The notes: generated from the sequence alone by a model not told the origin. 64,000 nt of DNA from Dimorphilus gyrociliatus (GCA_904063045.1 CAJFCJ010000007.1:2921404-2985403); one strand, 5' to 3'. Numbered from the stretch's first letter, positions 1 to 64,000 are shown. Translations and numbers: made by a program.

Positions 1-275
1 AGACCTTCAAAGCGACCTCCATTTTCAGAGAGAGTTGTTATAAAACGGGGTTCTTGAACTTCTACTTCTTTGAGAACGTCCACCACAACTTTGCATACAT
101 CTCGAATAGTTTTGGCTGTAGACGCTTGCCTGGATATGACCTTTTCGTTGTAGAACTTGTTGAGTTGTAGTAATAGGCGAGATTGTGACGCTAAGCGTCC
201 ATCGCTTACGTCATCGCTATTCAACATTATTGGCATGTTCGAATTCTGAATAGACTCGGTACAGTGTGGTAACAT
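1..275 (-). CDS. mab-21: Mab-21 protein, N-terminal 91 codons (gene continues off the left edge)
   Basis: Manual translation from ATG at 275 (in-frame stop just upstream, context GCGCCATG): MLPHCTESIQNSNMPIMLNSDDVSDGRLASQSRLLLQLNKFYNEKVISRQASTAKTIRDVCKVVVDVLKEVEVQEPRFITTLSENGGRFEG. This matches the MAB21L1/2 hallmark LNKYYNEK...KTIREVCKVVSDVLKEVEVQEPRFI. Alternative starts at 236 or 227. Absent from the ORF track because the frame has no stop in the window. Confidence 0.96.
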   Translation of the reverse strand, partial: MLPHCTESIQNSNMPIMLNSDDVSDGRLASQSRLLLQLNKFYNEKVISRQASTAKTIRDVCKVVVDVLKEVEVQEPRFITTLSENGGRFEG

Positions 276-3200
276 GGCGCCTTACCAAGCAGATCTGCAC
301 CAGCCATGAGAGTTTGATTGACGGACGGCGCCCCGCCCCTAGCTCCGCCTTTTTCAACGGTAGCTCCTTCCTTACCTACAGAGCCTTTTCTTACAAAAGT
401 ACTCACCGGCTTTTTCAATTATCGAACAGAATAGCCGTTCAATAGATATTAGTAACATTTCAATTTGATCTTGTATTTTGATAAGCAGTCATTGTAAGCC
501 TTATCTAGCCAAAAAAAAGGGCTTAGAATGAACATGTACCCCCGCTGTCCTTAGCTTCTCTTACTCTTTCCACCCCTTTTCCCTCTCTCAAACAAAAGGT
601 AAAGCAGGTTCGCGTGTTAAAGAGCCATCAAGGAAGAAATGACTCCCTGTAGCTGACCACTAGTAGCGTGATCAGTGGTAATTTACTGAATTCTATGCAT
701 TTTCAAACAGCATTTACTGCTTCAATATAGGTTATATATATATTTGTTTATTTATCTAGATATCATACCCCCTATGTGTGCTCAACAGTTAGGAGAGCGG
801 TCAATATCTTGAATAATGAATAATAATAAGGAAGAATAAAAGACCGTGGAATTGGAAAAGGAGTGAAAAAAACATCATCGATTAGAAAGATAGATACTTA
901 ATACTTATAATGAGAGACTGCGCTCGACGCCGAGCAATTAACACTAATGGTGCGACTAAGATCACAGAGCGTACCGACAACCGACTGCTTAATAAAAACA
1001 GAATTATTGGGATAAGTTTTCTTCGAATGAGTGTATTCTCATCCCTTTAAATAGCTATAGCTTTAATGTATTCATATTAAATGATAAGGTTAGATTATAT
1101 CGAGCTGGTAATGGCTGATGGCTATATAATGTAGAGTTTAAAGAGAGATGTGTGTAGATATATATATATAATTGTATTTACAAAGAGAGAGAGAGAGAGG
1201 AGAAAAAGAAGAAGAAGAGTTGGAAGTTATTAATGATGTATTTTTCGACGGTCCCTAGGCATAAGATGGCAATGTTTATAATAGAAAATGACCTTAAGCC
1301 TAATTGTCATTCGATGCTATAGTCGGTCTGTTTTCTATTTGGCAGCCAGCTTGTTATCAGCAAAGCAGCCTGATAAAGATTTTGTAAAATTCATCTAGGA
1401 TTTCATAAATTCGCTCAAAAAGAGCATCTATCATTACGTCATCCTATCATACATAGGTAAAATGAAACCATTTGCTTCTCTTTGACAATAACTTGCATAC
1501 GGAAGATAAATTGGCGTGTCGTGTAATTTTGTCACGTCGTCCGTCTTCGACCCTCTCGAGGTGGAGCGTCTGAACAAAATGCTCCATTATTGCAACACAC
1601 CATTAGTACCATTTAGCAGACGGTAAAATAGTTCAACCTGCTTCTATGTCATCATTCAAATATTTTAGAGATGAAAAGTAGCAGCGACTGATGGACAAGA
1701 GCTTGTCCGCCCCTTTAGTCGTTCAAAAGATAATAAGACATTCAGCGACGCCTGAAATGAGTTGTAGCGTTCAACGGCGTGTGAAATGAGCAGTGTCGGA
1801 GCGAGTTTTTCAGTTTGTGTATATTTGCAGTAATTAGGAGACTTCAAAAGAATTAAACGAGGGCCGCCTTTACAATGTCTGTCATTCTAAAAACAGCTGG
1901 TTTTTTCTTTATGTAAAACACGTGCTACGGCCTGTACACACATAGCGTGTTGTAATTTTTATTTTACATAGGCCTAAACACGAAAACATCCCTCCTCTAT
2001 TATTAATCAAGTATAATTTTGTAAACATTTCGCTTATTTTATAGATTTGATATAATAAATGTAAGAAAAAATTATTTAAGATGTATTTAACCTTTTATTC
2101 CTTAACTTTTACTCATTTTTTATTGTTTATTCTATCAAAATCTGATTATTTTTAGCCCATATGGTACATTATGAATGAATAATGATCGCATCTATTACGC
2201 AATCACCCATAACTATTAAGTAATGGCGAATGCAGTGCACTCGGCGTGAACCGCAAAAGCTGCAAAAATTCTACCGGAGTAACAAATGGAATGCTTATAG
2301 GATGTGACAGCACCGTCGTTTGCTCGAATTCTAAGGCTTCACTGATAATTTAGATAATATATGAACGGTAAGAACGTAAAAGGCGGGATAGAAGGTAGGA
2401 AGAGGATATATATGAGGAAAAAAAAAGGCCTCAGTTTATAAGGGCTATATATCAACTACTCGGATTAAATAAATTGTACTAGTTAAGTACCAAAACGTAC
2501 ATTGCTAAGTTGGACAGATGAATCAAATTACGCATTAATTATATTATTAATGAGACCTAGACTAAGAGTCCATTTTATTTTTCGATTTAATAGCTATTAG
2601 TATTGTAATAACGCAGACAGGTGGCGTCGACCTATATTTTTTGGAACGGCGAAGGAGATAAGCAATGAACGATTGGCCCAAGGCTATTAATTTATCAGTG
2701 AATATTGCTGGTTAGATGGCGCTGGTAACCCGTATCCAACGATATTATCCTATCTATCCATCAACGGTTCAGTGCACACCATGCAATCTGGATGGTCTGG
2801 CACGGTTATGGTCCAACTATTTTCCGATAATAGTTTGCTTAGGGCGCGTGGCGGAGATTCTCCGCAGTTATAGCGCCGCTGCTTGACATTTGTCTGACAG
2901 TAATGACAGTGAATGGTGCATTAAACTCGCCACTTAAAGCTTCTTAGCTTGTTTTTCTTTTGTTCCCTTTCTAACCTCTTTTCTTTAAATCTGCTCATAT
3001 TTAAACCCTTTGACGTTTCAATCCCTTTTAAAAGTTAAAAACAATAATCAGCATTATAGGTCTACATTGACAAGACAATTAGAGAGTAGGTAGTGAAATT
3101 CTCGTAACAGTCGCATCTGTTGGCGTTCTACAGTTTTCTATTACTTTAAATGGAGAGAACTTAAGATGCTCGATAAAGAAACGTAGAGGTGACGGTTGAT

Positions 3201-3492
3201 AGGGCGTTATTTGACGCTCGGCGGGCGTCTGAACTAAGAAGCTTACTGAGTCATTAACGTCACACTTTGACGTCTTCCCTTCTGACGTGCCGGCGCCGGT
3301 GTGGCGTTCTATTACGTAATATTTTAAGTCAAAACCGAAGTTGTATTGAAAACGGTCTAAGAAAACTCTTTATTTCGTATCTCTTTAGCATTTTGATAAT
3401 AGAAAGAAGAAAGATCTTGACGATAAAATCAAAGATAGAAAGAATGAAAGAATAATAAAAAGAAAATAGACTATAAAAGTTTCATTCTTTCC
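276..3492. promoter_or_regulatory. Gene-free 3.2 kb upstream of mab-21; probable cis-regulatory region
   Basis: No credible exon chain on either strand. Much longer than other intergenic spacers in the window (about 0.3-1 kb). Contains GC-richer patches and motifs such as TTACGTCA (~1435) and paired TGACAG (~2896, ~2905). Confidence 0.45.
1158..1199. repeat. (AT)n and (AG)8 microsatellites
   Basis: Direct reading: atatatatatata followed by agagagagagagagag. Confidence 0.85.
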
Positions 3493-4818
3493 TTAAACGG
3501 GGGTCGATTTTCTTCTTTGTAAAATTGGTTGTTCATCCCTAATTATGGCCGATGCTATTAAGGGGCCAATTAGTTTTCCAATACAATAGCCAACGTTACT
3601 TCCCGTTACTCCGAATATAGCTTTACCTATTATTGAAATACCTTGTTCAGCTGCCTGTACGATTACCTCTTGCATCCATCGTCTGTCATTGTTCTCTTTG
3701 GCATTGATTATCTTCCAAAAACAGCTTCCCCCTTCTAAAAGAAGATTGGCCGCTAATAAGGTTTCCTTCTTTTCTTCCATGATCGGAAGAGATTGGACTT
3801 TTTCATTATTGTCATTTACGTACATTTGAATTCTTTTCAATTTTTCACGTAAAAAATCACTTAGGTCATCATTTTTATTTCTGTTTTTTTCTTTCGTAGA
3901 TGAGATTAGGCCATCTATAAAATCTAGGGCATTGTAAAATAATTCATTATGCGGTTGTCCGACACGTTTTTCAGCTTTTTCAACTACATTCCTTACAATA
4001 CAATCAATTTCTTTGAACAAAAGATGTCGCTTCAGGTCGATGCGAACATCGTGCTTAACAACGCCATCTTTCGGCCTATTTTCGACTACTCTTAAGGTTT
4101 TGTCATTAGTTGCGGTAACGACTGCGTATCTTAAATAACCTTTCCCCTTATAAAAACATATCAAATCTCCAATTTTCACTGTTGATAATTTTGAGATTCT
4201 CTTTAGAGAAAAATTTGCTTTAGGCAAGAAAAGTTCATGATCGGAGAGAGGTTGAACGACTTTGCAAAAAATGCAATTAATCCTCTCGATAGTAGCATCG
4301 TTTTGATTTAATGTCAAAATCACGTTATATTTAGATGGTCTTCCACATCCGCCACACGTTGGTTCTAAATCGTTAGGAAGCTGATTTGGCAGAGAGGCCC
4401 CTCTGCCACATGAGCATTTAATTCCGCTGGCCATTCCATCCTCAAAAGAGATTGTGCAAGTATTTCTCTTAGAACCTTGACAAACGTCATTTGAACATCT
4501 GAGACTTGGTGAATAATCATTTATAAAACCTCTTACACTCTCTCTTCTCTTTTTACAAACTTTGCAGATCAAATTGTTATTTTCGGCTAGCAGATCGTCT
4601 TTTGAAGTCGTTCCGCAATTCCTACAGGGTTCTAAAATTAGATTCATCTCCAACTTATCTGATTTAGAACAATCTCGTCTTCGCACTTGCCCACAGTTTC
4701 TACATTCATGGAGCTTTCCGTCACAAACTGCCCAATTTGAAGGAATTTTCGTCAGGACTTGGCATCGTGGACAAGTGTCAACGACTACCTGGAAATTGAT
4801 TTGATCATCCATCAACAT
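3493..4818 (-). CDS. 441-aa protein: four tandem zinc ribbons + LRAT/HRASLS (NlpC/P60)-like domain lacking catalytic residues + glycine-zipper C-terminus
   Basis: Uninterrupted 1.3 kb ORF in AT-rich DNA. Cys pairs CPRC/CRNC, CRNC/CKVC, CSNDVC/CSC, CGGC/CIFC. GDLICFYKGKGYLRYAVV...VVEKAEKRVGQ...YNALDF aligns with PLAAT/HRASLS GDLIEIFR..YxHWAIY...IIQRAEELVGQ...ENCEHF. Confidence 0.85.
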   Translation of the reverse strand: MLMDDQINFQVVVDTCPRCQVLTKIPSNWAVCDGKLHECRNCGQVRRRDCSKSDKLEMNLILEPCRNCGTTSKDDLLAENNNLICKVCKKRRESVRGFINDYSPSLRCSNDVCQGSKRNTCTISFEDGMASGIKCSCGRGASLPNQLPNDLEPTCGGCGRPSKYNVILTLNQNDATIERINCIFCKVVQPLSDHELFLPKANFSLKRISKLSTVKIGDLICFYKGKGYLRYAVVTATNDKTLRVVENRPKDGVVKHDVRIDLKRHLLFKEIDCIVRNVVEKAEKRVGQPHNELFYNALDFIDGLISSTKEKNRNKNDDLSDFLREKLKRIQMYVNDNNEKVQSLPIMEEKKETLLAANLLLEGGSCFWKIINAKENNDRRWMQEVIVQAAEQGISIIGKAIFGVTGSNVGYCIGKLIGPLIASAIIRDEQPILQRRKSTPV

Positions 4819-5331
4819 CGTTTAGATGAATGTAAATCTAAATTTGATGATATTAAATTTTGATTGAGTACTACTCAAACAATTTTCAACCTGCTTTTCT
4901 TTTCAACCACTAAAGATTTCCCGCCTTTTTTCTAATCCCTTCAATACTATCGTTGCTAAGCCGCCATTTATAAACAAAGATGAGCTTTATTTGCAAAGCT
5001 TGTGCAGGGGGTGAAAAGGGCCTCAATAAAAAAAAATACGTAATAATTATAATAAACAAGAACGTTTTTTAATGAATTTTTCAAAGAATTATTAATTTAA
5101 ATCCTAAAGCAGACAATGTAAAGAGCCAACAAACACTTTTACGACAATTTAAGAACAACATTTTCTGTTTAAAAACAACAAAGAATCAATAAGCAAGAGT
5201 GTATAATAGAGCTTTTTTTTATTTGGAAATTGATTGGTTGATCGTCGGCCAGTGATCGATTTGTGCATGTAGCTAACTGTCAGAATGAGTAAGCTACCCG
5301 AATCGTCGACCTCTTAATAGAGGAGAAAGCA
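4819..5331. promoter_or_regulatory. Candidate bidirectional promoter between the LRAT-like gene and CERKL
   Basis: Divergent starts about 510 nt apart. YY1-type GCCGCCATTT at 4960-4969 (reads AAATGGCGGC in the sense of the LRAT-like gene). Reverse CCAAT box ATTGG at 5233-5237. Confidence 0.5.
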
Positions 5332-6598
5332 ATGGATTCTAGTCACCAATATCCAGCCGATGAGTACAGAGTAAATAAATCAGCTAGAAGTAGACGAAGG
5401 GATAAACATCAAAAAAATGGTTTACGAGGATCTTACGATTTCGAAAATAATGATTTGTCTGCTATTTTCGAAATTGAGGGTCAAACCTACGACGTGGTGC
5501 TAACGGATACTTCAATAACATGGTCTAATGTTGCTGGGTCGGATAAAGTACCAAAATTAAAGAAAAAACAATCGTTTTTTAAGAAGTTAGTAAATGCTGC
5601 TCGACATAAAGATGACTATAGAAGGGAGCCTACAGATTGTATCAACCTAGATGAAATTTTGGGTGCAGCTATTCATCGAATTAGACGAGCGGGTCAGCCA
5701 GAAGGTCAGGGTGTTTGTCAGGTATTTCAAATAATTATTAATATCTTTTCTAATAAGCGTATCGCAATTATTTAATAAATAACAGATAGCAACGTATGTT
5801 GTAATAAATATATTATATCTACAGGGGATAGCTTTATATTTATTCGAGTATAGAGGACAAAATAAGTGGCGAGAAAGAATTGTTTATCTAAACCATCCAA
5901 GTGAAGAGATGTGTTCAAAATTCGTAACTAAAATCCAGAGTGTGATTCAAGGTGATTCACCCGTAGATGACTATGGGATTTTTTTTTCACATAATCGATT
6001 ATTAAACCTTAAGCCTAATATTAGGACTATTTCTACTTACCTTTTATACTAATATCAATATATTAGACGTATAAAGCGTTATACTTATATATATATTATA
6101 TATATATATTTATACATATATAAATATTGATTGTAATATATTTAGTTTAAAGTGCATATTCAAAGATAACTACTAATTGTTCATTGAAAAGTGTATGATA
6201 GTAATGAAAAACTGCTGATTTTTCATATTTTTTGATTTAAAACTATATATACTGTCTATATATTGCATATATATTCATATGCTAATATATATATATATAT
6301 ATACTTATATATATATATTTTTTTACCAGGCAAAACCGAAAGGCCAAAGAAGACAAGAATATTCTTGCAACATTTTTCTGGTAAGAAGAATGGTAGAACT
6401 ATATTCAAAGAGAAAATTAGGCCAATACTCGATGCCTCTGGAAATAAGTCAGAATTGACTGGTATGAATTAAATATGAGTAATTGGGATTATGTCCTTAG
6501 CTCTATTCTATAAAGATTTTATTTATCTTTATTTATTTAAAAAATTTATATAGTGAGAGAAATTAATGAAAAAAGGACTCTTTCTCTTTCCTTCTCTG

Positions 6599-6635
<37 letters not shown>

Positions 6636-9600
6636 TAATATATAATATAAGCCTCATTTGTCATATGCATATTTCATATTATGAAATATATAACATATCA
6701 ATAATTACTAATAATTAGGTTACTTTATTCCTATTTGTTATGTAGATTTGATTTTTCTTCCAGAAATTCTAAACGACGGAGATATCAGCCGATATTTCAA
6801 ACACTTAAACCTTTCAGAATACGACAGGTAAATTATAAATGTCTATTCCAAATAGGCTTATAAAGTTGATATCTATTTTAAGATCAATATAAGAAAAAGA
6901 ATCATTTTGTTTTATAAAATAATAAACAAAAAAACTATTGCAGTATGTTGGTTATTGGAGGTGATGGTACAGTTAATCAGGTGGTAACTGAATTAATTTC
7001 AAAGACACAAATAGAATGCGGTAAAGAAATGAGGATTGATAGGAATCCGATTAGATGCGAAATACCTTTGGGTGTTATACCTATAGGTAAATATTATTTT
7101 ATACATTATCTCGCTTAGAAAGAGTGTTAATGACCTTAAACATTAAATTTATCTTTTCTGCCTATATGCTTTTATATATTAGTATATATATATTAGTATA
7201 TAAATCTTATATTCAATCGTTATTTTTACGATCTTTTCTGTTATCTATTCCAGTTATTGCCATCTTAACTTCCTTTATATGTAAAAGTTATTGATTAGCA
7301 TAGGAAAAATGTTAAATTTTTTAGTGATATTTTACTTGATTGAGTAGATATATTGATTTATTGTTAATAATAACTTGTACATTTATTTGTTCTCTTTTGT
7401 CTTTCATCTTTTTTTAGGAACCACTAATCAGGTGGCTAACTCTGTGATAGGAATTGATGACGTCATATCAAGTACAATACAATTTGTTTTGGGTTATAAA
7501 AGACTCGTTGACGTTATGTCAGTGTGGAAAGATGACAGGTTTCTCCAGTGCGCTTTTACAGCTCACTACGGATTTTTCGGAATGGTTTGTAAATATTTCG
7601 CGAGATTTAGCGTTCTTGGAGATAAAAAGATTGAACTATCTGTTGGTAAAGCATTATCACAAAAGAAATTCAAGTATGTTGAATATTTTGTTTTGAACGG
7701 AATGACTTTTAAGCCGAATATCAAATACTATTTAGAGAATACGAATGCGAAATAGAATATTTACCGGTTGAACCAGATCGCCTTCAAGGTCACAGAAATG
7801 AATACTGCCGGCAGGGGTAATAGTCTCATTATAAAAGAATTTATTTTTTAATTAAAACGAAACTGGTTACTTTCCCTTGAAAATAATCTAGTTGTACTCA
7901 ATGTATTGGAGCGTCACCGACAACTCCAAGAACTTCTAGATATAGTGACGCTATTGAGGAATTAGACCCATTAAACCAAAGCGGAAATAGTAGTACAATA
8001 GGTAAACATTGAATAAAATTCTGTATTTTATCATCCAATTTGCGTTTTTTTTGGTACAATCTATCTATTTATCTATGTATTTATCTATCTTTCTCTTTAT
8101 TTTTCTCTTCTATCAATGATTAATCTATAATCCGTTTATACTCTATCCTTTTTCTTATTGCTAACTTGCTCTAATATCGTTGTGCTGTTAATTATTTTGT
8201 TCTCTTTAGCTAATTCCGCTTGTCAAGATCCATTTGATTCGTCAAATACAAGCGCTATGTTTATGAGTATGTACTCAATTTCTATTTTCGATTTTCTCTC
8301 TTATGTCTTATTTCCATAGCCATCATCATTCCTATCTCTACAGATTTATATCTAATGAATGGTCTTTTATTTCCCTTAGATCTTACGGAAAATGCAGATG
8401 ACAAATGGAAGCATTTAAAAGGTTCCTTCCTAAACATAACATTACTCAGTATACCGTGAGGATATTCATAGTATATGATAATATTATATAAATTAAGACG
8501 AGAAATAATTAATTTTCCAGAGCTATGAGTAGATTAGCACCATACGGAATTAATCAGTTCGGCCATTTAGGAGATGGAATAATGGATTTAATAGTAGTAA
8601 AGGGTACGGATAGAAGGGAATTTGTAAGATATTTAAAGAGGCATGGTAGTGAAAAGAACGCTGTACGATTGCTATTTAATTTAATTTACATGATATCAAT
8701 TTATTCTTATATTAATTTTTTTTATTAATATAGTTAACGTTACCTTTCATTGATCATTTTAAATGTTCGGCGGTAAGGGTTGTTGCCAGGAATAGGGAGA
8801 CATGGAATCACAAAGATTATTCCTATCACGACGTTCAATATAGTATGGAACAGCAGCAAAGGGTAATTTAATTCCCTTTCTTTCTTTATTCTTATTTCTA
8901 TATGTATTCTGCAATTTATAATTAGAAATAATAATATACACAAAATACGAGAAAATATTAAGAAACTTAAATAATAGAGTATGCTGCATACAATTATACT
9001 CTTCCGGAAATAGTCTAGAAGCATTGGTTAGGGTTAATTTTCATTAAGATGCAACGTTTTTTTTTATCTAAACGTGGGTGATCCATGCCTGAGAGAACAT
9101 CAGATGCGAGTTGTATTCTTATTTTACCATAGTTATCAAAGTCTTTTGTGAGGAGAAGGAAAAAAACACGGAAAAGAGGAGAGAGAGGGGAGAGGGGGGG
9201 GGGGGGTGAGAAGGGGATTATTCCTTATGTCAACGAAAATATTACGTTCGCTAGTTGAATAATTTCGTATATTTATAAATAAAAGTGCAATATTCTGTAA
9301 ACTTATTAAAAGTAAGTAATTCTCCACAGATGGCTCAAAGAAAGCAATCTTTAAGTAAATCTGTTGACGTCATAGACGAAATTGGAGATAGCGATGACGA
9401 CGATGATAGCGACTCGGAGGACTATAGTCGTCCTCCTTCTAGGTCATCATCTCGCCGAAGCGTGCAGGTAATTCCAATTGGCCTTAGGAAGGGGAAGTGC
9501 AAAAATAAGTTGCTGTTTGTGTGATTCAATTTCGTTACTTTTCTTCTATTTTCACTTCCGTTTGTCTTTGTTTTTTATAGTCTTTAAACTGTATCAATTT

Positions 9601-10768
9601 TTTTCTATATAATATTTTATTCTATCCCCTTCCATTACTCTTATTATTATCGCTATTATTAACATTATTATTATTAATATTATTATTATTGTTATTAACA
9701 TTATTATCATTATTATCATTATTATTATTGCTATTATTGGTATTATGTTATATATTATTAGATTCTTTTGTGGAGTGTATAAGCTTTTTTCTCCTTGTTG
9801 TTGCACAATTTCATTTGCATACTTAGAGTCGAAATGATTCGCAAACTCGCACACAACGTCACTCTGTCACATCAAATGGTTGGACAGCCGAAGAAAGACA
9901 AAGGAAAAATGCAAATGTTGACATGTTTTCTGCCAAACAAACTTCAAATAAGACGGTAAATTGAACAAAATGAGGGAAGAGAAATACGTTCAATTCTCTT
10001 CCTCTTCACTGCTATAAATTTGCCTAATTTCTTTCGCTTGTCTTGCATTAATTATCTCTAAATTTCTCTTTTTATCATTTTTAATTGATGTAATAATTAC
10101 ATAAAATAAAAATACTTAGAAGGAGCGTCGTGGGTCATTTACTCAAGGAGGCTGGACTAATGAAGGATGCGAAATAAATGATGAAAAGGAACCTGCAAGA
10201 ATGAGTAGAAGACAAAGTGAAAAAGTTTGCTATTTGGATCCGTTTACTATTTGATTGTAATTAAGTTTATCTGTCTATTAAACAGAAGCCACCATCTAAG
10301 AGTTGGAATGGTAGCTTAGTAAATATATCCGATAGGAGAAAATCGGAACAACCTCTTCCAATTAATTTACGCCCAACCTTCCAAGTGAGCTTATATTTAT
10401 CTTTAAATAGCAGAGGAAACTAATTTATATATTCTATATGTTGACATTAAATTTTTTTAAAAGGATCAAAATAGAAGACGATTAGCAAGAAAAGAAAGAA
10501 AAAAGAGTGAAAGACGGAGGTTAAAAGCTGAGAGAAAAGCAAGAGGTCTCTGGGCCCTTGATATGACTACAAAGGGTGAAAATGATCTAGAATTTCGGTA
10601 AGAAATCATGATATGAACCATATACTATATAACCAGGGCTATTAATTCCCTAATATTTTTATAACATTAACTAGAATTCATAATGGTATTTTATCATTGT
10701 CTGGCTGCGGAGTTTGCTATGAATACGATCCGGATGATGTCGGATTTGGTTGTTTGGCCCTCTTTTGA
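5332..10768 (+). CDS. CERKL: Ceramide kinase-like protein (PH-like + DAGK catalytic domain), multi-exon
   Basis: Exons chained through GT-AG junctions: AIFEIEGQTYDVVL (human CERKL GIFEIGRDSCDVVL); GIALYLFEYRGQNK; ERPKKTRIF; VIGGDGTVNQV; IPLGVIPIGTTNQVANSVIG; CRQGCTQC; WKHLKGSFLNI; HLGDGIMDLIVV; LTLPFIDHF; WALD; RIHNGILSLSG. Stop TGA at 10766-10768. Confidence 0.9.
6599..6634. repeat. Compound (TC)n(TA)n microsatellite in a CERKL intron
   Basis: tctctctctctctctctctc directly followed by tatatatatatatata. Other TA-rich tracts at about 6084-6123 and 6286-6316. Confidence 0.9.
9643..9760. repeat. Imperfect (ATT)n trinucleotide repeat in a CERKL intron
   Basis: attattatcgctattattaacattattattattaatattattattattgttattaacattattatcattattatcattattattattgct...; this explains the Ile-rich spurious ORF 9594..9854. 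Confidence 0.9.
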
Positions 10769-11232
10769 CGGGATATTTCATTGTTAAACATAAATATAGG
10801 TCTATACAAATATGTTCTAATTTTGATTTTATTCATTCAGTATAAATAGAAATTATACTGTATCGTGTATTTTTTTTTTTATAAAAAAAAATTTCTAAAT
10901 AATCCGTCCATTTGTTTTTTTTCTCTATTTGCTGTGATAAAGGTCTTACAAAACAGAGGAAGAGTGTTTTGTATATTTAGTTTGAAAATGTTTTTTTTCC
11001 ATTAAAGAAATACAATTTTAATTTTTTATATCATTTATCTGTATAAAAAGAATCATATTCCAGTCACGGCATCTCTAATATCATAAATCAAGTAACATTT
11101 TGAAAGAGGAGCAATATTACAAATTTTTTTTAAATACATTCTTCATATATAAAGTATATAATTTACATTTACTCTATATATGCTTTTTTTTTTCTTTTTT
11201 TGGTGTTTTCTCTAATGGTAGAGTTTGAAAAG

Positions 11233-14200
11233 CTAGCGTCTTGATTCCAATTTATGAGATAATTGAGTTAGGATTCTTGGATTGTCTATTACGCGAAGAT
11301 TGGCAACATATTGGCGGATATCAGCTGAGTGCTTTACAGGAGATGGTGGCTCTATATTCAATGGAGAACTTCGACAATTTCGTACAGTACGTAGAGTTTG
11401 AGCAAGCATATGCTAAAGAGAAAGGAATTCAATTGAGACATTAATTAACAATTACGAGATTAAATAAGCTATTAGTACAAACCATTTTATCAAAATTTAT
11501 TAAACCTTCATAATTAGTTTTATTGCCTTCATGAACAAATGTCATATCTTTCATTAGCAAAGGCATAAATGGTATGATAGGTGCTTTCATTTTCGAAACG
11601 GCTAATCTATATGCACGATGATTTCTTGATGGTTCCATAACTGTTTCCATTTCACTGAAAGTCTTCTTTGCTTTACTTCCGAGTTTCTAAAGAAGAAAAT
11701 GTGAATGAAGAATAGAAATGAATAAGATAACCTACAACTTACCTCCCAGGTTTGTGAAAGTCTCGATACAGCAAAGTTGCTTAATCCCATAATGATGGCA
11801 AAAAAGCTGTTCATGTTTTGATATTCTTTGCATCTATAAGGATGCGAAGAGTAATTGTAAATATAGAAAATGCATTAATTTAATCATATTTTGTACGTAC
11901 ACATTAGCTATCTTTATAAATTTTCTAAGTAATTGTACCCTCTTGCTAACTGTGGGTGTTAAGCACATCTCAGTGACGACCCAATGTTGCACTTCATTGA
12001 AACGCCTTAGGAATACATCTAAATTTGACGTGATCTTTCCAAAGTTTTCTCGCCCGAATACTTTATAGATTAGTTCGTACTGAAAAAGAAATCAATAAGA
12101 AAAAAGCGTCTATATCGTTATATTATTTTTCATCTCTGATTTATTGACTGTTATTTTTCTGTATATATAATTATTTACCTCATGTATGCATGTAAATAAT
12201 TGCCAGTCGTGTTTAGTTAACCAGAAAGCCACTTCCCGAGAACCACTTTGCTCAAATAGGCTACTTGTGCTTACAGTTGGTCCCTCTTGTTCCGGTAGTG
12301 GTGTCTATAATTAGAATTTTTTACGGTTAAACTAATAATGAGATGTTGTTAGAGGTAATTAGTTTTTAATCTTTACCAGGGCGTCGATGTGCTCTTTTGG
12401 GGCGACAAATAACCTTCCATTGATGCTTAATGACGTTAACACGCCAACATCGTTATCATGAAATACCACGCGTTCTGTTTGGATGTGCATAGACTTTACA
12501 TGTTAAGCGAAGCAAGTCTCTAGGGGATTTACTTGTTCCCTTTTTCTTTGTCATGAACACAAGAAACACGAATGAAAGAAATTAAGTAAAACAAACCTCC
12601 CGATGATTTGACCTCGCATAGAACCAAGTCAGTTCCTAAACTCAATTTTTGAGTAGCTATTTTTAAGATTTTTGATACTGGAGCTATCAAAGGTAGTTTT
12701 AGAGTTGTATATGTATGGTCAGCGCAATAAACTTTGAATAATTTTTCGTCTTGACCGTCTATGGGTTCTCTCATTACTTCCTCTTCTTCATTGCGGCCCA
12801 AAGATTTTAGCGAGATATGTGTCTCAGCATCGCTTATCTTCTTTGTCCCTCTGTTCTTCAAATCCCTTTATAGGAAAGAAGCAAGCTAAATGAAAACAGA
12901 ATCGAAGGTGATATTTGCGGATGTACTACATTGTTGCCACACAAATTTTCCTTTCGTTGCTAGGCAACAGAATAAAAGGCCTACTAAGATTAAATAAACC
13001 GTCAATAGTCTTATAATAAAGACTATATGCTTGGTGGTCTCAATTATCCAGTTATACTTACTGCTTTTTATCAGCTAGGCCTATTATTTTCTCCAAGATT
13101 ACCAAGTCCTCTTGTAATTCCTTAAAAGGTCGTAAATCTTTCTTAACCGTTTCCCTTAATTCCTTATCATTAAACAAATAATGATTATATTATCTCTTTG
13201 TTATTTATTAAAGCTTACTCTTAAAAATCCAATTACTGTTCTACTCTGATAAAATGCTCGCCCAACCATATCAGACCAAAATCGGACAAAAGCTAAAACT
13301 CTTTTTTTACTACTTAAAGCCATTTTGGAATCGAGATGATCAGGTGTGTGAGAAGCGTGATAATGCACCATTAAAGAAGGGCAAAGTTGATTACTGGGCA
13401 TGAAAATGATGTGCGTGAGAAGGAAATCTTCGATGAATATCCTGTCGTCTGCTCCCTGAGAAAATTGAGTGTCGAGGAGAAATTCAAGGATTTTGCTAGG
13501 TGTTCCTGCCATCACCGAATACTTGTAATGAGAGGATAAGCTACCATCTTTCGATTTTATGTTCGATGGTATCTTTTCTAGTATTAGAACATCGCTTCCG
13601 TGTTCTTTTAAACGAACAGTATTTGCTTCAACGTCCCTGAGTATTCTATTAAAATTGTGTTTGTCAACGCGAAGGAAATGACAATTATCTTGATCGAGAA
13701 CGATTGTTGCAGCACGTGGAGCATCATTAACTAGTGCTAGCTTGCCAAAATCATCTCCTTCTCCCAGGGTCGATACGATCCCTTTGCCATATATTTTTAC
13801 ATTTACCTTGCCCTTTAAAATAATGTACCACGATTTGCCTTCGTCTCCCTGATTAAATAGTGTCGTCTGTGCGTGAAAATGAGCTTCGAACATGAGAACC
13901 GACGCCAATTCCTTCTTGACCATTGTTGATAAATGAGACAAAGCTTTTATATGCATTAATTCCTCGTAGATTAACTCTAAATCGTCTGCGCTCCTGTCAC
14001 TAGGAGGTTTTCTTAATACCATTCTCAAGTAAGCGTCTGGGCCCATTTGAACTAACATAGCGAGAGTTTCCTGCAGAGATTCCTCCGCGATACGCCTCTC
14101 CTGATTGGACGGAATGGTTCCAGTTCCTTCTTGATCTTGTGTAAAACGATAAAACAATTCAGCATCTTTAAAACAATATTCCTGACAAACATGAACAAGA

Positions 14201-15703
14201 GCACCCTCTTCCAATAAAGATTGCATCATTCCTACAGCTTGAACTCTATTATGCACATAGGACGAAAAAGTCATTAACCAATTAACCAATTCGGATCCAA
14301 CCATACATTTCCTGTACGTTCTTAAGTAGACTTTTCTATCTCTGATCATATGTGGAGCCCGACTAAGCAAGAAGGTTCTTATCACTTCAGCTATTCTAGA
14401 CACTTTTTCTGACGGTTGCTGAGTTTGGCAATAATTTGAAGATGAAAGAGAAAAAGAAAACTTATTAACGATTTCTTTTTAAAAATAAAGAAAATAATTT
14501 ATTACTAACAGCACATATAGGTAAAGCTGGATTAGTTTCCGTTTCTTCAATGTCCTTACTATGTGATTTAATTAATCTATTATCGACTTTTTGTTTGGCA
14601 ATATTCGGTGTAAGAAGGGTTTCCTGCATCATATGCTTACAGTTTTGCCATAAAACCTGAAAATCTTTTTGCTCTATTCGAAGAAGTTGACATTTCTCTG
14701 CAGTTAACACAGTAGCATTACGAGGTGAATCTTCGAGTATACTATCGCCAAATGAGGTACCGCTGCCAAGACTACCGATCGTGACGCCTTCCTGATATTT
14801 TTTTTCATTTACATTTATAAATGGATAACAATGATGAATGGTTATCAACTTGTTTTCAATACTTACTGGGCTCTTATTACCATTGTCCTGGTTTTCTTTT
14901 ACAACTACTGTCCCAGATAGAATAGCATACCAGTTTGTCCCTATATCACCTTGACGAAACAATATAATATTTTCTTCCAATTCTTCAAAATAACCGTAAG
15001 AGCTTATTTGATGTAGAAGTTTCGAAGGAAAATGAGAAAATGCAGTATTTTTACGCAATCTGGAATATATAATGTCGATATCCTTGCCCGATCTATCCGC
15101 TGGTCTATATGAATAATAATTTCAGTTACATATTTAATATATTCGCACTTATATATTTACAATTTACATAATCTTTATACGAAGAGAAACGGATACAAAA
15201 TAGAACGTTAACTTTACCATCAACAAGAGGCAAAGAATCATTATATGATTGTATATTTCATGAAATTACTTATTTATACAAACGATGCGACAGCTATTTC
15301 CACAGTGGTTACAATATAAAAAAAAAAAATAAACTAATAGTAACATTGTTAAATTACAAGTAATATATAAATACCATACATAGTTTTCGTATACAAATAT
15401 AATTTGTACACTGTTTTCGTATAGATAAATGCAATGTATTTTAATAGTTGTCTATATATAGTTTTAATATATGTATATAAAATGTATATATGGGTCCATC
15501 GCCCAGAGCAATAAAAATTTTAAATACTTCTATATATAGGCCGGTTGAGAAAAAAAGCCCCGTAGAGTTGACGTAATTGTATAACGCTGCCGGAAATGTC
15601 GCGATAGGCGTTAAAAATGGAAAACTATAGTATTTAAATGATTGCATACGCCTACATAAGTAAATGTAAGCGTTACTGCATGGTCACATTGTAAACATCC
15701 TTG

Positions 15704-15734
<31 letters not shown>

Positions 15735-16001
15735 GACCTGCATGTAACTATATATGAACTGTATAGGCTTAAAAAATGTACACTTTGCGTATTTTTAGGT
15801 AAACGTTAGCAGGAAATATGAGAATGAATATTACACATACAAATATACAAATTAACCGCGGGTGTTATTGTTTTCTAACATAAAATCCCTTTAGAAAAAA
15901 AGGCATACACAAATAACAGATGTCATCTTAGGTAAAGGAAATGATTATAAAGAAATAATGATCGACCTTTTATCAATGCTGCGAATCCAGGCGGACACCA
16001 T
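11233..16001 (-). CDS. RAPGEF4: Rap guanine nucleotide exchange factor 4 / Epac2-type cAMP sensor (CNB-A, DEP, CNB-B, REM, RA, RasGEF)
   Basis: First coding exon 16001-15967 [12 protein letters not shown], then [16 protein letters not shown]; [15 protein letters not shown]; [11 protein letters not shown]; [14 protein letters not shown]; [12 protein letters not shown]; [20 protein letters not shown]; last exon [21 protein letters not shown], stop at 11233-11235. Two cNMP-binding domains indicate the Epac2 architecture. Confidence 0.96.
15708..15734. repeat. (AT)13 microsatellite in RAPGEF4 intron 1
   Basis: Direct reading of an uninterrupted AT dinucleotide run. Confidence 0.9.
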
Positions 16002-17047
16002 GTCCGAATTCGAGTCTTGTGATCGCCCAGCCACTTTTCTGGTCGATTATCTGAAATTGAAAAAAGTATATAGCTTTGTATATATTCTTATTATTATGTA
16101 GTCGTCTTCTCTATTTCTCTTATTCTGTTCTTTTTTTATTAAAAAAAAGTCGAACAAAAAGAAAAAAAATCGCAACTAATGCACCTAATCACAGTGCGTC
16201 TAACGAAACGCCTGAAAAAAAAACCGCTCATCAGCAACGTTTCTAGTTTTTCACAAATTGATAGTATATTAATTAGATAGCTAACACGTAAGTTTAAATA
16301 AAAGGTAAAATTTCGAAAAAAAAAGATACTATGCGGTAGACACGTAGCTGTGATGTGAAAATGACAACGAGCGTTTTTCTCTAATCGATATTCTCATCTG
16401 TCGAGTAGGAAGATTAAAAAACGCCGCATGAGCGATGTGGACGTACCGGAAGTTTGTTTACAGTCTCTTTTTCTAAAGCTCTATATGGTTAGCTGTTTAT
16501 CCGTTAATCTTCAGCCAGTTTCCATTGAAAGTATAAGACCGTCGGAAAAGGAAGCTTATACTATACAGTAGTCACGAAAAACGTGAGCGCGCGAATTTGC
16601 TGAAGCGCCGCGCTTGGCGAAGTGACAAACTTGGCTTTTCTTCCTTTTCCACTTGACTATCCAATGAGAAACAAGCGCTCTTCAATATTTACATTCATAA
16701 CTCAATGGAAGCTCGTCGATGATTGGTTGGCCTTGAAACTTAGTACACTTGATGTCTGATATAAGGATATATTTACTAAATTCAGAATTGTCGTCCATTT
16801 ATTGAACATCATTTCGACAGTTTTATCGACATATCATTTAATAGAGGTGACTGAGTAATGTATCAAGATTTGTTATTGTCGTTCGATCAGTGTAAGTTTA
16901 CCAAATTGCCTAATTCGCACGGTTCCTATATTCGTCGTAAAAATATAGTGACGCCCACTTGCGAAATAATCAAATATAGAATTTATATCAATTTAATAGA
17001 CGATATAATTAATAGGAAATTGTTTCAAAACAGAGTGAAATCCCCGT
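16002..17047. promoter_or_regulatory. Bidirectional promoter and 5' UTRs of RAPGEF4 and SNX13
   Basis: Divergent ATGs 1,046 nt apart. Perfect ETS/GABP site ACCGGAAGT at 16445-16453; CpG-rich patch at 16585-16620 (GCGCGCGAA, GCCGCGC); CCAAT at 16661 and ATTGG at 16722. Both genes show plausible 5' UTR introns (acceptor at 16051 on minus; 16892-17033 on plus). Confidence 0.6.
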
Positions 17048-20000
17048 ATGAATTACGGTACAATATTTTGGTTGGCTCTATTTGCCATTCTATTTTCACA
17101 TACGTTTGGAGCATCGCAAACATTAGGACTATTAGCATGCATTTTCGCCAACATAGGAGGGTAAATTGTTACGTACTTTGAAGAAAAAAATCAATACTTT
17201 AAATCAATTTATATTTTAGATTCATTGGATTGCTATTTTATTTCGGTGGTATACGATTGAGAAATTTTCAAGTTGATTGCTTTTGGTCGGAAGAAAGCCA
17301 TGAATCCGGTTTAGCTTATAAAAATTCTACAGTAAGTTGATTAATTAAGATTTCTTGTATAAAGAGCTAAAACTTTTTTAATTTTTTTCTCCATTTCTTT
17401 GAATAGAAATTCGTGAATGATTGTCTAACAAATGATCATCGGATGACCGGTTCCACAACGATTGATGAGGCTCTCCGAGAGGTAATCAAACCCTATTTCG
17501 AGTTACTTTATTGACTATTTGTCCTTTGTTAAATACTTTCAAAAAAAAAAACCGTATATTAGCCCATTAAGAATTAATAGAATGGTTCTTTCATTTTAAC
17601 AAAGAAGAAATTAGAGAAATCCGTTTTCTTTCGATAAAATAATTTTAGTTGCCTGTTTGTTAATCTTTCTGTACAAGTGCAATATATATTATACAGTATA
17701 TACTATTTTATTAGTATTTTACCTTATTTAATGATAGTATAACGATTGCACTAAGACTTTAAATAATATTACTTAATGTAATTTTTTTTTCAACATTTAT
17801 TCTATACGTAATAAAATTTAGATAGCTTTGACATTTTTTTAATGCCTTATGGGAGTCTCTTTTATGAAACCTTAAACTAAATATTGATCCTTTTTATTAT
17901 ATTTGCTTTTCCATCCTAACAGGTTTTAGATTATACGGTTAGAGATTATATTAAAACTTGGTATAGGAAAATTACGGACGACAAACAATTTAGTCAAACG
18001 ATAAGAGCTACTTTACAACAAGTTATTATAAGATTTGCTGGAAGGTAACAATTATACAGTAATATATAAATTAATAACCGAGAAGGGCAATAGCTAAGAG
18101 AAAGAGTAGGATATTTAAAAGGAAATTTTATTCTTTAAAAACAATAGGGTGAAGGATGTTGACCTTGTTCCATTTATTACGACGACTCTTGTGGATGATT
18201 TCGCCTCTCATATACGACTGTATAGGCGATCGATAGACAAAGTCAACGAACATAAGAGAGATGGTTAATACTTTTTATTTCTTAGATTAATTACGTATGC
18301 AGATCAGTCGAATTGCAAATTTATTTAGTCATAATCGTAAAGCGATCGTTAATGCACTTTCAGATACGAAACCACCTGCGGATTTGGAAAGTATCTTTTT
18401 TGATCTTGAATTAGAGATGGAGGTGAAAATGTGCCGTGATCTTGTCTGTTTGAATGAGGCTGATGAAAGACGTAAATAAGCCTAGTTTACTAAAAATAAC
18501 ATGAGATACTAACTAATTTTTCTTTCTTCTCTACAATATTTGCTCTGTTATCCTTTCCACACCTACAACCTTTGACAAACAACAGAATATTTAACAGAAT
18601 TATCAGAACTTTTATTATATATTTTATTACCTGCTGAGGACTTTAACAATAAACCATTTCGCTTCATGTCAAGAGTTTGTACAATTAATAGAATTCTAAA
18701 AACGTATAGGCTAAAAACTCTTTTCATTTTCTCTTTCTAGGAAATAATGGTTGAAGGGATATTGTTACCTATGATCAATTTAGTGACAGACCCAGACTAC
18801 GTTAATCAAATGATTGTTTGGTTGTGTAAAGATACACCAATGTCAAGTGAGGTATTTTTAACGAGTTTAAGACAAACTGATTCAATCGATGAAGTACAAG
18901 CTTGTAAAGAGATGGTTGACGTTGATATTGCAAGACAAAGATCTAAAGATACTGGAGGAGAAGATGGTAAAGTTCTATTTATATTTTCTCTTTTAAACTA
19001 ACTGATAGATCCCCTCATTTTTAAATGGTTTGCTACTAAACGCTTATCTTACCCTTTTTAAATAGATACAGTAATAAAACAAAAGCTTTCCTCCTTATTA
19101 TTCGTTAAAACGATTTGTGAGCAAAAGATCGCCAAGTTGCAAGCTGGAATCGATAGTCCCAACTCAACTAATGTTCGTTCTATTGTCCTCTTTCTACTAT
19201 TTAACATGCAATTATTAATATTCAACTTTATTTTCAAGGTATTTGATATGAAAAAATTTGCTGGTCAAAGAATCTATAAGCTTGATTTTGAAACTGTGCT
19301 CAATAATAATACAGCTCTACAATATTTCAGAGGTAAATAAATCTAAAAATAAATGAAAAAAAAAGGAATGAGAAGGAGGGGAGGGGGGAGGAGAAAAAGG
19401 AAATGGGAATTGGGATTTTTATTACATTTCAACCAAAGCAATTAACAGATAACCGTGTTTGTAGAGTTTCTTGCAAGCCATTCTGCCGAGAACTACCTTA
19501 ATTTCTACCATACAATTGAGGTTTTTTCCTTATATATTTACATTATAGTTCTTTTACTTTACGCTTTCTTTTTATTAAAAATACTGTAGTGTTATAAAAT
19601 ATCTGCTGAACAACAAATATCGGCTGCTTTATTGGCTGATAATTGTGAAGAAAAACCAGATTTGGATATGGTCAGAGAGGCTGCTTCAAATATTTTTTCA
19701 CAATATCTCTCCGATAAGGTACTATTTTTGTATGTTAAATAGTTAAAGAAAGATAGAGAGAGGGAGAGAGATCTTCCCTTTTTTATATATATAGTATATA
19801 CAGTATATCTATAAATATAAAGTTTAAATTAAACTTTACCTTATTTCTTATTCTCTTTAAAGTCTGCTAAGCGTTTAATACTCGACGATCACTTGATAAA
19901 GCAAGTGTTTAGTCGTATTCAATACGAAGAACCATCAGAACACGTATTCGATGAAGTACAATGCAGAGTGTGGAATATTTTACAAGTAAGTTTTTTTCAA

Positions 20001-23000
20001 ACTCATTAATTGGCTTGTTTAAAATCGATACCAGGATCTTAAACAAAGGCTTCCTTGATTATATTAGTATAAAAATTATTTCATTCTATTATTTCTTTAA
20101 TTTATTTTTATAGATTAGCTTAATTATGTAACATTTCATATTTACATTGTATATTATCATCTTTTAATATTACAATATGTATCTATATCTATCTATCTAT
20201 ATCTATATAAAGTATTTAGATTCATCAGACACATATCTATTTATAGATATAATTTGTTTTCTTTCCAGGAAGAGAAATATTTTCCGACTTTTAGAAAGTC
20301 TCAAATGTATTTTAAACTGCTTCGAGAATTAAATTTGCTGACTGAAAATAAGATGGAGGATCAAACTGAAAGTGATACCACGAATGATTGCTCGAGTTCA
20401 CCCCAATTAATTACAGTTCGTCTTATTAAAAATTTAGTTCGCGTGCATTATTTTTCTCCTTATTTCCCTTCTTTTTCTTTTTTTATTTAAATATATAGAA
20501 ATCAGTTAACGATAACAAATCTACGGACGAAGTTAATGGGAAGAAAAATTCAAATTATTGTCTTTATGCCGAAATTACTAGTACTGGTGTTTGTCGGGAT
20601 CATGGAAAAGTTTATACAGTTTATATGATAAATGTTACTAAAACTGATATCGATGGGACCGTTTTGGAGACGAGAGACGTTTATAGAAGATATAGTGATT
20701 TTGATCGTCTTCATTCTACAATTACCGTAAAGGTAAGTTGGTTTAAGAAAGTGTACATTAAGTAAATTTACTCTAAATGCCTACTGTTTATCAACCTACT
20801 TTTTCTCAATACACACGTATTTGTGTCTTCTTTTTTCTTTACATCTAGTACAACTCCTTGAAGGGTTTAGCTTTACCTAAAAAGTCGTTAACAAATAATA
20901 CAAGCAAAGAATTCATAGAAAAACGGAAGCTGGGATTAAACGCCTATTTACAGGTATTTCAGCCTCATTTGTTAATCTTATATATCAGCTTATTGGTCTT
21001 TTATTTTTTACCACATCGATTTTAGACTCTTCTCCGCCCAGCCGTAATTAATGCTCACAAAGGGATAATCGAACTACTCGACGAATTTCTAAGAGATCTA
21101 GTTCTTGAGCAGAACAGAAAGGAAACGCCTCGCAGTGTAAGTTTTTTGATAAGAACTGGCTCTCAAAGTTAAAAATTTTGTTCATTCTTATATCTTTGAC
21201 ATAGATTGAAAATTTTGTAAATCCCTTGAAGAGTGTTGGCGCTTTAGTAAGATCTGTTCCGGATAATGTTGTGGATGGAGTATTAAAAGTAAACGGCTTC
21301 AACCTATTTACCTTACTTATTGCTTAGATGATAAATTTGAAGTATGATTTATTATTAAAAAGGTTTCGGGTGGAATACGAAATATACCAAATACTATGAT
21401 TGATGGTGTCGGGAAAATGATCAATGTAAAGCCGGTAAGGTTTTCTTTCTTTACTTTATTAAAAGAGGAATTATTATAATTGTAATGAATTAACAAACGC
21501 TAGATGTCGCTTTTTAGCTTATGATTTTCGTTTCTGTTTGTGAATTCTAACTAACTGTATGACTAATTAACTAAAAAAAGTGTGAAAATATATAACAATG
21601 AAGCTAACCTTTTAATTTATGAATTATTAGCCAAATCAACGAATAGAGTTAGATGCTTATTACGACATGATTCAGGTAGAATTTCGGAGATGTTTGATTC
21701 AATGTATTAGACGAATAATTTACAAAGAGAAATACATAATATCAATATGCGAACACTGTATTTTGCAGTATATTGTTATGATATACAATAAAAAATAAGA
21801 GTTTTTTATGTTTAATTATTTATACCTTTGATAAGTTCAATAAATGCAGTGTCTGCGCTTTTGATAAATGAAAAACATTGAATATTCATTTAAAGACGAA
21901 AAGAATAAGATAAAAAATGCAATATGTTGTTTCATTTCCACTCTGAAAGAAGAAAAATTTTTCTTTTATTCCTACTTTTTTTTTACTATTATTACGTAAT
22001 TTTCATTGCAGTAGGAAAAAGAGCAACACAGTGCATTTTCGATATTCTTTTTCAATTCTGTTTGTTTCTTTAAAAAAAAAGGAAGAGGCCAGTTTCTATT
22101 TATTATTCATAATCACCTAAGCTTTGAATTACCTTCTTTTATCTTATTAATACTTTCACTACTATTTGTTATAATGAATAATAATTCTTTTATACAGTAT
22201 ATACAGTATATTTAAATACTAATAATATTCGATGCTGTAATACAGTATATAAAAGTTCTTATCTTTTTGCTATTCTTTTTGATCTTTTTCAGCTATTCTT
22301 TGATATATTCTTCATTAGTTTTTATTTTTAACCTAGAGAAGAAGGGATTTCTTTGCTCATCCTCTTTTTTCACACTTAAATCAATTTGAAAATATTAAGG
22401 AATTTTACTTGATTTTCTTATTTTTACTTTTATAATCTCTTGAAAAGAATTATTAATTAATATCTTCAATATCAGCATTCAACTAGTCCGAAAATGGAAA
22501 AGGACAAGGGTAAAGTAGGAGCAAGCCTATTGCATTTAGAGGTTTGATATCTAATACATATATGTACTTAAGAAAAATAATTAACTTATGGACTGAGAGA
22601 GTTTTTAATTAATTAAGTTATTGTTGATATTATATAGGACGAACAGGATAATATACCTTTGAGAATCCTGCTATTATTACTCGACGAAGTGTTTGATTTG
22701 AAGAATAAAAATGTTTGGCTTAGGAGGAGAATTGACGCCATTCTACGGCAAATTATTCAAACTATGATGGGAGATTCAATTAATAGAAAGATTATTGATC
22801 ATGTTGAATTTTATACGTCGTCGGAGCAAGTTGCCGAATATATTAAGGCTATGAGAGACGCAAAATGGCCAAATGGATATTTGGCCGAAAATCGCTTGCC
22901 GAGAGATAAACAGACAAAAGAAAGAACAAAGGTTGTTTGTAGAGCTAAAATGCTAGCAATAGTTTCAGGTGAATAAAAAAAATATTTAGTGCCAATTTAA

Positions 23001-23281
23001 TTCCATCAATTAAAGGTTAAAAGTTCTAATGATTTTTTCCCATTTATGCAGAGGAATTACGACATTTGATTGGCACTGAGGCCATTCATCATGGAGTTAA
23101 TCTGGTTTTCAGTATGTTCCAGCATCAAACCCTCAACAAAAGACTATTTTACGTTAGCTTAGAAGCTGCTCTCGTTACACTGTTCCCCCATCATAAATTT
23201 CAGGAGGTCTTCCAAAAGTTACATTCCATATCTCCCCGTATGTGTTCAAGCAAGAACAGAAAAAATTCCAAATCTAGGTGA
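17048..23281 (+). CDS. SNX13: Sorting nexin-13 (TM-PXA-RGS-PX-Nexin_C), multi-exon
   Basis: MNYGTIFWLALF...; DHRMTGSTTIDEAL; VLDYTVRDYIKTWY; ELSELLLYILLPAEDFNNKPFRF; DPDYVNQMIVWL; RGS LDFETVLNNNTALQYF; PX VYRRYSDFDRLH; NIPLRILLLLLDEVFDLKNKNVWLRR; QHQTLNKRLFYV. All junctions GT-AG and frame-consistent. Confidence 0.95.
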
Positions 23282-23726
23282 TAGCATCAATTTCATTCCA
23301 TTTGTCTATAAAACTTAAAAGATGTAAAAATTGAAAAAGATACTGCAAATGTGACATAAAATCCTAAAGAAATTTTAGGTTATTTTATTTAAATTATTGT
23401 TTTTTTGTGTTCATTAATCATATAGCATGAAAATAAAATAGATTATTATAATCAAATAAACAATTTTTGAAAGTTGACTATTTTTTAATTTATCAAATCA
23501 ATATGTCTTTTTAACGGAATCAGGAAGAAACACATAATGTTCAATAAATTTTAGTTATTTATTGATAATCAACTCTTTAAGAATTCATTATAATATTTCA
23601 TTCGGATCGGAAAATAACAAGCTTTTGTCCCCATTACATTCATGACTTTATGAAATATTAAGTGGTCATAAAAAAGCAAAAATAGCTTAAAGGACTTATA
23701 ATATAATTTCTACAACACTTTGACAA

Positions 23727-26700
23727 ATGGTGAACTGGAATATGCAGCCAATTTCAAAAATACTTTTAATATCAACTATCTCAACAATTTTTAGTCTAAT
23801 AAACGTAAAAGGTATTTTTTGTAAATAAAATAGCGTAAACCTTTCTATATTAATAAAAATTTAAGGAGACGATTGTCCCTCTGGCTGGATAAGATATCTT
23901 GATAGCTGTATAATTAAACTTCATGACAATTCAAATTCGCCTCTGCATATAGATGCTTTATGCAGTAACTTGAATGCAACTGTCATTAAAATTGATTCTG
24001 CAAGAAAACTTTCATTTGTACATTTATATCTTGAAAATTCTGCTAAAAGCGAATATTATATTGGACTAAGTAGAAGGGATACGCAGAAAAAATATTCTAC
24101 TGATTTTATCTGGCGTGATGGCACTGTGATGAGCTATCATAATTTCGATAAGAATGAAAATAACCCTGGTATCGAAATGTATATAATTATGGAATCGACT
24201 CGTGGCGTATGGAGAGATGTTTCAGAGACTTATGGTAGTCCTGGATATATTTGCGAAATGCCAAAAAGTTTGCTATTCAATTTTTTCTTTTAAATTTCAT
24301 ATAGAAATTTTATATATATATTTTTATTTCAAAATAAGTTGATACTAGCGGTTGCAGACCATACTGGCACGTTCTAGATAACTATAGAGATACAAGAAGT
24401 TATGTTGAAGTAAATACTCCAAAGCATATTTGCCTTCAGGTACTCTTAATTTTAATTCATATTATTATTTTCGATTCCAGTTTTGAAATAATAACATCTA
24501 TTCTATACCTCTTTCTCATTAGGAATGTTTTTCTGGTACATATGGAGTATGCCACAGTGTTTCGTGGCATAGCCTTACAGGAAAATGTTTCCTACATTCG
24601 ACAAAAGTATATGCAGAAGATTTTGTCAACTTACAATTTCATGCACTCTATAAGTTTTATCAATGGGAATGTGAAGGTGATGCTGTACCGTCCAATATGA
24701 GGGAGAATACTGTCATAGATAACCTACCTGATTCTAGTTTCACAGCCTCCTCCGTTCGCATTTCTGACAACTCTCAACCTCAACAAGTCAAGTTCGAAAA
24801 TTATGAAAGAGAAAACCATCTTGGAACTTTCAGAACTGAGCATTCCGATCAATATCAGTGGCTTCAAGTGGATCTTATAAACTTGTATAATATAACTGGT
24901 TATCATATTTTGGGAGGTGAGAGAAAGCAGAAACGCACTCTAATGGACCATTACTTTTTACATAGTTTAAAGTGTTCGGACTTTTCTTGGTACCGCAGAA
25001 AGGAAACTGAAGAAATTATTGTAAGGTTTTTCATAAATATCTGAATAATCCTCATATAATCTTTAGCATCTTTAAAAGAAAATGTTAGGTGATAAAATGT
25101 GGTCTATGGTTCAAGTAATTCTATTCAAACATCCCTTTATTGCTCGATGTATACGTATAAATCCTCTATCTTGGCATTGGTCACCAGATATGCGTTTGTC
25201 AATTCGTGGTTCTCAGTTAGAAAAACAAATTTCTGTTATAGGTAATGTTAAAATATTGATGTTTTATAAAGACTAGTTATTCAATGCTAAAACAGAAATT
25301 ATTTATAACTCTTTTACTATGTTCCAGATCTTGAGGGGGTAGCATTAGGAATGGAAACAGGTCTAATAGAAGATTTTCAAATAACTGCAAAAGATATATA
25401 TACTTCTGGTTCAAATAGTAATCCTCCTTTCCTAGCACGATTAAGAGGGCGTTTTAGAGACTTTCCTTTTCAAGTTCCCTGTTTTCGTGTAACAGGGAAG
25501 GAGAATTGGTTTCATGTAACGTGGCAATTGCCAATTCAATTTTATGGGTTATCTCTAGCTCCTCAACCGCTTTCCTCCGGGTATCTCAAGTCATTTAGCA
25601 TGGCAGTAGCTGATTATTTTGATGAAATATCGGAAAAACTAAAGAATAGTAATGGTGATGTCATACTATTTACTGCATCAGTTGAACGGCCTACATTTAC
25701 TCCAATTCGTGTAACATTGGATGAACCAATAAAAGCTAGACATGTTCGAATTTATCCTGATTCATGGGATGGTGTTGGGTGTACAGTATTTGAATTTTAT
25801 GGAAAACTTGATGGTAACATTTTTTATTAAGAGTTCTTTCACTGTAATAAATAAAATCATTCTATTAGCTGTATGCCCCAAACTTGATCTTGAGAACAAT
25901 GCAACAACAACAGCAACTTGTCCAATGACAAAGCAGACTGTTATGCTTTACAATGAAACAGCGAATGTGACGTATCCAAGAGCAGAATCAATTGTCCTCA
26001 TTGAATTGAATCTTTTATATCACTTAGTCTCATTTCAAATTCAATTTGCCAGTACACCCCTTCCAGAGATGAAGATAGAATGGTCAAGAGATAACAATAT
26101 TTGGAGATCATTAGACAAATATAAAACAGAGAAACCGGATGATAAAACCGTTAATATAACTTTGTTAAACCTACATTCAGCTACAAAATTACGTTTATTT
26201 TTTTGGAGTTTAAACGTTGATTTTGTTTTTCCATGTATTGAATATTTTATTGATGCGTGTGAAGCTAAAATATGCCCACCCAACACAATAGAATACGGCA
26301 ATTCTTGCTACCAACATTTCACTAGTTTTGTGTCTGGGGGTACTAGTAATATAAACCATATTTGTGATAATTATGTTTGGACTGATAAAGCGTATGCCAC
26401 TGAAATTTCTTCCACAGAAGAAGATGCCATTAATTTCCATATATCGATGAGGTTTGTTTAATGTTTATAAACTAGCTTCTTTATTGTTTAGCAAATATAA
26501 TATTCACAGAGCTCTACATCACACATTCATTGGATTGACAGTAGATAATTCTGTTGCTCAAACACCTAATATGAAAATGCTTAATCCCAATCTAAATTGG
26601 CGATGGTCCAATAATGCACAACATAATTTTACTAAATTTGATCGTAATTACGATACTGGACAGCCTGAATATCTCACTGAACAATGTGTTGTAGGATTTA

Positions 26701-29700
26701 GAACTGGTTGGCACAATTTGGACTGTAACGCACCAGGATATTATATATGTGAAATGAAATCAAACAGTTTGTGTAATAGAGAATTTGAATTCTAATAATT
26801 ATCATTTTTTAATTTTAGCGAGGAGACTAACCCAGAGACAAAGGGAAGAAACTAAATGGTTTTATTTTCATAACACTAAATTAAATGAAGCACATTTGGT
26901 AAAAACTTACGACATTGCCCATCCAGAAACTTGTTCCTATATTTGTCAACACGAAACAATGTTTGAATGTAAAGGGTTTAGTTATAGGCATTTAGGTAAT
27001 GATAAAAGGTGTTATTTATATAATGGCACTACAAACTCTAATACTAATTCGATACCTGAATATAATATTCACTATTGGGATGTATGGGAAAAGTATACAA
27101 CAGTGGAAGGTTGTGAAAACCCTTTAATTGACGGTCCAAACGGAATTCCAGATTCCAATATAGAAGCTGATTCAGTACCAGACAGCACCAAATATGGAAT
27201 ATCTGAATTACGAATGGTCTTTCGTCAATTTTACGGTTCAAGGAATCCAGTACATGGTGGTTGTTTTAAAGGAGCAGGTTTAAATTCTTATCTAAAAGTT
27301 CGTATACAAAACAAACAATATATAAATACTAACAATATGAATTTCTCTGTTGCAAGTTTAATTTCGGAAGGATAGTTCAAGTGTCACGAATAAAAATAGA
27401 GGGAGGAGGTAGTGACTATGGCGCATGGATTAAACATTTCTATTTAGATATCGGCAATAGGACGGATATATTAACTAGTGTAAGATCATCGCATGGGACT
27501 CGTCGAGTAATATTTTATTAAAATTATTAAAAATTGAGATTATTACAATGATTCTTTTCTATAACTTTAGAAATTTGTTGGAAATTTTGATCGTGCTGTA
27601 TCCACTCAAAATTCTTTTGATCCACGTTTGATTGCTCAATATGTTAAATTTTTACCAGAATCATTTACTTCTGGATTCGCTGTAAGGATTGAAATGTACG
27701 GTTGTAATCATACTGGGGCTATTAATAAGTTTATTAAACCTCTTGGTTTGACAAGCCTATATATACTGCATTCTCAAATGTTATCTGAAAAGATTGTTAA
27801 TATAAATCACGGAATTCATGAAATCCGCTTAGATGTCCCACCTGTTTTTCAAACTTATGGATATTTTTACGTGGTGGGGAAATGGGGATTTGACCTTGGA
27901 ATCAGATATCATATATTTAAAACTATATCAAGTCCGAATGTTGGATATGTGAAAAGTTTTGAAGTAATGTATACCGATGATCCTACGCAATGGTCTTATG
28001 TAACAACAGAAAAAGGAGATATTAAAAAATTTGCCGTTCATCATTCATCTGAACTTGCTGAAGTACAATTTGATCCAGAAATCGTTGCTCGTTACATACA
28101 GTTTACAAACACTGGAGAATATCACTCTTCTCCTGCTATTAAAATGGAATTGTACGGATATCCAGCAAAACATCCCCAATTGAATATAACTGATAAATTT
28201 CCTAAAACTGTTTCTGCGTCATCTGAGAAAAGTATGACCAATTCCCCTAAAATGGCACTAAACCTTGTACATACTTTCTGGTGTAAGGAGGAGAGCGATT
28301 TGGACGGTTGGTGGTCAGCTGATTTAGGCGTTATATATTACATAGAAAGGATATTTATATACTATGTGGAGAATTTTTTAAGAGACAATTGCAATAATAT
28401 TTTAGTGTATGGCGCTCAGTATAACAAAACGAATATGAATAAAATGGATGAGGTGAGACGGTAGTGTTTAAAACTTTAATTAGAATATAACTTAATTATT
28501 CAAAATAGGAAATAATATGTGAATCGGAAGTGAATAGAACAATTCTGTTTTCCTCACCCGCTTTGCGATTTAGGTATATCCGCCTAAATTTTAACAACGG
28601 GCCGAAAGAGTGTATCAGATTTGAATTATATGGCGAAAAAGCACCAATATGCCCTCCAGGTTCAGTAAGACATTTAGATAAGTGCTATACAACTTCCGAG
28701 GTACCTGGAACATTTGAAGATGGCCGTAAATTTTGTGAGTCAGGATTTAGTTGGAAAGGTCCAGGTTATCTGATAATGCCAAAAAATACTTTTGAAACGG
28801 ATTTTGTTAAAAAGCATTATAAGTTAAAGTAAATATTCAAAAACAAAGTTCTTATAAACAATATCATTGTTATTAATTAAAATTCCAATGATTATCATTA
28901 GGCATCCATCCTATGGCGTCTATATAGGCGTCAAGCAAGTTGAACTAAATAAGTTTGTTTGGCTGGATGGAACACCTGTAACAAACCACTTACGACGATC
29001 CTATGGTTTTGTTCCTTATATACATCTGCCTTGTGTAATTAGAAGGGATTTTTTTGATAGTAGTGCTTGCACAGAACCCGCTTTTGCAATGTGTGAGACA
29101 AAGCCGAATCGTTAATATATTTAATATAGGAAAATTCTTATAAATTAACAATTTCTTCGTTCAATAGTTCCCGATGATGAAAAAGATTATAATGAGGAGG
29201 AAGAATGTCAGCCTCTCTATACTGTGAGAGATAATTATAGACTTGTGCGTCAGCCTGTAGCACAAATATATCATACGGATCTGAGAAATTGTTTGGGCTA
29301 TTGTTTATCTCAGAAGTGGTGTAAATCAGTTGCTTGGAAATACGTGTATGTTTCATTATAATTTTTAAAATTGAAGATGCTTGTCTATATATATATATAG
29401 TATATCTATATATGAAATGAAATATTTACAGATTAAATACCCGAGACATATGTCAATTGTATAATGTAACAAGTTCCATGCTAAAATACGACCAGAGTGA
29501 ATTTGTTGAAGAGACAAATTTATATTACTTTTTCGAACAGTTTTGCTTTGATAGAAAGAGTTACAAACTATTACCAGAAGGGAATCATGAAACAGTCGAA
29601 GAATTTAATGTAACAGTTAATATTTATCAAAGTCTTGGAGCTGCATATAACGATTACCGTCTTGGGTTTAATGCTCCATTCTATTATGCTGCTCTCTGCT

Positions 29701-32700
29701 CTAATTCGCATATTTTTGAATGCTATTTAGAAGTTAATTTTGAGAAATTGGTCAAGTTGACTGCCTTTACTACATCTAGTAGATATAAATATGTACAGTT
29801 CACAAGAACGGCACAACTATTTTATAAAAGATCTTGGTATGACCAGTGGCTAGCTGTACGAGATAAGGATGGAGATATCATAGTAGGATAAAATTATATA
29901 TTACTTATATTGTAATTTAGTTCAATTTACACTACAGAATTATTTTATACAAGAGAGTGAACGCTTTTACAATCATATAGAACTTCCCTCGTTTGTTATT
30001 TGTAGGGGTTTTCGATTCAATCCAACAAGTAAAAGAACATATTCAAGTCTAATTATTCAATTGTATGGAAGATACTTAGAGGATAAAATTCATCTTTATA
30101 CTCCAAAATGTAATCATCCATTAGGACTTGCACATTTAAATAAAATACATGGTTCTCACATAAGCGCTCCATCCTATTCAAGTTCTGATTATGTTTACAA
30201 TGTTAGATTAGACAGTCAAAACTGTTGGGTAACTAATTCAGCAGCACCCAACGATTATATACAAATAGATTTGGGTCATATCTATTACGTTACAGGTTTT
30301 GTTTCTCAATCTTGCAGAGATTATGACGAGTTTATTTATGAATTTGATGTCAAATATTCATTATATAGAATACACGGATGGAAGTCATACGAAGAACCAT
30401 CAGATTATAAAGTAAGAATTCAACAATAGTATTAGCATATAAAGAATGATATAAGTAACCATTATAATTTACTATTAGACAATGTATCTACGGTCCGATC
30501 CCAAGTTAACAAGAAATATGAAATACTTATTGCTTTTTAACGAAACTCTAGAATTAAGATTTATCAGATTTGCAGCAAAAAGCTGGAATAAAAAGAGAGC
30601 TCTTCGTTTGGAAGTTGTTGGATGCATTAAACGTAACGTATCACTTATATAAGCTACAATCGTGCCTTATTAGCTTTGTTTGTAATTTTTTATTTTATGA
30701 TTTTCCATAGAGCAAGATGCAATAACAAATCCAGAAAATGACCTAGAGAGAATTAGCGTTGACGAAGATGCCTCAGGAAGTTCGCTTTCCTGGGGGTCAA
30801 TAGATAAAAGTGCTAATTTAGCATGTCCTAAACAATTTTCCCAATCAAGTAAAATAATTATAAACTTTAAAAGAGTTTACATTATCACTGGATTTGTAAT
30901 TATGTCCAACACAACTGGACAGTTGAATAGTACAATAGAATATTCAGCAGATTCAGTAAACTGGAATAAATATACCGACGGTTTTGATTATATAAGATCA
31001 AACGTAAGTATCATCTTATAAGTAATATTCTCTTATCAATTATATTTAAATATTTATATATATTCATGTTCACTCTCACTAGTCGACACACGAAATTTTG
31101 CTATCAATTCCAATAATGGCTATATACGTATCACTCTCTATTTATAGTGATACCTTTATATGTTGGAAGATATCTGTTAATGGGGGAAAGTATTTAGGTA
31201 TAGATATAACAGTTTATACTTGATGAAAACCACTTAATTTCATTGAAATTTTCTTTTAGAATGTCCTCCTGGATATTTTCTTTTCGGTATAAAATGTATT
31301 TCCTATCCTTATTCGACACCCTATAATCATGACGATGCTGTTGAACAATGCAAAGGAATACCATGGCGTGGTGAAGGCCACTTAATTACACCAAAATATG
31401 ATGAAGTGCTAAATGTATTTCTTCAAGGCTTTTTCTCAAAGTAGGCGATTTATATTGTAGCTTTTATGTTGGTAATCTGTCTTTAAATAGAAATTCAGAA
31501 ACTACTCGTATGGGTTTGAAATACAATACTAAATTCGAATGGTCAGATGGAAGTACATTACCTACGGATGAGGTTATAAGATGGGACTCGTCAATTGGCG
31601 CTGGTTCTTGCGGAGGATTCCAAAAGCTTAGAGGATTCTGGAGAAAAGTATCGTGTACAACCAAACTTTTCATTGCATGTGAAAAAGAGGCATCATGTAA
31701 TTTTTTCTCCTTTTATTTAGATAACACTAATTGCTGTATAAAATCTTTTAATACAAAATAGTGCTGCCTAGTCAAAAGACTGGTAAATTGTGGACAGTAA
31801 TCACTTCCGCCTCATTAAACACAACAAGCAGTAGTTTGGTTTACAAGAATGATTATAATACAAGATTTGATTGTCTAATGGCGTGTAACGAAGAAACAAG
31901 ATTCACATGTGTTTCCTTTGCTTTTGATACCGATACAAAAGATTGCATTCTTTACTCATCAAATACTTATTCTAAAAATAGCTACCTTAAGAGGGATACA
32001 GATGAGGCAGACAAATTATATTTTGAAGCTATTAATCCTGGTTGATTATGTTTCTTACGAGAAAACTTAGATTCTAATCTAAAACATTGTTTGTTCTATC
32101 CTTAGGTAAATGCTCACTCAGGCTTATTGAAGGAGAAGTTTTAGGAATAAAATGGGACGTTTCTTCAGAATATGATTCGTCAAGAGATAAATTTAAATTA
32201 CCATTACACGTACGAACAGGTTCGAAAGGCTATTGGAGATCTAGTGATGCTGATACAAATCCATGGATTCTCTTCTCATTTGAACAATCTTTAAGTATCT
32301 CTTATTTTGTATTACAAGGAACGGGTAAATTGAGTGACAACGGATATGTCACAAAATTCAGAATACAATCATCTTTAGATAATGTTATTTGGATGAATGT
32401 TAACTGGGATTATAGTAAAACTTATGATTTTGAAGGATTATTTGATAACGTTTATGCAAGATCATATATATTTGAAAATTCCTTAAGGATTCAATATCTT
32501 AAATTTAACTTAATCGATAAAGAATCTTATTTTGCTATGCAAATTGAATTATATGGATGTGCGGAATTTATTCCAGATTGTTTTTCTTTACCATCATCAG
32601 ATTTTGAAGTGAAGGGAGCCGATAAAACTGTAAAATTAAAATGTTTTGAAGATTGGACTATTCTTGGTCAAAAGTTATCCACGGATGATTCTTGGTCAAA

Positions 32701-35700
32701 AACCTGGTCTGATTATAAAAATGGATTTGAAACTGATAAAGAATTTTGGGGCGGTAATCAGTTGGCAACCTATTTAACTAGTTTTAGAGAGTATAATGGT
32801 CGAATAGATATGTGGTCTAAAGATGGACGCCATTTGCATAATGAATTCAAAGGAATCCATATTGAAACAGAAAGCAAATCTTACGCAAAGAACATTTCTG
32901 AATTTTTAAGTGGTAGTGCACTATCAAAGGATTTTTTAACAATGTCAAACTTTTATGCAATTGATAGTGATAATGAAATATCTTGCGCACAAAATTCAAA
33001 AGCTGGATGGTGGTATTCTCAGAATTCTTGCTCTTCCTCAAATCTAATTGGCGTCAATTCTCTATGGTCTGTTGATATGACTGATTTAAACAATGAGTAT
33101 AAGTTTGAAGTTGAAAAGTTTATCTTTAAAATTAAATCAGAGACCGCCTGTTAGTATACTTTTCTTTTATACTGTTTATCATTAAGAATAGGATTTATCT
33201 TTGCTTTAATTTAATAGATAATATTGCTATTGGAAAGATTGCTTTTCAAAAAGTAACCAATGGTGATAATAAAGCTGATTTAGCAATCGATGGTATACCT
33301 TTAAGCGATGCTATGCTTGGCTACTGCGCAATTGGAGAACTTACAACTGATCCCTATTGGGTTGTTAGCTTACTTAAACCTTTTAATGTCACAAGAATAG
33401 CAGTCGTTAATAGGAAAGACTGCTGTTGTAAGTATAATTTCTTGACAATAATGAAGACCTTTATTATATTATCTAAAAAATGTTTTCCCTTTGTAAATAG
33501 CTTCGGAATTATCTAACTTCAAAATAGGCTTATCAGATACTTTTTTGAACAACAATTTCGATTCTTTGTTATTTAAATTATGTAAACATTACACTGGAAC
33601 TGTAGGAGCTGGTGTAAAACAAGAAATCGAATGCGAAGGTGGAGCTACCGGAGGCTCTTATTTAGGTATTTGGATGGAAGGTTCAAATCGTAGATTAAGC
33701 TTGTGTGAGGTTGAAATATATCCAAAACTAAAATACGGTATAAATATCTAATTAGTAGTGTTGAATATCTGTCAATTTTTTATTTAAATCCATGTTTATC
33801 AGAGTCAGACAAGAAGTTTGGAGATTATTGTGAATCGGATTCCAATTGTATTGAACAATATACTTTTTGTCTTCCACAAAAAGAACCACAGAATCTTGAT
33901 ACTATATCCTACACATGTCAATGTAGATCCTATAGTATTCGAAGAGATAATAAATGCTCTCCAGGTAAGCAATAAGATGAATAAGTTGTTTCCTAGCTTT
34001 TAACATTTCATTTTTAAAAATAGCTACTGATGTTCTTTTAAAAAATATTGAATTTGGAGATAAGTTTATACGAGAAGAGGAAACTATTGTATCATCTACA
34101 ATCTTATTATCTAATAATGCTGGTTGGCCAATTGCCGAAGTAACTTTGCCAAAGATCAATTTCGACTTTAACCTAGTTGCTTCGGATTCAGATAATAATC
34201 TTACTGCTTTATGGAGGAAAAATTTTAAATTAATTTCAAAATCTGGTCTTAACAAAGCCTTACCTAGCAGAGATGCTACCAATTCATCAAATAGGGGTGA
34301 AATATCTATATCCTTATCAGTTTCTTTTAAATTTCCAATGTTACAATGCTTTAACAAGACCTACGCCTGTGGCAATGTAATGGAACATTCTATTAGTGAA
34401 TTTATAGAATGGGATAACACAAATAATCAAATATGCTTTCTGTTATCTTCCTTTATAAACTGCCAACCAGAAATAGATCTATCGATATCAAAAATAGCTC
34501 TCATTTCTACAGAAAATGTCTATAGAAGTGTTCCCCAAAATCATACCTTTGTTATTACTATATTAAATAAAAATTCGAATACTCATGATGTTATTCAATT
34601 GTTCGATGACTATTTTAATTATGATATTGAAGTACTTCACTCCAACACACCTGTAGATATCAATAGTGTACATCCAAATTGGAAGAAAACATCATTAGAC
34701 CTAAATCAAAGGCAGAAAGGGGTTAAGATTGGAAATACTTTAGATTTGACAACAAAAGTTTCAACATATTTCTCAAGATCTGAATGCGAAGATGATTTAT
34801 TCGCTTGTTTTCGAATTATCGTATCAAATACTTCGTCGTATAATGAGAGTAACAGAAGTGATGATATTTCATGCTTCGATCTAACGCCGTATAAGAATTG
34901 TACACCAGGTGTTTATCTAAATATTACTGTTTTCTATTAACTGTTTCTTGATGTTTATCTATAATTACAGCTGTTGAAGTTAAGGCGAATCTGACTATAC
35001 CTCAGCAAATCGTTATAAGAGGTTATACACAATACATACAAACGTATCTTCAATGGACTAATATTGATAAAAGATTTGGTATTGATATTGTTCCACCAAG
35101 CAGATACAATTTTAATGTAACTATATTTTTCACGGATATTAACTTGGAAATTGACGATTTGGCATTAAGTTTGTATAGCGTAGTAAACTCATCAAACATT
35201 CAATCCAATTTATCAATAAATAACTATCTTTCATGGGAGTTTATGAGTACTGTAAACATTTCTAGAACTCATTGCTCGAAATACAAATATCTCTGTTTTA
35301 AAGTAATGCCGGGAGAAGGATCATCGTATAGCCTTTTTGATAATAAAAATAGTATTTCTTGTTGGGATATGAAGAATATTATAAACTGTATAGGTGTAAT
35401 GGTAAAAGGACTTAGTTTTGAGCTCACCAACGACAATTTAATGGAAGGCAATGAAAGTCAATTCTCACTTCTATGGACTGAAGGAACAGACATAAATTAT
35501 AGCATAAATTTTACCAATACAGATTCAATATCATGGAATTGGTTTGATTCGGGTCATACACAATCCTTTGGACCAATTAGCAAACATACCTTAGATTATA
35601 TTTATACAAGCTATGATGTTTATAATGTTAGTCTAAGAGTTTGGAATGAAGCTGGAATTGAAACTCGTTGGTTATTAAAGACTGTAGAACCAATATTAAA

Positions 35701-38700
35701 GAACCATATTCGTATAAATAGTGACTATACTCCAAATGAGCCTCCTGTACAAGTTTTTTTTGACATAAACTATCAATATAGTACAAATGATAAAACAAAG
35801 GATATTTTAATGACATGCAATATTGAAACTGGCCAAAATTCAACTGTAGTAAAGACTGGTGTTCTTAGTTTTTCCGCTTCATTAATTATCGATTATATAT
35901 ATTTAAATGATGAGATTCAAGCTAAAGCAATAATTACTTGTAACAACACAATATCAAGTATAACAGAAACTAATATATTTAAACTTCAACAAAATGTCAC
36001 TGATTTAAATATGAAGTTCGAAAATGTCTATTGGCCTTCTTTTAAAAATATAAGCTTGGAATTAACCTTAAGAAATGGAAGTGACGTTGAATATGAAATT
36101 TCATATGGCGACGGTATAAAGAAAATTATAAAGAATTCCGAGTTATTTGCAAACAAAAATCCATTCTTAGCATATCATTCCTATGAAATCATAGGTGTTT
36201 TTAAGGCATCAGCTATAGCAAGAAATTTTTTTTTTAATGATTCCGGTGAAACAGCTGAAAGTGTTATAATTCAACACGAAATAAAGAACATTGATTTATT
36301 AATGTCGTATGAAGAACCTAGAAAAATTAATTTAACAATTTTTGAGATTGAAAACACACTCGTCCCAACGAATGTCTCGTGTTCATTTAAACCTGGAGAT
36401 GGAAATGAACGATTATTTCATGCTATTAATTTAATAAATGGTTTTTCTCTAATTTATGAATATGATAGAGAATTTAATGAAAAGGAGAAAAGAAATTTAA
36501 CAATAATAGCTGTCTGCTTTAATCAGGTTTCGAAACAGAATTCTACAAAACTTCTATCCTTACAAGAAGAAGTAAAGAATATCTCGATAGTTTCAACAAG
36601 GAATTATCTCATCAGTTTTGAATGGTTTCTTCTAACTTTTACAATAGATAGTGGCACTAATATGAACATCACAATTAATTTAGGGGACAATGAAGTTATA
36701 AATTTCCAAAGTCAAGGCCCAGGTCTAATTTATACAAAAAACCATACATTCAAAGATGAGGGATTATATAAAGTGCAGATAACTGCTGAGAATATTGTTA
36801 ATAAGGAAACTTATTATTATCCTAGAAGGATTGCTGTTCAAAATAGAATAGAAAACGCATCGTTTGCCTTAAAATATGTTTCTCCTAGAAACATTTCAAT
36901 CTATATCAGACAGTATTTGCCACTCTTAAAACCAAGTAATGCTTCTTGTATTACAGAATTTGAAAATGTAACTAATTTATTAGACTGGTCTGCTGACAAA
37001 TTATATAATCTTCAACATGACAACATGCTCTCCAATGTTAATTTATTAGCTGGAATAACTATTAATTATCACTATCGTAGGATCTTTAATAAAAGAGAAC
37101 TTAGAAATCTTACTGTTACAGTTCTCTGTTTTAATGGAGTTTCCAATGCATCTTTTTCACAAAACATCTCACTTGAGGAAGAAATCTTAGGCTTGAATGT
37201 TTTAATCAATAAAAACCTTCTACCAACTTTCGATGATTTAATAATGAATATATCAACTCTTACTGGTACAAATATGAATATGACTATTGATTTTGGAGAT
37301 GGAAAAAGTTCATTCTTCCAACATAACGGACCAAGTTTAGATCATTATTTAGTATATTCATATAAGGAGCCTGGATGTTATCGCTTAACTACAACTATAA
37401 GTAATACTGTCAACTCTGTGAGCATAACAAAGGAAATGATTGTACAAAACAAGATAGAAAATACATCATATGCTTTAGAGTATAAGCCTCCTAGAAATGT
37501 CTCCTTATTGATAAAGCAATATCAACCACATTCATTACCAACGAATGCTTCTTGTATTGTAGAATTTGAGAATATTTCCATATCAGAGGATTGGTCATCA
37601 TCTTATATATTTGATGTTAATAGTGTTAACTTTTTCCATCATATTAATTTACTCTCCGGTTTAATGATTGCATATTCTTATCCTAGAATTTTTAATAAGA
37701 GAGAATTCAGAAATCTGTCTGTAGTGGCTTTCTGTTTTAATAAGGTTTCAAATAGTACATTCACGGAGAGATTAATCCTTGAGGAAGAGATTTCAAATCT
37801 AAATGTTTCAATCAATAAAAACATCCTACCAACTTTAGACGATTTAAAAATGAATATATCAACTCTTACTGGTACAAATATGAATTTGACCATTGATTTT
37901 GGAGATGGAAAATCAAGTGATATGTTGCTTAGTGGCTCAGGAGTGGTATATTTCTTAAATTACAGATATAAAAATCCCGGATTATTTCAGCTAACTACAA
38001 AAATATATAACTCTGTTAATACTTTTACAAGTCAACATCAATTAATTGTTCAAAACAAGATTATCAATGCAACATTCTCCTTAATATATGAGGAGCCAAG
38101 GACTTTACTGTTATCTGTCAGGCAATATAGTCCACTAATATTACCTACAAATGTTACTTGCTCCATTGGAATTAGTAATGAGAACAGCCGACTTCTCTTA
38201 TATCAAGATTTATTGACTGGAAGTTCAGTAGTTTACACTCTGGATGAGATATATAACAAAAGAGATTTTAAAAATATAAATGTTACAGAAAGATGTCATA
38301 ATTTAGTTTCCAATGTTGAATTCTCTAGAAATGTTACCTTTAGAGAGGAAATTAGCGGATTAACCTTTGAAGTTGATACTAATGTTATAAAAGTTAATGA
38401 TACAGTAAATTTTACAATTTTTACCGCAACTGGCGACAATATTACACTGGAGATAGATTACGGAGATGGAAATTTAATTAGTAAATGGATAAAAACAATT
38501 TATGAGAGAAAGAACTTGACATATGATTATAATAAAGCAGGAAATTACTCCGTAAATGTTGTAGTAAAAAACTCAGTCAATCAATTATTTTTTAATTTAC
38601 CTTCAAAGATAATAGTTCAAATACCTATTATTGATTTTGCAGTTGAAGGACCGTACATTGGCACCTTAGATCAACAGCCATTAAACTTCTCTATGCAAGT

Positions 38701-41700
38701 TAACAAGCATAGCTCACCTCCTACAGATGTTTTCTGTGTTTTACAGTCCAGTACTAACAATAAAAGTTCAATATACCAATATCAACCTAAATTGTCAACT
38801 ATAAAATCACATATCCTAAGTTATAAATATGTAAGAGATGATGTTGGTAAAAATATCTCAGTTACCATATCTTGCAAAAATTTAGTTAGCAAATTTGAAA
38901 AAGCCTTTAACTTATCCATATTTGAGAGAATTAAGAAACTGTCCGTAAAAACTGAAAAACCAGGTTACGAAAATCTTGAAAATATACCTATCGAGATAAA
39001 AGTGGAGGCTGGTTCATCAGTTGTCTATAGTATAAATTACCTCTCGTCGGTTAAACAAGAAAAACATCCTAAAATATTTGCCAGTGAGCAATCATTAATT
39101 AGTAATATACAATTCTCGAATATTGGAAATTATACAGTAAAAGTAGTTGGGGGAAATGATGTGAGCAAAGAAGAGCAGACAGTTAAAGTAGTGGTGCAGA
39201 ATAAAATTAAAGATATTGGCCTGAAGGCAAATAAATCAATCCTATGGACACCTGGTATAATTTCCTTTGATCTCTACTCAGAATCTTCACAAGAAGTGCT
39301 TACAGACATCTTCTGTTTATTTGATTTTAGCAATGGAATTTCTGTAAAAGAATTTATAACATCCTGGCCACCGTCTACTTCTTTTACGTACAATTTTTAT
39401 TTTCCAAGAAGTGCAGTTGGCAATCTGACAACGAATCTGGTTTGCAGTAATTTAGTTTCCCTTAAAAAGTTTGAGACTTTGACAGAAATCATATTGGATG
39501 CAGTAATAATAGAACAAATAGGAGATAATGGAACCGTTTTATTAACGAATGAAACAACTATTATAACTGAAATCAAGAGAATGGGTACCAATTCATGTTT
39601 TATCTTTGATCTTGGTGACAAACATGCCACAAAGTTGGCGTTTGGCGTCAACAATTTTTGCAAGGATTATGCCTTTGATAGGTCAATAACCTTTAAAAAA
39701 ATTCTCTATGAACAAAAACAGATTATAATTAATCATGTTTATGATGAGGTAGCATATTATAAAGTTAAAGTCAAGGGATTTAATCATATAACAGAAGATG
39801 AGAAAATATTTACAACACGAGTTGCAGATTGGTACTGTTATAGTCCAAATGCCTCAGTACCAGTTGAATATACTTTCCCAAATAAACCATTTAAGCAAAT
39901 GAAAAGTGTTGCCTTTGAAATACCAGTAAACGTTAGTTGGGATTGTATGAAAACTAATAAAATAGTATACAAATGGAAAATATTCAAAAAGAATACTAAT
40001 TCTTTAAAATTTGAATCAACTAATAAAACTTTAAAGATAGCTGAGAGGCAATTAGAATATGGAATTTATAGGATTGAATATTTCTTGTATATGCTTAACA
40101 ATTTAGACTCGAACAATACATATATATATTTCCTTGAAATAGTACCAAGTCCTTTGCATGCAGAGATTCAAAATGGAAATTGGACTACTGCTGAATATGA
40201 TTTCAATAAAACATTTAATGCCGAAATATTAAGCTATGATCCGGATAACAACCCTAATGAAAAATTAAAGGGTATAAGTTTTAAGTGGTATTGTTGGAGA
40301 AGGAATGAGAAATTTCCTTTATCATCTTTTAGCAAACATACAGGACCAAATTTACAGAATATGCCTACACTAGCTCAATTTAATGAAAATGGAGGATGCT
40401 TTGGAAATGGTCCTGGATATATTGACAATGATTCAAACGGAAAATTAACCATAAATACTTATTATATGAAACCAAATGAAACATACGTTGTAGCTGTTAA
40501 AATTCTATCAAATATAGAGAACAGAGAGGCAACTTCTGAGCAATTGTTTTATTTGAAACACTTTTCAAAACCAACGCTCAAACTGAGGTTAAATTTATAC
40601 CTGTTTTCATAAATTTTAGTATATAATTATTTATATAATTACAAACTAGGTGTAAGAAGAATTGTCTCGAAAGGAAAGCACTTTCTTCCTCTATGATTTA
40701 CGAAGTTGTTTGTTTGTCAAAGTGTACAAGTTTGTACTGGCAAATTAGTTACTCTTGGAAACTAATTGTAAATGCCAATCAAACATGGTCTATTGTCAAT
40801 GACTTACATAATAGGGTTACTGGAAATTCATCATTAAGTGAGATTGAGATAAAGGAGAGAGGACTTCTTCCAGGAACCTATCATAATATTATCGCTGAAG
40901 GAACAATGGGAGAAATTGGTGAAACTGGATATGTAAATGAGACATTTCTCGTGAACAAACCACCTTCTGGTGGTAGTTGTAATTGTAAGCCTAGGTCTGG
41001 CTTCGCATCAATAACCAATTTCGAAATAAGTTGTTTAGGTTGGAAAGAATTTAAAACTGATCCAAATCAGGCAGGTTTAAAATATGAATATAGAGCAAGA
41101 CCTCAAGGACAAAGGCAAAGTTTCCTACTATATTTTTCATATAACCAAGAGGCTGTCTTTTTGATGTTGCCAGTTGGAGATCCAAGAAAACAAATAACTG
41201 AAACGGTAATTAATATTATTGATTCCATTGGTGATGGATATGAATTTATCTTTGACGTGCACGTTAAACCACCTCCCACATCTGAAAATAAAGTATTAGA
41301 TTTAACTTTAGATCTTGTATCAAGTGGAAATATGGCAGAGCAACTAAACATAGGCAACTTCAGTCAAGTTTCCTCCAGAATTTATTCAGTAACATCAATT
41401 TTAAATGCAAATCTTAATAAATCATTTGAAGAAACAAATAATTTTACTGAGATTGAACAAGCCAGAGATGCATGCGAAAAGAGGAGAAAGAGAATAAAGG
41501 TAATTGTCAAATTATTAAAATGAAAGTAATGCTCAATTTAATTAATTCTTAAAAAGGTGCGAAAACAAATGATTGACTTTGCTATGAAGATACCATACAA
41601 GTCAGTGGACGAACTTCAACAAAATAATGGGCTTGTTAGTACTCTAGTATATAAACCAAAAGAAATAGACATCACTTCACAGGTATTCTTTTTGGATGAA

Positions 41701-44700
41701 CTATATCCTTAGAAAATTAGCTTGTATTTCTCCATTTTTTAGATGAATGTGGCTACCCAAATAGGAAATTTAAATAACGTGTTAAATAAAGAAAATTTAT
41801 CACCAACAGCTAAAGAGGATATATCAATAAGTATGAAAACAATTAAACATATAAAAGCCACATTTAACTATTTAATCGAGTATTTTTCCCATGAAAAATA
41901 GGCTTGTTGGAGACGTCAGTTCTAACAACTTCGGCAGCTGATAGTTATAAGCAAGACACTGAAGAAAAAAAAGCATTCGATAATATGAATAAAACAAGCA
42001 ATTCAACAACATTTTTCTGTGATGTTACCTCATTAGAAAATACAACAGCGACAGTAAACACAACAAACAATACTGTAAATACTATAAATGACAAACTGAA
42101 AGATGTCATGACGAATGTCCTTAAAGTTATTCACAATGTCACTGATGAGTTGTTAATAAGGCAGAAAATAGATGAACCACCTTTAAAAGTTAATTTCGAA
42201 CAAATGAGTATTAATATTGAAAAAGCATCTACGAACAGAGTTAAAAATAGTAACTATACATCAAATTTCGGATCAGTAAAAATTAATGCCTTTCAAAATG
42301 ATAATGATTCGTGTGTAACAAGAAGATTAATGATGTCTAGCGTTAATCCCTATATGTGGGATAACTCCGCGTCGAATGTTACATCAACAGTAACTGAGTT
42401 TGAAATTCGACCTTGCGATTCAATATCAAAACAACCAACTAGAAAGAAGAGAAGTATACAACAAGATACTCAAACTAACTTCTCACTTAGTCTGAATATG
42501 AAGAATACAAACAACGGTATTCAATATATAAACACTACAAAGAACACAGCTCTGCATATTCTCAATGCAACGAGGAATATCCTCCTATTGACCTTCCATT
42601 TGAGAAGTGAAGATACCATGTCAGTCCTTATTGGTTACAATTTCAGACCTAGTAATGATAGGAAGAATGCATCGTTCATCTTACCAAATGTAAACAAAAC
42701 ATGCTCATCCAACCTGGATAGTGAAGACTGTGACGAATTGAGAAGGACCATTATGCTTAGACCAAAAGAAAATGCAACAGTGATGGTTGTTGTTTCGTGT
42801 TCAAACTGTTCAAGTCAACTTCTCAACTATAGTATTCAAATAACATATCCATTATGCAAAATGTGGACAGATGGCAGATGGCAAGAGAGAGATTCTTGTA
42901 AAATTGATCAAGAGACAACAGTATCAAAAACAAGATTTACGAGTAATCTATTTGGGAGTTTGGGAGCTGGATTAGATATGGCCCCAAATCTTATAGACTT
43001 TGATACAGTGTTTGACGACTTTGCGAGCAAATTAGCTGATAATGCAGCTGTATTTGGAACAATATGCGCATTGTTAGCTCTTTTCATTCCCTTGGCTTTA
43101 TTGGTAAGAAGAATGGATAAGAGAGATAGATTACTCTGGATTCCTTTGCCACTATTGGACAATTACAAAGATGACAATTATGAATTCGAAGTACATGTCT
43201 ATACTGGAAATAAGAAAGAAGCTGGGACTAAATCTAAGGTTTACTTAACATGCTATGGAAGTGAATATAATTCAGGGCGTCGGACATTATCTGCACAGGG
43301 AGCGAGTTCCTTTAATGAAGGGAGTACCAGATCATTTATTATGAAAACAACTTGTGGTATGGGATCAATTATCTGCGTCAAGGTGTCTCTTGACCCAAAC
43401 TGTCCTGAACCTTGGTTTTTATCAAGAATAGTAATCATTGATAAAGTTCAAAATGTTTGGTATAATTTCGATTGCGAGCAGTGGTTGTCTCCTAGTCATG
43501 GTGATTGTGAAATAGAGAGAGTACTCATTGCAACGAGAACAGAGACTAAAACAAAGATGGATGGATTATTAAAAAAGAATATCAGACGACGATTTACTGA
43601 TGATCATTTGTGGGTATCTGTAGGGGCAAGAAGAACCAAATCTCAATTTACAAGACTCCAAAGATTAACAGTTTGCTTCGTTGCTCTGTTCTTGTCAATG
43701 ATTGCCAGCTGCATGTTTTACAGAGGTTCTGGAGAATCTAAAGCTCAGTCTGGATTAACATTTGGTCCAGTGACTTTCACAGTCTACGAATTATATGTTG
43801 GATTGGCAAGTAGCGTTGTTGTATTTCCTGGATTGGTTCTGATTACATTATTATTCAATTCGAAAAAATGGCGGAAATACACTGTTCCTTTGGGATGGAT
43901 TTTTGCTTTTCTAGCAGCATTTACAGCGGCATTCTTCACAGTTCTGTACTCGATTCAATGGGGAAAAGAAAAATCATTACAATGGTTAATGTCATTCTTT
44001 CTCTCATTTATACAAAGTATCATTTTGGTTCAACCAATCAAAGTAATAGTCGTTGTATTCTTGTTAACGTTCTTGTTTAAAAAGGATACTGATCTAACTG
44101 AATACGAAGATAACATAGGTGATATGAAAAAGTTAGAAGAGGAGAACTTATCTCACATTCCAGCAGGTAAAAGAATAAAAAAGTTCTTACAATATAGAAA
44201 ACTAACTAGTCTTTTCTTATTTATATAATAGAATTGAATATTCATGAAAGATTAAAGAAAGCAGCAGATGAAGTTTACATATCAAGAAAGGAGACCCAAT
44301 TAGAGGACAAAATGCAAAACATGATAAAAAATATTGTTCTTCATGCAATTTATATAATTTTTGTTCTCTTTATTTGCTATAGCAACCAGAATTCTATGAC
44401 TTACTATCAGAACAGATCAATCTATAATACTATATCTAAAGTTCATACGGTGAGCAATTATGAAAAATTCTGGCAGTGGATGGAAACTTATGCAATACCA
44501 GAACTTTATCCAAAAACTTATTATAATAGTAGAAATCTATCTACGTATGACTTAAAACATACAAGTGAATTGAATCACATGAGATTTTCATCTGTTCGAT
44601 TATTTCAGTTAAGAGTTAAAAAAAGCAATTGTAAAACTATAGATTACTTGAAAACACTGTTGCGTAATCGAACATGCTCTGGGTTTTATTCAAGCTTTGA

Positions 44701-46088
44701 TAGGAGTGAAGAGAGTTTTTCTTCTTTTTGGGATGATTTTAATGTGAATACAACGTATAGTGGTTTTATGTATTCAAAGAAAGAGAAAGGCTATTCAATT
44801 TCTTTAGGTCAGAATGCGGATAAAGCTTCGCAAATAGTACTCAAATTAAAAAAGTTTGGTTGGTTAGACCGTCAGACCCGTCATGTCAAATTGGATGTAA
44901 CAATAATAAATCATGAAACAGTTTCTCAGGCATCTTGGAATTTTGAATTTAAACCTGTTGGAGGTATAATTATTAAAGTTCGAAGTGATTCCTTAAAATT
45001 GTATAGATACACAGGAGCTGGCGGTCTAGTTTCACTTATTTTTGAAATTGTGTCAATTATAATTTGGTTAGTCTTAGTTATTCGATGCCTTTATCGTTTT
45101 ATCAGATATTCAGAAATTCCTGGAATTCTATTGCTCTTTTCATTAACATGTTTCATTTGCGCTATTGGACTATACATCTGGAGGACAGTTATTGGAGTAA
45201 AAGCTGTCGAGAATGTTATGAATTCAAGAAATGAATACGTAGATTTATCATTATTCTTTAATGCTCATGAATATTTTATGATATTTATTGCTTTTTGCGG
45301 ATTCTTTGGCCAACTGCATATATTAACTATGCTGAAAATATCAAGAACAATATCAGTTCTTGTAAGTACGCTAAAAAAATCAAGATCAGAACTAGTAGCA
45401 ATAGGAATTTGCTGTTGTATTATTTTTATTGCTTATGCTTGCTGGGGTTACATTATTCTTGGAACATCTACAGATAAATATAAAAGTTTTAAATATACGT
45501 GCTTTGCACTACTTGTTACAGTTTTTGGGCATTTAGATTTTGAAGAATTATCTGAGACTGCAGGTCTAATGGGAAAAATTTATATCACATCTTATGGATC
45601 TATAATGCTATATCTAATACTAAACATCTTTATTACAACTCTAAATGAATTCTTGTCTGCAGTAAAGACCGATCCCACTGTGTTACCCGAAGATCATAAA
45701 GTATTCCGACATATTACTAAAACTATACAGAAGATGTTATCTAAAGACAGTGAGACTAATGAGAATTCTAATAAAGAATATAATGAAGCGAAATACAAAG
45801 GTTCGTGTTTTTCAATATGATAATCAAATATTTGCTAATTTATCTTAATTTCATTTTATAGCATTATATAACAGAATAGAATCCTTGGAAAAGATCGTCT
45901 TTTCATGGGACTCTTGTATTGATGTTGAAATAATTGGAATAATATTGGATTTATTCAATTCGAAACCAAATTTAAGTAAATCAGTTATCACAAACCAAAA
46001 AGAAGTAAATAGTGAAGAAATAGAAAGCGAATTGATGAATATATTAGAAAATTTGAAAGAGAAAATAACAGAAAATGAAAAAGACTAA
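23727..46088 (+). CDS. Giant polycystin-1 (PKD1/REJ)-like receptor, copy A: signal peptide, lectin mosaic, PKD, REJ, GAIN/GPS, PLAT, 11 TM with PKD channel domain, C-terminal coiled coil
   Basis: Hand-chained 34 exons with canonical GT-AG introns sum to 20,226 nt (about 6,740 aa, divisible by 3), with no frameshift or internal stop. Signal peptide MVNWNMQPISKILLISTISTIFSLINVK (start could be 23742). Motifs: DFGDG (PKD); SYDPD, CFGNGPG, VNKPPSGGSC, ISCLGW (REJ); YEFEVHVYTGNKKEAGT (PLAT); DDHLWVSV; RLFQLRV, WLDRQTR (TOP domain). Stop at 46086-46088. Confidence 0.92.
23866..33964 (+). other. Copy A N-terminal array: (CTL-PAN-F5/8C-F5/8C-F5/8C) x3, CTL-PAN-F5/8C, fibrinogen C-terminal, F-type lectin, EB module
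   Basis: CTL starts CPSGWIRYLDSC, CPPNTIEYGNSCY, CPPGSVRHLDKCY, CPPGYFLFGIKC. PAN Cys patterns such as CLMACNEETRFTCVSFAFD. Discoidin motifs WLQVDL, IQIDLG, ARYIQF, IELYGC. FReD WSDYKNGF..EFWGG..GWWY. F-lectin NIAIGK..AIDG..NRKDCC. EB YCESDSNC..CQC..C. Confidence 0.85.
34971..40587 (+). other. 5.6 kb single exon of copy A (PKD-domain array into REJ)
   Basis: Acceptor attacag at 34970, donor AG/gttaaa at 40588; contains the 1822-aa ORF. The equivalent exon in copy B is about 57174-60977. Confidence 0.85.
36272..38617 (+). repeat. Four tandem coding units (567, 606, 606, 567 nt), each a two-Cys Ig-like spacer plus a PKD domain
   Basis: Unit starts QHEIKN 36272, QNRIEN 36839, QNKIEN 37445, QNKIIN 38051. 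Shared motifs EPR, PTNxSC, CFNxVS, EEI, GxNM..DFGDG. Units 2 and 3 share near-identical DNA such as atgaatatatcaactcttactggtacaaatatgaat. Confidence 0.9.
42342..43141 (+). repeat. 800-nt block duplicated at 62692-63491 (799/800 identical): GAIN-B/GPS/TM1 coding sequence
   Basis: Line-by-line comparison at constant offset 20,350. Only mismatch found: 42572 G vs 62922 A (ACG/ACA, both Thr). Confidence 0.97.
43594..43635 (+). repeat. Second identical block, matching 63959-64000 (continues off window)
   Basis: ttactgatgatcatttgtgggtatctgtaggggcaagaagaa is identical in both copies at offset 20,365. Confidence 0.9.
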
Positions 46089-46255
46089 GATTTTTTGTCT
46101 CGTCTCTTTTTAATTAATTTGGTACACAACTTTTTTAATTTTTATCGATTGGCTTTATCTTTTAAAACATTTTTGATCTATGTTTTGTACCAGTTAAATT
46201 TTATATTATATTTAATGATGTATTGATAAAAGCAAATATTGTTTGTCATGTTTAC

Positions 46256-46261
46256 AATAAA
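46256..46261 (+). terminator. Candidate polyadenylation signal of copy A
   Basis: AATAAA about 170 nt downstream of the copy A stop, in a T-rich 3' region. Confidence 0.45.
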
Positions 46262-46382
46262 ATAATTATTGCTATATAGATTTTAAAGTATTCATTAAAT
46301 GTCAAGCATAACTTACAAACTATTTTTGAATATATTCAATTGGATTCTAAACATTAGCGCATCAACAGTAAAAGCTAGAAAT

Positions 46383-49300
46383 ATGATGATTTTTAGGCTT
46401 TCACTAATTCTTATAACTTTCGCTATATTATATGGAATGGACTTTTGCCCTGATGGTTGGATGAGAAATTTAAACTATTGCTTTAAAGCTTTCGACTTTA
46501 CTCATACTGTCGATATGTGTACTTTGTATAATGCAACTGCAATTAAAATTAACACAACTAGAAAGCAATCGTTTGCCGAGTTGTTTACTCGTTTTCAAGC
46601 TGGTGATTCATATCATATTGGCCTGATCAGATCCGTCATTACCCCTTCTGTTAAACAAAATTTTAAATGGTTTGACAATTCTGCCTTAAAATTTCATAAT
46701 TTTTTGAATGGTGCAGGTCTTATAGCGCTATATCCTGTTATATTATCATCAAATGGTCAGTGGAATGATATTTATGAATATAATAATGTAGGATCAATCT
46801 GCGAAATGATGTTAGGTTTGTTGGTCATTGTGAGTCGTTTTTTCACATATCATCTTACATTTCTTTTAAAGATGACAGTACTGGTTGTCGTCCGAATTGG
46901 CATATGCTGGATGGTTGGCGTGATAACAGAACCAGTTTGAAAACTATTATAGGAGGAGTAGTAGTTGAGTGTTTACAAGATTGCTTTAGAGGTAAATACG
47001 GTGAATGCAAAGCTGTAACATGGGATGAAAATTCAAAAACATGCTACTTTTATCCTGAAAAAATGTATGCTGATGATATGGAAGACCATATCAAGGATGT
47101 CAAGTATGTCCATTTTCAATACGAATGCGATGGAATAAGTGGAGCAGCAGCTTGTTCGAATGAATACGACATTAGTCATCTTCAAGATACCGATTTTCAA
47201 GCTTCTTCAATAGCAGAAATATCTGGAGTTACTGTTAAACCAGTAATGGCTAAGTTTAATAATTACTACGAAAGTAACAATTACGGAGCCTTTAGGCCAG
47301 ACACAGAAGATGAAAGACAATGGCTAAATATCCAATTTAATACTCTAGTGAACGTAACTGGTTACCATCTCCTTGGAGGAAATAGAGTGGAAAAACATCA
47401 GATGATAAATCATTACGTACTATATAGTCTGGATTGTTATACGTATCAGTGGTATAGTAATTCTGTAACCGGAAAACCAATTGTAAACTAATTTCATATA
47501 AAAAATGATACTAGTTATCAGATAAAGATAATACCTTTTTTACTTTTGTTTAGGTCATGTACGGTAATTCATTTTGGTCCAGTGCAAGAATTATTTTACT
47601 TCGGAGACCTTTTATTGCTAAATGTGTCAAAATTAATCCAATTACTTGGACAGGTTCACCAGATATGCGAATATCATTTAGAGGCTGTGAAGTATCAAAT
47701 ACTTCTAACATCTATGGTAAATGATAAAATTGAATCTCTTTTGAAATGTTAAAGTTTCTTAACTATTATATTAGATCCAACGAAATATCCATTAGGAATG
47801 GGATCTGGACATATAGAGGATACTCAAATTAGTACAAATTTTTTAAAAACCAGTACTTCTGAAACTTTTCCTCCCTTCTTAGCAAGGATAAGAGGACGCT
47901 CTAATGAGTTTCCCTTACAAAAACCTTGCTGGACCATTCAATACCATATGTCATGGTTTCAAGTAATTTTTTTGCTACCTGTTCAGCTAACTGGTGTAGC
48001 CGTTGTTTCCCACTCTGAATGCAAAGGATTTTTAAAAAAATTTTTTATGTCTGCAACACTGAATAAAGAGAATTTAAAGACTCTGCTAACAGATATCAAT
48101 AATAATGTTATCGTATTTACTGGGTCGTTTGACTCTGTTTCGGAGAAACCCATCTTAAATACTCTTCCTAAACCTGTAAAATCAACATATGTGAGAATAT
48201 TTGCCGAAAGTTGGGATTGGGAAGGAGGTAGTAGATTTGAATTTTATGGAGAACAAGACGGTATAGTGAATCACTATCTTATTATTTTAATATCATTTTG
48301 TAGTAACTTCATAAATTTTTTATTTTGAACGTCTTAGCAATCTGTGAAAAGCTAGATCTTGAGCAACATGCTAAGATATCGTTAATAAGTCATTCGAATG
48401 AGATTTTAATTGACTTAGATTTACTCTATCATCTAACAACACTCCAAGTTAAATGGTACAACTCTAAAATATCTTATCAGAAATTGGAGTTTTCAAGAAA
48501 TGACAACATATGGAGGCCTCTTGATATATATTCAATAAAGCAATTTGACAATACAACCATTAATATTACACTTATAAATCAACATTTAGCTACTAAACTG
48601 AAGCTAACCTATTTTAATAATAGTGTTGTTGATTTATCTTTCCTACACCTGTCAATAGAAGCGTGTGAAGCTAAACGTTGCCCACCAAATACCATGCACT
48701 ACGATAAGAAATGCTATTTTTTTGTGCCAGGATTTACCAAAGGTTATGAGACAATGTATCATATTTGCGACAGTATTGTTTGGGGAGAGAAAGCTTACAT
48801 GATAAGTTTATCATCGTATGAAGAGAATGCAATTCTATCAAATATCGCTTACAGGTATTAAAAAAGAAAACTAAATTATTTCGCCTCTCATGGCTTAAGT
48901 TTGATATTCATAAATTGTTATATAGATTTAATAAACCGTATTATATTGGATATGTTGTAAACGAATCTCTTCCAGTCACTTCAGAATCGTTAAAATTCCA
49001 TCCGTCTCAAGTTTGGGAGTGGGTTAGTAAGGAGAACAATACATATACAAATTGGAACAGATATAATGGAGGCGGAGAACCAGAAAGTCATACCACTGAA
49101 TTATGCACTTTTCACGACCTTGTCACTCAGTATGTGTGGGTAAGCATTTTGTGCGATGTACCTGCTGTCTACGCATGTGAAATAGAGGCAAATGGTTGTT
49201 TGAATTAATAAATTCTATGTCATTGTAATATTATCATTATTTATCGAAACAGTAAAAGTCAATGATTCAGCTAGTATTAAATGGTTTTATTATATGAATA

Positions 49301-52300
49301 CTCTACCAAGTAACAAAAATTTGATTCTTCAATTGGATATAAGTCAACCTGATGCTTGTTCATATTTCTGTGAAACTATGGATGCATTCGATTGCCAAGG
49401 ATTCGCTTTTAAAAGACAAGAAGAACATGGGTTTTGTAATATATATGTTAGAACTACTCAAGAAAATGGAATAAAATTTCCTTATGACTCATACAAAGAT
49501 TGGTCATGGGATACATGGGTCAAATACTCTGCTGTTGAAAATTGCGAAGAACCTTTATTATTTACATTAAAGGAATATGAACATGGAGAGATAACTGCTA
49601 ATGACGAACCGTCATATCCACAGGCCAGTTTAAGTCGCCTAATAATGAATAATAGACAATTTAATAGTATGGAAAATCCAGAAAATTATGGATTTTTTCA
49701 AGGAACTGTTCGATTCATGTACATTATAGTAAGTTGATTATTGTAAAACTGGTGAAACTATCCCTCTTTCCAGACAAGCAATAAGACTTCATTTCCTTCT
49801 TTCAGATTGATTTTGGAAGACTAGTACGCATGACCAGAATAGCTATTGAAGGAGCCGGAGGATATCATAAACACTATGTTAAAAGTTTTCAATTACAAAT
49901 CTCAAATCACACTCATATTTGGGATTCTGTTGAAAATAAAGGAGTACACATAGTATAAAATATACAAACATATAAAATATATATATTTGTTAATATCTTT
50001 AATCTTTTTAGAATTTTTTTGGCAATGCAAATCAGAATTTCCCAGTTTTTAATATCCTTGAACCAGAATTATTTGCGAGGAAATTGAAATTTCTTACTGA
50101 TGATTATGAAAATTCTCCAGCTTTAAGATTGGAGGTTTACGGGTGTAATAGAAATGAAACTCAATATCATTCAGAAAAAGCTTTAGGCTTATGGAATTTT
50201 TACATTCTTAATTCCCAATTATCTAATGCTTATTCTGAAAATGGAAATGATATAAATGGAATTCGACCCTTTTACGCTTCTCCACTTCCTCAGAATTGTG
50301 GATTTTTGCTACAAACTCATCTTTCTATTGCTAATTTCTGGCAATTTGACTTAGGAATACGATACAAAATCTCAAAAATTATAACATATGGTCACTGTCA
50401 AGATTTGACGAAACGTATAAACAGTTTCCACATACAGTATACTGATGATTTGAGCAGATGGAATCTTCATGTTTTCAATAAAAAATATCGAATTCTGAGA
50501 TATCCTCATTTAGATAGTACTATTCTGTCTGTACCAATTACAGCAAGACACTTGCAGTTACAGAATATTCATGATTTTTCAGTTGAACCTATCATTTCTA
50601 TGGAATTAATTGGTACTACAGGCGAGTTGCCCAAGTTGAAAAAAATGAAATATTTCCCAAAGTTTATAAATTCATCATCGGAAAAAGATAGTAATTCCTT
50701 AGCTTCAATGGCATTGACTAATCTTCCTCAAACTTTCTGGTGTAAATTAGATAGTGATGAAAATCCTTGGTGGTTTAGTGATTTTGGACTAATTTATTTA
50801 ATAGAGAGAGTTATTATTTATAGTAAAAGCTCAAATAACACGCAAAAGAGCTACTGTGGAGGTTTAAATATTTATAAATCTCAATATGATTTATATGATA
50901 TGATTAAAGTTAAAGATGTAAGTATGTTATTTCATATTATGAGTTAATGCTACAGTTTGAGATTTTCTTTTTATAAGGAAATATTCTGTATGGAGAACAA
51001 TGATTCTTTAACAATATATTCTACACCTGCTTTAAGATTCAGATATGTTAGATTGAATCTTCATAGTTCATTTCAAAGTTGTATGAGATTCGAATTTTTT
51101 GGACAACAAGCTTCAAAATGTCCACCAGGTTCAGCAAGAAATTTAGATAAATGCTATTCAGTAGTTAATAAGCTCAGCTTGAGGGCTGAAGCAAAAACTT
51201 TTTGTCAATTGTCATTCAGCTGGAAAAGTCAGGGATATCTTATAATGACAAAATCTGCCCAAGAAATGGATTTCTTGAGAAAACTACTAATTAGGTATAA
51301 GCTATCAGTCCTATTTAATAACACATTGCATTCTGTTATTTTAATAGAATCAAATTTGGAAAAGTACATATCGGACTGAATGAAAGCTCGAATAATAATT
51401 ACGTATGGGACGATGGAACCATACCACACTCTCTTTTCACAATTCGCCATGAAGATAACAGTAATACTATCATTATGGATGATGATCAAGTAAAAGAAAA
51501 ATTTAATATAGAGGCCTACTCTATATGTGAAACTGAAGCAAATGGTTTTGAAAGTTCTATCCTTGAAAGTAATACACTGATGCTCCTTTTTTTTTTAGTT
51601 GCGGACAACATCGACGAACGAGAAGATGATGACTGCTCTCCATTATGGACTGCTATTCCACATTATAGGCTAGATGATCTATATACCATAGCCCTTAATT
51701 TCGTTAATCTAGAGCAATGTATGGATTATTGCCTCAACAACAGAATTAAGTGTAAATCTTTTGAATGGCAAATAAAGTATTAAATTAAACATTTTATTTA
51801 AATAGTAAAATGATAATTGTTTGTCCTCGATTCAGGGATGATCAAAGTAACGCTTGCAAAATATATAACATAAATATGCGCTACTTAAAGAATAATGATA
51901 AATTTGTCAGTGATAATGACTTTTATTATTTCGAATATTTATGTCTGGATAAGAAATCTAACAATTTATTACCCAAAGAGTTTGAAAATGAAACTATCTA
52001 TAATATCACATCTACGGTAGTTGGCAGTTCAAGTAAACGATACAGCTTATCAAGTCTTCAAGACAGTGACTATGATGGAGCTTATTGCTTTCTTACTAAG
52101 ACTGCCTTGTCAACGTGCTATATCCAAATAGACTTTGGATCTGTAACACATATTGAAACTTTTTCTGTTATTGGGATATCGGAGAAAAAATATTATTTAA
52201 TATCAGCCAATATTGCATATCAAAAAGATCAAGATGGCTATTGGCAGTTTCATTCGGATGAAGGTGGACACATACAGGTTAGGATAATATTATTTTCCTT

Positions 52301-55300
52301 ATTTATTAATATTCATAGAGCTCTTCTATCTTTCAGGTGTATCGTCTGTCTTGGGAAGCAAATTATCAATATCATTCAGAAATTATTCCTAATATAGAAT
52401 GTATTACTTTAAGATTTTATCCTGTCTCGTTTCAGGGCAGGGCTACTCTTAGCCTCCAACTTTATGGAAACCAATTATCAAAGGATGATAAAAAATTGAA
52501 AATTTGCAGCTATCCACTGGGTGTTTCTAACCCCTTTGTTATAACTGATTCTCAAATAACTAGTTCAAGTTATGGGTCACATTCAAACGTTAAAGGATAT
52601 CCTAGCAGAGTTCGTGCTTATGGAAGTTATTGCTGGTTTCCTTTATCTTCCGATCCGGACAAATACATTCAAATAGATTTAGGTTATGAATATAAAGTTA
52701 CTGGAATTTTGTTGCAACCATGTAATAGCCACAATATTACCAATTATGCTTTTGAGGCTACAATGAAATATTCTTTAAACCGTTTAAAATATTGGCATTA
52801 TTACAAGGAAAATAATCAAATTAGGGTTTGTTACTCATAATCTATAGTCATAATTATTTCATGTCAATTGACAATTATGTAACAATTTTTAGAAATTTAA
52901 ATTAGGGAATACTCCACCAATTGAACATAGCTTCAACTTTATCTTTCATCTTAATGATAGTGTTGAAGCAAGATTTATTAAATTAATATCAACGCTTGGA
53001 GGTGTTCATAACGGATTCAGATGCGAAATTCTTGGATGCTCAAAACGTTCGTATTGTAAAAATGAACTGTTTTTAATCATTTATTAATTTTAATTATACG
53101 AACAATAGAAAAAGGATTCATTGAAAAAGTACCCAATCATTTCAATGTTTTTCCTAGTACTATGAATAGCCTATACTCTTTTGAACCATTGACTGAATAT
53201 TCAAATTTGACATGTGCTCATTTACTCAAAGAATATACATTAATAATAAATTATTCGGCAATTTATTATATAACTGGATTGAGGATCCTTACAAATTTAT
53301 CTGAAAATTTGAATTTAAGCGTAGGATACGGAGTTGAAGCTCATAGCTTATTTTATCTAAATAATGGAATAAATCATATTCAAAGTGACAAGATACACGA
53401 TTTTCTCTTTTCGATTCCTATCCTGGCAAAATATTTATCTCTATCTATAAAGAATGAACGAATAATGTGTATAAGTTTAACAGTAAATGGAGAAAAATAT
53501 ACAAAGAGTCTTTATTAGTTTCTTTTATGTTTAAGGTGTTAATAACAGTATTTATAACTTTTAAATAGGTTGTCCACCTAACTACTTTCTCTATGGGAAG
53601 AGATGTATCAGTATATCATATCAATCGCAAAGTACTAGAAACTACTCTACATCTATTTGTCAGTCTACAAAATGGAAAAAAGGACATTTAGTTTTACCTA
53701 AATATGATGAAATGTTTAGTATCTTTCTACAAGAATTATTGTCTTTGTTAGTATTTCAAAATATGTTATTTTTGTAATTTAATAATTAATTTATACAAAT
53801 TTTAATCAGTTCCAATTCAACTGTCTTCATTGGTTTAAGTAAAATATCAGATTGGATTTGGTCTGATGGAGACATTCTAAAAGCTTGGAGAGTGGGCAGC
53901 CAAGTCAACGATAGCCTCTCTTGCGCTGGACTGAGTTTCAAAGGGTTTTGGACTACTCTAGACTGTCAAGATGATTATGGATATATTTGTGAAACAGAAC
54001 CAATATGTGAAAATTTATATTATGATTATCTTTATTTCAAACTCATTAAAAAACCATTTTACAGCTTTCAATGAAAACAATAGCGGATATCAATGGAGTG
54101 TTGATAAACATTATATTCTAAATTCTAAACATTCACAAAGTAATTACACCATTCAAAATTTTGCATCCGAACAGTGTATTATAGCATGTTTAGAAGAAGA
54201 TGAGTTCTTTTGCCAATCTGTTTCTTACAATCCATTGCCTAAAACCTGTACACTGCATGAAGCAAACAAATATTTTACGGGAGTGAATCTTGTTAAAAGT
54301 GATTATGATACTAAACATTTTGAACTTTATCAAACAGGTACTAGGTATTACTAAATATTGAGCAAGTTAAATTTAATTGTTCCACACTGTTACAGGCAGC
54401 TGTAACAAGGGAATATTAGCTACCAAGTCTTTTAGTTTGAGTTTGTCAACCTCAAAACCATATTCGTCAGATTTTAATGGCTCTGAACTTGCTTTTAATG
54501 CTGTGTCTAATGGAAGATATTGGAGAGGATTTGCACGTGTTAATCCATGGATATCTCTTCACTTCGGAAATTTGGTACTATTTACAAGATTGGAAATTAG
54601 AGGTGGTGAAAATGGTTACATAAGACGCTTTAGATTTCTGTCATCTCTGTCTAATGATACCAATAATGAAGTTCAAAACAGCAACACTTCTCTATTTGAA
54701 GGTTTAGAGAATACTCTTGATGGCAAAGTTTATCTTTTCAAGCCTCCTTTAATAGCCAAGAGTATAAAAATTAAAATAGATAATTTTCAAGAGAATCCAG
54801 AATTGCAAATGGAATTATATGGATGTATAAAATTAACAAAAGACTGTTTGTCATTGCCTACTTCTACTATGAGTTCATTAACATCAGATAAAAAGTTTAA
54901 AGTGACATGTTGGAATGATTGGACATTAATTGGAGCTAAATTATCTTCAGATAGCCATTGGAATAGATCGTGGACGGAATTTAAGGATGGATTTCGTACA
55001 GATACAGAAATTTGGACTGGTAATGACTTCATATCTATGTTGACAAATACTAATCAATATATAATACGAATTGATCTTTGGTCAACTAGTGGTGTTCACT
55101 TTCATTCTGAGCACGATTATTTTAAATTAGACACTGAAGAAAATCAATTTAGAATTCATATCAGTAATTTCTCCAGTGGTAGTGTTTTTAATCAGTATTT
55201 TGAAAATGAATTTCATTTCCATACATTTGATAAAGATAATGACGTATTATGTGCAAATACAATAGGAAGTGGGTGGTGGTTCCCATCAAACTCTTGTACT

Positions 55301-58300
55301 AATTATTCATTAGTAGCACAAAATCTTCCTTGGTACACTAAAACATCCAACACTTTTAAAATATTAACTCCGACAGTTAAATCATTTATATGGAGAGCAA
55401 AGCCTAAAACGCATTGTATGCTAATTAATATCACGACTGAAAGGCGTATTAAACAATTTATTTTCAGATAATATTGCTTTATTCAAGAATGCTTATCAAA
55501 AAACAACAAATGAAAGTAACGAACCTAGTTTGGCCGTAGATGGTCTGGTTGATGTAGGATCTTGCGTTATTGGAGCAAAAACCGATAATCCATGGTGGGT
55601 TGTCGATTTAGTCAGAGAGACTCGAGTAAAAGTTATTCAAATATGGAATCGAAGAGACTGTTGTTGTATGTGAATAATTATTAACTTGAAAACATTAATA
55701 TTTAACTAGAATTATATCCTTTTATAGATAAAGAACTGAATAATTTTACAGTTGGCGTTGCTAAAAACTTCTCTACAGAGAAATTTAACTATTCAGACTT
55801 TAGTATTTGTGCAAACAATAACGAAACCTTATTACCAGGAGAGGCTAAATTATTAGAGTGTAATAGAGATGTTACGATTGGTTCCTATCTTGGAATATGG
55901 ATGATAGGAGAGTCCCTTAGATTGTCATTATGTGAAGTTGAAGTTTATTCTGATAATTATTATGGTTCTGACGCAAAATATGGAGATTTTTGCGATACTG
56001 ATATAAATTGTATAGAGGTTTATACAATTTGTCTACCAACATCTGAACCTATGGATTTTACACCCACAACCTATACCTGCCAATGTAGAGCTTCAACAAT
56101 TAGATATGGAAGTGATTGCATACCCGGTAAGAAAAGAAAAAGTATAATTCTATAAATATTAATTAATCGTTTACTTACACAGAAGCTGACTTGTACCTAT
56201 CTTCTCTGGGAAAAGTAGAACCTTCCGATTATATAATTAGAAGCGATAAAACACCAATTACTCTGTCGATACTGATAAAAGGTAATAGTGGATTACCAAT
56301 TTTGCCAACAGTTTTACCTGTAACAAACTATAATTTGACAATTTATGCATCGAATTCGATAAATTCATCTGAAGAAACGTTGAAATTGTACCCTATTCAA
56401 TATAATTATTCTGGGTTCAACTCAAAACTAGTACCAAATTTTGATAAAATCCTTGCAATACCTGTTCAATTAACAGTTGATGTTGCATTTGAAGTAGACG
56501 CTAGAGTTTGTCGAAATATAGGAAGTATATGCGCTATTCTAACTGAATCAAATTTTCACACGTACAAAGAATCTAACATGATAGACAACAAATACTGCGT
56601 AAGTGCACAACAGTTCTTCACGTGCCAACCAGGTAATAAAGAATTAATAAGTGATTTCAAGATTAACATTATTTCTTTAATACTCTCATCAGCAATAGAT
56701 TTAAAAATAGAACTATCATATGTGGAGCCCTTCTATAGAGATTTAGCTCAGAATTGTACAGCCAGTTTAGTTATTCGCAACCTGGGTTTTCCAAAATATG
56801 ACGTTGCTCCAGTTACTGGAGATGACAAAAATTTTGAAATACTTTATACTTTCGTAATTCTAAATTATGCAGCTGCAAGCCCTTTAAAGCATAGACCACT
56901 TGAAGCTGCAATAGAAGAATATCAACAGGAAATTCAACAGAATAAAGAAATAAATATTACAGGCTCTATTGAGACAAATTTTACATTTTCAGAGTGCATG
57001 GCTAAAGTCTTTCTCTGTCTTTATATATCAACAAATGAAAATTCAAGTTTCGTAAAGTTTTATGAAGATAATAGGTATGTCTGCTTCGATTTGAAACCAT
57101 TTAAAACATGTTCTCCAGGTAAGCCTTGTTCACTCTCAAAAATATCAATTTCTACATAAATAGTTCTTAAAATAGAAATACAGATACAAGTATCATTGGA
57201 GCTTCCAGATCTGATATTTATAAGGGGATACTCTGATCAATTCTTAGCAAAACTAATAGTTACAAACTTGAATGATACACTATCTATTAAACATACGGCA
57301 AATACTTTTATGATAAACATACTGATTTCTGAAAAAAATTTATCACAGGAAAATGGATCTTATCTAATTTTGAATGAAATATCTAAGGTACGAACATTGA
57401 ACCCATCGCAAAATATTACTATTTTTATCAATGATTCATTAATTCTACCAAGAAAAGATTGTTTAAAATATAAATATTTATGTGCGGAGACGGTGCCATC
57501 TATTAATAGGGTTTATTCACTTTATCCAGGCAAATTGCATATTTCTTGTTTAAATTTAACTAAATTCAAAAATTGTATTGGTTTAGAAATAAAAAATTTA
57601 ACGATAAACATAGAATCGGAAAGTTATTTTGAAAATGAAACAACCCTATTTAAAATATCTTGGAGTAAGGGTACAGATGTTAATTTTACCATTTCGTTTG
57701 GAGATGGTACTTATAATTCCTGGACCTGGTTGAATAGTTCACAAAATTCTTATTTAAAGTATTTCATACATGTTGAACACGTCTACAACATATTCGGAAT
57801 GTACAATGTTACTTTAGTTGCTGTTAATAATCTTGGAAAACAAGCATGTAGTATCTTGAAGAGAGTGGAACCGCCGTTAAACAAGTACATTGCTTTAGGG
57901 ATATCGTATATTCCAAATGAACCACCTCTACCAGTTTCTTTTTCAATCTCCCTACTCCATAATGTATCCCAGGACATTAATATGACTTGTGTCTGTGATC
58001 TTGAGGGACAAGTATATCAACATAAATCCCTAAATGTATCATCTCTAAATACAGAACTCTTTCTTAACTATATTTTCACCCAAGATGTCGACTATGCCGA
58101 AGCCATGATCAATTGTAGTAACACTATCTCAAACATGTCTCGTAAATTTCCATTGTTTCTTCAACAAAACGTAACCAAACTTAGCTTGAGCTATGGTGAC
58201 CCTTTTCAACGATCATTTTTCAATCTCAGTTTGATGTTAACCTTAGTCAATGGATCTGATGTGGAATATAATGTATCTTTTGGAGATGGACAAAGAGAAG

Positions 58301-61300
58301 TGTTCAAAAATCCAGATTTGTTTGCCAATACTAAACCATTTTTTATCGATCATCGTTTTGAAAATAACGGAACTTTTACGACCTATGTTACCGCGAGAAA
58401 TAAACACTTTAGTACGTCAGCGTCTATATCTGTTACTATCCAACATTCTGTTGAAAATGGGCTCTTCGAGTTCTATTATATTGAGCCAAGAACTTTACAT
58501 GTATCAATTATACAGGAAGATATTTCGATAATTCCAACAAATGTAACATGCAGCATGAAAATGAAAAACCTAACGTTCTTCACAAAACCTTCTGTAAACC
58601 TTGTTGAAGGAATTTACGAAATTTACACATTTCCTCCAATGTACAACCAAAGAAAGCATAAAAATTTAAACTTAACGATTGGCTGCTTCAATCAAATTTC
58701 AAGTGTAGTTATCAATCAACCGATTAGTTTTGTAGAAGAGATTTCTGGCGTTAATATTTCTACGACAGCTTTTGCTGTTGAATTAAACACCAAATTACAG
58801 TTTCATATAGTGATCGAAACTGGTGAGGATATGAATTTCATCTTAGATTTTGGTGATAATTCAAACACTACAGAATGGATAGCAAATTCCACTAGTGACC
58901 TCTTTTATAGTCACATATACACACAAGTTGGAAATTATACACCCCAGTTAATAATAAACAATTCTGTCAATCAACTTATAAGATCTCTTGAACAACCAAT
59001 AATTGTACAAATCTCCATTAAAAATCTAACTGTTAAAGGCCCAGAAGTGGTAGATCTAAGCAAACAGCCAGCTATATTTTACTTGGAAGCTAATAAAAAC
59101 ATTCCAGGAGCAACAGATGTCTTCTGTTCCGTTAAAACGCCTAAAAGTACAGAAGCTACCAATTATACTTATCAACCACAATTGACAAATCTTCGGTCTA
59201 TTTCTCAAGAATTTTCATTCAAAAGATCTGATACTGGTATTTCATTTATTACAAACATAACCTGCAAAAATCTCGTCAGTGCTGCTTCCGCAAGCTTATT
59301 AATTAGTGTTTACGAGCCAATTACAGGGTTGACTTTATCACAAATTAAAAGAGGCGCTATCCCTTTACAAGAGTTTTTGATAAGTTTAGATGTTAATTCA
59401 GGTTCATCTGTGACATTTAATATAGATATAGATAAAGGAATGCATGTTGCGAGTAAGAAACATCCCGATTTGTTTGCAAGTAACCAATCGATATCCTTTA
59501 AATACACGTTTACTTCTATTGGAAATTATACAATCAATGCGGCGGCAAAGAATCATATAGGCAGTGAATTTATCATTGATCAAATACCAGTTCAAAACAA
59601 AATATTACCATTTAATTCTTTAACAAACACATCTGTATTATGGCCACCTGGGGTTGTTCATTTCAAGTTGATTTCTCAATTAGATCAGAAAGATTTATCG
59701 CATATTCATTGCAAGTTTAACTTCAGTAATGGAATGACTAAATATGAGTATATTCCAGAGTGGAAAGCTTCAGTATCATATCATTTCATTGAAAAATTTC
59801 CAAGATCAGCCGTTGGAATTATCAATTCAACAATTGTATGTGAAAACTTAGCGTCATCTACGACTGTTTTTGCAACAACTGAAATCATTCTTGATGCAGT
59901 CGTAGTTGATTCTATCAGAGATAATGGAACAATTGTAATTACAAATGAAACGTTTATCATTACAAATCTAAAGCGGATGGGTACCAACGGATGCTTAATA
60001 TACAATTTGGGTGATGAAAAAGGAACAAAGAGGGCGTTTGGCGTTAATAAATATTGTAAAGATGTAGCCAAGAAGAGATCCATACCCTTTCAAATTATTG
60101 ATTTTGATACAACAACTATAATCTTCAATCATACTTATGAAAAAATTGCGTCATTTAACGTTACAGTAAAGGCATTTAATCATATAGATGAACAGCACAT
60201 GTGGTTTATCACAGAGGTTTCTCCATTTTATTGTAATCCTCCAAATGCCTCATTATCAAAGGAATATACTAATAAAACGTCAATAATTAAAAGTTTCAAG
60301 CGTAAATCATTTACGATACCTTCCGTGTACGACACAAATTGTACAATGTCATTCAAAGCCATGCATGAATGGAAAATTTTTGATATACAATCAAACAATT
60401 TGGTTCACACGTTGACGACTACAAAGTTTATTCTTCCTCCGAGGACTCTTCATTATGGAAAATATAGAGTTGAATATCTAATATATATGATGTATTACAA
60501 GGAATTTAACAATAGCTATACTGCCTATTTCGAAATTATTCCAACTCCTCTACATCTTGATATTGTTGGCGGAAATAGCTTGTCAGCTCCATATGATTAC
60601 AATATGTCAATAAATGCGGAATCTTTAAGTTACGATCCTGACAATGATCCAAATGAAAAATTCAAAGGTGTAACCTTTAAATTCTTCTGTCGACAAGAAC
60701 AAGAAAAACTTCCAATATCAAAAGAACTCAAAGGTGTAAATTTCAAAATAATTCCAACCATGGATGAATATTTAAAACAAGGAGGTTGTTTTGGCAATGG
60801 ACCAGGATTAACATCAATTAATCAGGACGGTCATTGGAATTTTAGTACATTTTATATGTTTCCAAATAGAACATACATTCTTGAAGTCGAGATGTTTTCC
60901 ATTTATGCAAACCGAAAAGAAACTTTCGTAACTAGACTAAAAATACTTTCGCCCAGTCCACCAAATCTAGAAATCATGTAAGATTTTTTAAAGGAAACTT
61001 CAAGACTACAAAATATATTTTCTATAATAAAACTATTCATTTCAGATGTTTAAGCAACTGCGCAGAGAAAAGAGCGCTGAATAAGCCTTCTTTGAATGCG
61101 GTAATTTGCCATGGTGGATGCTCAGGTCTCTATTGGAACATCAGTTACGAGTGGACATTATTAATTCAAAGAAATGGTATTTGGAAAGAGAATCGATCGC
61201 ATGCAATTGTAGATGAAAACTTTAAGGATAAAATTGAATTTGCAGCTGGGGAACTTGCGGGAGGCTTTAGATACATGCTAATCATAACAGGAGTCTTGAA

Positions 61301-64000
61301 AGCTGTAGGTTTTCCTGGTTTAACAAATGCAACATTCCTAATAAACAAACCTCCATTTGGAGGAAGCTGTAATTGTCTTCCAAGACAAGGATTCGCTTCT
61401 ATAACCAAGTTTGAAATTAGTTGTATGAATTGGAAAGAATTTGAGAAACCAAAAAATGCTCCGGGATTGAAATATGAATATCGAGCTAGGATAAAGGGGA
61501 GCCGAATAAGCTTTCTCCTTCATTTTTCCTATAAGCAAGATGGTAACAAACTAATGCTACCAGTTGGCGATTCTGTTAATCTCTTAACTGAAACAATAAT
61601 TCACATAAGAGATTCTGTTGGTGATATATATGAATTTATCTTAGATGTTAAAGTTAAACCACCACCGAAGCCAGAAGAACAATTGATGAACATGGCTTTC
61701 GAATTTTTCAATATATTCAAGTTTAAGGAAAAATTTGAAGAAGGTAACATAACAGAAATTGCATCAAGTTTATATTCATTGACGTCAATTCTCAATGTGG
61801 ATCCAAACAATTTGTTTCAAGAAGCTGTAAATATTACTGAAATGCAGAAGCAGAGGAAAAACTGCAAAATTTTAAAACTAAGGCAAGAAATACGGTTAAA
61901 AATAAATGAGTATGCTATGCAACTACCAAATAAATCTCTGGACGAATTAGAACAAAAAGTCGGTGTTATTACCCCAATTTCTGTTAAGTCTAAAGAGATA
62001 AGCTATATCCTATTGGTAATTATATATTTTATACTAATGTTAATTATTAATAAGCTTTCTTCAACTTGACATTCTGACTCTCAGCTACAACAATCAAACT
62101 ACATCAGCGTTTTAAATGCTGCTCTTATAAATCGAGATATCTCCTTCTCAAAGCGATTACAGTTGTCAACAAGTATTACGTTTGTCGTTATTATTTTACT
62201 TTTTAATTTCTGTTCAATATTTTATTAAAGGTTTATTTGAACTATCTATTGACTTAACGGCTGGAGCAGACGCGTACAAACAAACTATTGCAAATGAAAA
62301 AATATTCCAATCAAACCCAGTTCCATCAAATAACAGTTTTCATTGTTATATTTTAAATTATACGAGAGAAGGATTTGATACAAAGGGACAAACTTTGTCG
62401 AACTCTAATGAAACTGTTGAAGATAATTATTTACTAAGATTGAAAGCTATCATTGAGAGTATTCAAGAAGTGACCAATAGCTTAACAGATAATATATTTC
62501 AAAAATTTGACTCTTATCATTCGAAATTTGCAGTGAACTACAACAAAGTCTTTATACAGTTTGAAAAAGACAATTACTTAGCTATACAAGGAAAGTCATA
62601 CTTATCGGAGAATGGTTTTGTCAAACTAAATATGATAAAAAATCTAAGCACAGGTGATATGTGCTTGCGAAGCAAAATAATAATGACTAGAGTTAATCCC
62701 TATATGTGGGATAACTCCGCGTCGAATGTTACATCAACAGTAACTGAGTTTGAAATTCGACCTTGCGATTCAATATCAAAACAACCAACTAGAAAGAAGA
62801 GAAGTATACAACAAGATACTCAAACTAACTTCTCACTTAGTCTGAATATGAAGAATACAAACAACGGTATTCAATATATAAACACTACAAAGAACACAGC
62901 TCTGCATATTCTCAATGCAACAAGGAATATCCTCCTATTGACCTTCCATTTGAGAAGTGAAGATACCATGTCAGTCCTTATTGGTTACAATTTCAGACCT
63001 AGTAATGATAGGAAGAATGCATCGTTCATCTTACCAAATGTAAACAAAACATGCTCATCCAACCTGGATAGTGAAGACTGTGACGAATTGAGAAGGACCA
63101 TTATGCTTAGACCAAAAGAAAATGCAACAGTGATGGTTGTTGTTTCGTGTTCAAACTGTTCAAGTCAACTTCTCAACTATAGTATTCAAATAACATATCC
63201 ATTATGCAAAATGTGGACAGATGGCAGATGGCAAGAGAGAGATTCTTGTAAAATTGATCAAGAGACAACAGTATCAAAAACAAGATTTACGAGTAATCTA
63301 TTTGGGAGTTTGGGAGCTGGATTAGATATGGCCCCAAATCTTATAGACTTTGATACAGTGTTTGACGACTTTGCGAGCAAATTAGCTGATAATGCAGCTG
63401 TATTTGGAACAATATGCGCATTGTTAGCTCTTTTCATTCCCTTGGCTTTATTGGTAAGAAGAATGGATAAGAGAGATAGATTACTCTGGATGTCTGTACC
63501 ATTAATGGATAATAGGAAAGAAGATAACTATGAATATGAAATTCATGTCTACACCGGAAATGAAAAAGATGCAGGAACCAGTACAAAGGTGTCTCTAATA
63601 TGCTATGGAGCTGATTCAAGAACTAGAGAAAGAATTTTGGAATCTAGTGTTTCACATACATTTGAAAAAGGATCCGTTAAATCATTCATTATGACTACCA
63701 ACAAATCTCTTGGATACTTAGTTTGCTTGAAAGTATCCCTTGACAGACAAAAATTCTCTTATACTCCTTTTAATGATTGGTTTCTATCCAGAATAGTAAT
63801 TATTGATAAGGCTGCAAATACATGGTACAACTTTGATTGTGAACAGTGGCTATCTGATCAAGATGAAAACAGTGAAACTGAGAAGGTTCTTGTAGCAACG
63901 AGAAGTGGCATAAAACCTCAATTAAATCAACTACTTAAACGTAACTTCTTCCGACGTCTTACTGATGATCATTTGTGGGTATCTGTAGGGGCAAGAAGAA
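46383..64000 (+). CDS. Giant polycystin-1 (PKD1/REJ)-like receptor, copy B (3' truncated just after PLAT)
   Basis: Signal peptide MMIFRLSLILITFAILYG then CPDGWMRNLNYC. Same domain order as copy A; exons chain in frame through canonical introns to the window end (roughly 5,250 aa visible, estimate). The final exon (from about 62231) is open to the edge, so it is missing from the ORF track. An upstream ATG at 46299 is also in frame. Confidence 0.92.
62692..63491 (+). repeat. Partner of the 800-nt block at 42342-43141
   Basis: Identical apart from one synonymous position (62922). Confidence 0.97.

Follow-up and report, generated by a model that had tools for sequence, protein, structure and literature searches.

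Two tandem genes of the annelid Dimorphilus gyrociliatus encode giant polycystin-1-family proteins with lectin-type ectodomain modules

Results

Gene models and transcript support

The window, i.e. the whole stretch of 64,000 nucleotides from the D. gyrociliatus assembly which was analysed (GCA_904063045.1 CAJFCJ010000007.1:2921404-2985403), harbours two consecutive genes, A and B. Their host is an annelid with an AT-rich genome and short introns.

23727..46088, plus strand: gene A, complete, with ATG at 23727 and stop codon TAA at 46086-46088 (own spliced model, RNA contigs, paralogue comparison)
23727..23811, plus strand: exon 1 of gene A, signal peptide (hydrophobic segment aa 9-27)
46089..46382, plus strand: spacer of 294 nt between the stop of A and the start of B, containing AATAAA (sequence reading)
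46383..64000, plus strand: gene B, partial in the window (own model, Pfam, family HMMs)

Both spliced models were built with codon log-odds and GT-AG matrices. Gene A comprises 34 exons separated by introns of 44-91 nt, and its spliced reading frame of 20,214 nt encodes 6,737 amino acids with no in-frame stop. Since 5,767 residues precede the first transmembrane segment (TM1, at aa 5768), the earlier note was close in estimating about 6,740 residues, some 5,750 of them extracellular. Gene B starts with the ATG at 46383 and has 27 exons inside the window, coding for at least 5,342 amino acids; its TM1 is found at aa 5143 (63400-63456) and the window ends within its PLAT domain. Apart from this incompleteness of B, Pfam and the spliced models bear out the claim of two tandem, intact-looking polycystin-1-family genes of shared giant architecture.

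RNA support for gene A comes from assembled contigs of one public run (tissue not given), which cover 6 kb of this gene only and align to the window with zero mismatching letters. They contain nine GT..AG joints located exactly on predicted introns, so that all nine introns tested, out of 33, are confirmed; the remainder rest on the model and on the lack of A- or B-specific indels compared to four paralogues, the only A-specific ones being additional PKD repeats. One contig spans the transition from the discoidin/FReD exon to the giant PKD exon. Within the limits of such partial, assembled data this supports a single spliced transcript which carries lectin array and PKD/REJ part across the junction tested. 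Shorter alternative isoforms may nevertheless occur, as they are compatible with the transcript coverage, which was checked over part of the transcript.

Comparison of the two copies

The proteins encoded by A and B share 32.6% identity across the lectin part, which agrees with the one third given before for sampled stretches of the ectodomains, and 45.6% across PKD-REJ-GAIN. Blastn and a 50-column identity profile reveal a tract of 0.8 kb which is virtually identical in both genes, while its flanks are near 50%.

42330..43140, plus strand: apparent gene-conversion tract in A, covering the GAIN end, the GPS remnant, TM1 and the start of the PLAT linker (blastn, identity profile)
62680..63490, plus strand: its counterpart in B (blastn, identity profile)

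The alignment thus shows at least one tract which A and B have evidently swapped by gene conversion. Homogenisation of the membrane-proximal parts, as previously claimed, holds for this tract but is limited to it, since the PLAT sequences beyond it are divergent again (58% identity). The designation "constant channel" is not supported, and the channel part of B lies beyond the window.

Neither A nor B matched an exact database protein, B is sparse in the RNA run (22% of its sampled words are present), and the identical tract could in principle come from assembly. Such observations would fit an artefact or decay, with lectin array and channel core being separate genes or A and B being pseudogenes or assembly duplicates. 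We consider this extremely improbable and already largely refuted: the frame of A stays open across all its exons, RNA contigs join the lectin/FReD exons to the PKD exon, and the fused layout recurs in four annotated paralogues as well as in one independent contig, L002. Moreover, as A and B are unlike at about two thirds of their residues, they do not represent a duplicated assembly.

Modules of the ectodomain

The domain order common to A and B consists of four CTLD-PAN-discoidin super-repeats, a fibrinogen-C (FReD) domain, an F-type-lectin domain, an EGF-like stretch, three Ig-like Cys modules, PKD repeats, REJ, GAIN, TM1 and PLAT. In A, the modules preceding REJ are located as follows.

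23931..32557, plus strand: lectin-type array, four super-repeats (Pfam Lectin_C, PAN_1 and F5_F8_type_C on pieces; family HMMs; hhalign)
32573..33100, plus strand: fibrinogen-C (FReD) domain (Pfam Fibrinogen_C, E 2.3e-16)
33149..33804, plus strand: F-type-lectin-fold domain (Pfam F5_F8_type_C_2; family profile; motif comparison)
33805-33963, plus strand: EGF-like stretch, upstream of the three Cys modules
33964..35398, plus strand: three Cys-containing modules of about 145 aa each, Ig-like beta-sandwiches (family HMM, AlphaFold, Foldseek)
34971..40587, plus strand: giant exon 28 of 5,617 nt, with the third Cys module, 15 PKD repeats and the REJ start (Pfam PKD, family HMM, RNA joint)

Pfam searches on stop-free pieces detected all claimed domain types on the plus strand and in identical order in both copies (Lectin_C, PAN_1, F5_F8_type_C, Fibrinogen_C, F5_F8_type_C_2, PKD, REJ and PLAT). 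Modules were counted by purpose-built family HMMs, with hhalign used for the degenerate discoidin domain. Each copy contains four CTLDs, four PAN, nine clear and one probable discoidin, one FReD and one F-type-lectin domain, in agreement with the numbers proposed earlier (about ten discoidin domains). Pfam Lectin_C was found on three pieces of A and two of B, compared to the four CTLDs per protein recognised by the family HMM. In A, CTLD and PAN are followed by two discoidin domains plus a degenerate one in the first super-repeat, by three in each of the next two and by a single one in the last. The FReD domain is recognised by Pfam PF00147 in A and in B (E 7.7e-21), and the F-type-lectin family profile matches FBP32 (3CQO) at 2.1e-47 and eel agglutinin (1K12) at 2.5e-25. 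For the Cys modules of A, the AlphaFold model is all-beta (pLDDT 78), with Foldseek matches to integrin calf/thigh domains and transglutaminase barrels; according to the family HMM these modules are also present in Macrostomum PKD1-like proteins. The start of exon 28 is confirmed by the RNA joint 34909-34970. The family HMM counts 15 PKD repeats in A (35396-39808) and nine in B (Pfam PKD, 1.6e-39 and 7.7e-31, respectively). Both genes code for a single chain made of a polycystin core, from the PKD repeats to a PKD2-like pore domain, and of an N-terminal extension of about 3,300 recognition/adhesion-type residues, from the super-repeats to the Ig-like modules.

Sugar-binding motifs

The sugar/Ca site of C-type lectins is marked by an EPN or QPD motif plus a WND motif. 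In the alignment of the CTLDs, four each from A and B, no domain possesses both, the nearest sequence being GEPE in the second CTLD of B. Within the fucose triad H...RxDxxxxR of the F-type lectins, the His is missing in A, B and four paralogues, A reading C-A-I-G-E where fucolectin has C-T-H-T. The second Arg is lost as well: RGDCCxER is replaced by RKDCC(S/E)S(E/D) or RRDCCYKE in A, B and three of these paralogues, while the fourth, DgyrCDS6354, lacks the equivalent segment. All three triad residues are retained in the amphioxus protein P0063 and in FBP32. Because of these degenerate CTLD and F-lectin motifs sugar binding cannot be assumed and the ligands need not be glycans; "glycan-gated", as the proteins had been described, is overstated.

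Stalk and membrane core

The C-terminal part of A is made up of the following features.

39809..43049, plus strand: REJ domain and GAIN-like region up to TM1 (Pfam REJ, E 9.8e-25; GPS alignment)
42441-42452, plus strand: conserved RKKR|S (RKKR invariant in four paralogues)
42936-42971, plus strand: degenerate GPS remnant (GPS alignment)
43050..45655, plus strand: membrane core, consisting of TM1, PLAT, TM2-6, TOP/polycystin domain and TM7-11 with pore (Pfam, hydropathy, PDB matches)
43146-43643, plus strand: PLAT (Pfam PLAT)
44378-45025, plus strand: TOP/polycystin domain (Pfam Polycystin_dom)
45521-45541, plus strand: pore filter position FGH (alignment to PKD2)

REJ (Pfam PF02010) is recognised in A and twice in B (2.7e-16 and 2e-21). 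Pfam GPS gives no match on the respective piece. In an alignment with amphioxus relatives, every D. gyrociliatus member reads F, S and L-F-G at the positions of the two GPS Cys residues and of HLT, while the two Cys further upstream are retained, as are the Trp residues at the end of GAIN. Judging from this alignment, the cleavage triad and two Cys of the GAIN-like stalk have been lost. The proposed PKD-REJ-GAIN stalk is therefore present as regards PKD, REJ and a GAIN-like region, but not as regards these GPS residues.

The PLAT domain (Pfam PF01477, 3e-16 in A and 1.6e-15 in B) sits in A between the hydrophobic segments at aa 5768 and 5973. As had been noted, A has the features of an 11-TM channel subunit: eleven hydrophobic segments in the hydropathy profile, Polycystin_dom (5.4e-15) and PKD_channel (2e-21); B exits the window upstream of this part. 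The first membrane half of A matches solved PKD1 (6A70_B) at 8.5e-27. Its channel half matches solved PKD2 at 2e-32 in an alignment which includes the pore helix, the filter and S6, and A has His where the filter of PKD2 has an acidic residue. Of the characters which define the polycystin-1 (PKD1/REJ) 11-TM family, A thus exhibits REJ, PLAT immediately after TM1 in the first cytoplasmic loop, eleven TM segments with TOP/channel part and PKD repeats, whereas the GPS HL/T triad is lacking.

Paralogues

The D. gyrociliatus genome contains at least four further giant paralogues, all of them without database names, so that the search for copies past the window raises the number of giant members to at least six. 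DgyrCDS14777, 14890, 6354 and 14438 exhibit the full Pfam set collinear with A and B and form one clade with A in the core tree. A and B belong to a tandem array of PKD1L2/REJ-like, 11-TM genes of the polycystin-1 family, and the giant family arose through duplication within the lineage of this worm. According to the genome paper of the species, just nine gene families are expanded, most of them through local duplicates with links to immunity (PMC7854359). When A is compared to the distant paralogues, identity amounts to 21-39% in the lectin array and to 65-70% in the TM segments, which supports that the ectodomain diverges much faster than the membrane core. The tree places the core in a spiralian PKD1L2-like clade; among named proteins, those closest to it are PKD1L2-, PKD1L3- and PKDREJ-like and come from hemichordates, a brachiopod, molluscs and amphioxus.

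Discussion

Relation to known polycystins

The described precedent is the sea-urchin REJ family of lectin-bearing, expanded PKD1 relatives (PMC1934368). Like A and B, SpREJ1-10 possess REJ, PLAT, PKD repeats and up to 11 TM segments (PMC1934368, PMC2120838), and some carry N-terminal C-type or SUEL lectin domains, the recognition part being variable and the core common as in the worm family. Yet, SpREJ proteins are only 1,450-3,716 aa long and contain a few lectin domains at most; neither PAN, discoidin, fibrinogen-C and F-type-lectin domains nor a four-fold super-repeat have been described in any of them. Most of them keep the GPS domain, and their genes are single copy rather than tandem.

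According to HMMER ranking and tree, the nearest named relatives of the A/B core are vertebrate PKD1L2, PKD1L3 and PKDREJ, partners of PKD2-type channels which share with A the 11-TM layout, PLAT, the TOP domain and channel-like last six helices. PKD1L2 and PKD1L3 have one C-type lectin domain each (PMC1934368). In contrast to A and B, these vertebrate proteins are about 1,700-2,500 aa long with short ectodomains. The channel half of A matches solved PKD1L3 at only 1.8e-9, compared to its far stronger match with PKD2, and its FGH filter differs from theirs. Human PKD1 (4,303 aa) resembles A in its large ectodomain with C-type lectin domain, many PKD repeats, REJ and GAIN, in its 11 TM segments and in PLAT. 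Its LRR, WSC and LDL-A domains were not found in A or B, its HL/T cleavage site is absent from both, and the channel half of A gives no match to solved PKD1 chains at E up to 1e-5, the pore domain being PKD2-like. A is 1.6 times as long as human PKD1, the extra mass consisting of lectin-type modules.

Predicted amphioxus and crinoid PKD1L-like proteins combine the same domain types with a PKD1L-type core (B. lanceolatum CAH1271112.1 "PKD1L3", Branchiostoma XP_078659501.1 and XP_078659478.1, Antedon XP_071965421.1). Their module sets are two F-type lectins, FReD, EGF and CTLD; LCCL, discoidin, Xlink, Trefoil, two CTLDs, F-lectin, PAN and fn3; or WSC, PKD, three discoidin domains and REJ. Compared to A and B they are far smaller (1,995-4,066 aa), differ in order and are devoid of the super-repeat. 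Their GPS motif is canonical (C.C.HLT or HMT), and so is the fucose triad of CAH1271112.1, whereas both are degenerate in A and B. As these mosaics fall in a distant clade of the core tree, they were most likely assembled independently. Our literature search retrieved no paper describing them and none describing the A/B architecture. The earlier statement that no such polycystin has been described thus stands as far as the literature goes, although the principle is not unique in view of these mosaics and the sea-urchin family. The A/B design is new in scale, and smaller unstudied counterparts exist in other invertebrates.

Possible function

As best explanation, held with moderate confidence, we propose that A and B encode receptor subunits of a TRPP-type channel complex with a multivalent ligand-capturing ectodomain. 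The proteins would reside in the plasma or ciliary membrane together with PKD2-like subunits, and the long ectodomain would capture polyvalent ligands from outside, for instance glycoconjugates, matrix or the surfaces of microbes or conspecifics, with paralogues differing in specificity. Binding or pulling would be relayed via the PKD/REJ/GAIN stalk to the TOP domain and the pore. Processing, if any, might take place at the conserved RKKR site instead of by autoproteolysis, as the GPS triad is lost. SpREJ proteins and hPKD1L3/PKD2L1 provide functional precedents (PMC1934368), as do PKD1-1/PKD2-1 in ciliated sensory neurons of Platynereis (PMC6294549), and the PC-1 N-terminus activates PC-1/PC-2 according to the title of PMC7728438. 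The loss of canonical sugar-binding residues, the His at the filter position and the sparse representation of B in the RNA run weigh against this explanation.

Rather unlikely, but deserving consideration, is a matrix-anchored mechanosensor whose tip modules are fixed to cuticle, mucus or glycocalyx and whose PKD and Ig-like repeats form an extensible tether, so that force rather than chemistry gates the channel in ciliated sensory cells. The long beta-sandwich chain (15 PKD repeats and three Ig-like modules) is in line with it, as is the loss of the GPS triad, which keeps the chain covalently continuous at this point, while discoidin, PAN, CTLD and FReD domains often bind matrix and their sugar-binding motifs are degenerate here. 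In Platynereis, PKD1-1/PKD2-1 of ciliated sensory neurons mediate hydrodynamic sensing; this annelid precedent, however, concerns a PKD1-1 of a different PKD1 subfamily in the tree of the same paper (PMC6294549). Furthermore, the RKKR site could sever the chain, and a tether has no obvious need for at least six paralogues with tips so dissimilar.

Sperm-side gamete recognition, in which the proteins would be annelid counterparts of the sea-urchin egg-jelly receptor and would have been diversified by sexual selection, appears still less probable. The fast-diverging recognition part would be compatible with it, and several of the nearest relatives are named "receptor for egg jelly-like", but these names are automatic. 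Dwarf males of this worm inseminate their sisters directly, so that there would be little scope for recognition of the egg-jelly type, which counts against such a role. The resemblance to SpREJ1-3, which likewise combine a REJ-family core with lectin-type domains (PMC1934368), speaks in its favour.

Tentatively and with low confidence, we suggest that the A/B proteins and the independently assembled amphioxus ones might constitute an unrecognised class of "ionotropic pattern-recognition receptors", in which a TRPP-type channel subunit is directly joined to arrays of innate-immune-type recognition modules (CTLD, FReD, F-lectin, discoidin, PAN). Microbial, dietary or conspecific contact would then be converted into a cation current, with the paralogue repertoire providing specificity.

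The ligands of the large ectodomains of polycystin-1 proteins are a long-standing open question in polycystin biology, kidney disease included. In D. gyrociliatus, at least six paralogues form a natural series, as they have a recognisable PKD2-like pore in common and differ in very large, modular, fast-diverging ectodomains. The host is a tiny marine worm which can be cultured and whose genome measures 74 Mb, so that ectodomain fragments can feasibly be used to hunt for ligands and loss-of-function tests are within reach. The loss of the GPS triad together with the conserved RKKR site represents a natural test of the need for GAIN autoproteolysis in receptors of the polycystin type, and the separate emergence of similar mosaics in amphioxus suggests that the coupling of recognition modules to polycystin channels recurs in marine invertebrates.

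Gene models and transcript structure

From about 23.7 kb to its end, the plus strand of the AT-rich window (G+C about 31%) is densely filled with stop-free pieces, between which only very short gaps occur. A Pfam scan of about 47 of these pieces over both copies yielded for copy A the series Lectin_C, PAN_1, many F5_F8_type_C, Fibrinogen_C, F5_F8_type_C_2, PKD, REJ, PLAT, Polycystin_dom and PKD_channel, and for copy B, beginning at 46.3 kb, the identical series in identical order as far as PLAT at the window end. Spliced models were calculated by dynamic programming from codon log-odds trained on long exons, iteratively learned GT-AG donor and acceptor matrices and an intron-length prior, and the output was divided at the evident boundary between the two genes.

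Spliced gene models
23727-46088, +, gene A: ATG at 23727, TAA at 46086-46088, 34 exons, introns of 44-91 nt, 6,737 aa, no internal stops
46383 to window end (inside PLAT), +, gene B: ATG at 46383, 27 exons, at least 5,342 aa in the window

The protein encoded by A starts with a signal peptide and contains 11 hydrophobic segments, the first of which (TM1) lies at residue 5768. That of B has a signal peptide of its own and its TM1 at residue 5143. The signal peptide occupies a separate first exon in A (within 23727-23865), while in B it shares one exon with the first CTLD (within 46383-46815); by comparison of the two models, one of the tandem copies appears to have gained or lost an intron. Upstream of A, the plus-strand piece 22638-22973 matches in Pfam the C-terminus of a sorting nexin and, therefore, A cannot start any further upstream. 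Two long minus-strand reading frames (3493-4818 and 13201-14403) are present still further upstream.

A reading of the locus as an artefact or as pseudogenes is largely excluded and we regard it as very improbable. Apparent in-frame stops at 47489, 50945 and 57157, which might have indicated a ciliate-type genetic code or true stop codons, all fall inside predicted short GT-AG introns. A first model run fused A and B via a 275-nt "intron"; we dropped this read-through since the TAA of A is followed by AATAAA within the 294-nt spacer between A stop and B start, and B possesses its own methionine and signal peptide. The D. gyrociliatus genome paper, in which no operons were found (PMC7854359), also counts against read-through. 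The intron lengths of A lie near the median of 66 bp reported for this species (PMC7854359). An alignment of A and B with four giant D. gyrociliatus paralogues contains no indel of 12 or more residues specific to A or B, apart from six additional PKD repeats and a 16-residue stretch of the C-terminal tail in A and three small differences in B. The models of A and B are therefore at least equal to the public models of the paralogues. Neither A nor B was found as a database protein, which is a weak negative since the word-based search also missed known paralogues.

Transcript evidence was taken from the assembled contigs, not single molecules, of one public RNA run of 2017 (X1), which were compared with 6 kb of A (31000-36999). 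Of the words sampled, X1 contains 81% for the stretch 31000-37000 in A and only 22% for 52000-58000 in B, the expression of which is weakly supported. Within 31000-36999 the contigs show zero differing letters, and their GT..AG joints reproduce all nine model introns at the exact positions. A loose contig end at 31083 coincides with the end of the preceding model intron.

Introns of gene A confirmed by joints in X1 contigs
31198-31259, +
31441-31490, +
31697-31761, +
32041-32105, +
33150-33217, +
33428-33500, +
33738-33802, +
33965-34023, +
34909-34970, +

One X1 contig of 3,101 nt starts at 32517 in the exon encoding discoidin and FReD, crosses four short exons and ends at 35944 within the giant PKD exon. 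In the 6 kb compared, lectin array and PKD part hence reside on one transcript, and separate transcripts are not seen at this junction. Gene models, domain scans and X1 contigs together confirm the observation of the earlier note that the locus harbours a tandem pair of giant lectin-mosaic polycystins.

Architecture of the ectodomain

Domains were counted by iterative family HMMs built from A, B and the four giant paralogues. In both A and B the signal peptide is followed by CTLD, PAN, two discoidin domains and a degenerate discoidin-like domain (hhalign probability 74%, E 2.7e-5) which completes the first super-repeat. CTLD-PAN followed by three discoidin domains then occurs twice, and a final CTLD-PAN-discoidin unit follows. 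These counts agree with those made at first from the sequence (four C-type lectin, four PAN, about ten discoidin, one FReD and one F-type lectin domain). Downstream of the super-repeats come the FReD, a domain of F-type lectin fold, a short EGF-like stretch and three Cys modules of about 145 aa each, succeeded by the PKD repeats (15 in A, 9 in B by family HMM), REJ, a GAIN-like region, TM1 and PLAT. Beyond PLAT, inside which B leaves the window, A continues with TM2-6, the TOP domain and TM7-11 and ends in a tail of roughly 120 aa. Domain borders often coincide with phase-1 introns, which fits assembly by exon duplication.

No Pfam family covers the Cys module, for which an Atlas search gave weak DUF11/CARDB leads only and Foldseek generic Ig-like sandwiches. 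The three modules occupy 33964-35398 in A, and the predicted structure of the module (mean pLDDT 78) consists of tandem beta-sandwiches resembling integrin calf/thigh domains and transglutaminase barrels. It also occurs in PKD1-like proteins of the flatworm Macrostomum (P0111/P0155) and is always located directly before the PKD repeats. We read it as additional stalk rather than as a recognition module.

The lectin-type domains were inspected for the residues of canonical sugar sites, EPN/QPD-type and WND-type sequences being the CTLD motifs used for comparison. A and B together have eight CTLDs, not one of which possesses both motifs. Homology of the F-type lectin domain is clear, since its profile matches two fucolectins of solved structure, FBP32 (3CQO, 2.1e-47) and eel agglutinin (1K12, 2.5e-25). 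Of the triad H...RxDxxxxR, however, the histidine and the second arginine, which are present in FBP32 and in the Branchiostoma protein P0063, are substituted in both window copies and in each of the four giant paralogues. By eye, the FReD retains its conserved Cys pair and acidic loop. The domains are recognition-type folds for which carbohydrate binding is possible, albeit with no support from the canonical sites.

The membrane core

The exon at 41904-44165 matches the solved structure of human polycystin-1 (6A70_B, 8.5e-27) over a region that begins shortly ahead of TM1 and extends across PLAT and the helices following it. The following exon (44234-45799) matches polycystin-2 (2.2e-32) across TOP domain, pore helices, filter and S6, as well as PKD2L1 and, far more weakly, PKD1L3 (1.8e-9), while none of the solved PKD1 chains is matched at E values up to 1e-5. 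In view of the PKD2-type matches, the channel half is of a well-preserved, PKD2-like kind. One transcribed chain combines a recognition-type array with a PKD1L-type core and a PKD2-like pore domain. In the filter (45521-45541 in A) the family shows F-G-H where PKD2 has L-G-D, the histidine being kept in all paralogues covering this region.

A GPS domain is not matched by Pfam. At the corresponding position (42936-42971 in A, 63286-63321 in B) all D. gyrociliatus members, including the short paralogue DgyrCDS13672, carry the remnant F-T-S-N-L-F-G; compared with the C-x-C-x-H-(L/M)-T of the amphioxus relatives they lack both cysteines and the cleavage triad. About 165 residues upstream of the remnant, an R-K-K-R-S motif (42441-42452 in A, 62791-62802 in B) is invariant in the four giant paralogues, and a furin-type proprotein-convertase cut may have replaced GAIN autoproteolysis.

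Paralogues and divergence

A HMMER search with the PLAT exon among 1.84 billion representatives gave 3,007 matches, only four of which exceed 45% identity, namely three D. gyrociliatus proteins and P0002, a protein from a sequencing-run contig. Further look-ups added two more giants.

Paralogues of A and B in D. gyrociliatus
DgyrCDS14777, 5,543 aa, giant
DgyrCDS14438, 6,071 aa, giant
DgyrCDS14890, 5,744 aa, giant
DgyrCDS6354, 6,065 aa, giant
DgyrCDS13672 (P0004), 2,634 aa, PKD, REJ, PLAT and channel, without lectin array

The four giants exhibit the Pfam set of A and B and are collinear with both over their full length. DgyrCDS14777 and DgyrCDS14890 share 55-60% identity with A, and DgyrCDS6354 36% with B. 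The exon layout of A and B recurs in a 30.5-kb Logan contig of run SRR23372228 (L002:1-19346), which contains discoidin pieces, a 348-aa discoidin and FReD exon, PKD/REJ, PLAT and channel exons. With its core 60% identical to DgyrCDS6354, this gene would represent either an unlisted paralogue or an orthologue from a close relative. A quick maximum-likelihood analysis of the core region unites the D. gyrociliatus proteins in a single clade (SH-aLRT 98), which lies within a spiralian group together with Macrostomum and Lingula "PKD1L2-like" proteins. DgyrCDS13672 is placed among the giants with weak support, so that either the array was lost secondarily or the gene model is truncated.

At the protein level, A and B are 32.6% identical in the lectin part and 45.6% in PKD-REJ-GAIN; with a protein identity of 33%, saturation of synonymous sites is reached. 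A tract of about 0.8 kb (approximately 42330-43140 in A and 62680-63490 in B) is virtually identical with clean edges, the flanks showing about 50% identity. It spans the GAIN end, GPS remnant, TM1 and the linker to PLAT, beyond which identity drops to 58% in PLAT (protein) and to 40-78% up to the window end. The simplest reading of this pattern would be gene conversion between tandem paralogues 20 kb apart. The "constant channel" of the earlier note is overstated, as there is a single identical tract, PLAT has diverged and the channel of B lies outside the window. Towards distant paralogues, A shows 21-39% identity in the lectin array and 65-70% in the TM segments; towards close ones the values are 55-69% and 71-83%. 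The family has thus expanded within this lineage, partly in tandem, and its tips diverge fast while its core diverges more slowly.

The interpretation as a glycan-gated system with variable sensor and constant channel is partly supported: the mosaic polycystin chain, the transcript joined at the junction and the fast tips are retained, while the constant channel and the gating by glycans are not. We consider the chances about even that the proteins would partner PKD2-like subunits and form the receptor part of TRPP-type channels, the distal array binding polyvalent external ligands with a specificity that would differ among paralogues, and the signal travelling via the stalk to TOP domain and pore. 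The many divergent paralogues favour recognition over a purely mechanical tether. Such a tether would suit the degeneracy of the sugar sites and the length of the beta-sandwich stalk, and we hold it to be rather unlikely.

Relation to other lectin-bearing polycystins

Expanded, lectin-bearing PKD1 relatives have a described precedent in the sea-urchin SpREJ family with its ten members of 1,450-3,716 aa, some of which contain C-type or SUEL lectin domains (PMC1934368). A comparable REJ-like role on sperm appears improbable to us for the D. gyrociliatus proteins. Family HMMs and Pfam identified further mosaics in other animals.

Mosaic PKD1L-like predicted proteins of other animals
B. lanceolatum "PKD1L3", 1,995 aa: two F-lectin, FReD, EGF, CTLD, GPS, PLAT, channel
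Branchiostoma protein, 3,260 aa: LCCL, discoidin, Xlink, Trefoil, two CTLD, F-lectin, PAN, two fn3, then core
Antedon (crinoid) protein P0115, 4,066 aa: WSC, PKD, three discoidin, REJ
Haliotis (abalone) model P0175, 6,593 aa: EGF-rich extension

Each combines a PKD1L-type core with a mosaic of its own, those of amphioxus and crinoid being smaller than A and B. In the core tree the amphioxus proteins belong to a clade distant from D. gyrociliatus, and the mosaics of the two lineages were therefore most likely assembled independently. We found no paper describing any of the amphioxus, crinoid or abalone mosaic polycystins nor one on polycystins of D. gyrociliatus, and text and supplements of the genome paper do not mention PKD or lectins. 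Among the sequences searched, no polycystin-1 relative carries a larger or more elaborate lectin-type ectodomain than the D. gyrociliatus proteins. The array occurs throughout a family whose giant database entries are unnamed predicted proteins, for which no description was found in the literature. It is not categorically new, given that sea urchins are known to possess expanded PKD1 families with lectin domains and that amphioxus has comparable mosaics of smaller size. Together, the mosaics of amphioxus, crinoid and abalone constitute a wider pattern among PKD1L-like proteins.
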